Source of the DNA: a virus
Taxonomy: Duplodnaviria; Caudoviricetes
IMG/VR virus record: IMGVR_UViG_3300049856_000052
Span: 1-52,037 of that record
Reading direction: 5' to 3' (one strand)
Length of the DNA stretch: 52,037 bases
Made by a program: the position numbers and the translations under genes. Shown here piece after piece: positions 1-52,037 of this stretch. The first letter of the stretch is position 1; each line of letters begins with the position of its first letter. Below the pieces are notes generated by a model. The model was not told the DNA's origin. It did not search any database and saw nothing but the letters and a program-made list of their open reading frames with translations.

Positions 1-115
1 AAAGCGAAGGAGGTTTGGAGAGTGCAGAGTTTAGAAAGCTGTGGCAAGATAGTGAAGACATTAAAAACCGTAATGGTAATATGCCGCCGAAGGGTCCAGA
101 TAAGAAGTTCCAAGC
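1..115 (+). repeat. 115-bp exact direct repeat, copy 1 (copy 2 at 49786-49900)
   Basis: Direct base-by-base comparison; the copies diverge after ...aagttccaagc. Confidence 0.97.
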
Positions 116-3062
116 CGTTGATGACCAAACACAAACTCCAGCATTTAAGGAGTGGTTTGGAGATAGTAAAGTAGTGGATAAGGAAGGGAAGCCTTTGAAG
201 GTTTATCATGGAACAGACGCGGATTTTACTAAGTTTATTCAAGCTAAAGAGGGTTCTGTTGGTAAAGGTATTTACGTATCTCCAAGTTCTGAAATAGCTT
301 CTTCATATGCTTTTGAATCTGCTAATGCTGAAAAAAGAAACCAAGGTTCTAATGTTAAAGCTTTATACGTAAGTATAAAAAATCCAATTGAAGTCTCATT
401 AAAAGATTTTAATAATCCCGCAGAAGGAGTTCTTATTAAGCTTGGTTATACAAAAGAAAAGGCTAACGCTATTGCCGAAAAAGCTTTAGAAACTAAAGGA
501 AATATAACCAATGAAATTCAAGCTAAAGCTATAGCTGCTGGGTTTGATGGAATTCATATTTTAGAGAAAGATGGAAGTCTTTTACAAGCTGTTGCCTTCA
601 AGCCAACACAAGTCAAATCCGCCACAGGTAACTCTGGTGAATTCAACCCAAAAAATCCAGACATTAGATTCCAAGATGACTCCGAAGACCCTAATGCTCT
701 TCCATTCTTGCTCCCTTCTCGTTATGACAAAGTCGCTCGCTTAGGAACTACTGGAAAAGAAGTAGCTGCTAATCTCCAGAAGTTTAATTCAGAAGCTTCC
801 ACGTTAGAAGGTAAATACGGGAATAAGATTGTAGCGCATTTGAATGGATATGATAAGGATGAAATTGCGAACGCCTATAAATTCCGGCACGCAATTAGCA
901 ATGGAATCGAACCTACTAATACTCTCACTGCAAACGAGCAGAAACTAAAGAGTGCCCTCGATGCTGAATTCAAAGTTGTTGGTGAAGACATCATAGCTTC
1001 TGGTCTTGAGATTAAAGATTCAGATGACTTCCGCAAGATGCAATTGAAACCAGAAGGTTATCAACCTAACATCATTTCGCAGAAAGTTCTTCATGCTTGG
1101 CAAGAAAATACTGTTGATGCTCCCAAGTATGACAAGCTTTATGTAGATTACATGGAGAAGAAAGGCTTAACTAAAGAGGCCGCAGCTAAGCAACTTCAAG
1201 AGTATAAAGAAGCGGTGGGTAATGCTGGCGTTACTCCTGACATTAGGTTCAATGCTGTTCGCAAAGCAGAAGGTAAAGGTCTTCCGTTTGAACTTGTAGA
1301 ACAGAATCCAGCATTAGCTTTCAAACGCTATGGGCGACGCGCAGCAAGTGATGTAGCTTTTCATAAGTTCTTACAAGCAGACCCTCGCATGATGAAGGCT
1401 CTTGGTTTGAAGGACCAATATGGAAAAGCATTTACTGATTTGGACGCTGCTACTCAAGACAAAGCTAAGGATGTAACTTGGATTGGAAACTCTACTGAAG
1501 TTAAGAGCGCACTCAGAACGGTGTTCGGAGTTGATGCTCCAATGAATCAACGTGGTAACGCTTTTCTTCGAGCAGTTGTTAATAGTGTGATTGGAACTCC
1601 CGCAGCTATTCGTAACATAGCAGGATTAGGAACTTCCTATGCTGGTTATTATGGAGTAACTCCTAGCACTCTGAAAGAAGCTTTTGTGAAGAGAGCGGAG
1701 AGAGCTTCCAGAGCATTTGAATCTAATGCTGTGAGGACGTCCTTCAAAGACATTGATGCAGCAGGAATTATTGAAGGTAATCCTGATAGGTTTGTAGAAC
1801 TAGCTGACAAGTATTCTGCTTTCATGAGAAAGTGGTCAGGACGAGATTTGTCAGATAAGTTTGAAGGAGAACTTAGTTATTCTCTTGGGGAGACACTAGC
1901 TACTCAATGGTTTGCACAAGCTAAAGCTGGCGACATTAAAGCTCGTCGAATGTTGAATCGCTTTGGAGGAAACATTAAAGGTGGAGTGAAAGAAAAGTTT
2001 AATGTTAAAACAGAAGTCTCTGGAGATGATGTAATGCGCGTCGCCAAGAATTTTGTAGACGCTACTCGTGGTAGCTACTCTGCTGGTGGATTACCTTCTA
2101 GTGCTATCGAAGGCGGCGCGGCTCCAATGCTGTCCCTCGCTCGCTGGTCTATTGAGAAGTTCGATACCTTCCAAAAGGATATTGTTCGCCCAATTACTGA
2201 ACATGGAGATTGGGCACCTCTTGCTAAAACTACTTTTGCTGGACTTCTTACTGGAGCAGCCATTGAGAAACTTACTGAATTCCTAAGCCACAAGAAAAGC
2301 CCTGATGCTACTCTCGAAGAGACTTGGGCTAATCCTGATGTTGAGAACATTACCGCAAAAGTTATTGGCCTCCTACAGTTAGGAGGTTATGGTGGCATGT
2401 TGTCAGAGATGGCGAAAGCAGGAGTAGCAACGCTTCAAGGCAAAGACTTGAAGTTTAATAATCCTGTTTCGATGCCGGCACTCAGCTTAGTTGAGAGTAT
2501 ATTTCAGAATACCGCTCATGGATTAGAAGCCGCGCAACAAGGAGAAGAGAAGTTGGAAATTCTCTCTCACTTTATTGGGGACATTCTCACTGCTACTTAT
2601 CAGAACTATCGCTATGGAAAGAATTGGGTGGATAAAGAAGGAACGGAGAGGAAGGGGAAGTTTCGAGACATTCGAGTCTACAACGAACTTAATCATGAAC
2701 CAGCACAAGGTGGTTCAGATAGCAATCCTTATTTAGGATTTGCTGCTCGTGACTTCAAACGTGCATCGAGTTTAGAAGATGCCGCCTCTAAGCTCCCTCG
2801 GGCATTAGAGACGGCAGTGAAGAAGGCTAAGGGGAATTATGGGGAGTTAGCGAGTAATGTTGAGGGATTGAGGAGAAACTCATATCAAACGTTTCCTAGT
2901 GACCCAATGGAAGCAGCTAAGTATTATCAATACTTAATTAAAACTATCGGGGTTGACAAGGCTAACATGAGATATGCTGATTACTTAAAGCAAAACAAAG
3001 TAAATCAGATAAAGAATACTATGGTTCCTAAGTTAAAGAAACCATATTCTAATCGAGACTAA
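3..3062 (+). CDS. Polyvalent/internal virion protein, C-terminal part (open at left edge): ADP-ribosyltransferase-like domain followed by a long helical C-terminal region
   Basis: Frame is open from base 3. FKEWFGDSKVVD..G.PL.VYHGT, GIYVS, Y..IKNP, GFDGI and QVKSATGN.G.F match the ART domain of polyvalent proteins. Bases 1-115 are identical to 49786-49900 inside the giant ORF. Confidence 0.8.
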   Translation, partial: SEGGLESAEFRKLWQDSEDIKNRNGNMPPKGPDKKFQAVDDQTQTPAFKEWFGDSKVVDKEGKPLKVYHGTDADFTKFIQAKEGSVGKGIYVSPSSEIASSYAFESANAEKRNQGSNVKALYVSIKNPIEVSLKDFNNPAEGVLIKLGYTKEKANAIAEKALETKGNITNEIQAKAIAAGFDGIHILEKDGSLLQAVAFKPTQVKSATGNSGEFNPKNPDIRFQDDSEDPNALPFLLPSRYDKVARLGTTGKEVAANLQKFNSEASTLEGKYGNKIVAHLNGYDKDEIANAYKFRHAISNGIEPTNTLTANEQKLKSALDAEFKVVGEDIIASGLEIKDSDDFRKMQLKPEGYQPNIISQKVLHAWQENTVDAPKYDKLYVDYMEKKGLTKEAAAKQLQEYKEAVGNAGVTPDIRFNAVRKAEGKGLPFELVEQNPALAFKRYGRRAASDVAFHKFLQADPRMMKALGLKDQYGKAFTDLDAATQDKAKDVTWIGNSTEVKSALRTVFGVDAPMNQRGNAFLRAVVNSVIGTPAAIRNIAGLGTSYAGYYGVTPSTLKEAFVKRAERASRAFESNAVRTSFKDIDAAGIIEGNPDRFVELADKYSAFMRKWSGRDLSDKFEGELSYSLGETLATQWFAQAKAGDIKARRMLNRFGGNIKGGVKEKFNVKTEVSGDDVMRVAKNFVDATRGSYSAGGLPSSAIEGGAAPMLSLARWSIEKFDTFQKDIVRPITEHGDWAPLAKTTFAGLLTGAAIEKLTEFLSHKKSPDATLEETWANPDVENITAKVIGLLQLGGYGGMLSEMAKAGVATLQGKDLKFNNPVSMPALSLVESIFQNTAHGLEAAQQGEEKLEILSHFIGDILTATYQNYRYGKNWVDKEGTERKGKFRDIRVYNELNHEPAQGGSDSNPYLGFAARDFKRASSLEDAASKLPRALETAVKKAKGNYGELASNVEGLRRNSYQTFPSDPMEAAKYYQYLIKTIGVDKANMRYADYLKQNKVNQIKNTMVPKLKKPYSNRD

Positions 3063-3537
3063 GTGCTCTAACAATGTTAGCTTCGGTGTAGGAGGGGGAT
3101 TTAATAATCTTACCCTCCTTATTTTTTACTACCCATGCTGCCTTAGACAAGCGCGTCGCGGTATGCTCATCACCTTCTATCGGTAGAGGAGAGTTGTATT
3201 GATAAATCTCTTGAGCATCTCTGTTCAAGAGAGTAGAAACTTCATGAGACTTCCAGAGCTTACTCATATTAGAAGCATGGACTTCATTGAAAACTCTTCC
3301 AATGTCCATGCCACAAGAACAAGCAGTTCCGTAGATGACATAAAGAAGGTCAGCGAGAGCATCGGCGACCTCGACTTTAGACTTATTTACAAAAGCTTCT
3401 TGTAGTTCATTAAACTCTTCCTCAATTAGATTGAGTCGCAAGTTAACTTCTTCATCAGGAGGGATGCAAGGTTTAGCTCTGACCACTTGGTCAAAGGCTT
3501 GCATGAATAAGGTGACAGCAGTTTGTTCAGCGTTCAT
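3049..3537 (-). CDS. MazG-like NTP pyrophosphohydrolase
   Basis: EEEFNELQEA...EVADALADLLYVIYG and VHASNMSK motifs. Start moved to the internal Met (MNAEQ) to reduce overlap. Confidence 0.85.
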   Translation of the reverse strand: MNAEQTAVTLFMQAFDQVVRAKPCIPPDEEVNLRLNLIEEEFNELQEAFVNKSKVEVADALADLLYVIYGTACSCGMDIGRVFNEVHASNMSKLWKSHEVSTLLNRDAQEIYQYNSPLPIEGDEHTATRLSKAAWVVKNKEGKIIKSPSYTEANIVRALSLD

Positions 3538-3757
3538 AAATAGTAGAGTTATTAACAATCTTGAATTCAATTACAGTGATGTTAGGGAATCTATCAGCAA
3601 GAGCTTTCACAAACTCTTCTTCAGGAAGTTCTGGATTCTGAATAAAGATAGCGTAGTTTTCGATGTCGAAACTTTCGTTGTTGTTAGTGCTTGTGAATGT
3701 AATAACACAATCGAACTCACGGAACTCACTGTAAATTTTCTTTAATGTTGCGTTCAT
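3527..3757 (-). CDS. Hypothetical protein
   Basis: ATGA overlap with the upstream gene; fills the operon. Confidence 0.6.
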   Translation of the reverse strand: MNATLKKIYSEFREFDCVITFTSTNNNESFDIENYAIFIQNPELPEEEFVKALADRFPNITVIEFKIVNNSTIYER

Positions 3758-5094
3758 TTGATTACTTTGAATCGGAATTTACCGTTTATTATTTCTTGTT
3801 TAACTTTCCCTGTTGAAGTCAAGTATTCACAGAGAGATTCTAGTTCTACTGGCGTGGTAATATCAGAGAAGAACTTAGCCCAGATTTCAGCTTTGTCCAT
3901 CGGCTTCTCTTCAAGAGCTTTCAATACTTTATCCGCAACATTACGAAGAGGGTTGCGCGACGCCGTGCTCAAAGCTAAGTGCATAGATAGTTCTATGCTG
4001 TCTAGTAGAGCTACAGCTTTCTCACAAGTATTGTGATTTATTACCATGTCAGTTGTTTCTGAAAAGTGCATTGCTGTTATCAGCTTTTGGATATGAATGT
4101 TCTTTCGAGAGTAGTAGTAAATTAACTTTGAGTCGTTGTTAGTTTTAGCTCTCTGTTCTCCTAACACGTCTTCAATGTAATACTTCATGAAGGCATGTGC
4201 GTCAGGAGAATAAGATACTTTTCCAAATAGTTTTCCAAGATTTCCTAAGTGGTCAACGACTTGTTTCTTAGCTAAGAATTGACTCTCATCCATGCTAGAA
4301 ACGTCGAAGCGATAGAACCTATTCTTCTCTGCATATACGAATAAGACCCGCGACGCAAAACCATCATTAAGAAGTCTGTCATTGAATGTCTCCTTCATGA
4401 AAGATGGAGTAGTCCCTGCAACAAGGTTTAAGCAAGAGTTAATTACCCTGTCAGAACCTCTTCCAATCGTAGTGTATTTATAGTCTTTGCAGTCGAACGC
4501 TGTGATTAAGTATTGAACTACGTCTTCTGTGTGCTTTCTAAACAGTGAGGAGATTTCTTCCAAGACGAAGCTCAAGCTAGAGTGAGTATAGAGTCCTGAT
4601 TTAAGAAGCTTACTATTTTTATCCACTTCTGGAAAGATACTCCGAAGGCTTTGTGAATGAGTCTTTACGAGAGCTTCATAAGTAATAGCATTAGAAGCGA
4701 GAGGAAACATTAGAGGCTCCTCCATGCTTGTCATCTTCTTAAAGTTACCGTTAGGTTCCTTTCCATTAGAAGTTTCCATCTCAGCAATAAGAGCCGCCAA
4801 AGCATCGGCTTGTTCTTGCGTAGTAGAAGAAGCATCTGGCTTCTTAATCTGCATCTTTAAGAGTTTGTGTGTTCGCAAAGCTCCTACGATTGGGTCAAGT
4901 GCAATACCTTTGCCTACACCGGGGTCACCAATCAAGATGATATACATGTTTGGAAACAGCGGTCGTTCATCTGAACCAAGATATACGCGTCGCTGAAGAG
5001 CGGCGGCTATCATTGAGTAGTAAGACATCGTGATGAAAGAGGTTGGCGCAATCGCGTCTTTCATGTAATGATGCCAAGAGTCGAAGTTTGTCAA
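3754..5094 (-). CDS. DUF3987-like P-loop NTPase, putative replicative helicase
   Basis: Walker A GDPGVGKG, Walker B-like FVLEE, GTTP and GFASRVLFV; lies next to the DNA polymerase genes. Confidence 0.7.
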   Translation of the reverse strand: MTNFDSWHHYMKDAIAPTSFITMSYYSMIAAALQRRVYLGSDERPLFPNMYIILIGDPGVGKGIALDPIVGALRTHKLLKMQIKKPDASSTTQEQADALAALIAEMETSNGKEPNGNFKKMTSMEEPLMFPLASNAITYEALVKTHSQSLRSIFPEVDKNSKLLKSGLYTHSSLSFVLEEISSLFRKHTEDVVQYLITAFDCKDYKYTTIGRGSDRVINSCLNLVAGTTPSFMKETFNDRLLNDGFASRVLFVYAEKNRFYRFDVSSMDESQFLAKKQVVDHLGNLGKLFGKVSYSPDAHAFMKYYIEDVLGEQRAKTNNDSKLIYYYSRKNIHIQKLITAMHFSETTDMVINHNTCEKAVALLDSIELSMHLALSTASRNPLRNVADKVLKALEEKPMDKAEIWAKFFSDITTPVELESLCEYLTSTGKVKQEIINGKFRFKVIK

Positions 5095-6071
5095 AGTATA
5101 ATCTCCTTCATCCCATCTGGATTATTTTGTTCATCCCACTTTCCCCAATTCTTTCCAATGCTCACTTCTGTCTTCATCTGAAAGTGTTCTCCACTAGAGG
5201 ACACAAGTTTGACGCTCATAATATCTGACAGCGTCTTAGCTGCTTCTAGGGATTCTGCTTCGGAAGATTGTATCAACACTGAATCATGTTTGTTGTTCAA
5301 AACATCCCATTGTTTATTGTTAAGTTCTACAAACATTTGCATGTCTGAAAATCCATTAGCTCCAATAACTCCCACTGTTGATTGCGGAACCCAAGCTACT
5401 CCTTCTCTGATAATTTTGTCTGTGATATGAGAACCAAAGTGCATAGGAAATCCATAAAGATTTCTTAGTGTTCTTGTGCTACGAATAGTCTCTTCTGTTT
5501 TCTTTTGCCACTCTTTAATTTCTGGGAAGAGAGCATGATAAATTCCTTCAAAGAATTCTGACTGAGCTAGGCTTAGAGCTACTTTTCCTTCTGTCTCTTT
5601 AAGAACATCAAACCTAAACGATGCCGCCGTCTTGCAATAGTTAAATGAGTGGCAAGTCTTTTTACCAATGAAGTATCTCTCTTGAGAATTCTTGATTATC
5701 TTGCTGAGTTTCTTCCACTCAGGGTGAATAGCTAACTCAGGTATCGGGAGTGAACAAAGGTTCGCTATGTCATAAGGCTGTTCTTTTTTCCACTCGGCGG
5801 CGAACAGATTCATAGCTACAAAAGTATGAGGCTTAATCCCATTCTGAAATAGACTCCTGAATCTTCCTTCTCTACATTCCCAAGCAACAATTAGTGCTTC
5901 TGCTCCCGCACAATCCACTTGAATAAAGACTTTGTCGTCGTCAGGAATATAGATTTTGCAGATGTCATCAGAAGGATTCTGAAGGTTAGAACCAATACTA
6001 CCAATTAACATTCCAGACTTGTTTCTGAACGTTTTAGTTCCACCGGGACTCCAATGACAGGTGTTTCTCAT
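5091..6071 (-). CDS. polA: Family A DNA polymerase, palm/fingers subunit of a split gene
   Basis: NLQN, motif A (VDCAGAE), motif B (RYFIGKKTCHSFNY) and motif C (KHDSVL). ATG at 6071 overlaps the upstream TGA (ATGA). Confidence 0.9.
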   Translation of the reverse strand: MRNTCHWSPGGTKTFRNKSGMLIGSIGSNLQNPSDDICKIYIPDDDKVFIQVDCAGAEALIVAWECREGRFRSLFQNGIKPHTFVAMNLFAAEWKKEQPYDIANLCSLPIPELAIHPEWKKLSKIIKNSQERYFIGKKTCHSFNYCKTAASFRFDVLKETEGKVALSLAQSEFFEGIYHALFPEIKEWQKKTEETIRSTRTLRNLYGFPMHFGSHITDKIIREGVAWVPQSTVGVIGANGFSDMQMFVELNNKQWDVLNNKHDSVLIQSSEAESLEAAKTLSDIMSVKLVSSSGEHFQMKTEVSIGKNWGKWDEQNNPDGMKEIIL

Positions 6072-7564
6072 ATTGTTTTCCAAGGGGTAAACCCTAAACT
6101 ACCTGTTTCTTTTTTACGTTGCCTGTATTTAATGCAGAAATCTATCGCGACATTGAACGGAAACTTCTGCTTTAGTTTAAGCAATTCTATTTCCCCGAGA
6201 GAAGGTTCTTCTGTCTTCTTACTTCTTCCTACGATTGGATAGTTAAGTGCATCATGGAAATACCTAACGCATGACTTAGAAGATGTAGCAAGCAATTCCA
6301 TTTCAGGACCAACTAAGTAGTTCAACGCTCTTTGATAACCATTCATCAACTTATCGTTATCAGCAATCATCTTCTGCCGCTTACTCTCATCGAACTTCAT
6401 ACCAAGTAATGTGTTCAGTAGAAATGGATAGATACTTCTATTGCTCTGGTCGATAGACTCTCGCAATCCTTTAATATCATCCGCATAACTAAGCTGCGCC
6501 GCGCGTATCCATTTCATGGCTGCGACATCTTTAGCATTGTAGGACCATAGTTGTTTCTCTTGATGTAAATTCTGCGGCTCAAAGATTCCTTCATCTTTAT
6601 GAAATGGTTCCCAGATAGAAGGCCAAATACTTAGACAATGCCCTAAACTTTTTTCCGCTTCTGGGAAGCAGCGATGTTGACTAAGCATTGTATCATAGAT
6701 ATTCCATGTAAAGGGGAGTGAGTATTTAGTTGAGAGAACATACAAGTCGAACATACTATTATGAACAACAGTCGTATTATTCATGATAGCTTTTGCTAAT
6801 GCTCTGAAAAGCCTGAATGTTGAATCTCCGTAAGCTAGTGCATAATCATATCGTAAGACTGGAACAGTATAAACAGGAGTATCCCCCTCAAAACTAAAAC
6901 CAAAGCATAACATATTTTGGTTGGAATCGGTTTCAATATCCAAGTAGAAATTACTACCTTTAGTTTCTTCAAGGACTTTGAGAACAGCGTGCAGTTGCGG
7001 GTAGATGTCAATATCATATACATGGGACTTCGTCCTGTTAGCATCTTCCATTCCATACAATATCTTCTTAACATCTTTTGCTAAGAAGAACCTAAAGTTA
7101 GCGCGGCGCGTTTTACCGTGTCTCTTCTTAGTATTAACTTCATCTTCCCCTCCACCTTCCCTCTCTTCATCCTTAGAGGTAAGAGCAGAGTTAAACTTAG
7201 ATTCATAGTCTTGTGGGTCGATAGCATCTTGAGGGCTATAAGAACAGATAACAGGAACTCCAAACTTATTTCTTAGAGGAGTTCCTCTTAGCTCATTGAT
7301 TGAATACTCTGAGTAACCATCTGCCCACTCATGCAATGACCGCTCCCCCAACAAGAGAATAGCTTTTGTGTTTGGCAAAAGACCTGCTCCTAAAGTGTCA
7401 GCAGTTCTAATGTCACAACGCCATCGACTTGTTAGAGAAGCTAAACAATCTTGATTAAAGAATACTCCTGCGTATCCAGACAAGAGCGTAGTTAAGTCTT
7501 GCCTACTTGGTTGCGACAAGACTATGGTAAGCCCGCAGTATTCTTTAGAAGGAAGATGTCTCAT
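6068..7564 (-). CDS. Family A DNA polymerase, N-terminal subunit: degenerate UDG-like domain, 3'-5' exonuclease and thumb
   Basis: Exo I DIETD, Exo II HNSMFD, YDTML, Exo III YNAKD and thumb GMKFD. The N-terminus has family-4 UDG-like elements (ILLLG, LRG, ICSYSP). Confidence 0.85.
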   Translation of the reverse strand: MRHLPSKEYCGLTIVLSQPSRQDLTTLLSGYAGVFFNQDCLASLTSRWRCDIRTADTLGAGLLPNTKAILLLGERSLHEWADGYSEYSINELRGTPLRNKFGVPVICSYSPQDAIDPQDYESKFNSALTSKDEEREGGGEDEVNTKKRHGKTRRANFRFFLAKDVKKILYGMEDANRTKSHVYDIDIYPQLHAVLKVLEETKGSNFYLDIETDSNQNMLCFGFSFEGDTPVYTVPVLRYDYALAYGDSTFRLFRALAKAIMNNTTVVHNSMFDLYVLSTKYSLPFTWNIYDTMLSQHRCFPEAEKSLGHCLSIWPSIWEPFHKDEGIFEPQNLHQEKQLWSYNAKDVAAMKWIRAAQLSYADDIKGLRESIDQSNRSIYPFLLNTLLGMKFDESKRQKMIADNDKLMNGYQRALNYLVGPEMELLATSSKSCVRYFHDALNYPIVGRSKKTEEPSLGEIELLKLKQKFPFNVAIDFCIKYRQRKKETGSLGFTPWKTI

Positions 7565-7767
7565 GGAAGTTCTAATACTTTAGCAATCTTCTCTGATTCT
7601 TTTCTTCCGGGGCCAAAGAAATTATAGTGTTGCATAAGCACAATATCTTTCTGCTCAATAGCAATCAACAGAATCTCAATAAGATGAGTGTTATCTGTTG
7701 GAACTGGAAGACTTGCCGAACGCATAATTGCACGATTCAATACTTTTTGTTGGTATGGAGTTTTCAT
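7561..7767 (-). CDS. Hypothetical protein
   Basis: ORF with 4-bp overlaps to both neighbours. Confidence 0.6.
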   Translation of the reverse strand: MKTPYQQKVLNRAIMRSASLPVPTDNTHLIEILLIAIEQKDIVLMQHYNFFGPGRKESEKIAKVLELP

Positions 7768-7985
7768 TTTAGTTCTTTGTTACATTTATTGCAGAGAAAT
7801 TGAACACCTGTGTAGCGAGCGTCTCGCCATGAGACTTCGTCATGGCAACAATCACAAGTCTCTAACTCTTTAGTTAAGTATTTTTTATTCTGGTAATCCT
7901 TTAAGGATAGTTCAGCGACTATAATGGGCGAAACCAAACCTTGCCACAGGTTTTGCAGGAGATTTTTAATGTTCCATCGTGCCAT
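7764..7985 (-). CDS. Small CxxC...CxxC zinc-finger-like protein (start uncertain)
   Basis: CDCC and CNKC pairs; its stop overlaps the next ATG. Confidence 0.45.
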   Translation of the reverse strand: MARWNIKNLLQNLWQGLVSPIIVAELSLKDYQNKKYLTKELETCDCCHDEVSWRDARYTGVQFLCNKCNKELK

Positions 7986-8116
7986 GTTTCCTCCAGTCGT
8001 TGATTGTTGTGTTTGCAGAAAAGGAAATTGTAAGCTAATCCTGAGAAAGCTTTGTAAGCTAACCATAAAAGAGTTGCGACAGCACCAATCATGAATCCTG
8101 TTAGTAAATTTTTCAT
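7919..8116 (-). CDS. Small membrane-anchored protein with CxH...CxxC
   Basis: Hydrophobic N-terminus; ATGA coupling to the upstream gene. Confidence 0.55.
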   Translation of the reverse strand: MKNLLTGFMIGAVATLLWLAYKAFSGLAYNFLFCKHNNQRLEETWHDGTLKISCKTCGKVWFRPL

Positions 8117-8670
8117 AAGTATTTTTTAATAGTAGCTTTCTGACCAGATAAAACTATGGCTTCTGAATAATAACCTTGCACTATTGAATTTGCACCAACT
8201 CTAGTATTGTCTGGTAGAATCGTGCCGCCGAGTATTACTGAGTTTCTTCCTATAAAGCAATTCTTTCCTATCGAAATAATTCCTCTATACTCAAGAGGTG
8301 TTGAGCACGGTGACGTATCTTCTTTGAAGGTGTGTTCAGTATTTTGAATGACAACATTGTCAGCAATCAATGTTCCTTCTTCAATTACTAAGAGTCCATA
8401 AGAACTAATTCTACAAAATTCTCCAACACCTACCTTAGAGTTTATTACAATACTTCCTTCTTTGTTCACCCCTAAGTGTGTATTCTTGCCTATAATTACG
8501 TCTGAACCTATGTTAATACCCTTCAAATAGCGAAGCGGCCATGAAGAAGTTCTTGCTATGTAAGTTCTTTTTCCGACACTAAGACCTAGAAATTTTAGCA
8601 CAATTATTTTATCGAGAGTCAAAACTCTTCGAATAAATGTTTGGTGCTTAGCAAGAAAAGAAAGTATCAT
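8113..8670 (-). CDS. Hexapeptide-repeat (left-handed beta-helix) O-acyltransferase
   Basis: IG.DV.IG, IGKNCFIGRNSVILGG and VGANSIV repeats, plus the His of NTEH. Start uncertain (8670 or 8715). Confidence 0.85.
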   Translation of the reverse strand: MILSFLAKHQTFIRRVLTLDKIIVLKFLGLSVGKRTYIARTSSWPLRYLKGINIGSDVIIGKNTHLGVNKEGSIVINSKVGVGEFCRISSYGLLVIEEGTLIADNVVIQNTEHTFKEDTSPCSTPLEYRGIISIGKNCFIGRNSVILGGTILPDNTRVGANSIVQGYYSEAIVLSGQKATIKKYL

Positions 8671-8724
8671 AGAAATTGTCCCGATATTATATTGGCCGTC
8701 GGGACCAGCAGACAAATACTAAAC

Positions 8725-9282
8725 TTAGAACTGACGACCAGCAGTAGCAGTAGCGAGCTTGAGAACATCCTTCATCCCAATCATACGCCACTCCCATCCA
8801 CGGCTAATCTCATTACCGTCTGCATCCTTAATCAACTCATACGAGCCATCGGGTTTCCGACGTTGCTCTTTCCGCTCCTGAGTTTCTGCAATAACTTGGA
8901 AACACAATCCTTTGTATTGTTCCAAGTTCGGGTTTTCATCATCAATCTCTTTAGGAAGACCGAGCTTAGGATGAAGCTCATTGATGATATAGTCAAGAGA
9001 GTTAGCAGGACTCCCGTCTTTCTTGACTTCTGACAGAGACAGATACATGTTAATCTCTTTGCTGTCGAGACTATACTTGTTTCCGTCGTAGTCACTGATT
9101 ACTTCAAGTGGGTTAACAACCTCTGTCTTCCAAGTAATCTGGGGGAAACCAGAAGACTTAGAAGGACCAAAGATTGCATCCTTGATACGCAGGATAAGAG
9201 TTCCTTTGTATCCCGGCGGCACTTGACCAGTGATAGTTTGACCAGTGGGTTTAACTACGTTAGCTGCATTACGGATTGCCAT
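8725..9282 (-). CDS. Putative ssDNA-binding protein (DUF669-like)
   Basis: VPPGY...SKSSG.PQI pattern and position directly after the Sak4-like ATPase. Confidence 0.55.
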   Translation of the reverse strand: MAIRNAANVVKPTGQTITGQVPPGYKGTLILRIKDAIFGPSKSSGFPQITWKTEVVNPLEVISDYDGNKYSLDSKEINMYLSLSEVKKDGSPANSLDYIINELHPKLGLPKEIDDENPNLEQYKGLCFQVIAETQERKEQRRKPDGSYELIKDADGNEISRGWEWRMIGMKDVLKLATATAGRQF

Positions 9283-9350
9283 ATGTTTTATGTTTTATGT
9301 TTGTTGTTTTACTAAGCCTCTTCTCAACTACAATTGCTGAGAGAGGAAAT

Positions 9351-10058
9351 TTAATCAATAAAAATTTTCTTCCAATCAAACTTATTACCTTCAAACCAGA
9401 AGCTCTGTCCCATTAGATGCTGGCACCTACTGCCACAAGCAATAGTTTCAGAAGTCTTAAAGTTTACACCGAGGTTCCCTTCTTTGTCGCGAGTTACGTA
9501 ACCAATAGCATCCACAAGGGAGCACATGATTGTCCTAACTTTTCCTGTCAAGTTCAAGTCTTTAGAACTTACTTCTCTTCCTTGCGACTCAAGCATCTTA
9601 TCTCGAACATGTCCGACAAAGATAACAGAACGAGCAAGAGGATAAGCGAGTTGCATGAGTTCAGCAAAAGCATCTCTAAGCCACAGATAGCCAGCACCAT
9701 TAGGAAGAAACAGAACTGATTTCCCCATAAAGTTTTTACCTACATTGGAGGCTTTGTAATTAAGCGTCGCCAACTCTTCCGCCCATTCTTCCAATTTATC
9801 AACGGTATCAATTGATACATACTTGTAAGGTCTTGGCTGTTTAGCACAAATCATCTCACAGATTTTCCGGTAATCAGCAATGGATGTTGGTTTAATCTTG
9901 AGAGCCTCCATCAACTCTGTTCCATTTTCCAAATCAATAATCAAGTTGTCTTCCAGTTGGCTAAGGATAGTTGTCTTCCCTACTTTAGGTGGTCCATAGA
10001 GAAGGATGTAGCGAGGGTCTTTACGTTCTGCTGGTGTTTTTGATGTTGGTAGTTGCAT
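9351..10058 (-). CDS. AAA_24 / Sak4-like ATPase (single-strand annealing)
   Basis: LLYGPPKVGKTT, IIDLENG, SIDT, FVGH and DAIGY. Confidence 0.85.
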   Translation of the reverse strand: MQLPTSKTPAERKDPRYILLYGPPKVGKTTILSQLEDNLIIDLENGTELMEALKIKPTSIADYRKICEMICAKQPRPYKYVSIDTVDKLEEWAEELATLNYKASNVGKNFMGKSVLFLPNGAGYLWLRDAFAELMQLAYPLARSVIFVGHVRDKMLESQGREVSSKDLNLTGKVRTIMCSLVDAIGYVTRDKEGNLGVNFKTSETIACGSRCQHLMGQSFWFEGNKFDWKKIFID

Positions 10059-10060
10059 AG

Positions 10061-10522
10061 CTAATTGTTGTTCTTGTATTGATAGACTAGGTTAGTGAAT
10101 CGTTCGGCGGCATCTCTTACTATTGCTGGTGCTTTGATGTAGTTGAATTTTATGTTTCGGTAATTACTAAATCCCCAATTCCACATTACATAGAGGTCCA
10201 ACTCTGATGGTCTTCTAAGTGTTGCAACATAGTAGTTGTTGCTTAGAATGTTTAAGTATGTTGCTGCTGCATTAGAAGCTATATCTTTGTGGTAAGCAAA
10301 CGAGAAAGGTTTATTACTACATTCTTTCCAAGTTGCTTTGAGAATCTGATAACGACTTCGTTCTCCTAATCTTCCTACTATTGAATCATCTCCTCCTGAT
10401 TCTATTTGACCTAGAGCTTTCAAAATAGGTTGCTCATAAGCAGGCAATGCTGGCGCAAACATAACAAAGGGTTCACCAATAGCAGACATAGCTATTCCAA
10501 CTATGATAGGAGTTAAGTTCAT
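10061..10522 (-). CDS. Lysozyme-fold muramidase / lytic transglycosylase with hydrophobic N-terminus
   Basis: IESGG catalytic Glu motif, YQI..TW and WN.G. Confidence 0.7.
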   Translation of the reverse strand: MNLTPIIVGIAMSAIGEPFVMFAPALPAYEQPILKALGQIESGGDDSIVGRLGERSRYQILKATWKECSNKPFSFAYHKDIASNAAATYLNILSNNYYVATLRRPSELDLYVMWNWGFSNYRNIKFNYIKAPAIVRDAAERFTNLVYQYKNNN

Positions 10523-11068
10523 TTAGACCTTCAACCTTTCTCTCGCGAACTGACAAGCCCATCTACACTCAAGTTCAAACTCTCTAAGATTAGAACCGTT
10601 GTTGTAAAGCAGGAAGTCTTGTTTAATCTTATCCAATTCTGTTTCGCTTATGTGTATGTCTTCATTGATATGTCCTTTCTTAGTTACCTTAAAGATAATC
10701 CCTTCTTGTGCCTTCACCCACTTCGCCTCTTCCACAAAACGCAAGTCAGGAATTAAGATGATAGCAGGTTCTTTGAGTGCAGCAATCTCTTTCTCTAAAG
10801 CTTTAATCCAGACATCTGAACCTCGTTCACCTTTTGCAAACTCAGTCCCATACCACTGAAGCATGTGCCTAATCACTGGATTATTCTTATTAGCTTCTAA
10901 CCATTCAAGTGATTGCCCCAAGATTTCTGAAAGTTCTTTCTTGAGATTAAAAGCAAAAGAGAATATCTGAATGTTGTGAGTTACATGAGGGAGAAGACGC
11001 TTAAAATTTGAAGCAGCAGTATCTTTACCTGAACCTTTGTATCCTGAGAAAGCTATAATTTTTGGCAT
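10523..11068 (-). CDS. Deoxynucleoside monophosphate kinase
   Basis: FSGYKGSGKDT, FA..LK, R..LQ..GTE, DLRF..E and H.SE motifs. Confidence 0.9.
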   Translation of the reverse strand: MPKIIAFSGYKGSGKDTAASNFKRLLPHVTHNIQIFSFAFNLKKELSEILGQSLEWLEANKNNPVIRHMLQWYGTEFAKGERGSDVWIKALEKEIAALKEPAIILIPDLRFVEEAKWVKAQEGIIFKVTKKGHINEDIHISETELDKIKQDFLLYNNGSNLREFELECRWACQFARERLKV

Positions 11069-11123
11069 AATTAAATTGCGCGTAATTGTTTGCGAGCCAT
11101 GCGCGCCCCAGCTAATTGATTAG

Positions 11124-11327
11124 TTACCTAAGTCCTTTTGCAAGGATGTCTAAACCTTTTTCAAACACTGGATTTGAATCAAGAAAATCCAATGCTGCTG
11201 ATACATCATCTAACTGTTTACTAAGATATGCTTTCTTTTCAGAAAGAATCTGACGTTGTGAAGCTCTTTCACCTAACGTGCTTTTACACATAGGTTCTCG
11301 TTCATTATAAGGCGAAATAATATCCAT
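11124..11327 (-). CDS. Hypothetical coiled-coil protein
   Basis: ORF within the co-oriented operon. Confidence 0.55.
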   Translation of the reverse strand: MDIISPYNEREPMCKSTLGERASQRQILSEKKAYLSKQLDDVSAALDFLDSNPVFEKGLDILAKGLR

Positions 11328-11333
11328 AACAAA

Positions 11334-11807
11334 TTAAAACCCAAACCCAACCGCCGCTTCAAACCGCATCTCAGTCTTATGCTTGAAGTCATCAACCAGA
11401 TAACCTCCAACACGAGAACTAATTTTGTCAGTAATCATAGCAGCAATACCACCACCAACTTTATACTGCCAGTTCTCATTGACTTCAAACCCTTTCAATG
11501 TTCCAAGCGAAGCAAAGAGTGAAATCTTTGAGTCTTTGCTAACAGGAACATAGTAGTTAAGAGCCGCCGAACCTTCGTCCAACACGCTATGATGGGTGTC
11601 ATAGGTAACACCTTGAACCTGAACTCCCAAGTTCTTAATAGGGAAGAGTTCAAACCCAAGACCTCCACCTTGCTTCGCATTGCTGAATTTCAAATCAGAG
11701 ACAGCAACAGAGTAAACTGATTGCACGTTCCAATTCTTCCAGTCTGCACACTTAGCACTGAGAAGGGCGAGAGCACTGAACACTGCACATGTAATGTATT
11801 TCTTCAT
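11334..11807 (-). CDS. Outer-membrane beta-barrel protein (about 8 strands)
   Basis: Sec signal peptide, alternating amphipathic strands and a C-terminal VGFGF beta-signal. Confidence 0.8.
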   Translation of the reverse strand: MKKYITCAVFSALALLSAKCADWKNWNVQSVYSVAVSDLKFSNAKQGGGLGFELFPIKNLGVQVQGVTYDTHHSVLDEGSAALNYYVPVSKDSKISLFASLGTLKGFEVNENWQYKVGGGIAAMITDKISSRVGGYLVDDFKHKTEMRFEAAVGFGF

Positions 11808-12823
11808 TTTATGTTTTCGGTATGTTGTTTGTTTTTCTTATCGCCGCCGCCAAACTCTAGCGGACGGTAATCTGTTTTCTTGAAGTTGTTAGAAAGAATA
11901 GTTTCAAACAACAGCTTGCTATCTTCCCTCTCGCTTAACCCTACACAAGAGGAACAAGCATGATAGAATGTGCAGTTAGAACCATAGCCAACTTGACAGT
12001 GACCATTGATGATCCCTTCTGCTAATGGGTAGTCACCACCCTTTGTAAATCTTTTCCAATCAATGACAAGTTTTGTCACAACAGCATTTAACATTTGAGT
12101 ATAGTTCAACATGTCACTGTCAGAGAACTGAAAAACTTGAGAGCGTTTGAACTCTACCCCATCCTTAGCACTTAGGAAGGCTCCATAAATAAATGCGCCA
12201 ACCTTCGGTGCGCCCTCAAAAGCTTTTGCGAAAGGACTTGTTGGATAGTGTTTCTTATACCAATCAATAGCCCATCTATAGGTGCGTAATTGAGTTGACA
12301 TCTTATAGCCATAGAAATAATCTTCTGGGTCTCTAGCCCTAGTTGTTTTCCAATCCCCTAAAGCGGGACACCCTTTAGCAATTTGAAATACTCCATCCAT
12401 CGTCCCCTGAATTAGGACATCAACTTCATCATCAGAGTAAAGAGGAATAGAGAACTTACATTCAGCCAATGCTGTATCCCCAATCTTAATGTAAGGACAT
12501 TGAGTAAAGATGTCATTAGTTTGCAACTCCATGAAGAACTTAGTAAGTGTCATTGCGAGATGCTTCCTGTCTAAGAATCTAGCAGTGGACTTAATCTCAC
12601 AGTCGTTAATCATTGAGTCCCACTTAGCAAGTGCTGCCTCGTTCGCCTCGAAAGGAGACTTACCTTTAGCAACAAGCTCGGCGGCGAGATGAAAGCAAGT
12701 TCCATACAGCAAATCATTGCTTTCTTTTCTAACCCTCAACCCTTCTCCTACTGTTAGGAGTAGCTTCCTTCCACAAGAAGCATGTTTCAAACTACTGGCA
12801 TCAACGCATAATACTTTTTTCAT
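11804..12823 (-). CDS. PD-(D/E)XK Cas4/AddB-like exonuclease
   Basis: N-terminal Cys, G..FH, E...G..D...DWKT, QL..Y and three C-terminal Cys (Fe-S pattern). Confidence 0.85.
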   Translation of the reverse strand: MKKVLCVDASSLKHASCGRKLLLTVGEGLRVRKESNDLLYGTCFHLAAELVAKGKSPFEANEAALAKWDSMINDCEIKSTARFLDRKHLAMTLTKFFMELQTNDIFTQCPYIKIGDTALAECKFSIPLYSDDEVDVLIQGTMDGVFQIAKGCPALGDWKTTRARDPEDYFYGYKMSTQLRTYRWAIDWYKKHYPTSPFAKAFEGAPKVGAFIYGAFLSAKDGVEFKRSQVFQFSDSDMLNYTQMLNAVVTKLVIDWKRFTKGGDYPLAEGIINGHCQVGYGSNCTFYHACSSCVGLSEREDSKLLFETILSNNFKKTDYRPLEFGGGDKKNKQHTENIK

Positions 12824-13373
12824 ATCTATAGTTTTCTTCTTCTACACTGAACCAATAAAGGAGACCGACCATTAAATAACCAACCCAGAACAGAGCTTCT
12901 AAAGGATTTACTTTTTCTGTGCTAGTGTCAGCAAGTATCCAAAGCAATCTTGGAAGTAACACTACACTTGAGTAGCGAAAGACGGAACAACTTAATGCTC
13001 TACTCTGGGCTGGTTCATCGGGCATTACAAAAGGAACTTCTGGTTTAGTATTAGTGAGTAGATTGAATAACGCTACTAAGCTAATTGCTAGCACGAGAAT
13101 AAACAATAGAGGCTCTGAGCATAGCCAATAGAAACTTGTGGTAATACTAACAGGAGCAACTCCTCCGGGATTACCTAACCAGTGCAAGTCTTGCCAAAGT
13201 GGGCTGCCGGGGTTGTAACCTTCTCTACACCATTGAGAGTTCATCACTCCAAGCGGACCATCATTGGAGAACAGAACTTTATTAGGATTAAAACTTTCTG
13301 AGAACAAATAATAAAACCCTCCAATAGGAACAAGTCCTAGTGCTACACTTAATACTTTATCAGAGGTTTTCAT
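12801..13373 (-). CDS. Multi-pass membrane protein; N-terminus resembles the start of YfhO-like (GT-C) proteins
   Basis: TM helix followed by VLFSNDGPLG...WQDLHWLG and further hydrophobic helices. The family resemblance is from recall only. Confidence 0.5.
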   Translation of the reverse strand: MKTSDKVLSVALGLVPIGGFYYLFSESFNPNKVLFSNDGPLGVMNSQWCREGYNPGSPLWQDLHWLGNPGGVAPVSITTSFYWLCSEPLLFILVLAISLVALFNLLTNTKPEVPFVMPDEPAQSRALSCSVFRYSSVVLLPRLLWILADTSTEKVNPLEALFWVGYLMVGLLYWFSVEEENYRYEKSIMR

Positions 13374-13588
13374 TTAGCTTGAGTAGCTTGCTGCGAAAGA
13401 GCTTGCAATTGTTTTAGCATGTCAGCAACACCGGGAGACTTAGTAGTTACTTTCTTTTTAGTAGGAGCTACAACTGGTTTAGTGGGACGAGTAACTTTTA
13501 AGAATGGTTCGAGAGCTAGCTTGAGTTCTTCGTCTGAGAGTTTCTCCCAATCTTCTGGAGATAACTGCAAGAGGTCAGCAAGAATCAT
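13370..13588 (-). CDS. Hypothetical protein
   Basis: ATGA-coupled ORF. Confidence 0.6.
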   Translation of the reverse strand: MILADLLQLSPEDWEKLSDEELKLALEPFLKVTRPTKPVVAPTKKKVTTKSPGVADMLKQLQALSQQATQAK

Positions 13589-14211
13589 ACTAGTTTCTTT
13601 CTCTCCTTAATAAGTTCTACAAGTTTCTTACTCTTGCACACTTTGAAAGAAGTGGCAGTCATCTTAATCAAGGCTACTTGTTCTCGCATAGGAGCTAAGA
13701 ATCCTGCTATCCAATCCATATCTTCTTCTACAAAGGGAATACCTCCTACTTCGAGCGGCGCATGTTCATCACCTTCTAGTTCTACGTAATCAACAAGTTG
13801 TGTTCTCCAATCTACTGCTGGTTTGTTATCGGAAGTTACTTCCCCTTCTAATCCTTTGAAAGTGTTATGCCTTCCATGCACGATGGAAACTGTTGTCTTC
13901 CCTTTCTGAATCCTAGTAATGTCTTTGAGTAATTTATATTTACCATCTGCGTCCGCATGTTCAATAAGCCAAAGCCATCCTTGGTAAATTCGCATATAGC
14001 AGGAGAGCACTGTCATCCTAAGTTTCTTAGCATCGAATGTTACTTTCTTTGTGACATCACTGTGAAGTTCATCAAGGAAAGGCTTCAAAGTAAGAGCATG
14101 CTTTTGGGTAAAGTAAGGGGAGATAGAAGACTTCCTCCACCCTTCAGGAACTTTTCCTTCATAGTTAACTCTTGCCCTGAGACGATTAGGCATAGAAGCT
14201 TTTTGTGACAT
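13585..14211 (-). CDS. Hypothetical protein
   Basis: 208-aa ORF within the operon. Confidence 0.7.
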   Translation of the reverse strand: MSQKASMPNRLRARVNYEGKVPEGWRKSSISPYFTQKHALTLKPFLDELHSDVTKKVTFDAKKLRMTVLSCYMRIYQGWLWLIEHADADGKYKLLKDITRIQKGKTTVSIVHGRHNTFKGLEGEVTSDNKPAVDWRTQLVDYVELEGDEHAPLEVGGIPFVEEDMDWIAGFLAPMREQVALIKMTATSFKVCKSKKLVELIKERKKLV

Positions 14212-14648
14212 AGGATAAGACTAGGAAATTAAATGGCTCCATAATCGGAGGAGCCTGCCGGTATCAGCGTATCTGGATACTTTGCTAGGTTATAGCACTA
14301 GACTAACCATCATAACGCTGGGCTATCCTACTGAGCAGCGGCACCAAAGATTTAATCTCTTTGAAATCTTTTGCGAGATAAGTCAACCTCATTATACACT
14401 TGAGGTGAAGTGTCTGAGAACATAGATGTTAGTTCTCAGAGTTCTACCTCTCCACTATCCTATGCACTAAGGGTAGGGAGGGACATGCCGCACCAACTAC
14501 TGTGCTGAATAATGTTGAAGTAGAAAGCATTAGAAATTTTGTGTAACATTCTTAGTTTAGCCATACGAACACACAAGGAATCTTCTTGGCGTCACACACA
14601 ACTAAGATAGAGATGGTTACACTCACCTTATTATGCGTCGAAGATTCC

Positions 14649-14951
14649 TTATTTAATAATGATTTGCTGGCGAGGGGTAGGTTTCCTCAAGTTAATTCCC
14701 ATGTCAGGAGCAGAGGGAACAGCAAAAGTAAATGCTAGAACTTGGGCATAGAAACTAGGAGTCCTATTAGTAGAGACTGCCAATTTCGTTTCCAACTCTT
14801 GCCCATGTTGCGCCCACCATATGAAAGGATTATGCCCAGCTTTACCTGCATACTCCATCACTTTTGTCTTGATAGCATCAAGATGTTTCTCTGCTTTACT
14901 CCAATCCAATACTGGAGGAACTGTTGCTTTAGGGGGATTTGTTTCAGCCAT
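14649..14951 (-). CDS. Hypothetical protein
   Basis: First ORF downstream of the sigma54 motif at 14991-15007. Confidence 0.65.
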   Translation of the reverse strand: MAETNPPKATVPPVLDWSKAEKHLDAIKTKVMEYAGKAGHNPFIWWAQHGQELETKLAVSTNRTPSFYAQVLAFTFAVPSAPDMGINLRKPTPRQQIIIK

Positions 14952-14990
14952 AAGTAGTAATATACAACGGTTATGTTGTTAACAAGTCTT

Positions 14991-15007
14991 AGCAAGATTC
15001 ATGCCAA
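14991..15007 (-). promoter_or_regulatory. sigma54 (-24/-12) promoter
   Basis: Minus strand TTGGCATGAATCTTGCT, identical to the 17-mer upstream of the capsid gene; intergenic. Confidence 0.85.
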
Positions 15008-15008
15008 G

Positions 15009-15872
15009 CTATTTTATTTTTCCAAGTATTTTATATCGCAACACTTGAGCTTGTAACGAACGAACATTACCGGAGAGGGAGAAGAACTCTTTATAGATGT
15101 CGTCTGCTTTGTCATCAGGTTTTGTTTTAGCAAAGTTCATGAACTCCGTTACTAACCCTTCTCCTCCCAGTGAATCAACAATGTCTTCGATATCACATAT
15201 TCTTTGATCTAACCCTTTAGTCTTTAGCTCGAATGTATTGAGTCGATAGAGAACATCTTCCCTAAAGTTTATGGTAGAGAGTTCCTTGTTCGTCGCCGCC
15301 ACTACCCTACAATTGATTGGCTCTTCGATGTCACTACCAATAGGGCACACTACCTTCTCTTGTAGAACTCTTAGCAATTTAGCTTGCATACTCTGTGGCA
15401 TATCCCCAATCTCATCTAGGAATATAGTCCCACCAAACGCAGCCCTGAACTTACCTACCCTTTCAGTGATTGCTCCAGTGAAAGCTCCTTTAGCATGACC
15501 AAAGAGTTCTGATTCAATCAATTCATCCGGGAGTCCTGTGCAATTAACTGCTACGAACTTACCTTTTCTGCTACCATGCAATGCTCTAGCTAGCAATTCC
15601 TTTCCTGTCCCACTTGGTCCTTGGATAAGAACTGGATACTCATACCCTTGCAAGAGTTGAGCTTGCTCTTTTACTAGCTGAGTCTCTGGGTCATTGGTAA
15701 TATAGGAGTCCAATACCTTCTCGGCAGCACAAGAGAAGAATGGGTAATAACCCTTAACCCCTTGTGTTACTGCGATAGCTCTTGCTGATACTTCTTGCTG
15801 TTCTGCTAGTGTTTTCTGTCCATTAGTCCAAAGTGTCCTAATGAAGTCTGACGCATTTTTAATTGGTTGCAT
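15009..15872 (-). CDS. sigma54-dependent activator (bacterial enhancer-binding protein AAA+ domain) without HTH
   Basis: [61 protein letters not shown] and GNVRSL; the protein ends about 13 aa later. Confidence 0.95.
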
Positions 15873-15874
15873 AA

Positions 15875-17041
15875 TTATTCCTCATCTTCTTCGTCATCAC
15901 CCAGTAAATCTTCTTGGATTATTACTGACTCATCTACTGGTATAACAACTTCCGGTGACTTGTTCATGATTACATCTTCCCAAGATTCTCTTTGCCTAAT
16001 CACTTTCTTTAAGCATTTAAGCTTAGCACTGACTGCTGTCGCCACTGCTACTTCAATCGTCCCACGATAGAACACAATAATCTGACTTGTATCACTGAGA
16101 GAAGTGAGTCGAGGAGCACGACCCAATCCCTGAACCAGTTCGATTGCTGAATATGTAGGGGCCAAAAATGTAACGCGAGGACGAGTGGTGATATTAGGAA
16201 TATCTTCTTCATAAGCAAAGTTTGATTCTGGTTTACGTCTAACCTTTTGCTTAGTCATCTCATCAGTGTGATGCAAGGACAAGCCGACGCCGCCAGACTT
16301 GAAGTTGAATAGACAATAAAGAGCTTCTCCACTCTGGAATCTATCAATCTCTTCTTGCCTCTGTTCATAATCTTGCGGCCCTAAGTTTAGTTCAGGAGGT
16401 AAGTTTCCTAGTCCTGCTATATCAGCAAGCAACTGTTGCTTCATCTTCTTCATCTTGTTCAAGTCGATACTTCCTCCAGCAATTACTGAAGCGAGCAATG
16501 CTTGAATCTCATCTTGTTCAAAGCGTTCCTCTTGTGTAGCAGAGAACACTGAACTACCTCCCCAAATTAAGGAAATCTTTTTCCTCGGCACACCGTAAGT
16601 AGAATAAAGAATATGAGCAACCTTAGCAATAGTTGCTTTGAAGTTGCAAGCGCATACTGCTGCCATCCCATACTTCTCCACTTGTTCATTCATTTGTCTA
16701 GCTAAGATCGGAGCACGAATAAGTTCCGCTTCTTGCCTGAACTTTAACCACTCAACTAGTTGTGCGAATGAAGATGTATGCCCTTCTAGTTTGTTTACTG
16801 CTAAACAATACTTCTCGTATGCTTGATTGTATCTTTGTTCATCCTTTGGTGAATCAAAATCAATCATCATAATTCTGTTATGAGCATTGAATTGCGGACG
16901 CACATTCTTAACATCAACGATGTAGTCTGCTATCTCTTTCATCAAGCGTTCTGTTGCTGCTTCACAGTATTCTATTGGGTCTGATGGAGCAGCAATGAAC
17001 CTTGACCAGAGCGGCCAGTGTTGTTTGTCTAGTGTGGGCAT
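15875..17041 (-). CDS. SF2 helicase, C-terminal RecA lobe (split gene; SNF2/strawberry-notch-like)
   Basis: Motif V GGVGLSLH, motif [10 protein letters not shown] and GTIE; no Walker A or B. Confidence 0.8.
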
Positions 17042-17047
17042 AATCTT

Positions 17048-17131
17048 TTAGTATTTAATCATGCACCAAAAGAAGAAGCCTAAAAAGATTAGGCAAGTCA
17101 CTACTACTACTATACATTCTTGTGTGTTCAT
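17048..17131 (-). CDS. 27-aa single-pass membrane microprotein (not in ORF track)
   Basis: MNTQECIVVVVTCLIFLGFFFWCMIKY; its ATG overlaps the upstream TGA and it fills the gap between the helicase halves. Confidence 0.6.
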   Translation of the reverse strand: MNTQECIVVVVTCLIFLGFFFWCMIKY

Positions 17132-18078
17132 AATTTGTATTGCATCCCTAAGTTTACACAAAAGTATTTAGCTTCACACACCCTCGTCCAAGGCGTCGCC
17201 GAACTAAATACCATCTTTACATTTGGGTCTTCAATGTCAGCTAAATTCTGAATGATTTGACTCTGTGTTGAGTCTTCATTCTTTGCGCTCTGACATTCAT
17301 CAATTACCACGAAGAGTGGATGTAAGAACTTTCTCCACTTGTATTCTATTACTTGTTCTCCATTAACTACCTTCTTCACTTTCTCAATGACAGTCTCCAT
17401 CCCTTTTGCTGAACGAAGAGCATCAAAGTTAATCACCCTGAATTGTTTAACTGGACACAACTTGAAGTGATTCTCTAGCACCCGCCTTGTTTGCTTAACT
17501 ATGCTAGCTTTTGTTATGATAAGTGCTGGCCAAGGTGAATAAGTTCTACCCTCGAACCATCCTGATTGCCACAACTCTGCTAACAAAGCACCATAAATAA
17601 ATGTTTTACCTGTCCCCACTCCTGCTGGCAACAATAAAGCTCTCTTATTTTCTACTAAGAGTTTATGCTTCAACTCTTTCGTCGCTTTGATTTGGTGTCG
17701 ATAGAGTGTGACTGGATATTTAGCAATGAGGTCTGTGCTAGTTTTAGGGACAACAGATTCAACAATAGCAGGAAGATTATCATTCTTGGGAATCTCTATT
17801 TGTTTTGGAGAAGCTACTATTGCTTGTTCATCTAGCACTTCTTTCCTAAGAACTTCTCTGAAAGATTCCTCAAGTGGATTAGCTATGTGAACATTGTAAG
17901 CACTGATTGTTAGTGGCTCATCTAATGCTAAAGCTGGGAAGCGTTCATGGGGAACCGACAAGAAGTTTAACACTTCCCTTGCTGTCTTAATCTTCTTTAG
18001 AGATAGGTCTAGGCGGCACCTATTTAGGGATTGCTGATAGAGTGTTAAACGTTTCTTTCGCAGAGTTGAAGGTTGCAT
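17128..18078 (-). CDS. SF2 helicase, N-terminal ATPase lobe (split gene)
   Basis: Q-motif LYRHQ, Walker A GVGTGKT, Walker B IDECQ and motif III SATP; the ORF stops soon after. Confidence 0.85.
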   Translation of the reverse strand: MQPSTLRKKRLTLYQQSLNRCRLDLSLKKIKTAREVLNFLSVPHERFPALALDEPLTISAYNVHIANPLEESFREVLRKEVLDEQAIVASPKQIEIPKNDNLPAIVESVVPKTSTDLIAKYPVTLYRHQIKATKELKHKLLVENKRALLLPAGVGTGKTFIYGALLAELWQSGWFEGRTYSPWPALIITKASIVKQTRRVLENHFKLCPVKQFRVINFDALRSAKGMETVIEKVKKVVNGEQVIEYKWRKFLHPLFVVIDECQSAKNEDSTQSQIIQNLADIEDPNVKMVFSSATPWTRVCEAKYFCVNLGMQYKL

Positions 18079-18081
18079 AGT

Positions 18082-18300
18082 TCATGCGCAATTGATTAGT
18101 TCATGTTGTTCCCAAAGTCTGTTGAGTAGGTCTTGATAATGATTATGGGTCATCACTACTACATTCATATTAGCAAACGCTGGAATTCTTGGGATATGAC
18201 CAGCTTGTGTTCTCAATTCTCCTTTGCTATTAAGCATAAGTTGAGGAGGTTTTGCTGAATAACCTTTTGCTGATTGTGGGGAAACAACTTCGTGTATCAT
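18082..18300 (-). CDS. Hypothetical protein
   Basis: Coupled ORF. Confidence 0.55.
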   Translation of the reverse strand: MIHEVVSPQSAKGYSAKPPQLMLNSKGELRTQAGHIPRIPAFANMNVVVMTHNHYQDLLNRLWEQHELINCA

Positions 18301-18743
18301 AGCTTTAGTTTTTCAATGTCAATTCCAAAAGGAGCAAGCGAACTCCAATCCTGTAGCTTAACTGCATTGTAAGCTAACGCTCTACAGAAAGGAAGTCCTA
18401 GCATAGGAGCTTTCTTGAAGATAGCTTCCGCAATCATGTCCGCATTATGATTAAAGTTTGTGGACATCACCTTCATCTTTGCTGTTCTCTCACCTGCTGT
18501 CCTCCATTCTTCATATCTCCAGACTACTGATTGCGCGCCCTCAATGTCTTCTATGTAGATGCCTGCTTCTTTAAGGTCTGGTATTTGTTCCCTGATTATC
18601 TTGATTACTTCTTCTCCGGGAACTGCTCTATCCCTAAGCTCCACTCCCTTCTTGTAGCTCCAAAGTAGGATTAGAAATAGTGACCTTGGAATTGTCATTG
18701 ATTCTTCTTGCTTTTTTCCTAATTCTTTTTGCTGTTCGTCCAT
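18297..18743 (-). CDS. Hypothetical protein
   Basis: 148-aa ORF within the operon. Confidence 0.65.
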   Translation of the reverse strand: MDEQQKELGKKQEESMTIPRSLFLILLWSYKKGVELRDRAVPGEEVIKIIREQIPDLKEAGIYIEDIEGAQSVVWRYEEWRTAGERTAKMKVMSTNFNHNADMIAEAIFKKAPMLGLPFCRALAYNAVKLQDWSSLAPFGIDIEKLKL

Positions 18744-18897
18744 TTAATTTTTCTCCCACGTTGATAAATTGTCCCTTAGAGGTTTGAAGATAAGAAGTTT
18801 TAGAATAATGAACTATGCGTTCATCTTCTATACTTTGAAGAGGAAGACTGTTTGAAACTTTGAGTTCTCTTAACGCTAATACTTTTGTTGATGGCAT
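18634..18897 (-). CDS. Hypothetical protein
   Basis: Fills the gap but overlaps the next gene by 110 nt. Confidence 0.4.
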   Translation of the reverse strand: MPSTKVLALRELKVSNSLPLQSIEDERIVHYSKTSYLQTSKGQFINVGEKLNGRTAKRIRKKARRINDNSKVTISNPTLELQEGSGA

Positions 18898-18930
18898 AAA
18901 ATAAAAATTCCCGTTATAGCACGACGGGAA
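18898..18930 (-). terminator. Probable intrinsic terminator
   Basis: Minus strand TTCCCGT-9 nt-ACGGGAA followed by TTTTTATTTT. Confidence 0.55.
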
Positions 18931-19010
18931 AAGCGAGGCTATTCATCTATCTTGGCGACACTAATAGCGGAATGTCAGGAGACGAGAGGAGACAACTCTC
19001 TGCCAAGAAA

Positions 19011-19571
19011 TTACTTCTCGTCAGAACGGCGAGTGCGTTTCTTAGCTTCGATAGCAGCTTCGAGTTCTGCAATCTTAGCAGCGATGGAGATACCTTCGCT
19101 GAAGGCAGCAGCACGCTGTTCGGTAGTGAAATTAGGATTAGTAGAAGCTGCCGTATAAAGGGCAGTCATCTGCTTAACCATATCTTCACGCTCTTCACGG
19201 AGTTCCTTAGCAGTAACGCCACCCTTGACGGCACCACTGAGGATAGTGTCAACAACTTGGTCCCAGTTAACACTGTCAGCATCATAGAACTCCTGTTCAA
19301 GTTCCTTACCAGTCTCAGCATCAGCAACAACTCGCTTCTGCCAACCTGCGTCGCCGAGTGTGTAGTCAAGAGCAGCTTGACCATTAGCCTTCGCTGCACG
19401 AGCAAGGATGTCAACTGCCTCTTTCTTACCGAGGAAGTTAACATAGTCTGCAAGGTTCTCTTCAGTAGGAACAAACGCAAGGTAGAGTTGACCTCGCGCG
19501 GCACCACGGATGATAGTTTGAGGAACTGCTTCAAAAGCAACTCCATTACGTTCGCGAACAATTGTATTCAT
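19011..19571 (-). CDS. Hypothetical protein with C-terminal coiled coil
   Basis: A-rich leader; first gene after the sigma54 motif at 19700. Confidence 0.75.
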   Translation of the reverse strand: MNTIVRERNGVAFEAVPQTIIRGAARGQLYLAFVPTEENLADYVNFLGKKEAVDILARAAKANGQAALDYTLGDAGWQKRVVADAETGKELEQEFYDADSVNWDQVVDTILSGAVKGGVTAKELREEREDMVKQMTALYTAASTNPNFTTEQRAAAFSEGISIAAKIAELEAAIEAKKRTRRSDEK

Positions 19572-19699
19572 GTTGTTTGTTTTTCTATTTAGTTCTTGTT
19601 AGATAGAGATAGACAGAAACACTCTGTATATTTTACTAGCGAGAATTGCTAAACTACTAATTAAGGACTAAGGTTGAAAGAATAAGGACAAGTCTCTCT

Positions 19700-19716
19700 A
19701 GCAGGACTCATGCCAA
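19700..19716 (-). promoter_or_regulatory. sigma54 (-24/-12) promoter
   Basis: Minus strand TTGGCATGAGTCCTGCT (GG-N10-GC); intergenic. Confidence 0.75.
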
Positions 19717-19729
19717 AGGATTTAATAGG

Positions 19730-19909
19730 TTAGTCTTGCAACTTAATGCAAGAGCTAAACTTAGAATTCTTGGGGAACCATTCCCCAATGTTAGAAGAAT
19801 CATTCTTGTCATGCACTACTAAATAGTGTGTTGATGATTCTTTGATGATGGTTCCTGTGAAGGATTGTGATTTACCATCAGGACGACTAATAAGGATTGA
19901 GGCTTTCAT
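19730..19909 (-). CDS. 59-aa hypothetical protein (not in ORF track)
   Basis: [12 protein letters not shown]...CIKLQD; ATGA overlap with the ligase stop. Confidence 0.6.
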   Translation of the reverse strand: MKASILISRPDGKSQSFTGTIIKESSTHYLVVHDKNDSSNIGEWFPKNSKFSSCIKLQD

Positions 19910-20481
19910 TTTGTTTTCTTTGGTTTTACTAATAGTCGCTGACTTCCAAAGTCACGAGTCTTGATTTTTACCATTCGCCCATCAGGATGATGCCAGACGA
20001 TGCCTTCGATATCTTTGCCACTTAGATACAACTTGAGTTCATCATAAGAGCGTGGCGCATCATTCAGAACTTCGCACCCGTGAGCAATAAGTGTGTGTGT
20101 TGGTATGCCTTCTGGATTGCCTTGGATTTTTGGTCCGATGAGTTCATATGTCCCATCGGGCAAGTTTCCTCCAACCACATTCCACGCCTCACGATGCCAT
20201 TGGTCACTAGAATCATCTCCGACAAGCAGCCATCCGGGGTGATGACCAGTTACAAAGTCAGGTTCTTGTGCGGCCTCAAATCCGATTGGTGGTGTCTTTC
20301 CTTTTTTTGCGTCGTATCGCTTCCACAGTTTTCCATCCCGAATCATACAACACGTTCCATCATACTTGCGTGTAGCGACACCTTCACCGGCTGCCACCCA
20401 TTCAGCACCCGGCATGATTTCATTTCTTACAAGGCGGCTGCCTTCGTAGTTTCGTTGATACAGACTAATTATTTTTTTCAT
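19906..20481 (-). CDS. ATP-dependent RNA ligase-like protein (RLIG1/DUF5565-like)
   Basis: Motif [17 protein letters not shown], motif IV EGIVW and motif V KIK. Confidence 0.75.
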
Positions 20482-20668
20482 ACCTGGCCGTCGCTTTTTC
20501 CTGTAATACTAAAGCTTTCACTGGGTAAATCTGGACAGAACCAGATTCATATTCTGATTCTACACAATAACCTTCTGGAGTCAGCTTTGTTGAATAAGTC
20601 CCAACAACTGTCCCTCGCCAGTTTGCGCCTGTTATTTTACGAACTTTATCACCAAGTTTGAATAGCAT
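20465..20668 (-). CDS. dfrB: Type II (R67/DfrB-like) dihydrofolate reductase homologue
   Basis: F.LGD.VRK..GA.W.G..VG.Y.T.LTPEGY.VESE...[10 protein letters not shown] aligns without gaps to the R67 core. Confidence 0.88.
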
Positions 20669-20700
20669 AAGCTAAATGCTCATTTGGTTTTTTAGTTAAC

Positions 20701-21045
20701 TCACTTAATCTCAATTCCAAGTGACTCGATTTTATTTTTCAGCTCAGTAAGTTCTGCTTGGATTTTGTTCTTCTCAGAGTATTCAGCTAGCCAACGAGTT
20801 GTTGTTAGTGCGTTCTCAGAGGTCAACTTAGTGATTGCGTCATGCGGTGCGATTAGGAAGTCATCCTGAACAACTTCAAAAGACAAGCGTTTATCTACTT
20901 CGGCGGCGATCCACTTGATGTCTTTTCCATAGCCTTCAGAAGTTACAAGTTTTGCGGAAGACAAGGCTCTAAGTAGCACTCCTGAGTCTTGGTCAACGTC
21001 GATAATTACGAAATGTGAGTAAGGAACTTCGAGTTTGATTTTCAT
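20701..21045 (-). CDS. Hypothetical protein
   Basis: Coupled ORF. Confidence 0.65.
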   Translation of the reverse strand: MKIKLEVPYSHFVIIDVDQDSGVLLRALSSAKLVTSEGYGKDIKWIAAEVDKRLSFEVVQDDFLIAPHDAITKLTSENALTTTRWLAEYSEKNKIQAELTELKNKIESLGIEIK

Positions 21046-21389
21046 GGTTTTGTTTTTTGGTTAATGGTGAGGAGAAAGGCTTCTGCGCGTTGGGCTGCGG
21101 TGGCATTAACTAAGAAGTAAATGCGCATCCATTTATCGTCAGATGGTAATGTTGGGTCGTAATGAAGTGGATGCACATTTACTAAGTTTGCTACATAAGC
21201 ACGACGCTGTGCGTTTGTTAAACTATTCTCCGCCTCGTGCATTGCGTTCAGGTCGTTGAGGTAGTTGGGCGGAGAATAACAAACTTGCATTACTTCTGGA
21301 TGACACCAGTAGGCATCTCCATGCTCTTGTGTTTTGTGAGTCCATCCACACGCTTCTGCTATCGCGATTCGTTTTTGTTCAGGGGTCAT
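21042..21389 (-). CDS. Phage protein, ABA-sandwich-like
   Basis: IAEACGW...PNYLNDLNAMHEAE...ATAAQRAEAFL, a pattern common in phage early proteins. Confidence 0.6.
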   Translation of the reverse strand: MTPEQKRIAIAEACGWTHKTQEHGDAYWCHPEVMQVCYSPPNYLNDLNAMHEAENSLTNAQRRAYVANLVNVHPLHYDPTLPSDDKWMRIYFLVNATAAQRAEAFLLTINQKTKP

Positions 21390-21421
21390 AAGTTATTGAA
21401 TTGAAAGGTTGAGTGTTGTTG

Positions 21422-21598
21422 TTAACATGCGTTATGTTTACTAACAGTGTCCCAGCCTAAACTAGACCAAGACTCATAATTTCGTCCAAATCTAAAAATT
21501 CTACCTAATTTAAGTGATTGGCCTTTGTAAGGCCTCCAAACTTTTTTACCTTTAATCAGGAATTGAACATGAATGTTGTCTATTCTATATGGTTTCAT
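21422..21598 (-). CDS. Small basic hypothetical protein
   Basis: Start moved to the ATG at 21598, just after the tRNA-like element. Confidence 0.5.
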   Translation of the reverse strand: MKPYRIDNIHVQFLIKGKKVWRPYKGQSLKLGRIFRFGRNYESWSSLGWDTVSKHNAC

Positions 21599-21606
21599 AA
21601 AAAGGT

Positions 21607-21721
21607 TGAGCGCGGCAGGATTTGAACCTGCACGTCGGGTTCTTCCTCGGTGGTAGCTTTCGCACTCCGAATAGACCGACACGTTATTAAGTCATGCGTC
21701 TTTACATTCCGCCACGCGCTC
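21607..21721 (-). tRNA. tRNA-Leu-like RNA (possible UAA anticodon) with a very long variable arm; atypical or pseudo-tRNA
   Basis: Acceptor GAGCGCG/CGCGCTC plus discriminator A, D-arm GCGGAATGTAAAGACGC, perfect T-arm GCAGG-TTCAAAT-CCTGC; 115 nt. Confidence 0.7.
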
Positions 21722-21851
21722 ATAAATTAAGTTTCACCAGTTCGCTCCGCTGGTGAGCCGGAAGCTTTAAGACAGCCAACTTTGCTTTAACGACATTTTT
21801 GTAGCTCATAACTAGTATTGCTGTTTCTTTTGTCGTATGCTTGCGAGGCAT
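21720..21851 (-). CDS. 43-aa hypothetical protein (not in ORF track)
   Basis: MPRKHTTKE...LVKLNL; fills the gap between two structured elements. Confidence 0.35.
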   Translation of the reverse strand: MPRKHTTKETAILVMSYKNVVKAKLAVLKLPAHQRSELVKLNL

Positions 21852-21857
21852 ATTGAA

Positions 21858-21969
21858 TTATCCCGCCGCGAGAGTGTCCTGACATGACTCAGTGACGCTT
21901 GCCGACATCTTCGACTGTGATGTCTTGCTGTGCTCTTTCGCGCTTTCGGCCAGCACAGGCACGGGATAA
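21858..21969 (-). ncRNA. Candidate structured RNA element
   Basis: GC-rich non-coding block closed by TTATCCCG/CGGGATAA, with inner GACATC/GATGTC and CTGTGCT/AGCACAG stems. Confidence 0.45.
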
Positions 21970-21992
21970 ATTGTTAAAATCATTTACTCTGC

Positions 21993-22199
21993 TTACATAC
22001 TAAGTTGACTTATCATTTTAAGAGCAAAAGTAAAAGCCTCATTTTTATCTATAAAGATTTTTGTTTCTGGTTTGTAAGGAACTTTTCTATAAATACAACC
22101 AGCTTCAATCTCATAGTCAAAGTAAGTGACTAAGTAACCCCAACCATCTTGATTTTGGACTCTTTCGATGATTATCTTATAGCAAGAACAATATCCCAT
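21993..22199 (-). CDS. Hypothetical protein
   Basis: 68-aa ORF. Confidence 0.5.
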   Translation of the reverse strand: MGYCSCYKIIIERVQNQDGWGYLVTYFDYEIEAGCIYRKVPYKPETKIFIDKNEAFTFALKMISQLSM

Positions 22200-22239
22200 A
22201 TTTTAATCGAGGGTGTAAATAGAATTATTAAAATTGAAT

Positions 22240-22372
22240 TCTCTCTCCGTTACTCGACAGGAGCAGTAATTAGTGCTTTGTGCCCGAATGACTCAATGTT
22301 GTTTAGACGTTGACTTATTTTCACAAAGCAGGATTTGCAAGACGAACCTTTTTCTAATTACCCGGAGAGAGA
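22240..22372 (-). ncRNA. Candidate structured RNA element
   Basis: Three nested perfect stems: 22240-49/22363-72, 22266-73/22354-61 and 22274-82/22322-30. Confidence 0.55.
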
Positions 22373-22456
22373 TTAAAGAACAACCAAGAGAAAGTAAAGC
22401 GCGGCGCAAATGAATAAGCAGCCGAGGAAATCAAGGATTAGTGTTTTTGAGTTCAT
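22373..22456 (-). CDS. 27-aa single-pass membrane microprotein (not in ORF track)
   Basis: MNSKTLILDFLGCLFICAALYFLLVVL; sits exactly between two stem elements. Confidence 0.5.
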   Translation of the reverse strand: MNSKTLILDFLGCLFICAALYFLLVVL

Positions 22457-22511
22457 ATTAGTAAGATGGTTCCATAGAAAGTAGTAGAACTGCCAGACAC
22501 ATGAATTTTTG

Positions 22512-22528
22512 CTGGCATGGATATTGCA
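22512..22528 (+). promoter_or_regulatory. sigma54 (-24/-12) motif, antisense to the early arm
   Basis: CTGGCATGGATATTGCA in non-coding DNA. Confidence 0.55.
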
Positions 22529-22684
22529 AGTCTCCACTCTATCTTATGCTCTACTACTCTCTAGGGAACCTCCATCTGTCACATGGAAGCTCTTTGGTTT
22601 TTCGGTTCCTAATTAGGAACTGGCCAGTTACGGTAAAGGACTACTGAAAGCTAGGCAAAACAAATGTTTTGCTCTAGTTGCATT

Positions 22685-22981
22685 TTATGGAATTGGACGA
22701 AGATGTTGTGGAATATTTTTTAAGAATTCGCTAAGGATTTCATACTGAATCCCTAGTTCTGCATTTTCTTCGTCGGAATTAGCCCAAATGAACAAAAATG
22801 CGGCACATTCTTTACAAGAAAGAATTGCTGCATAACTTTTTTCCATTGAGAGGCTTCCACTTGTGTCAACGATTGTGAGTTTCCAGTTGCCAGAATTAAG
22901 CCAAACAAGAGTAAACTCTTGGTCAGATTGTTGCGCATGGAGACTCGCTTCTCCGTTAGGTAGTGTTAGTATTGTTTGCAT
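22685..22981 (-). CDS. Hypothetical protein (start uncertain)
   Basis: ORF downstream of the sigma54 motif at 23099; ATG at 22981 preferred. Confidence 0.55.
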   Translation of the reverse strand: MQTILTLPNGEASLHAQQSDQEFTLVWLNSGNWKLTIVDTSGSLSMEKSYAAILSCKECAAFLFIWANSDEENAELGIQYEILSEFLKNIPQHLRPIP

Positions 22982-23098
22982 AGCTTTCAATAGTCCCTTC
23001 CTACTGACTCGCCCCTTTTCGTCCGGCGGCACAGTGCATAGATAGTTGTTCCGTGTTTACAACTTATCAATTAGGAAGACTTAGGACTTCCTGCATCT

Positions 23099-23115
23099 AG
23101 CAATTTCTGTGCCAC
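23099..23115 (-). promoter_or_regulatory. sigma54 (-24/-12) promoter
   Basis: Minus strand GTGGCACAGAAATTGCT, matching consensus TGGCAC-N5-TTGCW. Confidence 0.8.
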
Positions 23116-23323
23116 TGCTTATTTAGGGCTTGCTTAAATTTTAAGCAATTATAGACAGTCCTCTTGTTAGTTAGATTGAATTGATTGACGTGTTGGAAAT
23201 AAATTCCTGATGGATTAACCATAGCCAATGCTGGCCAGCGATTAACTCAATCAACTCAATCTAAGTAACTGTTTTTTTGATAGATGGAAGCTATACACAC
23301 TTTTGTGTATAGTGAAAACCGGA

Positions 23324-23920
23324 TTATCCTTTCCAATTGTAGGCTTTTAGTGCTAATTCTTTTAGGGGCAGACTAGCAGCAACATAAGCAGCAACATAAG
23401 CAGCATAATAAGCAACAACATAAGCAGCATTATTAGTAGCATAATAAGCAGCATAATAAGCATTATTAGTAGCATAATAAGCAGCATAATAAGCAGTAGC
23501 AGCTTTAAGGCTTCTATCTTTTCCACTTATCCAATTATCTGCCCATGTTTGCCATTGTTCATCTTTATAAACTTCTTTTGCGCAAATAATTCCAAAATAT
23601 ATTTTCTGTAAGTCTGTATATTCTGGAAGTTCTATTTTTCGAAGAGTTGTCAATTTTAGACATCCAAATTTCAGGTTATAGTTACTGATAATGTTACTGC
23701 CATCTGCTATTGCTTCCCATAGAATTGGAGATTTGAATTGAGCATGAGTTGGATTCAAAAGGACTGCCAAATACTTGTCATCATAAAAATGAAGACAAGT
23801 ATTTGAGCAAAGAGCTATTGTTTCATCTTCTTTCAATTGAATCTCATTTGTTATCCCTTCACCCCACTGCATACCATTAAAGGATTGTCCTTTTTCATCT
23901 GTTAGTTTGAAGCATTTCAT
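23324..23920 (-). CDS. Hypothetical phage protein with Ala/Tyr low-complexity repeats
   Basis: KLTD...QWGEG...LCS..CLHFY N-terminal domain; (AAYY)n tandem repeats at about 23380-23500. Confidence 0.7.
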   Translation of the reverse strand: MKCFKLTDEKGQSFNGMQWGEGITNEIQLKEDETIALCSNTCLHFYDDKYLAVLLNPTHAQFKSPILWEAIADGSNIISNYNLKFGCLKLTTLRKIELPEYTDLQKIYFGIICAKEVYKDEQWQTWADNWISGKDRSLKAATAYYAAYYATNNAYYAAYYATNNAAYVVAYYAAYVAAYVAASLPLKELALKAYNWKG

Positions 23921-24122
23921 AATCGAAGATAGGTTTTGAATTTTGTGGACAGCTTCCAACTATCAAATAAAAGTTCTCTTGTTGGCTAAATGCTAGGCAC
24001 ACTTTTGTGCTTAGTTTGTAAATGAAGTGAGGTCGTTGGTTCCTATTTTCCTATAAAGAGGAAAATTAGCTCAACAGTTAGGGACATACAGTTTATTTCA
24101 CTGTCTTACCCTCTCACTAAAT

Positions 24123-24320
24123 TTAGTTCGCTCCAAAAAGGATGTCAAATTTGAGTCCGTTTTCTGTGAACATTTGCCAATGTTGCCAAGGACAATTGCT
24201 TACAGGACTGACATAGATTTGATGTCCTTTGTAGATTGCAAAGATTAGATGTTTATGCATAGCATCTAACCAACAAGGGACTGTGCTACAAGCTGGATTC
24301 GAGTGTAGTCTTTTGCACAT
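24123..24320 (-). CDS. Hypothetical protein
   Basis: 65-aa ORF. Confidence 0.4.
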   Translation of the reverse strand: MCKRLHSNPACSTVPCWLDAMHKHLIFAIYKGHQIYVSPVSNCPWQHWQMFTENGLKFDILFGAN

Positions 24321-24498
24321 TAGTCTTTTGCTACGCCGCTACAATGCCATTGTAATCCTTTCGGCGTGCTAATGGGAGACATGATGAAACTGATACGGAA
24401 AGACACATTGCTTTCACGCTATAGGTTATGATTAGAGAATCAGCCAATAGAGTTTCATATATTTATGAGAACAAAGATTGAACATAGTGCCGCGCTAC

Positions 24499-25122
24499 TT
24501 ACTTGCTGACTTCGGCTTGCTTGCTGATTTCAGTAGTCAAGCGTTCCAAAGTCTTCTGTTCAAGCGCAAGTCGCTTTTCAAGCTTGGCGACGCGTTCAAA
24601 CGTAGCTTCAGACCAAGTTGAACGTTGTTCGTTCAACTTCGCCAAACAACGCTCAGTTTCGCCAATGAACAAAACAATCCCAAACTTGCGCTCTTTCAAG
24701 GCAATGACTTCATCGCGTTGAATAGTGTGCCGCAAGATAACGTCTTGCTTTTTAGCTAAGTGAACGAAACGAGTGCTAACTTTGACGAGTTCATCGGGCG
24801 ACGCTTTGAACTTGTCGAAAGCGGCACCAATGTATTCGTCAACGGCGACGCATACCTTGTTGTAAATGTCTTCTGGCAAGCGCGAAGATTCTGGCAAGAT
24901 GTTGCCTTGTTCATCACGCTTGGCGAAGACACTAGGATATGCGTTCCGCACCGATGCACACACTGAAGAAACAAGCTTAAGCCTGTTCAAAGTGTGCGCA
25001 CTCGTTGTCAAACCATTGATTCCAAGTTTACGCTCGGCGGCCTTACTGACTGCCATCGCATAATCGAAGGATTCAATAGGTTGCGTCGTTTGTGCGTTCA
25101 GTGTTGCGTTTTGATTGCTCAT
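24499..25122 (-). CDS. Hypothetical protein, first large gene of the leftward arm
   Basis: ORF with a C-terminal coiled coil; ATG at 25122 preferred; enclosed by a 23-bp inverted repeat. Confidence 0.75.
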   Translation of the reverse strand: MSNQNATLNAQTTQPIESFDYAMAVSKAAERKLGINGLTTSAHTLNRLKLVSSVCASVRNAYPSVFAKRDEQGNILPESSRLPEDIYNKVCVAVDEYIGAAFDKFKASPDELVKVSTRFVHLAKKQDVILRHTIQRDEVIALKERKFGIVLFIGETERCLAKLNEQRSTWSEATFERVAKLEKRLALEQKTLERLTTEISKQAEVSK

Positions 25123-25348
25123 AGTGTCTATCTTCTGAGTGTTGATACGTGGACACACTTATTGCGTGCCTTATTCGTTCAATTCTCAAAAGATTGGACA
25201 CTATGCTCAATCTTTGTTCTCTAGTAGGCTATTCACGCGGGGCGAACATCCAGCGTCTAAAGAGACGGCGAACTCGCGACATCCGGCCTACCGTTTAAGT
25301 TGATCGCCTACCACGCACCTGCGCTTCTATCGGCGATGCCATACCTAT

Positions 25349-25365
25349 AGCAGAGTCAGTGCCAA
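25349..25365 (-). promoter_or_regulatory. sigma54 (-24/-12) promoter
   Basis: Minus strand TTGGCACTGACTCTGCT at the head of the leftward arm. Confidence 0.75.
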
Positions 25366-25412
25366 TCTAAAAATTCTCTTTAACTTGCTCCAGCTCAACA
25401 CTTTACCCCTTT

Positions 25413-25429
25413 TGCATATTCCATGCCAA
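25413..25429 (-). promoter_or_regulatory. sigma54 (-24/-12) promoter, tandem
   Basis: Minus strand TTGGCATGGAATATGCA, 64 bp upstream of the previous motif. Confidence 0.65.
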
Positions 25430-25449
25430 TTACCTCCTATGCGTGATTT

Positions 25450-25514
25450 TAACTCGTTGACTATCAACGACTTACACACTTTCCATCCATAACTCGTTGT
25501 CATTCAATAAGTTG
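25450..25514. promoter_or_regulatory. Cluster of IHF-like sites
   Basis: TATCAACGACTTA (25462-25474) fits WATCAANNNNTTR; near matches at 25450-25462 (minus strand) and 25502-25514. Confidence 0.5.
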
Positions 25515-26056
25515 TATTTCACTCCTTTTGCGTGAACTCCACGCTTATTAGTCGCACTCATTAAGCACTCCTAATCATTAGAAATGCCCGCTCCTAATGC
25601 TCCACTATTAGCGCGACTAATACTTTACTTATTTTCTAGTTTTGGTATGTTAATTGTTTGAAAGAGGATTAGCACCCGGCAAAAAGTTCCTAGTTGTAAA
25701 ATCGTGCGTAGTGCGAGTTAGTAGGATATAATATATTTAGATATAACTAAGAAATATTCTTCTAATTAAAATTATTAGGTTAATCTAACATTATTAGACT
25801 CCTTTTACACTATTAGACTCGTCTAACATTATTTCGCCCCACTAACATACAAGTCCCGTAATAGTCGCCCCACGTCACCATTCCCAACTAGGCAAAAATT
25901 GCCCGTTGCTAATCATGAGTATGTTGCTTAGGATACTTATGATTGAGAGCTTATCTAGTGTGCTATTGGTTAAGGGTAGCATGCTAACTTAGGGTATACC
26001 CCGAAATGAGATTGCGCGTTTACACAGAACCACTCCGATTTTTTTATTTTTTATCA

Positions 26057-26138
26057 AAAAATCCAAAATTCCCAAACACTAAATTCCTGAAACCCTGATA
26101 CACTAAATCCCTAAACTCTAAGCTACCCACTAAATTCT
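26057..26138 (+). repeat. Degenerate short tandem repeats (AAAYYCY-like, 7-9 nt)
   Basis: aaaatcc aaaattccc aaacact aaattcctg aaaccctg atacact aaatccct aaactct ... aaattct. Confidence 0.6.
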
Positions 26139-26155
26139 TTGGCACAAAACTTGCT
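26139..26155 (+). promoter_or_regulatory. sigma54 (-24/-12) promoter of the packaging/head operon
   Basis: TTGGCACAAAACTTGCT, perfect consensus, upstream of the terminase genes. Confidence 0.88.
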
Positions 26156-26270
26156 CTTCGAGGGTTATGCTAGAACTAAACTGGAAAGATAAACTTAGCT
26201 CAGAAGCTTGGAGCATGTGCGTGGAGTGTTCGATGTATATGCTGCTTCAGAAGGGCTGAACTGAGAACTT

Positions 26271-26708
26271 ATGAACGCTCGCCAACAATTCATCGCCGCC
26301 GCCGGGGAAAGTATTAAGGTTGCTTATGAAGTGCTCAATCTCACCGTTCCTCAAATAGCGGAGCAGCAAGAGCTTTCAGAAGGCGAAGTTAAATCTATTC
26401 TCTGGGCAGTTTCCATGAAGTTCAAAAAAGACTTTGGCGGCGCAGTTCAGGAAGAAGATGAAATTACTCAACTCTACACTGATTTAGCACGTTGTTCTCC
26501 AGTGGATGCAGTTCGCGAAAAAGCTCTTCGCTTCTTAATGAATGAGAAGCGCGGCAGAAATGATATTCCGCTCGAATTACTCAAACTTAAAAAGCGTTCG
26601 CAAGCAGTAGAAGAAGTTGATTTGTCCATGCGCTTATCTCAATTCAATGCTGAAATTGAAAAAGTAAGAGCGAATTTAGAAATTGAAATGACTCCTCAAA
26701 TTAGCTAA
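26271..26708 (+). CDS. Probable terminase small subunit
   Basis: N-terminal HTH-like segment (TVPQIAEQQELSEGEVKSIL); immediately upstream of terL. Confidence 0.55.
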   Translation: MNARQQFIAAAGESIKVAYEVLNLTVPQIAEQQELSEGEVKSILWAVSMKFKKDFGGAVQEEDEITQLYTDLARCSPVDAVREKALRFLMNEKRGRNDIPLELLKLKKRSQAVEEVDLSMRLSQFNAEIEKVRANLEIEMTPQIS

Positions 26709-26710
26709 TC

Positions 26711-28513
26711 ATGGACGAAAAAGAGACATTAGCACTTTTAGAAGAAGCTCTTTCACGGGCCGCTCCTACCAAGAGAAACCCCTTCTCACCTGAAACTAGG
26801 ACTAATCATAAATCAACTTCTCCCAGCGGAGAAGGAGCTTCTTCTTATTCTCCCCTTAAATTCAAAGACGCGGCGGAGTTTGTTTATTTCTTCGACCCTA
26901 GCTTAAAATCAGGGAAAAAGAAGTTATACTCTTGGCAAATTGAAGAACTAAGAAGACTCTCAGAAAAGGGTAAATACACAACAGCCAACCCCCTCGAATA
27001 TGTATTGCTTGCCGCGAACGGTTCAGGGAAAGATGCTTACATTATAGCAGGGTTTGTCTCGTATGTTCTCTGTTGTTGGAAACGTTACAAAGTAATCATT
27101 ACTTCAGCATCAGACCTCCAGCTAGATTCTCAAACTCGCAATTATATTAAATACTTGTGCCAGAACGTGAATGAGTATCTCCGAATTAACGGAGTAATGA
27201 GCAAAGCAATTGACATCAAGAAAGAAACATTTAAGTCAACAATTCACAAAGATAATTCAGGAAGAGAGATTTCGCTAACAGGTTCAGAAGTAGTTACTTT
27301 TGTAACTAATGAAGGTGGTCGAGCAGAAGGTCATCATCCTTTCCCAGATGCAGATACTGGAGAAGGAGTTATTCTAATCGTCAATGAAGCAAAGACTGTT
27401 CCACAAGAAATCTTTGATCACTTTGCTAAATGCACTTACAATTACCTAATTCAAGTTTCAAGTGCTGGACCTTCTCGTGGGCATCTATATGATTCATGGA
27501 TTAAAGGAGTAGAATACCCATCCGCTTATGTAGAAGGAAAATTCTATGGGCGGCGCATAACAGCTTATGATTGTCCTCACATCTCAAGGTCGAAGATAAA
27601 AAGAGAAGAAGATGAATTTGGTCCTAATGACCCTTGGTTTAAGAATACGCGACTTAGCTTATTCTCTTCACTAGGGGAATCAGTAGTTATCACAGAAGAA
27701 CTTCTCGATAGATGTTTAGCAAGTTCTTCGCGCCTCCATTTAGGAATGGGCCGCCGAGCAGGATTGGACCTCTCAGGAAGAGGTAATGATTACAACACAT
27801 TCTATGTAATCGAAGATAATGAGCTTATTGCTTATGATCGCTGGCGCGCTGTAGATACAGAACAGACAGTTGATACATTAGTAGGAACAGATGACGGAAA
27901 GAGTTTAGGACTTTTTCAGAAGTATGGATTTGATACTGTAACATGTGGTAATAGAATCTCTGGAGATGATAATGGTATCGGACAAGGTATCATCGACGGA
28001 TTAGGTCGTAGGGGTTGGAACATTCGACGCGTCCTAAATCAGAGTTCAGCAATTAACAATCAGCGTTATCTAAATCGCGGAGCAGAAATGTGGTTTACTT
28101 TTGCTCGAATTCTTGAAGCAGGGTTTCTTCATATCCCCAAAGATAAACTTCATCCAGACCTTCGGCGGCAATTAACTAGCAGACATTACTCACAAGAGGG
28201 TGCAGGTAAAATGAAGCTTTGGTCTAAATCAGAAGAGAGAGCCGGAGCAAAAGGAAAGAAAAGGTCAGACTATACACAAGAATCTTCTGATTCTCCTGAC
28301 GATGCTGACGCACTAATCTTAGCTTTCTCAACTCTCAGTATTCTTGATTTTCATGGAAAGACTCCCATGAAGAACATTACTCCCAGTTTTCCTTCCACTA
28401 ATACTGTTCTTCAAAATAATAGAAGAACTTCTAAGTATTTTTCAGAACCCACAAACAAAAACAAAAAGCAAGGTCGGACTCTTGTAGATACTATTCGCTC
28501 ACTATATGGATAA
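26711..28513 (+). CDS. terL: Terminase large subunit
   Basis: LYSWQ, Walker A AANGSGKD, Walker B-like ILIVNEA, and nuclease motifs GLDLS..G.D, DDNGIG and SPDDADAL. Confidence 0.92.
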   Translation: MDEKETLALLEEALSRAAPTKRNPFSPETRTNHKSTSPSGEGASSYSPLKFKDAAEFVYFFDPSLKSGKKKLYSWQIEELRRLSEKGKYTTANPLEYVLLAANGSGKDAYIIAGFVSYVLCCWKRYKVIITSASDLQLDSQTRNYIKYLCQNVNEYLRINGVMSKAIDIKKETFKSTIHKDNSGREISLTGSEVVTFVTNEGGRAEGHHPFPDADTGEGVILIVNEAKTVPQEIFDHFAKCTYNYLIQVSSAGPSRGHLYDSWIKGVEYPSAYVEGKFYGRRITAYDCPHISRSKIKREEDEFGPNDPWFKNTRLSLFSSLGESVVITEELLDRCLASSSRLHLGMGRRAGLDLSGRGNDYNTFYVIEDNELIAYDRWRAVDTEQTVDTLVGTDDGKSLGLFQKYGFDTVTCGNRISGDDNGIGQGIIDGLGRRGWNIRRVLNQSSAINNQRYLNRGAEMWFTFARILEAGFLHIPKDKLHPDLRRQLTSRHYSQEGAGKMKLWSKSEERAGAKGKKRSDYTQESSDSPDDADALILAFSTLSILDFHGKTPMKNITPSFPSTNTVLQNNRRTSKYFSEPTNKNKKQGRTLVDTIRSLYG

Positions 28514-30371
28514 AATTCCTCTCTCAGCAACAGAACAACAAGTAATGGATGTTCCTATCATTCCCGAAGAACTTCAATTTGAAACGCTCAAAGGGAAGCT
28601 AACAGCATTAGAACAAGAATGGAGTGCTGAAAAGAATGAGACAGAGCGTCGCCGAAACATTCGGAAGATTGAGATTGACATGGAGACTCTCCGTGCTAAT
28701 GGTCGTCTCAAAGCAGATGAAGTGTTGATTGGTGTCCGAGTTATTGATGAAAACATTAAGAAAGAGCAACCAATCTTTGTAAACTATCTTACACAATCGC
28801 GGCGTCTTGCTATCTTTGATTGCCGTTCTAATCCACTTCTTTCAGGGATTGAGGTATTAGAACAAGAATTCACCAAAGGACTTTCTTATGATGGTATGCT
28901 TAGGAATTTGTTCAAAGTTATTGATGGTGCTCAGACTCATGGATGGGATTCAGCAGAAGTTACTTATGACGAGTCCAAACCCCTTCATGTAGGAATTGAA
29001 CATATCGGCCATGAGAATCTTCTTTTCCCGACAGATGCAAAAGATATTCAGGCTTGTGAAGTTATCATGCGCCGCTTTAAGCTTTCAGTGTCTCAGCTTA
29101 ATCGCTTTGTGGACAAGCATGGATTTAATCCAGAAGCAGTGAATGTTGCTATTGAAGGTGAGAAGTCACGAGCTAATCAAGTTCCAAAGAATGTTGACAT
29201 CTACAAAGTATTCATTAAACAGAAAGATGTTGTGTATGTAGCTTGGTGTGCTCTTGATAAGAATGTTGATACTTGGCTAAAAGACCCAACGCCGTTGTCA
29301 TTGGGAAGATTCGAGCAGAAGCAAAAAACAGTTCTTGTTGATAAAGTAGTTGCGTCAGTTGACCCTATCACACAACAAGTGATTCAGCAACAAGTTCAGG
29401 TGCCAGAAGTTCAAACAGTAATGGAAGAACAGACAGAGTCTCAGTATCCCATTAAGATTTATCTTTACTCTGAGACAGAAGAGCAATCTATTACAGGGCA
29501 GAAAGGGCGCGTGTTCTTTGACTTGCCTTGGCAAGAAGCTCAAATAGCTCTTCGAAGTTTGTTTATCAATGGAGCAATGCGGGCGTCTAACGTGTATGGG
29601 TCTCCTACAAATCGTTCAGATGTTGGTGGTTCTCCAACTAAGATGGACCTAACTCTAGAGCCGGGATGTTTCTATTCTGAGCCAATGAACTTCTGGGGAC
29701 CGAATTATCCAGACCCAACTATTCTTCGTGCCGCCGACTCTCTTGATGTTCGGAAGTCAGCAGAGATGGGGCAGATGGCTTCAGCAGTAATCAATCGCGA
29801 TGATAGCAGGAAGACAGCAACAGAACTTAATAAAGCAGAAAGTGAACAAGCAAAACTTGCTTCTGTTTCTATTCTCTTGTTCTCAGGATTCATGCGCGGC
29901 CTCTTGGGTATTGCTTGGTATATTGTTCAGAATCAAGCTCAACATGATAAAGTGCTTATTGCTCCGTTTGAAATTCATACTGAGCAAGGAAGCCAAGTAG
30001 TTAATAATCCAATTCTTATCAATCAGGTTTATGACATTAAACCAGCAGGGGATATTGATGTTGTGCGTCGCGCTGAACGCCTTGAGAAGAGATTTCAGTT
30101 GCTTCCTATTATTCAGCCTTTTGGCGGTGAAATGATGTTTGAGTTCGTAAGAGACTTAATCAGGGAGATGCTCCCACAAGACGCAGAGAAATATATTAAC
30201 TTGATGGGACAAGACCAGCAACTTAAACAAGCATTGATGGCAACAGCAGGAATGTTGAAAGAAGCTGTAACAGATGAAGCAGGACAACTTAAACCAGAGT
30301 TTAAGGAGTTCGCTCCTCAACTGCAACAGTTGGCTCAGATGGGTCAACAGATGTCAGGAGGTCAACAGTGA
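28506..30371 (+). CDS. Portal protein
   Basis: 621 aa directly after terL; KTATE motif and Gln-rich C-terminus typical of P22/T7-type portals. Confidence 0.8.
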   Translation: MDKIPLSATEQQVMDVPIIPEELQFETLKGKLTALEQEWSAEKNETERRRNIRKIEIDMETLRANGRLKADEVLIGVRVIDENIKKEQPIFVNYLTQSRRLAIFDCRSNPLLSGIEVLEQEFTKGLSYDGMLRNLFKVIDGAQTHGWDSAEVTYDESKPLHVGIEHIGHENLLFPTDAKDIQACEVIMRRFKLSVSQLNRFVDKHGFNPEAVNVAIEGEKSRANQVPKNVDIYKVFIKQKDVVYVAWCALDKNVDTWLKDPTPLSLGRFEQKQKTVLVDKVVASVDPITQQVIQQQVQVPEVQTVMEEQTESQYPIKIYLYSETEEQSITGQKGRVFFDLPWQEAQIALRSLFINGAMRASNVYGSPTNRSDVGGSPTKMDLTLEPGCFYSEPMNFWGPNYPDPTILRAADSLDVRKSAEMGQMASAVINRDDSRKTATELNKAESEQAKLASVSILLFSGFMRGLLGIAWYIVQNQAQHDKVLIAPFEIHTEQGSQVVNNPILINQVYDIKPAGDIDVVRRAERLEKRFQLLPIIQPFGGEMMFEFVRDLIREMLPQDAEKYINLMGQDQQLKQALMATAGMLKEAVTDEAGQLKPEFKEFAPQLQQLAQMGQQMSGGQQ

Positions 30372-30685
30372 AAGACTTTGCTGACACAATGAGTAAGTTG
30401 TATGCTGGTGATTTGCCTTCTGTTAATGAACTCAAGCTCAAACAACAAGAAGCTGCACAGAAACTCTATGACGAGAAAGAATTGTGGAAGAACGCACTAG
30501 AACTTCCAGAAGTTAAACTAGTAATTTCTAAACTAGAAAAAGCTGTCGCCGAAGCTCTTCTCACTTTAGAGAATGTTTCTGCCGACAATAATTGGTCAGA
30601 TGCACAGGTAAGATTATTTTTAGTTCGTTACACAACATTAAAGCGAACTCTTAATGCAGTAAACAACAACGCGGAAATACTATGA
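30368..30685 (+). CDS. Hypothetical head-region protein
   Basis: Coupled between portal and scaffold. Confidence 0.65.
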   Translation: MKDFADTMSKLYAGDLPSVNELKLKQQEAAQKLYDEKELWKNALELPEVKLVISKLEKAVAEALLTLENVSADNNWSDAQVRLFLVRYTTLKRTLNAVNNNAEIL

Positions 30686-31869
30686 CTCCAGAAGAACTGA
30701 TAGCTAAAGGTCCAGTTAGTAATGAAGAAGCAGTTGCCGGCGCAGAAGCTACAAAAGCTTTGGCGGCTCCAGAACATAAAGGTGTTCAAGATACTACAAC
30801 TACAAAGAATGTCTTGGCAGCTTTCGACAAAATTGTAAAAAAGGAGGATGCAGTCTCTGATGAAAGCCTCAACAAAATCCTTGATGAAGAAGAACAGAAG
30901 GCAGACGATACTGAGGATAACAAAGAAGACGTATCTAAAGAAGTTGCTAACGATAAGCGCAAGTCTCAAGAAGCAGAGAAAGTTATTGCTGAAGAAGTTA
31001 AAAAGCCAGCACTAGGAACAGCCAGACCTTCTGCCAATGCAGAAGATTTGAAATCATTAGTTCCTGAATCAGCTCAACATCTCTTTAAGAAGATGGATAA
31101 TTCTGCGAGGGAGTTCGTTATCGCAGAGTTGAGAAGGAAGAATAAGGAAACAGAGGAGCTTAAAACGAAGCTTGCCGTCGCCGAACAGCAAAAGAGTAAT
31201 GGCAAAGTTGCAGACTCTTGGTATGAACATGAAGAAGCTTTCATACTTACTCCAGAATTCAGGGAACTAGCTGGAACTAAGAGTCAGATTGCTGCTATTG
31301 AAAAGCATTACCGAGAACAACTTGTAGCCATTAAAGAAGGGGAAGATTGGTTCGACCTTGTTCTAGGAAAGAATGGTGAGATTATCCAGCAAAAGCAAAA
31401 AGCTTCTTCTCAAGCAGATGCTCTTGTTATGACAAGGATTGCGGAAGCTGCTTCAACATTCAGGGATATGGAAAAGCAAGAAGCTTCTCTTATTCAGAAT
31501 TGGAAAGGTAATGCGTTTAACTCTAAAGCAGGTGCGCTTAAAGTAGAAGATGAGTATTTCCCTCAATATGCTAATGCTGATGAGTTTGCAAAAAACGAAG
31601 ATGCTAAGGCACTCAGAACTATCATGGCTAGTGCTGGGCTGCAAAATGATAGGCTTAGTGGATTGACTACTAAGTTGTATGCGTTCGCAATGGAGCATGT
31701 TAGGAAAGTAGAAGAGCTGGAGAAGCAACTTAAATCTGGAAAGTCACCTGTAACAAGGAATGGCCCAACAGGAGATGAGATTAACAATGGAACTACTTCT
31801 AAAGGACAACCTGTTGACCCAGATGATAAGCCTTTTAATCTGAAAGGATTTGAGTCTTATACTAGATAA
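30682..31869 (+). CDS. Probable scaffolding protein
   Basis: Acidic and helical/coiled-coil; lies directly before the capsid gene. Confidence 0.65.
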   Translation: MTPEELIAKGPVSNEEAVAGAEATKALAAPEHKGVQDTTTTKNVLAAFDKIVKKEDAVSDESLNKILDEEEQKADDTEDNKEDVSKEVANDKRKSQEAEKVIAEEVKKPALGTARPSANAEDLKSLVPESAQHLFKKMDNSAREFVIAELRRKNKETEELKTKLAVAEQQKSNGKVADSWYEHEEAFILTPEFRELAGTKSQIAAIEKHYREQLVAIKEGEDWFDLVLGKNGEIIQQKQKASSQADALVMTRIAEAASTFRDMEKQEASLIQNWKGNAFNSKAGALKVEDEYFPQYANADEFAKNEDAKALRTIMASAGLQNDRLSGLTTKLYAFAMEHVRKVEELEKQLKSGKSPVTRNGPTGDEINNGTTSKGQPVDPDDKPFNLKGFESYTR

Positions 31870-31872
31870 GGG

Positions 31873-31889
31873 TTGGCATGAATCTTGCT
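31873..31889 (+). promoter_or_regulatory. sigma54 (-24/-12) promoter of the major capsid gene
   Basis: TTGGCATGAATCTTGCT, 3 bp after the scaffold stop; identical to the motif at 14991-15007. Confidence 0.88.
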
Positions 31890-32024
31890 TGTAGTAATTG
31901 TTCGTAAGTATTAGTGCTTCTTAGCGAAGGGCATCGCACGCTTCTAAATAACTGCAAAGGGCATTGCGGAAAGAGACCAAAAGTCTCTAATTCGTAATTA
32001 ACCTTTTGCAGTTTTTTAGTATCT

Positions 32025-33308
32025 ATGCCAAATCAAATTGACCTTCCCAGAGCAGCTAGTCTCTGGACTGAAGTTGAAAAAGACCTCTACAATCAGTTGC
32101 CTATCTATCTTGCCAAGCGGCAAGTTGAATACATCAAAGAATGGGATTTGTGGACTAAACTCCTCAAGCCACAAAAATGGTCAGCGAACATGGGTAACAC
32201 TATGCGTGGTGTTAACAAAGTTCCTGCTCCTATTCTGCGCGGCCAAGCTCTTCCTAATACTATCCTTCAGCTTCCCAAGAAGGATATTGTTGAAGTTCGT
32301 GAAACTCGTGAAGATGTTCAGTTGTATCGCCAAGACTTCGACTCTAACGTGTTTCAGTTTTTGCCTTCTTTCCAAGACTTCCTCACTGACCATATTGATT
32401 CTCATATTGAAGCAATCAGTCAGAAGATTGTTACCTACAAAGATCTGTTCTATCGAACAGCAATCTTTCACGGTGCCCCTTACATTTGGGTGTGTTCTCC
32501 TAATGACGGCGCGGTTGAACTTCGTAGTTCTCCTTATTGGGGTTCTCCTGCTGTTTCTCTCGCTAAGTCTCAGAGCTATCTCCAGAGTATTATTGCCAAG
32601 GTTGGCGATACTTTGACTCTTGAGAACATTAAGAAACTTGGCACAGTGATGTGGAGTGACCTTAATGTTAAGCCCTATTCTGGTGATGTTACTCCAGATG
32701 GTGCTGATGGTAAGGGTCTTCGCCAAAAGTATTGTCTTGTTACTTCTACGGAAGTTTGGGATAGCTTCACTGATACGGGTTCTTACCTTCTCGGTAATCG
32801 TAAGTTGGACCTCGATGTTGTGACTGGTCCTTTCACTGGTTCGTTGTTTGGTCGTTGGACTACGATGTTTGAGCGATATGAAATGCGTATTGCTGCTGAC
32901 GGAACTATTCCTGCTCCTGAAACTACTGAGGAACAAACCACTGCTTATGATAAGGGTGATACTGTTCCTAATCCTGCTTACGTGAACGCTCCATTTGCTG
33001 TTGCGTTTGCTGTTGGTATGGATGCTTACAAAGCAATTACTGTTGGGCCGCCGCCTTCTAAGTTTGCTGATGGTGGAAGTTCTATGACTATGCGTGATTT
33101 TAATGGCATGGACTGGAACGGTAAGGTTATTCCTACTCGCAATGTTTTGGTTCCTAGCTTGAACCAGAATAACGCTGAAGTCTTGGATACCAACAAGCGT
33201 GGTGAGTATCTCCAACTCGTCTCTGACGCAGTTATGGGTATTCTTCCTAATCGTCGTCGTAACATTATTCCGATTATCTATCGTCGTGAACGTGTTTCGA
33301 CTACCTAA
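32025..33308 (+). CDS. Probable major capsid protein
   Basis: 427 aa after the scaffold, strongly biased codons, own promoter. Called from position and size only. Confidence 0.75.
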   Translation: MPNQIDLPRAASLWTEVEKDLYNQLPIYLAKRQVEYIKEWDLWTKLLKPQKWSANMGNTMRGVNKVPAPILRGQALPNTILQLPKKDIVEVRETREDVQLYRQDFDSNVFQFLPSFQDFLTDHIDSHIEAISQKIVTYKDLFYRTAIFHGAPYIWVCSPNDGAVELRSSPYWGSPAVSLAKSQSYLQSIIAKVGDTLTLENIKKLGTVMWSDLNVKPYSGDVTPDGADGKGLRQKYCLVTSTEVWDSFTDTGSYLLGNRKLDLDVVTGPFTGSLFGRWTTMFERYEMRIAADGTIPAPETTEEQTTAYDKGDTVPNPAYVNAPFAVAFAVGMDAYKAITVGPPPSKFADGGSSMTMRDFNGMDWNGKVIPTRNVLVPSLNQNNAEVLDTNKRGEYLQLVSDAVMGILPNRRRNIIPIIYRRERVSTT

Positions 33309-33343
33309 TTGTTAAACAACTAAAACAAAAAGAAAATAATACT

Positions 33344-33943
33344 ATGAAAAAATTCTTTTATTCACTCATTGCTTGTATCCTTGTGGGCTGGCTCGCGGTG
33401 CAGCAAGCGTCGGCTGTTGTAGTGGTTCATACCATTGCGGCAGGTTCTATCTTCAATGCTACTAACCTGATTCCAGCGGCAGCTACTATTAACACTATTC
33501 GTGTTGATAACGGTGCTGGTGGTGGTGCTACTAATCTTAGCTACTCATTTACGGATTTTCCGTTTATGGCTACGATTGCGGCTGGTGCAGCATTGGGATG
33601 GACGAATACTGTTTGGACTAATGCAGCTTATGTCCAAGTTACTCAGTATTTGACTAACCAAACTAGGACTATCACAAACTTTGCAGGTTTGGGATTCACT
33701 GGGACGTTCCCTGCTGGTAGTTCGATTACTAACATTATTACGCAGAGTAATGTTTTGTGGTCTATTACTAATACGGTTGCAGCAAGCACTACGCCTTGGC
33801 GTCGTATTGCGAACGGGCAGTTTGGTTCAAACTCAATCAATACTATTACTGGTCCGTTTAGTGTTGGTTTCGGATTGGGATTCACTAACAATAACATTGG
33901 TGTCCCTATCACGATTACTATTGATTACGACTCCGCGTTGTAA
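33344..33943 (+). CDS. Beta-rich Thr/Asn-rich protein with signal peptide
   Basis: MKKFFYSLIACILVGWLAVQQASA (A-x-A cleavage site). Confidence 0.75.
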   Translation: MKKFFYSLIACILVGWLAVQQASAVVVVHTIAAGSIFNATNLIPAAATINTIRVDNGAGGGATNLSYSFTDFPFMATIAAGAALGWTNTVWTNAAYVQVTQYLTNQTRTITNFAGLGFTGTFPAGSSITNIITQSNVLWSITNTVAASTTPWRRIANGQFGSNSINTITGPFSVGFGLGFTNNNIGVPITITIDYDSAL

Positions 33944-34017
33944 TCATGTTGGCAAGTTTTTAGGGGCGCATCTTGCGATAAAAACTCCCCTTTTTCTAAT
34001 TTCTAAATTTTCTTCTT

Positions 34018-34407
34018 ATGGCAAATTCTCCTCAAGCTGGTCTTCCTAATAAACGCTCTGACCGCCAATTGCTCGAAGCTCTTAGCACGCCTTTGGTTTC
34101 GACAGGAATTCTTCCTGTTAATCTTATCGTGGTGGCAGGAGAAGCTCTTCCAAAGCAAAATGGCACAGCATTTCGTGTTCTTCAAAACTGTGGAACAGTG
34201 CCAGTTAAGTTCCTAATTGATAATGAGAACAATTGCACGCGAGATAATTTTCATGGAATTCTTTCTGCCGGAGTCGCGCAAGATGATGGAATGGGTGGGA
34301 TAATCAACTTTGATAAAGTGGGAGATAGGATTACAGTATTTGTTGATTCTGGTTCTGTGCGGGTAGCAACATTTGTGGGAACACATGCTGATTTCAATCA
34401 AGGTTAA
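34018..34407 (+). CDS. Hypothetical structural-region protein
   Basis: 129-aa beta-rich ORF. Confidence 0.65.
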   Translation: MANSPQAGLPNKRSDRQLLEALSTPLVSTGILPVNLIVVAGEALPKQNGTAFRVLQNCGTVPVKFLIDNENNCTRDNFHGILSAGVAQDDGMGGIINFDKVGDRITVFVDSGSVRVATFVGTHADFNQG

Positions 34408-34408
34408 T

Positions 34409-36220
34409 ATGAATAAAATACTTTTAACTTTGCTTTTGAGTATCGTTGGTGCTCAAGCACAGTTTTGGATGGGAGGGAATTCAGCAGGAGGCGGCGCACC
34501 TGCTGTTACTATTGTTGCACCCGGTGCAGGACTAAAAGCAATCCTCGAAGCCTCAGCGAATGACAAGACTTACCAACTTGGTGTTGGAACTTATACTGTA
34601 ACTCCTTCGATACTTCAAAGTAATTTGGCAGCAGGTAATACATTTACTGGAATTACTCTGGCCAATAAAACTAATGTTACACTTCTTGGAGTTCCAGGGT
34701 CTTCTATTATTGATGGAAGTGTTGCACCGGGGCAACAACTTTGGATTTCAAATTGTTCGGGAATTAAAATCATTGGAGTTACTTTTATTGGATATACAAA
34801 TCATGCTTCTCAGACATTTCCGTTTAATTCGTCTTTCATCTGGTCAAGCGTTGATTTGCTGCGTTGTGAGAATGTGCTGTTCGAGAATTGCCGCATTGAG
34901 CGGCAGGCCGACCACGGTTTGACGGATAAAGGTGCAGAAGCTGACGGAGGAGTCGCTTCTAGTCCTCCGTCTACAAATCAGATGGTTGTTCGTAATTGTT
35001 ATTTTGAAAACATTGGTGGATTTAGGTCTGGGGCATTGGCTACAGATGGCACAGCAATTGTGCCTACGGGGTGGACTATTGAGAATTGTGAGTTTCGTAA
35101 TTGTTTGAGAGGTATCGAGCCTTATGAATCACCAGGAGCTTTGGGACAAATCATTAACAATTGTGTAATTAGGGGTAATAGATTTTACAACATGGTGGAG
35201 TTTGCTGTAAGCACAGCAGGTGCGACAAATATTCATAACGCAATAGTTGAGAATAATTACATCAGAAATGATTATACCTTTAGCTATCATGGGACTAATT
35301 TCGGTCCGGGGTTTTACGAATCTATTTGCGTTGGGTATAATTTCAATGGAGGTAGGGGATGGCTTGTTAGAAATAACGTAGCAAGAGGGGGTATGTCGGC
35401 TGGGTTTCAATTTTTGAATAGCCTAAGTTTTTTAGATGACTTTATTGTTATTGGAAACTCTACAATTGATATTGACAGAGGGAGTGGAAGTGTTGGTGTT
35501 GGATTTACCATTGGGGATTCGGCAAATTCCGCTGCTGCTGCCTCATCAGTTAGGCGAATGATGTTTCGAGAAAATACAGCTATCAATGCTGGTTCAGTTG
35601 GATATGGAGGATTCAGAATTCTAGGTTGTCGTGATTCTACTTTTGATAATAACATTGCTATCAAATCGCATGTTTACACTGCTGTCGACGTTGCTAATAG
35701 TGCTTTTAATGTTGGAGTTGCTGGAAACTCGGCCGCCTTTATTACTAACTTAGTGATGCGAAATAACCTAGCCATTGATGGGGGTATTGGAACACCTTAT
35801 GGATTTGTTCTACAAGATAACATTCGCAATGCTGTGTTTGAAAACAATGACGCTAGAGATTATGGAGCTAACGGTGGCTTTACCAATCGCTCAGGAGCTA
35901 ATGTTTCTATCCTTGGCCCAGTTAAAAATTACTCGGCATCAGTAGATTTTCCCTCAATCGCTGGTAATGGTGTTAGTGATATAGTAATTACAGCAGTAGG
36001 GGTTACTACAAATGATGTAATTACTTATAGTTTACCTTCACAGTTTTGGGGTAACCCATCTGACAAAGTGGTATTTGCTGCTTGGGCAACTAACTCTACT
36101 GCCACGGATGGGCAAATTGTGTTTCGAGCAATTAACAATGATGTGGCAGTTGCTACAGTAAACTTTGCAGCAACTACAGTTCAATTTCAAGCTCGCGCAG
36201 TGCGCTTTCATGGACAATGA
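34409..36220 (+). CDS. Right-handed beta-helix (pectate-lyase-like) tailspike-type protein with signal peptide
   Basis: Repeating I.N..F.N / N..V.NN units; start at ATG 34409 gives MNKILLTLLLSIVGAQA. Confidence 0.8.
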   Translation: MNKILLTLLLSIVGAQAQFWMGGNSAGGGAPAVTIVAPGAGLKAILEASANDKTYQLGVGTYTVTPSILQSNLAAGNTFTGITLANKTNVTLLGVPGSSIIDGSVAPGQQLWISNCSGIKIIGVTFIGYTNHASQTFPFNSSFIWSSVDLLRCENVLFENCRIERQADHGLTDKGAEADGGVASSPPSTNQMVVRNCYFENIGGFRSGALATDGTAIVPTGWTIENCEFRNCLRGIEPYESPGALGQIINNCVIRGNRFYNMVEFAVSTAGATNIHNAIVENNYIRNDYTFSYHGTNFGPGFYESICVGYNFNGGRGWLVRNNVARGGMSAGFQFLNSLSFLDDFIVIGNSTIDIDRGSGSVGVGFTIGDSANSAAAASSVRRMMFRENTAINAGSVGYGGFRILGCRDSTFDNNIAIKSHVYTAVDVANSAFNVGVAGNSAAFITNLVMRNNLAIDGGIGTPYGFVLQDNIRNAVFENNDARDYGANGGFTNRSGANVSILGPVKNYSASVDFPSIAGNGVSDIVITAVGVTTNDVITYSLPSQFWGNPSDKVVFAAWATNSTATDGQIVFRAINNDVAVATVNFAATTVQFQARAVRFHGQ

Positions 36221-36744
36221 AAAGTATCCTGCTACTATTTCTTTCTAGTTTTCTTGCTTGTAAAGCAGAGATTCCGCCTTTTCAAACTAAGACTTTTGAG
36301 TTTGATTTGCCTGCGGCAACTAATCAAGCAATCCTTTACAAAGTATATTTAGTAGCTGTTCCCCCATTACCTTTTACTACAAATTTAGTAACAGTAACTA
36401 CAAGCAATAGATTCACAATCACAAATTTGCTTGCTATTCCTCAAAGAGTTTACATAACTACTTCTAATGTTTGGGGAGAAGGTAATTTTTCAGTTCCTTA
36501 TGAGTTTCCCACTTCTCCGCAAGCTCCTTCAAACATTAAACCTATCAGCACTATTCTTAGAATTCCTCTTAATGGTTTAGTTGAATCAACCACTGATTTA
36601 GTAAACTATACTGAGCAATGGAAATTTTACTCTCCCACTAATGGAACACAAATTGTCCACTACAAACATTATCCCGGAGAACCTTTTAGATTCTTCCGCT
36701 CATCAGCGTTACCTGCAAGCGTGTCGCCGCCATTCCCTCCATGA
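36217..36744 (+). CDS. FN3-like protein with signal peptide
   Basis: MKSILLLFLSSFLACKA; Y.VY...N.WGEG.FS and P.AP.N pattern. Confidence 0.6.
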   Translation: MKSILLLFLSSFLACKAEIPPFQTKTFEFDLPAATNQAILYKVYLVAVPPLPFTTNLVTVTTSNRFTITNLLAIPQRVYITTSNVWGEGNFSVPYEFPTSPQAPSNIKPISTILRIPLNGLVESTTDLVNYTEQWKFYSPTNGTQIVHYKHYPGEPFRFFRSSALPASVSPPFPP

Positions 36745-36836
36745 GCATATATGCACAACGAATTCAAACTATTGTCCGCAGTGTAGAAATGATATAACCG
36801 TAATCAGAATCTGGAATTACTTAAAGGAATCAATAA

Positions 36837-37043
36837 ATGACTAACGAACAAGCATTACTTGGAGCAATTATAGCAATGTCAGGAGCTTTGGGAATTTTGT
36901 GGAAAGTAGTTTTGTCTGGATATAAACGATTAGAACACTCATACACAAAATTAGAAGAGAGAACTGAGCAGTGTGAAAAAGATAGGCTCGCTCTCTGGAA
37001 GAAGATGGCAGAAGTTTTTGAGAATTTAGCTTCAAAGAAATAA
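36837..37043 (+). CDS. Small TM plus coiled-coil protein (possible lysis accessory)
   Basis: One N-terminal TM helix followed by a charged coil. Confidence 0.5.
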   Translation: MTNEQALLGAIIAMSGALGILWKVVLSGYKRLEHSYTKLEERTEQCEKDRLALWKKMAEVFENLASKK

Positions 37044-37045
37044 TT

Positions 37046-37345
37046 ATGGGCCTTCAAGGACAACTACTTCTAACTACTACTGACTTCAAAACAGTAACAG
37101 TTTTGCCTAATACTAGGAGAGAGAAGTGTAAGATTGTTGTTTGTAATGGCGGATTAGAGGATGATTATTTGTCTTTAGTTATTTCAGATTCAGGAGACTT
37201 TCCAACTGTTATTCCACTTTATCAAAACTTTCCAGTGTTGCAGGGGGATACTTATACTTCACAGTTTGAAATCAGCCTTATTAACACAACAAGTATTCAA
37301 GCAAAGAGCCGCCGAGGTCTTCTTTCAATCTCAATAGTAAACTAA
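37046..37345 (+). CDS. Hypothetical protein
   Basis: 99-aa ORF within the operon. Confidence 0.6.
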   Translation: MGLQGQLLLTTTDFKTVTVLPNTRREKCKIVVCNGGLEDDYLSLVISDSGDFPTVIPLYQNFPVLQGDTYTSQFEISLINTTSIQAKSRRGLLSISIVN

Positions 37346-37349
37346 CTTA

Positions 37350-39602
37350 ATGAGATTTCTTCTCTTTTATCTTCTTTCAGCAATAGGTTTGGCGGCGCAA
37401 GCTACTAAACCTGTTCAAGTTTTTTCTACTAATGGTCTACTTCAATGGCCTTCTAATTTCTTTAGGACTAATATTTTAGCAGCAGGAGGAACTTCTCTCA
37501 GCTTTGATTCTTTTGGGCGGATGACCATATCAAGTATTTCAGGGAGTGGAACTAACACTCTTTTCCAAACAAATGGAGTTAACATAGCTTCTGCTGGCAC
37601 ACTTAATTTTGTTTCAGGATTGACAGGTTATGTAAGTGGTGTTAATGTTTTCATAGGAAATAGTGTAGCTGGAGGTGGTGATGTTACTACTGCTCAATTG
37701 TTAGTGGTTAGTAACCAAATGATTGCAAGTAGCAATTATTCTTTTACGGCAATAGGAGTGACTTCTAATAAGTTTCAGACTGATGTTAGCAATTTGCAAG
37801 GGGCAACAAATGGTTTGGCGGCACAAATCTTAGTTGTTAGTAATCAGCTTAATGTCGCAAGTAATAAGTTTCAAACTGACATAGTAAATCTACAGGGAGC
37901 TACTAATGGACTCGCCGCGCAAATCTTAGTTGTTAGTAACCAATTAAATGTTGCGAGCAATAAATTTAACACTGATGTTGGAAATCTGCAAGGAGCTACA
38001 AATGGATTACACACTAGGGTTGGTAATCTCGAAGGAGCTACCAATGGTCTTGATGCTTTGGTAAAGACTAAGCAACAAGGGTCTGCTCATTTGACTAATC
38101 TTTCGCTTAATCCTTACGTTCAATTTACAAACATAAATGCTTTCCAAGCTTCTAATAATACAATAACAACTTGGCTAGGAACTGGAGTATTAACTAACAT
38201 TGTTAATAATTCTACATCATGGCCAGCAGGACAATTTGGTTGGGTTGGAGTTTCTAATAATGGAGATGTCAGGATTAGGACCGTGAGTCAGGGAGCAAAT
38301 ATAACAATAACTGACCAAGGAACTAATTTAAGTTTTGCAGCAGCAGGTGGTGGAGCAACTCCCGGAGGTAATAGTGGGGCAATTCAATTTAATGAAACAG
38401 GAGTTTTTGCGGGGACTAATGAATTTAGATGGGATAGGACTAATGGTAATTTGTATGTAGTTGCTACATCAGCACCAAAAATATCTGTAGAAAAAGCGGG
38501 AGCTACGGGAGGCACTAATTCGATAACTCAAACAGGGATGCAGCATTATGACCCAGGTGCTGACCCTCAATTTGTTTTCTTTACTTCTTCTGGGCCTTCT
38601 GGTGGCGCTGCTGGTGGTTTTACTATTTACACAAATCGAGTAGTTCCTACTGCTACTAATCATCTTGATTTAGGCAGTTTCATCTTTCCTTGGCGAAATG
38701 CCTATGCTGAATCAGTGCAAGCAAATGATTACATAAGTCTAGGAACTAACTTAAACAGTTTGACTAAAATCAAAGCTGCAAACTTCAATTGGAAACCTAC
38801 TAATACTTTTGTATTTACTGTAACAAACCCAACAGCAGGACAAGTCTTAAAGTTTAATTCTGTTTCTTATGCTGCTGGTGTTGCAACAGTAATCCTAACT
38901 AATGATGTGGATTCAACAGGTGGCTTGGCTACCAATGCTAACCAATTTGGAGCAAGTGTAACACTCACACTAAAAGACTATCCTTACACCACAAACATGA
39001 CAGACTTCGCGACGAGTCGTGTCAACAGTATCATAGTTTCAAATAACTCTTATGTGTTTGTAGGAGCGGTTTCTAACTTATTTACCACTAATGCAACAAC
39101 AAGGCTTGGAAGTTCCACAAGTAATTCTTGGATAGGTGGCCGAGTTTATGTTGACATAAACAAAAGAACAAACTTACCTTCTGCTACAATTTGGACAAAT
39201 CTTGCAGTATTCACAGTTCCTGCTCATTCATTAACAAACAATGGTGATACCATAACGGCTGATTGGGTTGGTAATATGTTAAGTGGGACTAATAAGTTTT
39301 TTGTGGGCTATGGTTCTATCACTAATGTGTTGGATTTAACTGGTTTAACTAATGGCCATCCTTTGGCGAGTTGGAATCTTAAACTTCGTATTATTAGAAC
39401 AGCAAGCACAGAACAACGAGTATTTGCAGAATGGCAAACATCTCCCGGATTTGGTATTCAGTATTTCTATACTAATCGAGTGGTTACATTAACAGAAACT
39501 AATGGTATTGACACTTTAATTCGATTGCAGTGTTCAGCTAATAAGTTTGGTAGTATCACTAATGATTTCATGTCTGTAACATTTGAACCGGGGCCTCGTT
39601 AA
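37350..39602 (+). CDS. Fibre-like protein with signal peptide and 32-aa coiled-coil repeats
   Basis: MRFLLFYLLSAIGLAAQA; repeats of SNKFQTD..NLQGATNGLAAQILVVSNQLNVA at about 37760-38010; PGG..G.IQFN..G.F.G and DLGS...PW fibre motifs. Confidence 0.75.
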   Translation: MRFLLFYLLSAIGLAAQATKPVQVFSTNGLLQWPSNFFRTNILAAGGTSLSFDSFGRMTISSISGSGTNTLFQTNGVNIASAGTLNFVSGLTGYVSGVNVFIGNSVAGGGDVTTAQLLVVSNQMIASSNYSFTAIGVTSNKFQTDVSNLQGATNGLAAQILVVSNQLNVASNKFQTDIVNLQGATNGLAAQILVVSNQLNVASNKFNTDVGNLQGATNGLHTRVGNLEGATNGLDALVKTKQQGSAHLTNLSLNPYVQFTNINAFQASNNTITTWLGTGVLTNIVNNSTSWPAGQFGWVGVSNNGDVRIRTVSQGANITITDQGTNLSFAAAGGGATPGGNSGAIQFNETGVFAGTNEFRWDRTNGNLYVVATSAPKISVEKAGATGGTNSITQTGMQHYDPGADPQFVFFTSSGPSGGAAGGFTIYTNRVVPTATNHLDLGSFIFPWRNAYAESVQANDYISLGTNLNSLTKIKAANFNWKPTNTFVFTVTNPTAGQVLKFNSVSYAAGVATVILTNDVDSTGGLATNANQFGASVTLTLKDYPYTTNMTDFATSRVNSIIVSNNSYVFVGAVSNLFTTNATTRLGSSTSNSWIGGRVYVDINKRTNLPSATIWTNLAVFTVPAHSLTNNGDTITADWVGNMLSGTNKFFVGYGSITNVLDLTGLTNGHPLASWNLKLRIIRTASTEQRVFAEWQTSPGFGIQYFYTNRVVTLTETNGIDTLIRLQCSANKFGSITNDFMSVTFEPGPR

Positions 39603-39607
39603 TAATT

Positions 39608-39880
39608 ATGAAAACTGCTTGGGAAACTATTGTAGCATTTAAGTTGGTTTGGTTTAGAGTTGCTTGTTATTTTCTTATTCCTTTTCTTGACACTGCTTAC
39701 GAGCAATTCAAAGATTGGAATGGATTACTTTGGGACACTGCTCATTGGTTTGATATTACTATTAAGTTTGTGTATTCATTGAAGTTTGGTTTGTATTCCT
39801 TAATCGCTTTTGTTGACCAGAGTTTATCAAGAGCTAGGGATCATGCTGAGAATAAAAAAGAGAATAAGATTGGCACGTAA
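39608..39880 (+). CDS. Small membrane protein, possible holin
   Basis: Two hydrophobic segments and a charged C-terminus. Confidence 0.45.
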   Translation: MKTAWETIVAFKLVWFRVACYFLIPFLDTAYEQFKDWNGLLWDTAHWFDITIKFVYSLKFGLYSLIAFVDQSLSRARDHAENKKENKIGT

Positions 39881-39886
39881 AATGCT
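39870..39886 (+). promoter_or_regulatory. sigma54 (-24/-12) promoter of the tail/ejection operon
   Basis: TTGGCACGTAAAATGCT across the stop of the previous gene, 22 bp before ATG 39909. Confidence 0.75.
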
Positions 39887-39908
39887 ATAAGAAAGTAGTT
39901 CTAAATAT

Positions 39909-41084
39909 ATGGCACGCGATACTTGGCAAACGCTTAGGAGAGCAATAAGGATAGGTAAGAAGCGTAAAACGCTTACGATACCTGCGGCGAGCTATAATTG
40001 TTTTGAAAACAAAGGAAGTCTAAAGAATATCTCAGGTTCAACTACAGATATTACAGTAAGTAGTCCTAATGCAATTTTTAATCTTACAGCTGCTTTAACA
40101 ATAGAATGTTGGCTAAAACCAGATAATGTTCCGGGAGGACCAGTTGCTACTATCCTAGGGTATGATTCTCAGTATTTTTTCCAGTATCTAAATACTGGAA
40201 AGCTTCGTGCAACATTTGCTAAAGGCGGCGCGCAAGTTTTTAACTCCTCTTTAAGTCTTGGGTTTGGTGCTTGGAATCATATTTGTCTTACGTGGGATGG
40301 AACAACTGTTTATCTTTTTGTCAATGGTGTAAGAGATTCTACGACATTAGCTCTTGCAGCATCGTTGGATGCAGTAGGAGCTTCTTTACAAGGCTTAGGC
40401 GGTGGCTTTTCATCAATGACTGGTGCAGAACTTAAAGTTTGGAATAGAGCTTTAACTTATGACGAAGTAATTGAGAAATACAATAAGCCCAGAAGTTTTG
40501 GGGTAACTGGTATTGATTCAGGTTTAGTTGGATATTGGAAATTTAATGAAGGCAGTGGAGCTTCAGTTGCAAATAAAGTCGTTGCATATCCTTCGTCTTT
40601 TGCTATTGCTGGAAGTTCTCATACGTGGAATACAACAGATTACCCCCCTCTAATCTATGGAGCCTCCTTCGTAATAGCACAAACAGACATAACCCTCTCT
40701 AAATCAGTATCTCTAATCTTCCCCAAGAAAGCTCCCTCTGGGCTTACTGGGCAATTTTGTGTAACCTGGACGGATGATAATGGTGTTTATCAGCGGCGCA
40801 AACTTTGGACTACAGTTGGTGCAGACATCAATCCAACTCTTGTTGCATATTCAGGGGAGAAGTTAAACTCTCCTTTCCGCTTAGAGCTTTGGAACATTGA
40901 CGGAAACCAAACTGTAGTTATTCCAACTTCTCTAGTCTTTGAAGTTTCTGATTGTTCTAATCCTACATCTAGTGTGGATGTTGCGCAAGATGCGGCAGCA
41001 ACAGTTGTTGTTGATACAACATTGGCTCAAACTTTTCCTTTAACTCCGTTTCCGCTGACGTTTAATACTCAGCAAACTTATTAA
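39909..41084 (+). CDS. LamG/concanavalin A-like domain virion protein
   Basis: TIECWLKP, WNHICLTWDG...LFVNG, ELKVWNRALT and GLVGYWKFNEGSG. Confidence 0.85.
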   Translation: MARDTWQTLRRAIRIGKKRKTLTIPAASYNCFENKGSLKNISGSTTDITVSSPNAIFNLTAALTIECWLKPDNVPGGPVATILGYDSQYFFQYLNTGKLRATFAKGGAQVFNSSLSLGFGAWNHICLTWDGTTVYLFVNGVRDSTTLALAASLDAVGASLQGLGGGFSSMTGAELKVWNRALTYDEVIEKYNKPRSFGVTGIDSGLVGYWKFNEGSGASVANKVVAYPSSFAIAGSSHTWNTTDYPPLIYGASFVIAQTDITLSKSVSLIFPKKAPSGLTGQFCVTWTDDNGVYQRRKLWTTVGADINPTLVAYSGEKLNSPFRLELWNIDGNQTVVIPTSLVFEVSDCSNPTSSVDVAQDAAATVVVDTTLAQTFPLTPFPLTFNTQQTY

Positions 41085-41135
41085 AAACTATGCAAGATAT
41101 AGTAAACTTAAACTTTAAGCAGGAGGATAAATAAC

Positions 41136-42218
41136 GTGGCTGTTCAATATGACGTAAATGCTGGTTTAGATATTAGCGCACTTTCAAGTGTATCACAAGC
41201 ACAGTTGATGCAAATGGTGCAGCAACTAGCACCTCTTTCTAATATCGGTGGCGTTCTCTTTCAAAGCACCACTCCTGATGTTGCAAATAATGCTCGGTTT
41301 GCTCGCTACTTGTGGCTTGATTCTACCACGAATCCTCCAGTCCCTAAGTATTACAACTCTGGCACGCTTACTTGGACAGCAGTTTCTGTATCAGCATTGA
41401 GCATTACTAATGCTGAAATCGCAGCAGCAGCGGCTATTGCAATTACTAAACTTGCAGTAGGAACTGCTCGTTATGTTTTCAGGACTAATGCTGCCGGAAC
41501 CGCAAATGAACTTGTCACTCCTGCTAGTATTTTTAATTCTGATGAACTTGGAGTAGTAAAGCTTACGTCTAATGGCGGCACAGATGGCTATCTAAAATCA
41601 AGCGGTGGTGTCACAGGTTGGGTAAGTAATACAACTGAGCGTGCCGCCATTGCAGCAGCATTGAGTGGACTGAGTCCTACTGTATTGACTCCCGGAAGTA
41701 ACAATACTCTTCTTGGAACTAACGGTGCAGGAGCAGTTGGGTTTGCAGCAATTGGAAGTATTCTTTCAAATAATGCTATTGGCCTAAATTTGTTGGCAGG
41801 TGGTGGTGGAACTTCCGGCGATATTCTAAAATTTGATGGAAGTAATTGGGTAAAAGTAACCCCGAGCATTAAAAATTATGATGGAATTGCTATCAATAGC
41901 GGAACCATTAGTGGTTCAAATATTGCTACAAAAATTCATACTATTCCACATGGACTTGGAAGTATTCCAAAACTTGTTCATGTTCGCATGCGAATGACAA
42001 ATGCTGTTGCTGATATTGGGTATAATCAGAACGATGAAGTAGATATTCTTGGATATGCTACTACATCTCAGAATGTTCAAGTTACTTTTTGCGTAGATGC
42101 AACTAATGTTACTGTTCTGCTTCATACAACTACTGGTTTGCTTCCAGATAAAGCAGTAGGAACTTACGCTGGTATTGATGAAACTAAGTGGTTTCCAGTT
42201 GTATACGCTTGGAAATAA
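41136..42218 (+). CDS. Tail fibre-like protein
   Basis: ITNAEI...AAI..KL and GDILKFDG.NW fibre motifs; C-terminal HGLG..P domain. Confidence 0.65.
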   Translation: MAVQYDVNAGLDISALSSVSQAQLMQMVQQLAPLSNIGGVLFQSTTPDVANNARFARYLWLDSTTNPPVPKYYNSGTLTWTAVSVSALSITNAEIAAAAAIAITKLAVGTARYVFRTNAAGTANELVTPASIFNSDELGVVKLTSNGGTDGYLKSSGGVTGWVSNTTERAAIAAALSGLSPTVLTPGSNNTLLGTNGAGAVGFAAIGSILSNNAIGLNLLAGGGGTSGDILKFDGSNWVKVTPSIKNYDGIAINSGTISGSNIATKIHTIPHGLGSIPKLVHVRMRMTNAVADIGYNQNDEVDILGYATTSQNVQVTFCVDATNVTVLLHTTTGLLPDKAVGTYAGIDETKWFPVVYAWK

Positions 42219-42227
42219 TTTATTCTT

Positions 42228-43187
42228 ATGCCTCTCTTAGATATTCTAACAGACATAGCGATGGAGGTCGGAAAGACAAATTCCGACGCTGAAAAGCAGG
42301 CACGCATCTATAGACTAAACAAGGCCGCCAAAGAAATCTATAACACTATCGACGCGGAAGAATGTCTTCGAGAAGAAGTGTTTGATTTTGCAGTAGATTC
42401 ACAACAAGTAGCTCTTCCTCCTTATATTGGACGAGTTCGCGGAATGAGATTTTATGATGGACGACAAGCAATCTCCCTTGATGACATCCGAAACCGATAT
42501 AACTTTAACTTCTCAGGAGAGAATGAACTCTGGTATTTGCAATGGAGAAAGAAAGAATCCAAAGCACTTGCTCGCGAAATTAGTAATCAATCAATTCTCC
42601 TTCTCTCAATTCCAGTTGCCGATACGATTGAGTTCACAGTTACGGTAACAGGTAAGACAGATAAGAGTGAACGGATTAGTGAAACACTCACTTTCGCTAT
42701 CGGCGACCTCGAACATGAAACTACTGAGAATTTTGTGGAGGTTGAATCAATAGTTAAGAGTAAGATTACTAAGTATAACGTCTCAGTCTATGACGTGGAA
42801 GACAACTTCATGGGAGAAGTTCTGAATTCAGAATATAAGTCTGAATATCAAATTTATCAAGTTGCTGACACAGATAACTTTACGGATGACAATTTCATTG
42901 ATGGAGTTGAAGTCTGGTTTAAGTATAAACTCCAACCGTTCCGTTACGACCAAGATTGTTTCTTGGGAACAGATAAGTTTGATGACGCAATTTACTGGAA
43001 ATACATGGAGCAAACTTCTAAGAAACTAGAAGATGCTATGTCTTTTCAGAAGAAGTGCTCACAAGTTTTGACTCAAATCTTTCAGAATGACCAAGCTGGT
43101 CAAAGAACTAAGATTAACTTTAAGCCTAACGCTTTCCTAAACTTACCATACAATAATGCAGGGCGATTCAATAGAACAAGGACCTAG
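42228..43187 (+). CDS. Probable tail adaptor (tubular protein A-like)
   Basis: Size, LN.A...I motif and position before the nozzle-like gene. Confidence 0.55.
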   Translation: MPLLDILTDIAMEVGKTNSDAEKQARIYRLNKAAKEIYNTIDAEECLREEVFDFAVDSQQVALPPYIGRVRGMRFYDGRQAISLDDIRNRYNFNFSGENELWYLQWRKKESKALAREISNQSILLLSIPVADTIEFTVTVTGKTDKSERISETLTFAIGDLEHETTENFVEVESIVKSKITKYNVSVYDVEDNFMGEVLNSEYKSEYQIYQVADTDNFTDDNFIDGVEVWFKYKLQPFRYDQDCFLGTDKFDDAIYWKYMEQTSKKLEDAMSFQKKCSQVLTQIFQNDQAGQRTKINFKPNAFLNLPYNNAGRFNRTRT

Positions 43188-44919
43188 TCCTGTAAAAGTT
43201 AGCTTTCAGTATAGCGACTTCTCCGGAGGTATGTGCAGGAATGTGAATCCTGCTAACATCGGAGATAGCGAATACGCATTGCTAATCAATGGAAGGAATC
43301 GTTATGGAAGTCTTTCTCCTATTAAGGGAGTAACTGATAAGACTTCGGATTTTCCTGTTGATGACAGATACTTCCAAGGAATTTACGCGTTTGATAGTAT
43401 TGTAATTGTGTTTGCTCTTGGAAAAGCTTACGTAAGAGACTTTGCTACAGGGACTAATTTCCAAAGAGTTCCGGGAGTTTATCTTAGTGAGACAGCAGAG
43501 ACAATTTATGCAGAAGCTGTTCCCGCTTCTTGGATGAATTTGCAAAGGAAGTTGGAAGATGGAGAATCAGTGACTGGAGACATGGCTTTCTACTCAGAAA
43601 TTTTTGGAACTCCTTCTGCTATTATTTGTCAAGACGGTTCTTCTCGTCCTTATCTGATTTTTTCAGTTGGTTCAGCAAGACTTGCTAAAACTTTAAGTGA
43701 TTGGAATAACATTGAACTTAGTGGTGTTGATAAAAGAGAGTATGTTCCAGTTGGGAAACAGATGTTTTACTCTTCTGATGGAATTCTCTATATGGTGTCC
43801 GCAGATGGTAAAGAGATTTATCGTTCTGTGACAGGACGCCCTCTTGATTTTGTGGTAGCTGTTGATACAAATGGAGATAAGCTCCCAGCTTTGACCTCTG
43901 GAAAAGACGAAGCAAGCAGGCTTTCTTACAAAGTTGATTTCTCTGCTATTACTGCGATTAAAGGAATTGGAGCGCGGCCCAGAACAGATACTGAGGGAGA
44001 AGGATTCTATGTTAGCACTAGAAAGAAGTCTTGGATTGTGTATCCTGATTTTCTTTCTACAGTATTTGGGGAACCAACATTCTCTAATCAGGGTTTGTTC
44101 TCTACTGGTGCTCTTAATCAATTCTCTATTGTTGACATCTTAGGTGATACTGCTCTTATTACTGAATCAGGAATTACGAGTTTTAATAGTGTTCAGCAAG
44201 TAGCGGTAGAAGGGAAGAACGCTCCTTTCCATGATAAGATTTTCAAGTTGTTTGAATTGAATGGAGAACCAATTATTCAAACTGTAACAGCCACAATCAA
44301 TACAGACAACTATGCTTTCTTTGCGGTAGAGACAGTTTATGGTGCTGGTGTGTTAGTGTATGATACATTGCGTAAGCAATATACGTCATTGGACATTTAT
44401 CCAGAACTCACAGGAAACATTAAACAGTTCGCAGAAGTTAAAGTTAGTGGACAGCGTTTTGTTTATTTGATTACTGCTACTCAATTTGTTGAGATGTTCA
44501 CTGGAGAACTACTTCAAATGTCCGCTTATTTGAAAGAAGTAGAAGCTGAAACAGTGGAGAAAGAGTTGATTCCTAGACGAGTGAGAGTGGTGCTGGAAAA
44601 CATTGAAGAAGATGGAGAACTTGTTGTTACTACATTCACTGATTCTAAGGCTGGAGAAGTGATGACTCGTAACTTTACTTTCAATTCAGTGCCGCCGACG
44701 AGTCCTCTTACTTTACCTTTCGGAGACACCACTATTGATAATGTGGCTAATAAGACATTTGATATAACCACTCCTTGTAAGGGAGATAGAATTGGTTTGT
44801 GGATTCAGCTAACGGGTCGCGCTGATATTCACAAAGTTGAAATTATTTGTGACACTGAACACAAGAAAGTATCTCAACAAGATGCAGCTGAAATCTTCGC
44901 AGAAGCAAAGTCTCTTTGA
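43156..44919 (+). CDS. Probable tail nozzle / stabilisation protein (tubular protein B-like)
   Basis: N-terminal DFSGG...N.R motif; beta-rich, 587 aa. Confidence 0.65.
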   Translation: MQGDSIEQGPSPVKVSFQYSDFSGGMCRNVNPANIGDSEYALLINGRNRYGSLSPIKGVTDKTSDFPVDDRYFQGIYAFDSIVIVFALGKAYVRDFATGTNFQRVPGVYLSETAETIYAEAVPASWMNLQRKLEDGESVTGDMAFYSEIFGTPSAIICQDGSSRPYLIFSVGSARLAKTLSDWNNIELSGVDKREYVPVGKQMFYSSDGILYMVSADGKEIYRSVTGRPLDFVVAVDTNGDKLPALTSGKDEASRLSYKVDFSAITAIKGIGARPRTDTEGEGFYVSTRKKSWIVYPDFLSTVFGEPTFSNQGLFSTGALNQFSIVDILGDTALITESGITSFNSVQQVAVEGKNAPFHDKIFKLFELNGEPIIQTVTATINTDNYAFFAVETVYGAGVLVYDTLRKQYTSLDIYPELTGNIKQFAEVKVSGQRFVYLITATQFVEMFTGELLQMSAYLKEVEAETVEKELIPRRVRVVLENIEEDGELVVTTFTDSKAGEVMTRNFTFNSVPPTSPLTLPFGDTTIDNVANKTFDITTPCKGDRIGLWIQLTGRADIHKVEIICDTEHKKVSQQDAAEIFAEAKSL

Positions 44920-45223
44920 TTTTATTCTTTCTTCTAATGTTCCTGAGTGGGACAAGAAGAGTTTAGTCTTGAATGAATTGGCTGAATGTGAAGTTTTTGT
45001 AGAAACTACTTCAAATCAAATCAGTGGATGTCTTCTGGTGAAGAAAGTTTCTGAGAAAAATTATCACTGTTCTCTTGTAATAGCAAAATCTAAAAGTGCT
45101 TTCAAGAATTTAGCAAAAGCTTTTCGAGATAAATTTCCTTCTTGTGAGGTTACTACAGCTTTGAGAAAAGGAAAAGAAATTAAATACAGTAGGTCAATAA
45201 TCAACAAAGTTTCAAATATATGA
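44837..45223 (+). CDS. Small protein at the T7 gp13 / P22 gp14-like position (start uncertain)
   Basis: Synteny only: lies between the nozzle and ejection genes. Confidence 0.4.
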   Translation: MKLFVTLNTRKYLNKMQLKSSQKQSLFDFILSSNVPEWDKKSLVLNELAECEVFVETTSNQISGCLLVKKVSEKNYHCSLVIAKSKSAFKNLAKAFRDKFPSCEVTTALRKGKEIKYSRSIINKVSNI

Positions 45224-46296
45224 GTGACGCAATCGGAAGTAGAGTTGGAAGTAAAGCTCCTAATGCTTCAAAACAAACTAGGCAAACGCTTCAAGCCTTA
45301 ACTAGATACGGCCCAGATTATCTTAAGACAATTCAAGGAATGTCTGAGGAGCTAACTCCCAGACAAAATAAACTTGATTATGACCAATATTCCCAATTTG
45401 CTCCTTTGTTCTCAAAGTTAGGAGCAGAAGACCAAGTTCGAGGAATATCAAATGACAATGCTGCAATAAATTCTGGAGGGCGAGAATTAGCCAATCAAGC
45501 TTTTAAGCTAGAAAGAGAAGCTTCTCCAGAGTGGGCCGCAAGCATGGGAACTGCTAATAGGGGTTATCAAGATTTAATTGGCGGCATGGACCCTAATAAA
45601 CTTTCAGGCGCAGAAATGGCAAATACAGAGCGCGGCGTCAATAGGTTAAACGCTAGAACTGGAAATCTTAATGTGGGAGATTCTACTACCACAGCTGCTA
45701 ATGCCATGACTTTTGGAGGCGCACTTGACCAAAAGCGACAAAATTTCTCAAATGCTCTCAACTTGTTCCCGGGGATTGCTTCACAATCTAGGTCTAATGT
45801 TGATGGTTTTAGTATTGCAACTGGAAAAGGAAATCAAAATACTGGATTGAATCAATATAAAAATCCTTCTTCTCAATTCAGCCAACAAGGTTCTCAATTA
45901 GGAGCACAAATCTCAGGAGGGCAGCAAGCAGGACAAGCTCAGAATATGAGTAGAAAAACAGTTGACCAAAGTTCTCATGATGCAATGGGTAGTTGCATGG
46001 GTTGTTATATTTTTAAGGAAGTTTATGGCTTTCCAGATGCTCCTGACTATATTCGTTGGTGCAGAGATTTCTATTATCAGAAAGACAAGAGTATTGCTAA
46101 AGGCTACAGAAAGATGTCATATTGGCTTGTTCCAATGATGCAGAAAAATAAGTTGATTAAATTTCTAGCAACTTATTGTATTGTATTTCCTCTTGCTGGA
46201 TATGGACAGTATCTTACTGGATATAAAACTTGGACTAAAGTGTTCAAGCCTGTTGCGAAATTTTGGTTAAAAGTTTGGAACATGACTGGAAAATAA
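45220..46296 (+). CDS. Probable ejection protein with CFI-box-like C-terminal domain
   Basis: Gln/Gly/Ala-rich body followed by GCYIFKEVYG...R..RD...GY...LVP. Confidence 0.6.
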   Translation: MSDAIGSRVGSKAPNASKQTRQTLQALTRYGPDYLKTIQGMSEELTPRQNKLDYDQYSQFAPLFSKLGAEDQVRGISNDNAAINSGGRELANQAFKLEREASPEWAASMGTANRGYQDLIGGMDPNKLSGAEMANTERGVNRLNARTGNLNVGDSTTTAANAMTFGGALDQKRQNFSNALNLFPGIASQSRSNVDGFSIATGKGNQNTGLNQYKNPSSQFSQQGSQLGAQISGGQQAGQAQNMSRKTVDQSSHDAMGSCMGCYIFKEVYGFPDAPDYIRWCRDFYYQKDKSIAKGYRKMSYWLVPMMQKNKLIKFLATYCIVFPLAGYGQYLTGYKTWTKVFKPVAKFWLKVWNMTGK

Positions 46297-46299
46297 TTT

Positions 46300-47370
46300 A
46301 TGAGTGGAATGTCTATAATTCAACAGATTCTCCGAAAAAATCAAGAAGATGAATATCGGATGCAAGATTTTGCACAAAGAGATAAAGAAGGAAAGGAAGC
46401 TCGCCAGCATGAATTTGATAAACTTTTTACTCAAGAAGCTTTAGGGGAAGACAAAGAAACTCGTGCTACAGCTACCACAAAAGAGCTTGCTAAATTTGAG
46501 AAAGAACTAAATCTCTCTTATGCTGATAAAGAAGCAACTGCTGCTGCGCTAAAAGCAACTCTCGCTCACTATGCCGCATTAGGAATTCCTCCTGAGCAAG
46601 CTGCTAGTATATACGAAGAGACTAAAAAAGCTCATTTGGCAGAACTTGCTCAGAAGACTCAAGAGGCTAACACCGGCCAAGAAGGAAGCCGTCAAAAGAA
46701 TGAAATTCAGAAAGCAACATTTCCTAAAGAGCTTTCTCGCTTAGTAACAGAAGCTTCTACACAAGAAGGAGAAGCTAAGATTAAGCATGACCAGCTAAAC
46801 TCTCCTGACTTTCAAAACACGAGGACAGCCGCATTTCGTTCAGCATACTTAAAGCCTATTGCTGAACTTGGAAATCTTACTAAACATGAAGTGAGTCCCG
46901 GAAGTCTTGTTCGCCGCCAGGCTTCTACTGACCCTTATGTCGCTCTCTTTAATCCTCCTATGACAGGAGTCGGTGGAATGAGTGGAGAGACTACTGTTAT
47001 AAAGAATTTTGGGGGTATGCAATTCCCAGAAACACAGAGAACTTTCACTCCGGGTAAACTTAATTTCGGCTCAGAAGAATTTAAGGTTAACCCTGAAGAT
47101 TTGTTTCCGAATGGAGTAAGCACTCAACCTACTCCGAAAACTCCTCAGCCTAGGATTAGTGAACTGCAAAGACCTTCTGCGGTTCAAGGAACTAATTTGG
47201 AAGAGAATTTAATGAACCAGTTGGGCTTGGATAAAAATGTTATTAGCAGTCTTCTTCAAAGTTCTCCTGAACAAGAAGAACTAAAGAAACGAAGGCTCCA
47301 AGAAGAGAACTTTCAGAAAAATAGGCTTCGTAATTTAATTACTAATCCTCATAACACAAGAAACTACTAA
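46300..47370 (+). CDS. Probable ejection/internal virion protein
   Basis: Helical and charged; second of three genes in the ejection position. Confidence 0.55.
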   Translation: MSGMSIIQQILRKNQEDEYRMQDFAQRDKEGKEARQHEFDKLFTQEALGEDKETRATATTKELAKFEKELNLSYADKEATAAALKATLAHYAALGIPPEQAASIYEETKKAHLAELAQKTQEANTGQEGSRQKNEIQKATFPKELSRLVTEASTQEGEAKIKHDQLNSPDFQNTRTAAFRSAYLKPIAELGNLTKHEVSPGSLVRRQASTDPYVALFNPPMTGVGGMSGETTVIKNFGGMQFPETQRTFTPGKLNFGSEEFKVNPEDLFPNGVSTQPTPKTPQPRISELQRPSAVQGTNLEENLMNQLGLDKNVISSLLQSSPEQEELKKRRLQEENFQKNRLRNLITNPHNTRNY

Positions 47371-47378
47371 TCCTCTTT

Positions 47379-50300
47379 ATGCCACTTACTCTTACTGATG
47401 ACCTAAAGAAGCGACTCTATGCTCGGCATGGTTATGCTGACACTGATTTCGATTTAGAAGCAACTGGTGAAGATACTTACAAGTTCGTTCCTAAGATGGC
47501 TCCTGCGGTTCAACCTGCTGAACCTGCTGAGTCAGTGGCGCCGCTTGCTTCTGCTAATATCCCTAAACCTCCAAGTGGATTAGAGAGCTTTAGTCGTGCT
47601 GCTGCTACTTCTGCTTTTCCAACGGCGGCGAGTTTAGCAACAGTTGCTGGAACGGCAGCAATGCTAACACCAGAACCCACTATTTCTAAATTGCTTGGTC
47701 TTGGGTTGCTGGGAATTGGGTCTTCGTTGGCAGCAAGTAAGTTGCAAGAGGAAGTAGTTCCCGAAAGTATTAAACAAAGTTTGTTTACTCGACCAGAAGA
47801 TATTAAAGAACATCCTATTGCAAGTGCTGCTGGTGGGTTTGTTCCCAATGCTTTAGCATTTAAGCCAAGTTTCAGTGATATTAAGACTCTCGCACAAGGA
47901 GCAAGAAATCTAAGCTGGGCGGCGCAAGGAGCAAAGGGTGCTTTGAACCCTTCTCAACAAGCAGCACTGATTAACGCTGGAGCTAACATTGTTCCTGCTG
48001 CTGGCATGGAAGCTTATGCTCTTGGCTCAGGACAGAAAGAGTTTAATCCTCTTGAATCAGCAATCAACGTTCTTCCGGGAGCATTGTTTACGAGGCCTAC
48101 TGCGCTTGGACAACGACTCGGCTTTCATTCTCCAGAAGTTAAGCCTGATGTAGAGAAAGCTCCTGTAGAAGAATCTACTCCAAATCAAGCTCGATTTACT
48201 ATAGATGCGAATGGAGTTACTCGTGATGCCAATGGAAATCCGATTCAATCTGCTAATATGACAGGAGTTACTGGAGAAGGAGTTACGATAACTCCAACCG
48301 GAGAGACGATTTTAGAAGGAACTGTTCCAAAGACTAAAGATGAAGTAATCAAATACAGAGACAAGGACGGAAAGATTAAGGAATATGTCCTTCAAAAAGG
48401 AGAACCAATTAGAAAGAATCCTTATGAAGCGATGTCTGGAAACACAGACGACACTATTGTAGGAACACATCGTCCTACTAAAAGTGCAGTAGATTCAGCA
48501 GTAGCGATGGAGTCTGCTGATATTCAAGCTAAGAAGAAAGTTGACTATGAAACATCACTCCGAGAAAAAGCTAAGCAAGATGCAGAAGAAGTTTATCATA
48601 AAGCGTTTGAGGAAGCTACTAAAGGTAAACTACTAGGATCAAAGGTCACTGCTCCAGAAGTTCGTCCAGAACCTCTAGCTGTTACTGAGACTGGCAAAGA
48701 GATTATGCCAGATTATACTGGCGTTGAAGTTGATTCTCAAATCCAAAACGCTACTAAGCCCAAGACTGATGCTGAGTGGGCACAAGAACAGTTTGATGCG
48801 ATGGAAGATAAAAGGAAGTATCAACCAGATACTCCTGAGAATCCTAATGAAGTTAAAGACAAAGCTAAATTCTTAGCTGACTTTGAAGCAGAGGCTGCGC
48901 GACGCGGATTGAAGGTTCGTTACGATGATAAGATTACCGTCAATGGTAAGTCAAAGCGTGGATACTTCGACCCTAAAACAAGGGAAGTTGTTATCTCGAA
49001 ATCGAGGGCTACAGAAGATACATTCTCCCACGAAGTTGGGCATGGTTATGTAGATGATTTGCTTGTAAGCAGCAACACCAAGGACCATGAACCAGTGTTG
49101 AGAGGGCTTGAGTTTGCTGATGCTCAAGGTAGAAAGTTTAAGACTAAGGCTGATTGGGAAGCATTGACTCCAGAAGAGCGTGCATCTATTGATGAACGTT
49201 TTGTTCAGCAGCTTGGCGAAGAAGGTGCTAAGCAGAGGAAGGCTGAACTATATGGGAATCGCAGACAGAAGTTTACTAAGTGGGTTGAGAATGTTGGCTC
49301 GAACATTAAGACTAAACTTGGAGTGGGAGATTCAGTAGATAATAGTCGAGGCTTGGCAGTGAGTCAGCGGCACGACTTGAGGAATCTAAAGCCGAGTGGT
49401 GAAGGGGCTATTACTCCAGTTGTTAAGGCGCAAGGCGATAATGAAGGGCAAAAGAAAGCTCCTTATTCTGGTCAAGAAATAAATAATTTTATCAAAGGTA
49501 GGCATCTTCAGTTAGAGAATGCAAGACTGTATTTAGATAGAGATGAGCCTCGCTATGATGCAGCAGAAAGAGCAAAACAAAATCTATTAAAAGACGCTCC
49601 TAAAGAGTTAAAATCTTTAATAGAAGATACTGATTTTTCGAAGATATCTTCAATTAAATCTCTTGAGGCTAAATTATATGAAGAGATTCCAAAGTTATTT
49701 GAACCTCGTATAAAGTTCCAAGGCGACCAGAAGTCTGATTACGAACAATATCAAGAAGTCCAAGCTAAATTGCGAGAAGTGTTGAAAAGCGAAGGAGGTT
49801 TGGAGAGTGCAGAGTTTAGAAAGCTGTGGCAAGATAGTGAAGACATTAAAAACCGTAATGGTAATATGCCGCCGAAGGGTCCAGATAAGAAGTTCCAAGC
49901 GGACAACCAACCTGAGCGAGATACTTTTGAGTTGTCAATTAACAAAGAGCTTAGAACTCCTAAGCCTTTTGGCATAAGTCTTGATAAAGAAGGTAAATTT
50001 GCTGGTAATACTATTGCTGATAAATTGCCTTCAAGTATTCCTAAACTCGAACTTGATATATTGAGAACTGCTGGCATTGAAAAGTTTCTTAGATATGGTC
50101 GCCATACTCCTGCTGAAATTGAGAGTTGGATTAAAGAACATGGTCCTCGTGCTGGGACTCATGTCTATGGCATGGAAGGGAAAGTGAGCGAGGCGAAGAA
50201 GGAGTATGATAAGATGACGCATGAGTGGCGCGATACGGAACTAGCTGGTAGTGAGCAAGAAAAGCTAGACCAATACAGAAAAGGACAACTAACTCGTAGT

Positions 50301-52037
50301 GCGTATGAGAACTGGCTAAAAGACCAACAGGTAATGCCAGATGCAAAACCCGAAACGCTGGCTAAGTATATGGCTAAAGCTGATAGATACACACAGCTAC
50401 GAAAGGAAGTAGATGCAGAGCCTAAACAAGTAACTGCAACCTCCGCCTACGAAACCGTCTCCGCTCTCGACATTCACCAACCAATGCCTGAGTGGACGAC
50501 AAGTAAGAGTGGAAAGAATGTGCAGAGAGTGGATGTGGTGGTGCCTGCTGATGTGGCTAAATATGAGGCTGATGTAAATAGGCCCAAGCGTGGGACTATA
50601 GACGAGACTGGCAAAGTAAACTTCGAGAAGGTAAAAGAAAAAGACCCTGTGCTATGGGAACAAGACAACCTCCACGAAAACCTCCCCAACACTCTCGGCT
50701 GGGCGATGATACAGTATAAGACTGGACCGAAGGGTGAGAAGATAGCAGTGATAGCAGAGGCACAGAGTAGGTGGGGGCAGCAGAGACGCGCACTGATAAA
50801 TAAGTATGAAGTAAAACCATATGAGCAACAGTATGCTCACCTAGAAGGTGAAATACCTAAAGAAAGTAATACCTACTATGGTGTATGGGACAAAGAGGCT
50901 AAACGCTGGATAAGCCCACTGGAAAATGGTAGTGTGGCTATGGAGAAACAAACATGGCTAACGAAATCTGCCGCACAAAGAGCCATAGAAGAGTGGAGTG
51001 ACCAAGCGATAAAAGACCACCCCCTCCTCCGCGACTACAACCATCTCATCCTCAAAGCCGCTATCGAACAAGCGAGGAAAGAAGGTGCTACGCATATCGT
51101 GGTGAGTGATGCAGAGACTGCGATGATGACGGAGGGGCATGATGCACATGCAAAACACCCAGTAATAAAAGAAATACCCACTAACTATTCTGCTAGGGAT
51201 AAAGTTCAGCAGATGCCAACTGATAGAGGCAACCTATACCATGAATACCCTGCCAGTAAGTATGAAATGGAGCATGATAACACACATGACAAATGGATAA
51301 TACGAGATAAACAGCAACCAAAAGTAGCAGACCAAGAACCCGGTATGCGACTCAACTACGACACCATCCTCCCGAAGATAGTCGAAGAACTCACAGGGAG
51401 TAAGGGTGAGAGGGTGAGTTTAGGAGAGCATAAGAATGCGATGGAGAAAGTGCAAGTAGAATCTGGGCCGACTGTAACAGGTAACAATAGAATGGAACCC
51501 CGCACCAACCTCATCTTCAAAAACCCAGACGGCACACCAAAGACTGACGTTTCTGGGGTGATGTATCCACTAGAAACAGTTGCCAATAAACTCAAGTCTG
51601 AACCTTTTTCGCTTACCGGTAAGAAATTCCAAGCCGACTCCGAAGACCCTAATACTTCTACACTAGCTTCCGACATCCAAGGAACTACGCCAGAGCAAAT
51701 TCGTAAGAACATGGATGTTTCTGTTAACTCACCGGAGTTTAAAAAGTCCGGCGTGATTAAACAAAACTTAAACGAACTCAAAACTAAACTACCTATATTT
51801 GGAGCTGACTTAGATAAGTTAGCTACTCGTGGTGGTGAGAGCGGTAAGTATATTGCACCAGCACTTAAAGAAGCTTTAGTTAAGCGTGATGAATTTGAAG
51901 GCAAATGGTTGAATCCTTCTATTGAAAACATTAAGAGTCTTTCTTTTAACGAACAAAAACTTTTAATTGACACACTAAGGGCCGAACGGCGTCAAAATAA
52001 AAGCTTAAAAGATACATTACCTAGTGTAGCTCTTGAG
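47379..52037 (+). CDS. Giant polyvalent/internal virion protein (at least 1553 aa, runs off the right edge; missing from ORF track)
   Basis: Hand translation from ATG 47379 (MPLTLTDDLKKR...) has no stop. It contains hydrophobic N-terminal helices, a zincin HEVGH motif (49029-49043), an E.QS.W module and repeated KFQ linkers. Confidence 0.9.
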   Translation, partial: MPLTLTDDLKKRLYARHGYADTDFDLEATGEDTYKFVPKMAPAVQPAEPAESVAPLASANIPKPPSGLESFSRAAATSAFPTAASLATVAGTAAMLTPEPTISKLLGLGLLGIGSSLAASKLQEEVVPESIKQSLFTRPEDIKEHPIASAAGGFVPNALAFKPSFSDIKTLAQGARNLSWAAQGAKGALNPSQQAALINAGANIVPAAGMEAYALGSGQKEFNPLESAINVLPGALFTRPTALGQRLGFHSPEVKPDVEKAPVEESTPNQARFTIDANGVTRDANGNPIQSANMTGVTGEGVTITPTGETILEGTVPKTKDEVIKYRDKDGKIKEYVLQKGEPIRKNPYEAMSGNTDDTIVGTHRPTKSAVDSAVAMESADIQAKKKVDYETSLREKAKQDAEEVYHKAFEEATKGKLLGSKVTAPEVRPEPLAVTETGKEIMPDYTGVEVDSQIQNATKPKTDAEWAQEQFDAMEDKRKYQPDTPENPNEVKDKAKFLADFEAEAARRGLKVRYDDKITVNGKSKRGYFDPKTREVVISKSRATEDTFSHEVGHGYVDDLLVSSNTKDHEPVLRGLEFADAQGRKFKTKADWEALTPEERASIDERFVQQLGEEGAKQRKAELYGNRRQKFTKWVENVGSNIKTKLGVGDSVDNSRGLAVSQRHDLRNLKPSGEGAITPVVKAQGDNEGQKKAPYSGQEINNFIKGRHLQLENARLYLDRDEPRYDAAERAKQNLLKDAPKELKSLIEDTDFSKISSIKSLEAKLYEEIPKLFEPRIKFQGDQKSDYEQYQEVQAKLREVLKSEGGLESAEFRKLWQDSEDIKNRNGNMPPKGPDKKFQADNQPERDTFELSINKELRTPKPFGISLDKEGKFAGNTIADKLPSSIPKLELDILRTAGIEKFLRYGRHTPAEIESWIKEHGPRAGTHVYGMEGKVSEAKKEYDKMTHEWRDTELAGSEQEKLDQYRKGQLTRSAYENWLKDQQVMPDAKPETLAKYMAKADRYTQLRKEVDAEPKQVTATSAYETVSALDIHQPMPEWTTSKSGKNVQRVDVVVPADVAKYEADVNRPKRGTIDETGKVNFEKVKEKDPVLWEQDNLHENLPNTLGWAMIQYKTGPKGEKIAVIAEAQSRWGQQRRALINKYEVKPYEQQYAHLEGEIPKESNTYYGVWDKEAKRWISPLENGSVAMEKQTWLTKSAAQRAIEEWSDQAIKDHPLLRDYNHLILKAAIEQARKEGATHIVVSDAETAMMTEGHDAHAKHPVIKEIPTNYSARDKVQQMPTDRGNLYHEYPASKYEMEHDNTHDKWIIRDKQQPKVADQEPGMRLNYDTILPKIVEELTGSKGERVSLGEHKNAMEKVQVESGPTVTGNNRMEPRTNLIFKNPDGTPKTDVSGVMYPLETVANKLKSEPFSLTGKKFQADSEDPNTSTLASDIQGTTPEQIRKNMDVSVNSPEFKKSGVIKQNLNELKTKLPIFGADLDKLATRGGESGKYIAPALKEALVKRDEFEGKWLNPSIENIKSLSFNEQKLLIDTLRAERRQNKSLKDTLPSVALE
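49786..49900 (+). repeat. 115-bp exact direct repeat, copy 2
   Basis: Identical to bases 1-115 and in the same reading frame. Confidence 0.97.

Follow-up and report, generated by a model that had tools for sequence, protein, structure and literature searches.

Candidate sigma-54 promoters and a predicted sigma-54 activator without a DNA-binding domain in an uncultivated tailed phage and its relatives

Introduction

Which RNA polymerase reads the genes of a phage when sites of the sigma-54 type lie before most of its operons, and what switches that polymerase on? The question is raised by an uncultivated 52 kb phage, the entire available sequence of which (52,037 nucleotides) was analysed here and is referred to as the window. 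An earlier note on this DNA had reported nine -24/-12 motifs together with a gene for an AAA+ activator, and had proposed that the phage uses the sigma-54 form of the host RNA polymerase switched on by its own protein. The observation of the motif set and the activator is confirmed. If the proposal holds as well, the genes of this phage, and those of its numerous relatives, would be read by the alternative form of the host RNA polymerase.

Genome organization and gene content

The window is the complete or near-complete genome of an uncultivated tailed phage. The assignment to tailed phages follows from the presence of the large terminase subunit (26711..28513, + strand), which in tblastn searches matches only phages of Akkermansia, Clostridium and Thermus and shows 25-28% identity to annotated Akkermansia phage terminases over about 80% of the length. 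No DNA match to the window was found among GenBank phages, no capsid match was found, and most of the proteins encoded in the structural arm have no detectable family. According to our own gene calls, 4512 nt (8.7%) of the window are non-coding. Between the two arms lies a divergent control region of 1.1 kb with iteron-like repeats (25159..26270), and a comparable divergent pair of sites is found in relatives, for example at 36374(-) and 36828(+) of G002.

A two-part helicase (17128-18078 and 15875-17041, spanning 15875..18078 on the - strand; Pfam ResIII/DEAD and Helicase_C) is encoded immediately upstream of the activator, the start of which overlaps the stop of the preceding helicase gene. 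Of the 80 related loci, 47 and 60 have homologues of these halves. The helicase is predicted to be co-transcribed with the activator and belongs to the replication module that is conserved throughout the clade. Domain searches of the window detected neither the DNA-binding or core-binding domains of sigma-54 nor region 2 or region 4 of sigma-70, in line with the earlier statement that this genome carries no sigma gene. The metal-binding motif [DN]xD[GA]D is absent from every called ORF of the window, and a T7-type RNA polymerase domain was not matched in a search whose positive control was silent as well, which makes this one outcome uninformative.

Sigma-54-type sites in the window

The pattern TGGCAY-N5-HTGCW has exactly nine matches on the two strands of the window, in all of which GG and GC lie exactly 10 nt apart, as in the sigma-54 consensus TGGCAC-N5-TTGCW. 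In 100 dinucleotide-preserving shuffles of the window, the mean is 0.36 sites and the maximum 3, and none of the shuffles reaches nine; the scan bears out the original count of exactly spaced sites, and the shuffled control the rough estimate of well under one chance match. Among the wrong spacings, N2-N4, N6 and N7 yield no match and N8 and N9 one each. A looser scan, in which GG and GC were fixed and at least 9 of the 11 consensus letters were required, adds 14 sites, every one of them intragenic and off-consensus in the TGGCA core, and its only non-coding sites are the nine TGGCAY sites. Eight of these nine are wholly non-coding and the ninth, at 39871, shares the last 10 nt of ORF 39608-39880, so that the claimed placement between genes or at gene boundaries holds in this comparison of genic and intergenic sites. 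Small ORFs that formally span the sites at 22513 and 23099 have codon-usage scores of -0.13 and -0.01, respectively, compared to at least 0.09 for confident genes. As reported before, eight sites face downstream genes: each points the same way as its own arm is transcribed, with a start codon 22-254 nt downstream, the exception being 22513(+). The same 17-mer is indeed found at 14991(-) and 31874(+), on opposite arms. The five minus-strand coordinates of the earlier note stand, whereas its four plus-strand ones were too low by one, the base before the site having apparently been counted in, and are corrected here to 22513, 26140, 31874 and 39871.

The head of the leftward arm is occupied by two tandem candidate promoters spaced 64 nt (repeat D2), a distal one at 25413..25428 (-) and a proximal one at 25349..25364 (-), the latter 190 nt before ORF 24499-25158. 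Farther along this arm, a candidate promoter at 23099..23114 (-) is located 66 nt upstream of ORF 22685-23032, and another, at 19700..19715 (-), heads the unit from 19571 to 15009, which comprises an ORF without assigned function, followed by both halves of the helicase and, last, the activator gene. The first of these, ORF 19011-19571(-), has coding-like codon usage (0.377), in contrast to the ORF on the opposite strand (-0.207). The last leftward candidate, at 14991..15006 (-), lies 3 nt past the activator stop and 39 nt before ORF 14649-14951. The earlier description of a site at the head of the early arm passes over the difficulty of how the activator is first made, its own gene being the last of the unit headed by 19700.

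The rightward arm begins with a candidate promoter at 26140..26155 (+), preceded by three CACTAAAT(T/C)C repeats and located 115 nt before ORF 26271-26708, with the large terminase next downstream. The candidate promoter at 31874..31889 (+) lies 135 nt before ORF 32025-33308, which probably encodes the major capsid protein, a lead that comes from viral Atlas neighbours (one cluster is 13% Phage_capsid_3) for an ORF with no BLAST or Pfam match. A further candidate, at 39871..39886 (+), extends over the end of ORF 39608-39880 and precedes by 22 nt ORF 39909-41084, the product of which has a Laminin_G_3 domain and looks like a structural protein of the virion. The remaining site, at 22513..22528 (+), is antisense, faces no gene and is embedded in a 485-nt non-coding gap; the 143 nt downstream of it have a fold z of -2.6 and a hairpin at the end, and the site may drive a small structured RNA.

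At the free positions of the motif, 74 of 118 sites in relatives have a T ahead of TGG, 82 have a G following CAY and 114 read TGCT, in agreement with the sigma-54 consensus. The flanks of these 118 sites carry less than 0.2 bit everywhere except at the position adjoining the core. Upstream of the nine sites of the window, the most widely shared 6-8-mers (in 6, 4 and 3 sites) are no more common than in shuffles (means of 5.6, 3.7 and 2.8). Between 14000 and 33000 there are 33 sigma-70-like matches where 36.5 would be expected, and the search yielded no convincing sigma-70 promoter.

The phage activator

The 287 aa protein encoded at 15009..15872 (-) is assigned to the sigma-54 activators (bEBPs) by a match to PF00158 (Sigma54_activat) with E = 2.8e-55 and 187 bits (cut-off 20.2). 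Its closest sequence matches in PDB are the AAA+ domains of FleQ, NtrC and FlrA (E ~1e-48), and structures of the PspF AAA+ domain match as well (E ~1e-30). The Walker A (GPSGTGKE) and Walker B (IFLDEIGD) motifs are present, with G85, G88, T89, G90, K91 and E92 of the former and D153 and E154 of the latter invariant in 48 homologues. The GAFTGA loop (L1, residues 129-134), the element by which bEBPs contact region I of sigma-54, aligns to that of FleQ and NtrC; the same homologues all share G129, T132 and A134, while conservation of F131 and G133 reaches at least 90%. Arginine fingers and sensor II (FREDVLYRL and GNVRSL) include R204, D206, R210, N269 and R271, again invariant. The strength of the PF00158 match and the intact motifs uphold the earlier identification of a GAFTGA-containing AAA+ activator in this position.

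The protein consists of an AAA+ core and a conserved N-terminal extension of ~50 aa, and has no receiver domain. A C-terminal enhancer-binding HTH is typical of bEBPs and absent in a known minority. HTH_8 is absent from the activator and from the whole window; the protein ends 17 aa past GNVR, and all 48 aligned homologues stop there too, with 38-75% identity among the phage members. Having no DNA-binding domain, the activator should act without enhancers, and the lack of a shared upstream activator site is expected for such a protein; the sequence evidence on both sides of the interaction thus points to enhancer independence.

Pairing of activator and sites in related phages

The sample of relatives comprises 80 viral loci (1.25 Mb) encoding activator homologues. 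Some of them, L009 and L010 for instance, are near-duplicates, and the counts given here are therefore not independent. These loci contain 134 matches with the N5 spacing versus 51 across seven wrong spacings (3-15 each). Although 92% of the sequence is coding, 104 of the 134 N5 matches are intergenic, compared to 3 of the 51 control matches; the other 30 lie inside ORFs by crude ORF calls. For 79 of the 104 intergenic matches, a same-strand ORF starts within 300 nt. The density of sites is 4.4 times that in 80 cellular bEBP loci, and 15 near-complete relatives have 3-11 sites each (93 in total), against a single match to the reversed-pattern control. The sites are mostly co-directional with the activator gene (116 of 134), and 39 of the 80 loci have a same-strand site no more than 120 nt past the end of that gene.

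In the activator tree, constructed with FastTree only, 130 of the 138 phage-type activators are grouped together by a branch whose SH-like support is 99. Sites are present in 67 of the 72 loci inside this group and in none of the 8 outside (Fisher p = 4e-8), which is the co-occurrence that the earlier note had put forward as a check, the strict site being missing from 5 of the 72. Of the 52 searchable viral records containing the 17-mer of the window, 15 encode a short PF00158 protein; among about 2.9 million viral contigs overall, at least 342 do so.

Predicted mechanism and alternative explanations

From the directly established motifs, their statistics and placement, the activator domains and the clade-wide linkage, we predict dependence on sigma-54, enhancer independence and positive feedback. 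In short, the host sigma-54 RNA polymerase is likely to be switched on without enhancers by the phage activator, and the core of the earlier proposal finds support in the shuffles, the placement and the co-occurrence. Promoters with -24 GG and -12 GC elements would head the phage transcription units, three rightward ones serving the entire packaging, head and tail arm and five leftward ones the arm of small uncharacterised genes, helicase, activator and replication genes. The host sigma-54 holoenzyme, under the assumption that the host has rpoN, would bind these sites as closed complexes, to be remodelled from solution by the phage AAA+ activator at the expense of ATP. Because this protein has neither a receiver domain nor an enhancer-binding HTH, its assembly should be constitutive, with every promoter-bound sigma-54 holoenzyme a substrate for remodelling. 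With the activator last in a sigma-54-headed unit and another promoter directly after it, the circuit would amplify itself once a little activator exists. The first activator molecules might come from a weak sigma-70 promoter or from read-through; given that the gene lies behind sigma-54 sites and that no convincing sigma-70 promoter is apparent, the start of the cascade is a weak point of this model.

Alternatively, the sites could be real sigma-54 promoters fired by host activators, with the phage protein acting mainly on the host sigma-54 regulon in a takeover or auxiliary role. The -24/-12 promoters of Pseudomonas phage YuA showed activity in a promoter trap in which phage proteins were absent (record notes; available part of PMC10914365), and clusters of sigma-54-like motifs are also present in viral records that encode no PF00158 protein, three of them complete genomes (G020, G030 and G039, with 5, 7 and 6 sites, respectively), so that phage sigma-54 sites do not in general need a phage activator. 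Moreover, going by the available text of PMC3844500, the absence of a DNA-binding domain would let an activator work on host sigma-54 promoters too. Host activators, however, normally need their own enhancers, for which no common upstream element was found, and the close association of the activator with the sites (directly after the gene in 39 of 80 loci; 67 of 72 versus 0 of 8) argues for a cognate pair. We regard a mainly host-directed role as unlikely, while noting that the two roles of the activator are compatible and not exclusive.

Still less probable are stable sigma-54 closed complexes that serve as roadblocks, insulators or sigma-54 sinks and are cleared by the AAA+ protein. Some other viral records have closely packed copies in tandem or inverted order, with 6 sites within 300 nt of G016 and 4 tandem copies at 40-nt intervals in G020, an arrangement more suggestive of binding arrays than of promoters, and possible repressive roles of intragenic sigma-54 sites are discussed in the available part of PMC3844500. 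In contrast, the sites in the window and the clade are single or paired and located at operon heads, with co-oriented genes 22-254 nt downstream, which is promoter geometry. Finally, the motif might be read by an unrecognised phage sigma factor, RNA polymerase or other DNA-binding protein while the AAA+ protein has another job, a novel polymerase being formally possible among the structural-arm proteins without a family, but this is highly improbable in view of the negative searches for sigma domains, for [DN]xD[GA]D and (with its silent control) for a T7-type polymerase, the sigma-54 preferences at the free motif positions and the sigma-54-specific GAFTGA loop of the co-inherited protein.

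Comparison with known systems

For the preferred reading, activation of host sigma-54 RNA polymerase by a phage protein without enhancers, several known systems offer points of comparison. Chlamydia CtcC and Rhodobacter FleT are enhancer-independent bEBPs without a DNA-binding domain. FlgR of H. pylori has no DNA-binding domain, is enhancer-independent and contacts the holoenzyme from solution (PMC9696931, available part). Like the phage protein, it is an AAA+ sigma-54 activator without a C-terminal HTH; unlike it, FlgR has a receiver domain and is under kinase control, whereas the phage protein is virus-encoded and has the ~50-aa N-terminal extension. DctD250, the AAA+-only form of S. meliloti DctD, fires nearly all Salmonella sigma-54 promoters from solution, according to the available text of PMC3844500. 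It resembles the phage activator in lacking both regulatory and DNA-binding domains, and is itself constitutive and promiscuous. DctD250 is, however, a laboratory truncation, whereas in the phage clade this architecture appears to have arisen naturally and to have been kept over long divergence. Activators of the PspF and HrpR/HrpS type have no N-terminal regulatory domain, and the phage activator likewise has no cis-acting regulatory domain. PspF retains its HTH and is held in check in trans by PspA; such a partner is known for PspF but not for the phage protein.

Among phage proteins, Htm (Gp204) of an E. coli phage is described in the available part of a 2026 bioRxiv preprint as having a bEBP-like AAA+ fold and no DNA-binding domain, with the sigma-54 polymerase as proposed target. 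It is thus also a phage-encoded, bEBP-like AAA+ protein but, per its authors, has no GAFTGA loop and a changed Walker B, and phage sigma-54 promoters are not described in that part of the preprint. The closest counterpart on the promoter side is YuA, the promoters of which are sigma-54-dependent (PMC10914365, available part), with three annotated in its record as high-activity -24/-12 promoters. Like the phage studied here, YuA is a tailed phage without an RNA polymerase of its own that has -24/-12 promoters in its structural and lysis region, for virion genes. Unlike it, YuA has no strict TGGCAY-N5-HTGCW site and just three sigma-54 promoters, alongside other promoter classes. No protein homology was seen between YuA (Yuavirus) and the window, and no relationship to Yuavirus was found. 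YuA encodes no detectable sigma-54 activator (best tblastn E = 0.22), and no Pseudomonas record is among the 65 activator matches listed. Our literature search found no report of a phage-encoded sigma-54 activator paired with phage sigma-54 promoters. The earlier remark that no characterised phage does this accordingly fails for the use of sigma-54, for which YuA is a precedent, and stands for the phage-encoded activator, which YuA lacks and which is therefore the new part of the system.

Genome organization

The window is the entire virus record (52,037 bp; GC content, 40.6%), which has a completeness rating of 100% and no detected end repeats. A search of sequencing runs listed no RNA run containing this sequence, and the single DNA run that contains all of it may be the source sample. 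Two divergent gene arms flank a 1.1-kb non-coding region (25159-26270). The rightward arm encodes the large terminase (26711-28513), with 25-28% identity to annotated Akkermansia phage terminases, a portal-like protein (weak match), a virion-type protein with a Laminin_G_3 domain, and a giant ORF (3-3062(+) and 47379-52037(+)) that carries an ART-PolyVal domain and extends past both record ends. The leftward arm includes a two-part helicase (15875-18078(-)), the sigma-54 activator (15009-15872(-)), a PD-(D/E)XK nuclease, a dNMP kinase, an AAA_24 ATPase, a family A DNA polymerase in two ORFs (6068-7564(-) and 5091-6083(-)), a DUF3987 primase/helicase-type protein, a MazG-like pyrophosphatase and many small ORFs to which no function is assigned. 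Most of the structural proteins remain unnamed after searches of PHROGs, Pfam and NCBIfam, and PDB sequence searches with three large ORFs were blank. A megablast comparison of 20 kb of window DNA with GenBank phages gave no matches, nor did the presumed capsid protein match any protein of these phages; the phage apparently has no cultured relative in the GenBank phage collection.

The ART-PolyVal ADP-ribosyltransferase domain (E = 2e-26), which is typical of injected 'polyvalent' phage proteins, is located in the record-start part (3-3062) of the giant ORF. A simple circular join of the window ends was rejected: the frame of this ORF is lost, with the first stop 57 codons beyond the junction, which makes it probable that the record, although estimated to be 100% complete, lacks some bases where its ends would meet. 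The helicase (15875-18078(-)) and the family A DNA polymerase (5091-7564(-)) each consist of two adjacent ORFs; the helicase halves, a ResIII/DEAD part and a Helicase_C part, are 86 nt apart, with a terminator-like hairpin (17094-17078) in the gap. Both splits look native rather than products of assembly errors because both halves recur in many relatives. An element at 21607-21721(-) matches the Rfam tRNA model (37.5 bits, against a gathering score of 29) over 115 nt, and has perfect acceptor and T arms, but its D-loop is enlarged by an insert of ~20 nt and its anticodon loop by one of ~21 nt. ARAGORN predicted no tRNA in the window. Two ORFs extend into the element, the called ORF 21422-21682 and the small ORF 21720-21851 that was discounted. 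The element may represent a tRNA with an intron, a degenerate tRNA or a tRNA-like element.

A phage-encoded sigma-54 activator

The central proposal of the earlier note, that the phage employs the sigma-54 polymerase of its host and turns it on with an activator of its own, is well supported by the clade-wide comparison described below, and we consider this reading of the genome to be probably correct. The product of ORF 15009-15872(-), already recognized as a GAFTGA activator, is indeed one: the 287-residue protein matches the Sigma54_activat family (PF00158) with E = 2.8e-55, and the solved structures most similar to it in sequence are the AAA+ domains of FleQ, NtrC, FlrA, NifA, NtrC1, ZraR and PspF. 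All activator motifs are present, namely Walker A, ESELFGH, GAFTGA, Walker B, both arginine fingers and sensor II. The protein ends 17 residues past the sensor II motif and contains no receiver, GAF, PAS or V4R domain; a Fis-type HTH was found neither in the activator nor elsewhere in the window. The N-terminal ~50 residues are conserved among the relatives, with W15, A23, S47 and L54 near-invariant. No NCBIfam equivalog reached its cut-off with this protein. The unnamed PHROGs family phrog_7998 ('unknown function') matches its AAA+ core (E = 1.9e-39) and, therefore, some of the virus or prophage records behind PHROGs v4 contain unnamed proteins resembling sigma-54 activators. The activator and the helicase are likely to be co-transcribed because the start of the former overlaps the stop of the latter.

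As previously stated, the window encodes no sigma factor: no sigma-54 DNA-binding or core-binding domain and no sigma-70 region 2 or 4 was detected. The model of the T7-type RNA polymerase had zero matches in the window, but the control for this model was equally silent and the result is therefore uninformative. A truly novel polymerase is improbable but conceivable, many large proteins of the window being without annotation; the [DN]xD[GA]D motif, the hallmark of two-barrel polymerases, is present in none of the called ORFs. No convincing sigma-70 promoter was found either, with 33 consensus matches between 14000 and 33000 vs 36.5 expected from shuffles; the best isolated sigma-70-like candidates are at 24148-24120(-) and 14420-14391(-). 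Because no convincing promoter of this type is available for the first activator molecules, the designation of the leftward arm as 'early' is an assumption.

Sigma-54 promoter motifs in the window

Scanning for the sigma-54 -24/-12 pattern TGGCAY-N5-HTGCW (hereafter, strict sites) recovered the same nine sites that had been listed from inspection of the sequence, with plus-strand coordinates one base higher: 14991(-), 19700(-), 22513(+), 23099(-), 25349(-), 25413(-), 26140(+), 31874(+) and 39871(+). The rough estimate of well under one chance hit proved accurate (0.36 expected), and none of 100 shuffles yielded nine sites. Wrong spacer lengths gave at most one match each, and all other near-matches recovered in a relaxed scan are intragenic and have a broken TGGCA core. 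Non-coding DNA comprises 8.7% of the genome, and each of the nine strict sites falls within it or at its border; two of them are each nominally covered by a small ORF, but neither ORF has coding-like codon usage. A chance origin of the nine sites is ruled out by the shuffles, the wrong-spacer counts and this intergenic placement.

Eight sites face downstream genes, as proposed, being co-oriented with their own arm and located 22-254 nt upstream of a start codon. The 17-mers at 14991(-) and 31874(+), on opposite arms, are confirmed to be identical. The ninth site, 22513(+), is antisense within a 485-nt gap; the 143 nt downstream of it fold better than shuffles (z = -2.6), with a hairpin at the end, and production of a small RNA from this site is possible but unproven. 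The divergent region contains three iteron-like repeats with 19-nt spacing at 25766-25833 (ATTATTAG...TCTAACATTATT), and three copies of CACTAAAT(T/C)C are found at 26077-26137, directly upstream of the 26140 promoter. These repeats could be an origin or binding sites of some regulator.

Relatives of the activator in uncultivated viruses

A large protein collection contains ~60 short activators of 264-326 residues with 43-75% identity to the window protein, several of them encoded on 52-57 kb contigs; the next-best matches are cellular GlrR-type regulators that align over the AAA+ core only. Whereas a scan of viral contigs with the single protein returned nothing, an alignment-based scan identified relatives on at least 342 viral contigs, and the best 80 of these loci were analysed with flanks of up to 10 kb per side where the contig allowed. 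A tblastn search of GenBank phages with the activator yielded 65 records that, judging by their names and hosts, are misfiled bacterial contigs or metagenomic fragments, with no cultured phage encoding a phage-type activator among them. Scans of genome and metagenome contigs produced, among the matches listed, mostly ordinary cellular activators, with no host and no close relative, and the cellular loci were used solely as a control for motif density.

The replication module of the window recurs in the 80 loci: the helicase halves are encoded in 60 and 47 of them, the nuclease in 60, the polymerase parts in 52 and 42, and the DUF3987 protein in 31. Across the 72 in-clade loci examined, GC content ranges from 28 to 59%. 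We constructed a tree of 254 AAA+ cores, consisting of the window protein, 57 short metagenomic activators, the 80 viral loci, 86 cellular sequences and 30 metagenome loci sampled from 80. In this FastTree reconstruction, a quick method that left some long branches, 130 of the 138 phage-type sequences group together on the same side of a branch whose SH-like support is 99. The only 'cellular' sequence inside the phage group (L133) comes from a ~41-kb contig of a genome assembly labelled MAG; this contig probably belongs to a phage and was binned with a metagenome-assembled genome. The locus contains one strict site in 20.7 kb.

The co-occurrence of activator and motif, which the earlier note proposed to test in related phages, is borne out in these relatives. 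The 80 loci (1.25 Mb), some of which are near-duplicates so that counts are not independent, contain 134 matches with the N5 spacer vs 15, 4, 5, 7, 5, 12 and 3 for seven wrong spacers. By a crude ORF caller that assigned 92% of the DNA as coding, 104 of the 134 matches are intergenic vs 3 of the 51 wrong-spacer matches, and for 79 of the 104 a same-strand ORF starts within 300 nt. The control set of 80 loci near ordinary cellular activators (1.29 Mb), taken from the matches listed, contains 31 matches. At least one site is present in 67 of the 72 in-group loci vs none of the eight viral loci outside the group (Fisher p = 4e-8). Most sites (116 of 134) are co-directional with the activator, and in 39 of the 80 loci an activator-strand site follows within 120 nt of the activator stop, as at 14991 in the window. 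Fifteen relatives of 51.7-55.6 kb are rated 95-100% complete, nine of them with terminal repeats; they carry 3, 7, 7, 4, 5, 6, 8, 4, 8, 6, 5, 8, 4, 11 and 7 sites, 93 in total vs one for the pattern read backwards.

The sigma-54 promoter consensus is YTGGCACG-N4-TTGCW, and in 118 distinct sites of the in-clade relatives the free positions of the motif behave accordingly: T precedes TGG in 74 of the 118 sites, G follows CAY in 82 and the final T is present in 114. Each flanking position except the one adjoining the core contributes less than 0.2 bit. Given this, and given that upstream 6-8-mers shared among the nine window sites are no commoner than in shuffles, no indication of a shared enhancer was obtained, in keeping with an activator unable to bind DNA.

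Motif clusters in other viruses

In the reverse test, all viral contigs were scanned for the window 17-mer, with C or T allowed at one position. Among the 64 stretches recovered, 13 encode an activator of the clade and 18 at least one protein homologous to a window protein, and 20 have more than one site. A short PF00158 protein (open frames of 181-318 aa) is encoded in 15 of the 52 records searched whole, a rate far above the background of such proteins in viral contigs. The activator is thus not obligatory for site-bearing viral records.

Dense clusters of the motif are found in L273 (record G018), L289 (G019), L245 (G016), L246 (G017), L297 (G065) and L303, none of which shows a relationship to the window over the parts examined; in L245, L246 and L297, the sites form arrays of alternating orientation, 20-50 nt apart. 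G019 (55% complete) has 22 sites within 14 kb; G018 (34%) has nine on a single strand, and a similar element, TCAAGGAGTT...GAG, precedes most of them; and G016 (44%) has six within 300 nt. No PF00158 protein was found on the five cluster records searched whole (G016-G019 and G065), and an activator may lie off the contig because these records are only 20-55% complete. Three complete records also encode no Sigma54_activat protein: G020, with five sites, four of them in tandem at ~40-nt spacing; G030, with seven sites, six of them within ~450 nt of the record ends; and G039, with six sites, five of them within 4 kb. These records, reached via L274, L256 and L267, are phage genomes of 38, 48 and 117 kb, respectively, with terminal repeats, and may be users of host activators in the manner of Pseudomonas phage YuA or carriers of sigma-54-binding arrays. 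More generally, the clusters without an activator may act as host-activated promoters or as sinks for sigma-54, or may have another role. Because unrelated phages (G016, G018-G020, G030 and G039) carry such clusters with no activator on the record examined, phage use of sigma-54 seems to be broader than the activator clade, and phages may exploit sigma-54 for their transcription much more often than YuA, as a single case, implies.

A proposed model of phage transcription

Under the mechanism that we propose, the host sigma-54 holoenzyme would occupy the nine window sites as closed complexes, and the phage AAA+ protein, with neither a regulatory nor a DNA-binding domain, would self-assemble and remodel these complexes from solution. 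The rightward promoters 26140, 31874 and 39871 would serve the whole packaging and virion arm, and the leftward promoters 25413, 25349, 23099, 19700 and 14991 the other arm. The unit that begins at the 19700 promoter closes with the activator gene, and the 14991 promoter comes directly after it; because of this arrangement, we propose that expression feeds forward on the activator and then on the downstream unit, ORF 14649-14951 first and on towards the replication genes. Sigma-54 dependence, enhancer independence and feedback are what we infer from the genomes. To our knowledge, the sigma-54 holoenzyme is the one bacterial holoenzyme that is fully silent without an ATPase, and its use would provide an intrinsically tight off/on switch.

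Remodelling from solution is supported by two precedents. FlgR of H. pylori has no DNA-binding domain and is enhancer-independent (PMC9696931). The engineered AAA+-only fragment DctD250 is described as constitutive, driving nearly all Salmonella sigma-54 promoters from solution, and as weaker than an enhancer-bound activator (PMC3844500).

A broader and decidedly more tentative extension is that a widespread uncultivated lineage of ~50-56-kb phages conducts essentially all of its expression on host sigma-54 via a self-amplifying loop of a natural 'AAA+-only' activator. If so, the lineage would be independent of sigma-70 and confined to rpoN-positive hosts, and the host sigma-54 regulon would be fired as a side effect. 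Under the proposed mechanism in general, hosts that lose rpoN would be expected to become resistant, a phage with a mutated GAFTGA loop should not be viable, and induction of the host sigma-54 regulon should accompany infection. The pairing of motif and activator could serve as a simple marker of rpoN-positive hosts and an aid for annotating a large clade of uncultivated phages, and the clade as a source of a constitutive enhancer-independent activator and matched promoters, as parts for tightly controlled expression.

Comparison with known phages

The earlier note knew of no characterised phage with such a programme; a belief that none uses sigma-54 is not correct. In the GenBank entry of Pseudomonas phage YuA, three high-activity promoters with a -24/-12 consensus are annotated in the head, tail and lysis region, and a trap assay showed activity of the YuA promoters in the absence of phage proteins. 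Unlike the window, YuA encodes no homologue of the activator (best tblastn E = 0.22) and contains no strict motif match. The sigma-54 dependence of its promoters was reportedly confirmed with an rpoN mutant in the 2008 YuA paper. Htm, a phage AAA+ protein described in a 2026 preprint, has a bEBP-like fold, that of the sigma-54 activator class, but is without the GAFTGA loop according to its authors. In the literature covered, with subscription journals largely outside it, we found no report of a natural phage GAFTGA activator coupled to phage sigma-54 promoters.

Sigma-54, bEBPs and enhancer-independent activation are already known; a phage lineage that combines an activator of its own with genome-wide placement of the promoters is, in the literature covered, undescribed. 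The transcription strategies of phages are usually divided into redirection of the sigma-70 polymerase, provision of a phage sigma factor and provision of a phage polymerase. If the proposed reading is true, a phage-owned activator combined with genome-wide sigma-54 promoters would represent a further phage transcription strategy alongside these.

Follow-up and report, generated by a model that had tools for sequence, protein, structure and literature searches.

A probable core-only sigma-54 activator and sigma-54-type promoters in the genome of a freshwater phage

The window analysed here, the whole of a 52,037-nt viral record from an uncultured freshwater phage, carries a gene whose product is a complete sigma-54-activator AAA+ core with all motifs intact. 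We consider it likely that this protein is an enhancer-independent activator that, from solution, drives phage transcription by the host sigma-54 polymerase. On balance, and with somewhat less assurance, we also lean towards the broader reading that widespread, uncultured, podovirus-like phages of ~50 kb hand nearly their whole transcription programme to the host sigma-54 polymerase, each with a minimal, sensor-less, enhancer-independent activator; the clade occurs in metagenomes from fresh water, the sea and soil. Of the bacterial transcription systems, that of sigma-54 comes closest in its logic to the enhancer-dependent activation of eukaryotes, and the usual sigma-54 activator is a large machine that senses a signal and is bound to DNA. 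FleT is the one natural activator that a 2020 review gives as lacking both end domains (PMC7175178), as against a whole viral family here, and this is why the finding matters. In the literature searched (subscription journals and supplements lay outside its scope), we found no published description of a phage-encoded, GAFTGA-bearing activator.

The activator gene and its product

The gene and the parts of its product are:

15009-15872, minus strand: minimal sigma-54 activator gene, an ORF of 287 aa with an ATG start
Protein layout: aa 1-57, helical N-terminal extension; aa 58-287, AAA+ core
15597-15620, minus strand: Walker A, GPSGTGKE, aa 85-92
aa 120-126: ESELFGH
15471-15488, minus strand: GAFTGA loop (L1, sigma-54 contact), aa 129-134
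15405-15422, minus strand: Walker B, FLDEIG, aa 151-156
aa 203-212: R-finger region
15054-15071, minus strand: sensor II, GNVRSL, aa 268-273

The match to Pfam family PF00158 (Sigma54_activat), the core of the sigma-54 activators (bEBPs) of AAA+ clade 6, covers positions 2-167 of the 168-position profile and residues 58-216 of the protein, with an E value of 2.8e-55 and 187 bits against a Pfam cut-off of 20.2. The NCBIfam matches, to RtcR, PrdR, NorR and GlrR, are confined to the central part of each and fall well short of the cut-offs. No DNA-binding or sensor domain is among the seven Pfam families reported. Before the core, where there are 57 residues, neither Pfam nor NCBIfam matches a receiver, GAF, PAS or V4R regulatory domain; as for a C-terminal Fis-type helix-turn-helix, no HTH family of Pfam matches the protein, which stops 14 residues after sensor II. 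In both respects it departs from the classical three-domain enhancer-binding proteins of the NtrC, NifA and DmpR type. The AF2 model (pLDDT 93.3, pTM 0.89) is closed by a lid helix at residues 270-283, and the best PDB folds found with Foldseek are the AAA+ domains of FleQ, FlrC, NtrC4, NtrC1 and PspF (E ~1e-22 over ~238 columns), the E values against these and ZraR ranging from 9e-23 to 1e-17. The viral structures of BFVD yielded generic AAA+ proteins only, at 19% identity or less. The domain make-up is thus that of a FleT-type, core-only activator, in which both the regulatory and the DNA-binding domains are missing (as defined in PMC7175178).

A sequence-only reading of this DNA had described an AAA+ core with neither helix-turn-helix nor sensor, a complete set of core motifs and a stop about 13 residues past sensor II. 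Pfam, NCBIfam, the AF2 model and Foldseek agree with that domain content, every motif was located in the sequence, and the distance to the stop differs by one residue. The same reading had set down about 60 N-terminal residues as unrelated; the length was nearly right (57), but the segment is no junk. Homologues align over 95-100% of the query, so the segment is conserved in the family, and it is modelled with confidence as three helices (residues 7-16, 20-36 and 48-56; pLDDT 84-95). It has no Pfam match, and a search of a protein atlas with residues 1-60 returned helical look-alikes only, all sub-threshold. Its conservation and its confidently helical structure suggest a role beyond the ATPase, and binding of DNA, of a regulator or of a partner by the helices would be conceivable.

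Sigma-54-type sites in the window

The textbook sigma-54 promoter consensus is TGGCACG-N4-TTGCW. The strict pattern used here, TGGCAY-N6-TGC with an exact match, occurs nine times in the window against 0.52 expected, a number reached in none of 100 shuffles, and was picked when the matches of a looser scan were already known, which independent genomes and a reversed-pattern control (see below) offset only partly. The looser pattern itself, TGGCAC-N5-TTGC with up to two mismatches, gave 52 matches against 38.2 expected, which is not significant (5 of 100 shuffles reach 52), and GG-N10-GC is not enriched (202 against 187.6 expected). All nine strict sites are intergenic, though intergenic DNA makes up only 6,222 nt (12%) of the window, eight of them face a downstream ORF, and together they head both divergent gene arms:

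14992-15006, minus strand: sigma-54-type promoter TGGCATGAATCTTGC, 3 nt past the activator stop and 41 nt before ORF 14649-14951
19701-19715, minus strand: sigma-54-type promoter TGGCATGAGTCCTGC, in intergenic segment 19572-19729, heading the gene block from 19571 to 15009
22513-22527, plus strand: sigma-54-type site TGGCATGGATATTGC, rightward within the leftward arm
23100-23114, minus strand: sigma-54-type promoter TGGCACAGAAATTGC, 68 nt before ORF 22685-23032
25350-25364, minus strand: sigma-54-type promoter TGGCACTGACTCTGC, heading the leftward arm
25414-25428, minus strand: sigma-54-type promoter TGGCATGGAATATGC, forming a tandem pair with the 25350 site, from which it lies 64 nt upstream; repeat family D2
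26140-26154, plus strand: sigma-54-type promoter TGGCACAAAACTTGC, heading the rightward arm of virion genes and followed after 117 nt by ORF 26271
31874-31888, plus strand: sigma-54-type promoter TGGCATGAATCTTGC, followed after 137 nt by the major capsid gene (32025-33308)
39871-39885, plus strand: sigma-54-type promoter TGGCACGTAAAATGC, 24 nt before ORF 39909-41084

The sites at 23100 and 26140 have no mismatch to TGGCAC-N5-TTGC. The site at 22513-22527 has no clear ORF behind it, and a transcript from it would be antisense to 22685-23032. The gene block from 19571 to 15009 includes a split helicase and the activator gene itself; the product of 32025-33308 was recognized as the major capsid protein by Foldseek matches of its AF2 model (pLDDT 81) to phage N4 and HK97-fold capsids; and ORF 39909-41084, which has a Laminin_G_3 domain, probably encodes a fibre or receptor-binding protein. 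Four leftward motifs had been reported upstream of the activator gene, and these are real (the minus-strand sites at 19701, 23100, 25350 and 25414); the closest lies 3.8 kb from the gene, with several genes between. We found no upstream, enhancer-like element shared among the nine promoters. Repeats resembling CACTAAATTC lie upstream of the 26140 promoter.

Other types of promoter did not stand out in the window. Sigma-70-type patterns numbered 23 against 27.3 expected, none of them convincing, the Bacteroidota -33/-7 pattern was not enriched (2 against 1.4 expected), and a count of intergenic 9-mers gave no second motif. Every recognizable promoter, including those upstream of the activator gene, is of the sigma-54 type. 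No sigma-54 gene or sigma-54 DNA-binding domain was found in the window, which means that a host factor would be needed.

A viral family of putative core-only activators

The activator belongs to a large, metagenome-only family of proteins of 240-330 aa, in which the core-only members form over a hundred clusters at 50% identity and are tied to viruses. Relatives in viral contigs were found by an alignment-based scan, a scan with the single protein having given no matches. Among 43 aligned members, 42-75% identical, the catalytic and sigma-54-contact motifs are invariant or nearly so: G85, G88, T89, G90, K91 and E92 of Walker A, F151, L152, D153, E154 and G156 of Walker B, the R-finger columns, and N269 and R271 of sensor II are all invariant, as are G129, T132 and A134 of the GAFTGA loop; conservation there is 90% or higher for F131 and G133. 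Loop variants in the family are GAFTGA, GSFTGA and GSYTGA. The loci that carry the family range in GC from 28% to 59%, and their conserved neighbourhood is a helicase-activator-exonuclease-polymerase module in phages of ~50 kb; apart from replication genes, no conserved candidate partner gene was found beside the activator in the related loci.

A megablast search of positions 14000-20000 against deposited phages gave no match, and by tblastn 65 GenBank phage records match the activator, all below 60% identity. Two of the tblastn records (H7 and H8) were set aside as phage relatives: in their frames of 457 and 490 codons long stretches lie on either side of the AAA+ core, N- and C-terminal, and both look bacterial and not phage. 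Cellular GlrR-type regulators are up to ~59% identical over part of the core. In a scan of genome contigs only ordinary cellular activators, from many phyla, are found among the matches listed (at least 600), and within the best 80 of these loci all 75 complete cellular frames are at least 332 aa long. The short viral forms, which show long internal branches, lie on one side of a branch that separates them from the cellular activators (SH-aLRT 100; FastTree 95). The phylogeny proposed with the sequence-only reading thus places the phage homologues apart, and a recent truncation of a host gene, which that reading had considered, is ruled out, the short viral forms being old and diverse and having kept their catalytic residues.

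Sigma-54-type sites in related loci

Across the 72 related viral loci in which the homologue is short, TGGCAY-N6-TGC occurs 153 times against 13.7 expected, an 11-fold excess, with at least one site in 69 of the loci. The activator's strand carries 135 of these sites, and 112 lie outside ORFs of at least 80 aa, the non-ORF share of the DNA being 14.5%. A same-strand site between -15 and +100 nt of the activator stop is present in 44 of the 72 loci. In contrast, where the homologue is long and extended at its C-terminus (eight viral loci), there is one site against 1.8 expected. The positions that the pattern leaves free (G in 66% after TGGCAY, T in 90% after TGC) agree with the textbook consensus given above. 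Five whole related records contain six to nine sites each, 38 in total, as against one match to the reversed pattern, and in most the layout is two-armed, as in the window. With the genomes of this phage and its relatives dotted with sigma-54 promoters in this way, most of their own genes probably run via the host sigma-54 polymerase.

Proposed mode of action and alternatives

In the mechanism that we propose, the activator would form a ring and hydrolyse ATP, and its GAFTGA loops would open the complexes in which host sigma-54 RNA polymerase is poised at the nine -24/-12 phage promoters. Its ATPase activity and its contact with host sigma-54, itself assumed, are predicted. With no DNA-binding domain the activator would act from solution and not from an enhancer, which it presumably does not require, and with no sensor domain its activity would depend mainly on the amount made; it would presumably be constitutive. 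The sites stand at the front of the replication block that immediately follows the activator gene, of the blocks for the capsid and for other virion parts, and of the activator's own block; with this placement the activator would be a timing switch for infection and would boost its own synthesis, the upstream sites giving a putative positive feedback. Since sigma-54 closed complexes are silent until the ATPase acts, one small phage protein would be a tight, self-reinforcing master switch. Against this stands the promoter set, which, being of the sigma-54 type only, does not account for the first activator molecules.

That the activator fires phage sigma-54 promoters, as first suggested from the letters of the DNA, has gained strong indirect support: nine sites stand against 0.52 expected, the relatives share the enrichment, and the promoters have no enhancer-like element in common. 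A point against is that truncated activators acting from solution are weaker than enhancer-bound ones, ~10-fold in PMC3844500. The activator could conceivably fire host sigma-54 promoters as well.

It is unlikely, but the most credible of the alternatives, that the protein is a real sigma-54 activator which is neither autonomous nor constitutive, and which either works only in rings that also contain a host activator, in the way of FleT and FleQ, or is restrained by a phage or host protein bound to its N-terminal helices, as PspF is by PspA. The N-terminal 57 residues, conserved in the family and confidently modelled as helices, favour this reading, as does the fact that FleT is the only cellular activator named without both end domains (PMC7175178). 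However, with loci of 28% to 59% GC the family would have to find a suitable partner in hosts that differ greatly, only replication genes are conserved beside the activator, and elsewhere isolated AAA+ cores suffice (PMC3844500).

We regard as very improbable a factor for host takeover or interference, the main target of which would not be phage transcription and which would act either by poisoning host activator rings and tying up sigma-54 or by switching on the host sigma-54 regulon without discrimination. Promiscuity, as in DctD250 (PMC3844500), is to be expected of an activator reduced to its core, and a dominant-negative role had been raised in the sequence-only reading. In an inhibitor, however, there would be no need for the Walker B, R-finger and sensor II residues to be invariant, and interference leaves unexplained the 11-fold excess of intergenic, co-oriented sites in phages with the short gene and not in those with long homologues. 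Effects on the host may accompany enhancer-independent activation of phage promoters as a side consequence.

Even less credence is due to the idea that the N-terminal three-helix segment is a cryptic DNA-binding module for phage enhancers, which would make the protein a rearranged enhancer-binding protein. Three short helices could in principle make a helix-turn-helix, and there are the repeats upstream of the 26140 promoter; but no DNA-binding Pfam family matches, the atlas look-alikes are sub-threshold, the segment is not basic (pI 7.9; family median 7.8) and the nine promoters share no upstream element. Finally, a passenger without role, a host regulator recently captured and truncated, can hardly be entertained: the likeness to GlrR-type regulators over part of the core favours it, but the SH-aLRT 100 split from the cellular forms with its long internal branches, the conserved neighbourhood and motifs, and the length of the cellular frames all speak against it.

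Comparison with known systems

FleT acts together with FleQ. The FleT of Rhodobacter (Cereibacter) sphaeroides is core-only like the phage activator but is a cellular flagellar regulator, whereas the phage protein comes from a virus and is one of a large viral clade, with a conserved N-terminal extension of 57 residues and a set of about nine promoters on the phage genome, both its own. DctD250 and PspF(1-275) are engineered AAA+ core fragments with the same domain content. According to PMC3844500, DctD250, the isolated DctD core, activates many sigma-54 promoters with neither enhancer nor signal; such laboratory truncations are weaker than their enhancer-bound parents, whereas the phage activator is natural and kept family-wide. 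FlgR of Helicobacter and CtcC of Chlamydia are natural activators with no DNA-binding domain (group 5; PMC7175178), but they retain a phosphorylatable receiver domain and so answer to a kinase; the phage activator has no receiver.

Among phages, Pseudomonas phage YuA is described in a preprint, which cites Ceyssens 2008, as transcribed partly via host sigma-54 promoters (10.1101/2023.10.13.562163). No Pseudomonas phage is among the 65 GenBank records matched by tblastn, so that YuA apparently has no such activator; here, in contrast, the phage brings the activator and sites lie on both genome arms. In Htm (Gp204) of Mosigvirus AV110 the GAFTGA loop is missing and Walker B is altered, according to a preprint, whereas both are intact in the phage activator.

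If the proposed mechanism is true, the short viral proteins would constitute a natural family of activators that act from solution, the first of its kind, in which one could learn how far an activator can manage with no enhancer. Their use would set these phages apart from those that rely on phage polymerases, phage sigma factors or sigma-70 appropriators, and would be a new entry on the short list of phage controls over host RNA polymerase. The hosts of the clade would be predicted to carry rpoN, loss of which would be a route to phage resistance, and a 287-aa activator with a 15-bp promoter would offer synthetic biology a compact, orthogonal on-switch.

Other features of the window

The giant end ORFs were searched for a virion RNA polymerase, a possible source of early transcription, and the idea was rejected: the ORFs have no PDB sequence matches, and in Pfam only ART-PolyVal and a weak metallopeptidase match. 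No tRNAs were found in the window. No RNA runs were found to contain window sequence; two DNA runs match, one from a freshwater sediment metagenome that may be its source and one, with a small share, from a freshwater metagenome. Shine-Dalgarno use is low (9 of 45), which hints at a Bacteroidota host.

A predicted core-only sigma-54 activator encoded by the phage

ORF 15009-15872(-) encodes a protein of 287 residues, hereafter the activator, in which Pfam recognizes the sigma-54 interaction domain at residues 58-216 (E 2.8e-55); its remaining Pfam matches are all to generic AAA+ families. The activator contains Walker A, ESELFGH, GAFTGA, Walker B, an arginine-finger stretch and the sensor II motif GNVRSL, and the stop comes 14 residues past sensor II. 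The NCBIfam models of RtcR, PrdR, NorR, GlrR, NifA, NtrC and others align to the activator through their central portion only, with scores far below the curated cut-offs (e.g., 215 bits versus 650), and its match in PHROGs is phrog_7998, a family of unknown function. An AlphaFold2 model built on an alignment of 43 homologues (pLDDT 93.3, pTM 0.89) shows conserved N-terminal helices at residues 7-16, 20-36 and 48-56, followed by an AAA+ fold ending in helix 270-283. Among solved structures, Foldseek ranks highest the activator domains of FleQ, FlrC, NtrC4, NtrC1, ZraR, LuxO, NifA and PspF; about 45 N-terminal residues are left over, since about 238 columns align. The sequence-only reading had described an AAA+ core with no HTH and no sensor domain, a description borne out by Pfam, NCBIfam, the motifs, the model and Foldseek alike. 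Every sequence and fold test identifies a predicted sigma-54 activator core, and the HTH and regulatory domains by which a classical enhancer-binding protein is recognized are both missing.

FleT is named in a review as the only known activator without both regulatory and DNA-binding domains (PMC7175178), and shares with the phage protein the absence of an HTH and of a regulatory domain; FlgR and CtcC are described there as being without the DNA-binding domain only, whereas the phage activator is also without a regulatory domain. Htm, from a T4-like phage, has an activator-like fold but no GAFTGA, which the present protein has. According to another report, phage YuA depends on host sigma-54 at some promoters (10.1101/2023.10.13.562163); no Pseudomonas phage is among the GenBank phage records matching our activator. 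In the literature searched, which covers few subscription journals, neither an activator with GAFTGA encoded by a phage nor any clade of phages organized around sigma-54 was found described. By its sequence and predicted fold, the phage protein is a virus-borne, core-only variant of the sigma-54 activator.

The short form is linked to viruses

A word-indexed search returned at least 8000 matches, and 64 of the best 120 were of 335 aa or less. The closest matches listed are 45-75% identical over 95-100% of the query, N-terminus included, and several come from contigs the size of a phage genome (52-57 kb); the next-best matches listed are GlrR-type response regulators of 443-461 aa, matched in the core only. 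Searched exhaustively, 1.84 billion cluster representatives gave 131,378 matches. Among the best 150 representatives, 109 were of 335 aa or less, with the G[AST][FY]T[GD]A loop found in 96 of these, Walker A in 104 and Walker B in 103. In an alignment of 43 short members (mean column identity 47%), there is little or no variation at the positions of Walker A, ESELFG, the loop, Walker B, the arginine and sensor II.

Scanning IMG/VR with an alignment gave 299 loci with a relative, many of them on 47-56-kb contigs; the analysis below covers the best 80. The open frame is of 241-330 aa in 72 of them (the short form; this count includes L002, a locus whose frame was called at 355 aa) and of 344-654 aa, with a tail of 84-126 residues past sensor II, in the other eight (the long form). 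The gene neighbourhood of the relatives is conserved: within 10-kb flanks of the best 80 loci, the C-terminal helicase ORF was found in 60/80, the N-terminal helicase ORF in 49/80, the exonuclease in 60/80, the polymerase ORFs in 52/80 and 42/80 and the primase in 32/80. In the window, the leftward arm, with genes from about 25,160 to 3,049, carries the following.

Genes of the leftward arm
3754-5094, leftward arm: primase
5091-7564(-): DNA polymerase, two consecutive ORFs; both halves matched in related loci (42/80 and 52/80)
9351-10058, leftward arm: Sak4-like annealing protein
10523-11068, leftward arm: dNMP kinase
11804-12823, leftward arm: exonuclease
15875-18078(-): helicase (SNF2/DEAD-type), two consecutive ORFs; both halves matched in related loci (60/80 and 49/80)
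19906-20481(-): RNA ligase, 191-aa ORF of the early region; phrog_14301 over the whole length, E 2e-81

A scan of bacterial and archaeal genomes gave at least 600 rows; among the best 80 loci, all 75 complete frames were of 332 aa or more, with at most 54% identity. In GenBank, 65 phage records match, all below 60% identity. Most of these "phage" records carry the names of bacterial assemblies (Salmonella, Acinetobacter, Listeria), and the two "Bacteriophage sp." records examined contain frames of 457 and 490 codons with the AAA+ core between N- and C-terminal regions; this suggests the presence of bacterial DNA in the phage collection. BFVD contained nothing closer than generic AAA+ proteins, and no deposited phage DNA resembling region 14000-20000 was found. 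From the IMG/VR, cellular-genome, GenBank phage and BFVD comparisons, the short form is therefore, as judged from sequence, essentially a metagenomic, virus-linked family.

In a FastTree phylogeny, a branch supported at 95 separated the 65 short rows and L002 from the rest. The 147 rows of this tree were the window, the viral frames (64 unique short, 9 long) and 73 complete cellular frames of at most 700 aa; 7 duplicate viral, 5 incomplete cellular and 2 cellular rows above 700 aa had been dropped. A quick IQ-TREE search (LG+C20+F+G4 by PMSF) restricted to 240 core columns and 70 rows, i.e., the window, a random 28 of the 64 short, a random 32 of the 73 cellular and all nine long viral frames, recovered the same short-versus-rest split with SH-aLRT 100. 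The long viral frames were placed among cellular sequences. The trees are unrooted and carry no bootstrap, and the cellular rows are few and were selected for their similarity; "one clade" means here one side of a well-supported branch. In that sense the short viral forms group together; whether the phage homologues do so was the question for which the sequence-only reading had proposed a phylogeny. The well-supported split and the long internal branches argue against repeated recent truncation of host genes.

Sigma-54-type sites in the window and in related loci

A scan of the window for TGGCAC-N5-TTGC with two mismatches gave 52 matches versus 38.2 expected, a number reached in 5/100 shuffles and thus no enrichment; GG-N10-GC was not enriched either. 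The best matches of this looser scan were all intergenic. The tighter pattern TGGCAY-N6-TGC, chosen in view of those best matches, gave nine sites versus 0.52 expected (0/100 shuffles reach nine), and all nine lie within the 6,222 nt (12% of the genome) outside the ORF set used.

Sites matching TGGCAY-N6-TGC, by first coordinate
25414, 25350, 23100, 19701, 14992(-): leftward sites (n = 5)
22513, 26140, 31874, 39871(+): rightward sites (n = 4)

For eight of the nine, the downstream ORF is 24-192 nt away; among the ORFs faced are the one that opens the virion arm, those for the capsid and for a Laminin_G_3 protein, and the one that immediately follows the activator. The four leftward motifs that the sequence-only reading had placed upstream of the activator gene are 19701, 23100, 25350 and 25414. 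A rightward site, 22513-22527(+), lies inside the leftward arm with no convincing ORF behind it; its transcript would be antisense to ORF 22685-23032, whose own leftward site is 23100. When the nine sites were aligned from -80 to +60, conservation was confined to the -24/-12 elements and a T after GC, with no common upstream element in that interval. No sigma-54 DNA-binding domain was found in the phage.

The 72 short-form viral loci (1.13 Mb, GC from 28% to 59%) hold 153 sites versus 13.7 in shuffles, with at least one in 69/72. The strand is that of the activator for 135/153, and 112/153 fall largely in sequence free of ORFs of at least 80 aa, which makes up just 14.5% of that DNA. For the eight long-form viral loci the count is one site versus 1.8 expected; for the 80 bacterial loci it is 60 versus 20.7, an excess that is expected because real activator genes adjoin. 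At positions left free by the pattern, the viral sites prefer G after TGGCAY (66%) and T after TGC (90%), in agreement with the canonical sigma-54 consensus TGGCACG-N4-TTGCW. A same-strand site lies from -15 to +100 nt of the activator stop in 44/72 loci, and within 700 nt in 57/72. In five related records taken whole (44.8-55.6 kb; 90-100% complete; terminal repeats in three), the site counts are 8, 8, 9, 6 and 7, versus 0, 0, 0, 0 and 1 with the pattern reversed. Minus-strand and plus-strand sites keep to separate arms in three of the records, and the remaining two show one or more exceptions. The site enrichment in the 72 loci and the five records therefore make the combination of a short activator with genome-wide putative sigma-54 promoters a property of the clade.

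Proposed mechanism

The closed complex of the sigma-54 holoenzyme stays shut until the AAA+ ring of an activator, engaging sigma-54 region I via its GAFTGA loops, hydrolyses ATP, as set out in the review (PMC7175178). DctD250, an isolated core, is reported to need neither enhancer nor signal to activate many sigma-54 promoters unrelated to each other, though about 10-fold less effectively than an enhancer-bound activator (PMC3844500). Because of what is known of the activator family and of DctD250, together with the anatomy of protein and promoters, we infer that the phage protein would act from solution, opening complexes of the host holoenzyme that wait at phage promoters; control would then depend mainly on the concentration of the protein. 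The conserved junction, activator gene and then promoter, suggests a cascade in which the helicase-activator block would be read first; transcription would then reach the replication block downstream of 14992 and the virion blocks downstream of 26140, 31874 and 39871. The four leftward sites upstream of the activator block could provide positive feedback. Overall, and in line with the sequence-only reading, we consider it likely, from sequence and model, that a core-only activator works with the host sigma-54 polymerase at phage promoters; such a genome-wide sigma-54 strategy, proposed here, is unreported in the literature searched.

In the window, neither sigma-70-type promoters nor the Bacteroidota-type -33/-7 pattern was enriched, and no second intergenic motif was found; individual sigma-70-type candidates, for example TTTACA-18-GATATT with TG at 22219-22190(-), are unsupported. 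The window sequence was not found in the RNA data sets searched. A loose Shine-Dalgarno-like motif precedes only 9/45 genes when all gene starts are considered, and many leaders are A-rich; this weakly hints at a host group in which such motifs are little used, such as Bacteroidota.

Virion arm, intergenic region and contig ends

The window comprises a full IMG/VR virus record (52,037 bp, about 40% GC), which CheckV rates as 100% complete and which is classed as linear; no tRNA genes were found in it. The rightward arm, from 26,271 to the contig end, holds the virion genes. Most virion proteins, including the presumed terminase and capsid and most tail proteins, have no match among PHROG or Pfam families, and for the presumed portal Pfam gives no more than a match below threshold, to SU10_portal; by sequence comparison, the module 26271-47370(+) is extremely remote from known phages. 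ORF 32025-33308 has 175 homologues, and its alignment-based fold model (pLDDT 81) matches HK97-fold capsid proteins, the best being that of phage N4 (E 2.7e-11); because of this match, it is the predicted major capsid protein. The capsid is recognizable by predicted fold only, with phage N4 the closest.

The divergent arms are separated by 1.1 kb of non-coding DNA (25159-26270), a candidate replication origin or control region. It contains an ATTAG-rich repeat present three times with 19-nt spacing (25766-25833), several inverted repeats and, immediately upstream of the 26140 promoter, CACTAAATTC-like repeats.

Very large ORFs occupy both contig ends: 3-3062(+), 1019 aa and open at the 5' end, and 47379-52037(+), 1553 aa and open at the 3' end. 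The first contains an ART-PolyVal ADP-ribosyltransferase domain (E 2e-26), and the second has a weak metallopeptidase-toxin match. Neither giant ORF gave a PDB sequence match, and no RNA-polymerase similarity was found in them; they resemble a giant "polyvalent" virion protein, a type believed to be injected. Nucleotides 1-115 of the contig are repeated exactly at 49786-49900, giving about 38 identical residues across both ORFs, and a simple circular join of the ends would be out of frame. Possibly, the break in the contig falls at a repeat within the giant gene.

Follow-up and report, generated by a model that had tools for sequence, protein, structure and literature searches.

Repeated linkers at the module boundaries of a giant polyvalent phage protein as candidate cleavage sites and recombination joints

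RNA-virus polyproteins are cut by their own protease, the picornavirus 3C protease acting at Q|G being an example. Phages process proteins inside the head with a prohead protease, gp21 acting on Alt and the internal proteins (IPs) of T4 and gp175 on the inner-body proteins of phiKZ. Polyvalent proteins built around a zincin-like metallopeptidase (MPTase) hub were described from phages and conjugative elements by Iyer, Burroughs, Anand, de Souza and Aravind (2017; PMC5512222). The main text of that study proposes that these proteins are processed by the embedded zincin-like peptidase and draws the analogy with RNA-virus polyproteins, just as was stated in the initial annotation of the locus studied here. 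According to the same text, the MPTase-bearing N4 vRNAP, ArdC and TraC1 are delivered uncut. A further polyvalent virion protein, phi24B gp47 (2811 aa), was detected in the virions of this short-tailed phage, is absent from the ordered structure and is described as a proposed ejection protein (bioRxiv 10.64898/2026.04.10.717836).

The window analysed here (52,037 nt) comprises an entire contig, which runs round a circular genome and is a mixture of haplotypes; its source is an uncultured phage with a genome of ~50 kb. All features described below lie on the + strand. The 5′ part of a giant modular gene (47379..52037; P0001, 1553 aa) reaches the end of the contig with its 3′ end still open, and the 3′ part (3..3062; P0002, 1019 aa) has an open 5′ end and a stop codon at 3060-3062. 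These two edge ORFs are a single gene on the wrapped, haplotype-mixed contig, which had been overlooked in the earlier reading. The wrap-around point (1..115) is an exact copy of 49786-49900 (100% identity) and ends on KFQ-A codons. The giant gene is the last one in the + strand late/structural block, likewise in the relatives L005-L007; its product, a "polyvalent" protein built of modules, has a length of 1822 to 2400 aa and is probably carried in the virion. We found at least 283 related giant proteins; a search for cultured relatives found none.

From the N-terminus onwards, the modules are a hydrophobic region, the zincin, small helical modules, the GNAT-like domain B, an ADP-ribosyltransferase (ART) and a C-terminal domain of ~790 aa. 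The N-terminal region (aa 1-479; 47379..48815) contains, at aa 78-123, Gly/Ala-rich segments of moderate hydrophobicity (Kyte-Doolittle 19-residue mean 1.2-1.4), and its consensus is conserved in three alignments (A1-A3). The zincin-like metallopeptidase domain (48831..49424) carries HEVGH at 49029-49043 and a candidate third ligand, E606, at 49194-49196. Its bracketing by the motifs at 48816 and 49425, as originally proposed, was confirmed: AlphaFold folds the domain between them with confidence (pLDDT 90-97), and H551, E552, H555 and E606 are invariant in an alignment of 32 sequences. The top Foldseek rows were the zincins lethal factor, ArdC and IrrE/PprI, with a probability of at most 0.98 and E of at least 0.06, and Pfam Tox-MPTase4 matched the domain under its cut-off (E 0.0046); we regard the zincin assignment, which combines the motif with these weak fold matches, as a putative one. 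HExxH is present in 62 of 75 aligned rows and the six-residue form HExxxH, a peptidase variant described in the text of Iyer et al. (2017; PMC5512222), in 11/75.

Two small modules follow. The 92-residue helical module (49440..49712; helices with pLDDT 58-80) is missing from most relatives, and the two-helix module 'm' (…KLWQDSEDIKNRNG…; 49728..49889; helices q28-44 and q52-67, pLDDT >90) is conserved in L005, P0006 and P0019. The stretch between the motifs at 49890 and 51624 had been assigned to the ART; it is instead occupied by the conserved domain B (49905..51623), in which a GNAT-like core carries large inserts and for which a Pfam search with all 575 residues gave no match. The ART lies in the left ORF (177..644), where the motifs at 105 and 666 bracket it. 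It was identified as ART-PolyVal (Pfam PF18760; E 2e-26, 93.9 bits against a cut-off of 31.2, profile positions 1-140 of 140), and its envelope (left-ORF residues 59-214) is flanked by the motifs that start at residues 35 and 222 of that ORF. The C-terminal domain of ~790 aa (681..3059), common to the whole family, can be aligned over its full length with the C-terminal parts of the L005 and L006 giant ORFs (26% identity, 787-833 columns). Its leads in the atlas were viral hypothetical clusters only, one of them with LPD39 on 28% of members, and the Pfam LPD families matched neither this domain nor domain B. The start of a second, diverged C-terminal domain (51639..52037) has a read depth of ~3 versus 10-12 upstream; it comes from a low-abundance relative in which B is followed directly by the C-terminal domain, without ART. 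In Jackhmmer, this domain follows directly on domain B or the ART of many relatives and is also placed on residues 206-297 of P0002, the direct BLASTP match being weak (E 0.015).

The motifs at the module boundaries were found at exactly the seven coordinates previously given for them. Linker 1 (KYQPD, 48816..48830) coincides with the low-pLDDT segment q41-47 of model m89cf25ce7db7 and linker 2 (KAQGD, 49425..49439) with q234-260; KAQGD is the weakest copy, having Ala instead of the aromatic residue. Linker 3 (KFQGD, 49713..49727) corresponds to low-pLDDT segments q336-343 in one model and q1-23 in the other; at the equivalent site, L005 and L006 read QFSEG. Linker 4 (KFQAD, 49890..49904; low-pLDDT q77-86 and q398-405) contains a haplotype branch point at 49900/49901, and linker 5 (KFQAD, 51624..51638; pLDDT drop at q657-661) a second one at 51636/51637. 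In the left ORF, KFQAV (105..119) precedes the ART cassette, and RFQDD(SEDPN) (666..680) belongs to a 31-nt stretch that is 90% identical to 51626-51656. The copy at 105 is not independent, because bases 1-115 duplicate those ending at 49900. The form of the linker in the window is K-F-Q-[AGD]-D, often followed by S-E-D-P-N, with downstream "private" residues looser than in the relatives. The structure-prediction check suggested earlier, that is, whether the linkers fall between folded domains, gave a positive answer: in two AlphaFold models all five right-ORF motifs lie in or at the edge of stretches with pLDDT<50 between confident domains, a low confidence that may partly reflect the failure of private motifs to align across the 32-36 rows used.

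The pattern [KR][FYW]Q[AGDSP][DEV] matched seven times in a six-frame search of the 52-kb window, six of the matches being in the giant gene and the seventh in a 29-codon non-ORF, and all four matches of [FYW]Q[AGDS]D were in the two edge ORFs; this search detected the linker motif in no other ORF of the window. It could be argued that a loose K/R-x-Q-x-D pattern is merely to be expected by chance or composition in a long, charged, low-complexity protein: the pattern is indeed loose, KAQGD is without an aromatic residue, one copy is a DNA duplicate, and shuffled giant proteins still give repeated 8-mers at 7/74 loci (20/74 in the real proteins). We consider this extremely improbable, since 6/7 of the six-frame matches are held by one gene, the motif positions match every inter-domain gap and the equivalent sites in relatives have repeats of their own.

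The relatives carry repeated motifs at the same boundaries. In many of them a common [KR][FY][SQ] is followed, at each module boundary, by a lineage-private motif. The Q-type motif of the window is one lineage's form of this wider code, a relation which had escaped the initial annotation. All four matches of [FYW]SEG in L005, and likewise in L006, fall within the giant ORF, and so do all four matches of [FYWH]SG[PA] in L007. Among 104 dereplicated relatives, the linker preceding domain B matched best the linker following B in the same protein in 20 cases (~1 expected by chance), and the own-linker score exceeded the 99th percentile of between-protein scores in 21 (Mann-Whitney p 2e-12); a clear private match of this kind is confined to 20 to 30 of the 104.

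The linkers are breakpoints of natural module gain and loss, and the modules are polymorphic at the linker codons. This second role of the linkers was also overlooked in the earlier reading. Haplotypes with B and ART, with ART only and with B but without ART are present in the contig, and all their junctions fall on KFQ-A codons. The identity between 1-115 and 49786-49900 stops on the Ala codon of KFQA. The m-to-B, m-to-ART and B-to-C′ junctions are all within the contig, and B-to-ART was found in a Logan contig. One Logan contig stops at precisely 49900, and the one after it begins 30 nt earlier; another (depth 10) runs past 51636 into 13 letters equal to window positions 118-130, where the ART cassette starts. 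The form lacking B differs by exactly 1734 nt (578 codons), in frame, and P0025 is of the L005 type with an ART and one linker copy added.

Such repeats might be mere scars or handles of modular recombination, copied with the cassettes and lacking any role as peptides, as module gain and loss exactly on linker codons and the cassette with a duplicated linker in P0025 versus L005 could suggest; recombinational cassette variability was raised in the text of Iyer et al. (2017; PMC5512222). This explanation appears quite improbable to us, however. In 15 repeat pairs from 12 loci, 69 of 126 identical-residue degenerate codons, more than half, differ between copies within a gene while the residues are kept; the pairs were picked by amino-acid identity, and the count therefore shows that the copies are old and constrained but is no unbiased estimate of dN/dS. 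The three KYSEG[GD]ALR copies of L005, for instance, differ at 7-9 codons with residues unchanged save G/D. Synonymous divergence with the residues kept means selection on the peptide and erodes DNA homology, and the conserved element of the linkers, as judged from the codons, is the peptide and not the DNA. Moreover, the same ART cassette has different flanks in different recipients: in 9 of 10 ART-bearing relatives it is flanked on both sides by the motif proper to the protein in question (e.g. SEGDALR, SE[QS]SPFA, SE[IT]PSKY, YQPLGP or SRPEG). The cassette itself ends in …NPDIR[FK]S.

The explanation that we favour, with about an even chance of being right, is that the linkers are candidate cleavage sites for the protein's own gluzincin-type peptidase and at the same time recombination joints. 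Each module boundary is formed by a short disordered linker in which [KR]-[FY]-[Q/S] precedes a few residues that are uniform within a phage and different between phages. The peptidase would recognise and cut these linkers and so split the chain into separate modules in the fashion of viral polyproteins, and the same repeats would supply in-frame microhomology for gaining and losing modules. We guess that the cut would be made before the aromatic residue; this residue would then be P1′, as the textbook specificity of a thermolysin-like or lethal-factor-like zincin suggests. The giant protein would be packaged, and cleavage might occur in the head or after ejection.

The motif is statistically linked to the zincin. 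[KR][FYW][SQA] stands directly after domain B in 55/67 zincin-bearing but only 4/56 zincin-less proteins (Fisher p 5e-18, kinship ignored). In a phylogenetically controlled comparison of low power, with seven independent pairs, the motif followed the zincin in a mean of 4.8, showed the opposite in 0.5 and no difference in 1.7 (median sign-test p 0.125). All ten ART-bearing proteins examined for flanks were also zincin matches. Nevertheless, 56 of 123 relatives are without a detectable zincin, and at least L007/P0005 as well as P0126, P0145 and P0099 (by eye) from this group keep repeated boundary motifs of other types. The zincin is therefore not a universal reader; in these relatives another factor reads the linkers, or the linkers have a role other than cleavage.

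Another reader, cutting the linkers in trans, could be a phage protease that matures the head or one supplied by the host, the zincin then being an effector directed against host targets or peptidoglycan. T4 Alt, itself an ART, and the internal proteins of T4, cut by the prohead protease, are a precedent, and the zincin-less relatives with repeated motifs fit this arrangement. An effector role for MPTase domains was considered in the text of Iyer et al. (2017; PMC5512222), and a peptidoglycan role was proposed for the peptidase of the phi24B polyvalent virion protein (bioRxiv 10.64898/2026.04.10.717836). We nevertheless hold cleavage in trans to be unlikely. The motif occurs in none of the other ORFs of the window in six frames and hence in no capsid or scaffold protein; a host protease would leave the motif differences between close relatives unexplained; and the motif tracks the zincin in cis. 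No protease family was recognised among the other ORFs (46 scanned with Pfam, 23 with PHROGs), which is a weak argument because these ORFs are very divergent.

Alternatively, the protein might stay intact and the linkers might be docking tags that organise or unfold the chain for packaging and ejection, being short linear motifs to which a partner specific to the phage binds (e.g. a chaperone, the portal, the inside of the capsid or the C-terminal domain). Peptide conservation with lineage-private variation would suit any co-evolving reader, protease or not, zincin-less relatives keep their boundary repeats, and the text of Iyer et al. (2017; PMC5512222) notes uncut delivery for some proteins with an MPTase. 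This is rather unlikely in our opinion: no candidate partner was recognised, the motif type tracks the presence of the peptidase domain, and placement at every module boundary, even on both sides of a 59-residue module, reads more simply as that of separators.

As candidate sites for the embedded peptidase, the linkers can be compared with several known systems. By description, phi24B gp47 is a comparable protein, likewise giant, polyvalent and equipped with a metallopeptidase domain, but its domains are different ones (LPD1/5/38, MuF-C), and neither processing nor a junction motif is reported for it in the text of that preprint (bioRxiv 10.64898/2026.04.10.717836). As in T4 and phiKZ, an ART and other effectors would travel in the head and be set free by cleavage at a short consensus, here a candidate one; in contrast to these phages, the motif occurs in no other protein of this phage, no prohead protease was recognised among the ORFs scanned and the candidate protease lies within the substrate chain. 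The single chain, the embedded protease and a boundary site that is uniform within a virus and different between lineages are analogous to RNA-virus polyproteins, whereas the putative peptidase belongs to the zincins and is neither papain-like nor chymotrypsin-like, a DNA phage is concerned, the product probably serves as cargo of the virion and not in replication, and cleavage is only predicted. The protein also resembles the polyvalent proteins of Iyer et al. (2017; PMC5512222), which are likewise giant multi-domain proteins with an HExxH zincin-like peptidase, ART-PolyVal and other enzyme-like domains. The main text of that study uses the words 'linker' and 'interdomain' 0 times, gives no site motif and has 'cleavage site' solely in a reference title. 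Beyond that description, the candidate sites presented here are explicit and lineage-private, are under peptide-level selection and are live recombination joints.

The record is complete (52,037 bp, classed as linear, CheckV completeness 100). A replication block on the minus strand (approximately 3-25 kb) encodes a DUF3987/primase-like helicase, a split family-A polymerase, helicases, a PD-(D/E)XK nuclease and a kinase, and the late block runs on the plus strand from approximately 26.3 kb to the right end. The late proteins are highly divergent: in 20 of them Pfam recognized no more than a lectin-like domain and, below threshold, an SU10-type portal. Tblastn searches of 50,697 phage records with domain B (see below), the C-terminal domain of the giant protein and a 427-aa late-block ORF (32025-33308) gave no match to cultured relatives. 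The family-A polymerase (5091-7564, minus strand) is apparently split into two overlapping ORFs of 498 and 330 aa, which match consecutive stretches of one PHROG and Pfam profile. A 287-aa ORF (15009-15872, minus strand) has a complete Sigma-54 interaction (AAA+ activator) domain (Pfam E 2.8e-55) and is seemingly too short for receiver or DNA-binding domains. Auxiliary genes on the minus strand encode a MazG/PRA-PH-like pyrophosphohydrolase (3049-3570), a hexapeptide-repeat transferase (8113-8715) and a protein with an RNA ligase 1-like domain (19906-20481). A 12-nt unit is repeated ten times in tandem, with one 9-nt step, at 23354-23508 within the ORF 23324-23959 (minus strand, 211 aa, weak DUF7666 match). 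A 96-nt direct repeat (75% identity) with related 45-nt units at 37692-37961, within a 750-aa late ORF (37350-39602), probably reflects the repetition of a coiled or fibre segment.

The last ORF of the late block (47379..52037, plus strand; 1553 aa, P0001) runs off the right end, and an ORF open at its 5' end (3..3062, plus strand; 1019 aa, P0002) enters from the left edge. The window is a wrapped, mixed assembly and these two ORFs are one gene. Positions 1-115 are identical to 49786-49900, the identity stopping on the Ala codon of K-F-Q-A. The last 790 residues of the left ORF can be aligned over their whole length with the C-terminal ends of giant ORFs from two related loci, L005 and L006 (2086 and 2119 aa). 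The last 133 codons of the contig were found by jackhmmer to be homologous to the start of the same C-terminal domain, although direct BLASTP gave only a weak match (E 0.015); the jackhmmer search placed homologues of this tail immediately behind domain B or ART in many relatives, and at residues 206-297 of P0002. The giant gene is the final gene of the late block, as it is in the relatives, and this position makes its product a candidate for delivery with the DNA in the virion.

One public run contains 91% of the words sampled from the right end, and its Logan contigs were compared with 49400-52037. A depth-12 contig stops exactly at 49900, whereas a depth-7.6 contig goes on into domain B. 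Another contig, of depth 10, spans the end of domain B and continues beyond 51636 with 13 letters found once in the window, at 118-130, which are the opening codons of the ART cassette. The continuation present in the contig itself (51672-52016) has a depth of about 3. From these junctions and depths, three forms are distinguished in the population. The first has domain B followed by ART (gene of 2400 aa, genome of approximately 51.5 kb). In the second, seen at the left end of the contig, domain B is absent and the small two-helix module m runs into ART (1822 aa, 49,785 bp); it differs by exactly 1734 nt, i.e. 578 codons. The third, a rarer relative, has a diverged C-terminal domain immediately behind domain B. 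Each of the four junction types falls on the same AAR-TTC-CAA-GC stretch. The linkers are demonstrably joints at which modules are gained and lost in frame. The evidence on haplotypes comes from one run stored as contigs, with depths per contig, and the m-to-ART junction was seen in the window only. Exact-pattern scans of metagenome_contigs (from which the window's own genome is possibly excluded) for the stretch at the start of ART and for the final 48 nt of the window each found no other contig carrying the junctions. A gene with two tandem C-terminal domains or two m modules was also considered and was rejected because the tail of depth about 3 starts a C-terminal domain and the depth-10 contig joins domain B directly to ART. 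The minor-haplotype tail carries …SPEFKK… (51720-51745, P0001 residues approximately 1448-1456), as at the start of the ART cassette in relatives (…[ST]PEFKKWFG…); the stretch is also similar to the beginning of module m in L005 and may be left over from a lost ART or represent a helix shared by module starts.

The motifs at the module boundaries lie exactly where the initial annotation placed them, KYQPD at 48816, KAQGD at 49425, KFQGD at 49713 and KFQAD at 49890 and 51624 in the right ORF, and KFQAV at 105 and RFQDD at 666 in the left one. The copy at 105 is a DNA duplicate, since 1-115 is identical to 49786-49900. Translation of the complete window in six frames gives seven occurrences of [KR][FYW]Q[AGDSP][DEV], six of them inside the two edge ORFs, and four of [FYW]Q[AGDS]D, all inside them; the boundary motif is absent from every other ORF. 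The modules separated by the linkers are the zincin, a 92-residue helical module, the two-helix module m of 59 residues, domain B, ART and the C-terminal domain.

The first two motifs (48816 and 49425) do flank a zincin-like domain, in which HEVGH (residues 551-555) and the downstream E606, a candidate for the third ligand, sit on helices; the domain as a whole is modelled with pLDDT 90-97. The H, E, H and E606 residues are invariant in all 32 aligned sequences. The best Foldseek rows for this domain were lethal factor, ArdC and IrrE/PprI (probability as high as 0.98, E no better than 0.06), and Tox-MPTase4 of Pfam scored 17.3 bits, under its cut-off of 25; against the PDB, Foldseek found nothing at E <= 0.001 for either AlphaFold2 model. 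The original observation is real apart from the placement of ART, which had been put between the motifs at 49890 and 51624. Pfam places ART-PolyVal (PF18760) in the left ORF, between the motifs at 105 and 666 (P0002 residues 59-214, E 2e-26, 93.9 bits vs. a gathering threshold of 31.2, profile positions 1-140 of 140). The region from 49890 to 51624 is occupied by the 575-residue domain B, which has no Pfam match, carries invariant His, Glu, Asp and Ser residues in the alignment of relatives and has a putative GNAT-like core; the atlas search gave leads only (scores <= 0.86). For the C-terminal domain the atlas lead was LPD39, on 28% of the members of one cluster, and no LPD family matched the giant protein in Pfam at E <= 0.01. 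The virus record encodes a single multi-domain chain of 1822-2400 aa in which a zincin-like domain, domain B with its GNAT-like core, ART and the C-terminal domain are combined. With the hallmark ART-PolyVal and, by motif and weak fold matches, zincin domains, this chain has the domain make-up of a polyvalent protein.

The linkers had been supposed to lie between folded domains, and two AlphaFold2 models agree with this. Model 2 (residues 440-1000, 32-row alignment, mean pLDDT 76.8; the last approximately 25 residues of this zincin-region alignment, A3, are misaligned) has internal stretches with pLDDT<50 at q41-47, 234-260, 336-343, 398-405 and 490-498. All four of its motifs (q41, 244, 340 and 399) are in such stretches, and four of the five stretches contain a motif. 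In model 1 (residues 760-1460, 36-row alignment, mean pLDDT 78.8), the motifs at q20 and q79 are within the low stretches 1-23 and 77-86, and the motif at q657 is at a drop of confidence (660-701 low). None of the motifs is therefore buried in a predicted domain, with the caveat that lineage-private residues align poorly, which is enough by itself to lower pLDDT. As judged from the sequence, the layout of a self-processing polyprotein, i.e. an embedded putative protease domain and a repeated candidate site at the module boundaries, appears to be present.

With domain B as query, at least 283 giant proteins (7995 candidates scored, E <= 0.001) were found, as well as 446 clusters at 50% identity. 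The relatives are nearly all 1.8-2.7 kaa long, and their contigs, where long, are 45-55 kb. At places equivalent to the window motifs, L005 and L006 carry K-Y-S-E-G-[GD]-A-L-R three times and Q-F-S-E-G, and another locus, L007, carries Y-[FH]-S-G-[PA]-G three times; in each of these loci the motifs are confined to the giant ORF (14-23 kb of six-frame sequence each). Other tags include SE[IT]P[ST][KR]Y, SE[QS]SPFA, ESKLKD, ESALGP, SEAADEP, ESDLP, YQPLGP and SRPEG. The tags of relatives are usually preceded by a shared [KR][FY][SQ], of which K-F-Q in the window is the Q version. Both boundaries of domain B could be placed in 123 of 199 proteins (104 after dereplication). Among the 104, the best match of the linker before domain B was the protein's own linker after it in 20 and was within the top three in 30, and the score of this own pair exceeded the 99th percentile of between-protein scores in 21 (Mann-Whitney p 2e-12). 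The signal of private matching is strong, but in a minority of the proteins. Exact 4-mer counts proved too crude as a detector of private motifs, 122 of 177 proteins having a 4-mer at least three times, many of them trivial. In nine of the ten ART-bearing relatives, the recipient's own tag stands on either side of the conserved ART cassette (…TPEFKKWFG… to …NPDIR[FY]); one giant protein, P0025, is of the L005 type with an inserted ART and one additional copy of the tag. On the same chassis, P0035 has a classical GNAT (Acetyltransf_1) upstream of domain B and P0111 a GHKL ATPase (HATPase_c). At 8561-14923 of the locus L008 (same contig as L114), domain B is spread over two ORFs (735 and 1337 aa) with the conserved …IAEAQSRWGQ… stretch missing between them, which may reflect a frameshift, faulty assembly or an insertion.

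Codon use argues against the repeats being simple recombination scars. The three tag copies of L005 differ in codons at 7-9 of 8-11 positions with identical residues. In 15 repeat pairs from 12 loci, chosen by residue identity from the 74 loci scanned, 69 of 126 degenerate codons for identical residues differ. The tags are thus old copies kept constant as peptides. Repeats of 8-mers were found in 20 of the 74 loci vs. 7 of 74 shuffled controls, which is a noticeable background.

A jackhmmer profile built from the window's zincin found the domain in 74 of the 199 relatives. Among the 75 aligned rows (query included), HExxH is present in 62, the six-residue HExxxH, a form also reported by Iyer et al. 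(2017, PMC5512222), in 11, and two are truncated. Of the 123 proteins in which domain B could be delimited on both sides, 64 have the zincin domain, 3 have an upstream HExxH only and 56 have neither. The motif [KR][FYW][SQA] follows domain B directly in 55 of the 67 zincin-bearing proteins vs. 4 of the 56 zincin-less ones (Fisher p 5e-18), and all ten ART-bearing relatives are zincin-bearing. On the FastTree of domain B each trait changes at least 21-22 times; in seven independent pairs on supported branches, the motif went the same way as the zincin in 4.8 cases on average, the opposite way in 0.5 and did not differ in 1.7 (median sign-test p 0.125), a consistent direction in a test underpowered with seven pairs. 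Different motifs, of the …Y-S-G-[IV]-P… and …E-[TG]-G-[AS]-[IL]… types, recur at the boundaries in the zincin-less proteins. In P0005, the giant protein of L007 (27-6350), and zincin-less relatives, all devoid of an HExxH domain, Y-[FH]-S-G-[PA]-G…LPED, …E-[TG]-G-[AS]-[IL]…P and, after domain B, FGKDK were observed. The motif-bearing zincin-less relatives count against the zincin as a universal reader of the linkers.

Cleavage of the linkers by a protease of whatever kind is predicted as rather probable. The best-supported reading is the one originally advanced, that they are cleavage signals for the protein's own zincin, and we give this prediction about even chances. Processing of the prohead-protease type, as in T4 or phiKZ, was rejected because the motif does not occur outside the giant gene and no protease family was found among the other ORFs of the window, although the missing protease match is weak evidence since these ORFs are so divergent. 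Somewhat short of an even chance is our estimate for a fuller scheme, a private proteolytic code in a large family of uncultured phages. The built-in zincin of each lineage would read a lineage-specific tag after the shared [KR][FY][S/Q], and any module placed between two tags would be released as a separate effector. The same tags would serve as in-frame recombination joints, at which ART, GNAT-like and other modules could be gained or lost in natural populations with the frame unbroken. If true, DNA phages would have a plug-and-play polyprotein system. In the reads of one sample, the points of in-frame module swapping are marked by these same peptides, which suggests how phages vary their sets of injected effectors.

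Polyvalent proteins were defined by Iyer et al. (2017, PMC5512222), with zincin-like MPTases as their commonest hub domain. Autoproteolytic release of domains was proposed there to occur before packaging, in the head or after injection, and some cases were described as delivered uncut. The main text of that article does not contain the words 'linker' or 'interdomain' and has 'cleavage site' in a reference title only (its FTP supplements may bear on this), and neither this text nor that of the phi24B preprint describes a junction motif for polyvalent proteins; titles and opening abstract lines of further articles pointed to none either. Zincin self-processing has been predicted since 2017 with no site defined, and the family analyzed here offers candidate sites at the residue level which are directly testable with a point mutant and mass spectrometry. 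Because related proteins have different tags around the same ART module, the family also constitutes a natural specificity experiment. In the prohead-processed head proteins of T4 and phiKZ, other head proteins share the site and a prohead protease gene is present, whereas neither feature was found in the window. The 2811-aa polyvalent protein of phi24B was detected in virions and proposed to be an ejection protein (2026 preprint, bioRxiv 10.64898/2026.04.10.717836), no processing data for it being noted there. New in comparison with these systems are polyvalent proteins with explicit, private and testable junction codes and, as their core cargo, a widespread and hitherto unannotated GNAT-like domain of 575 residues.
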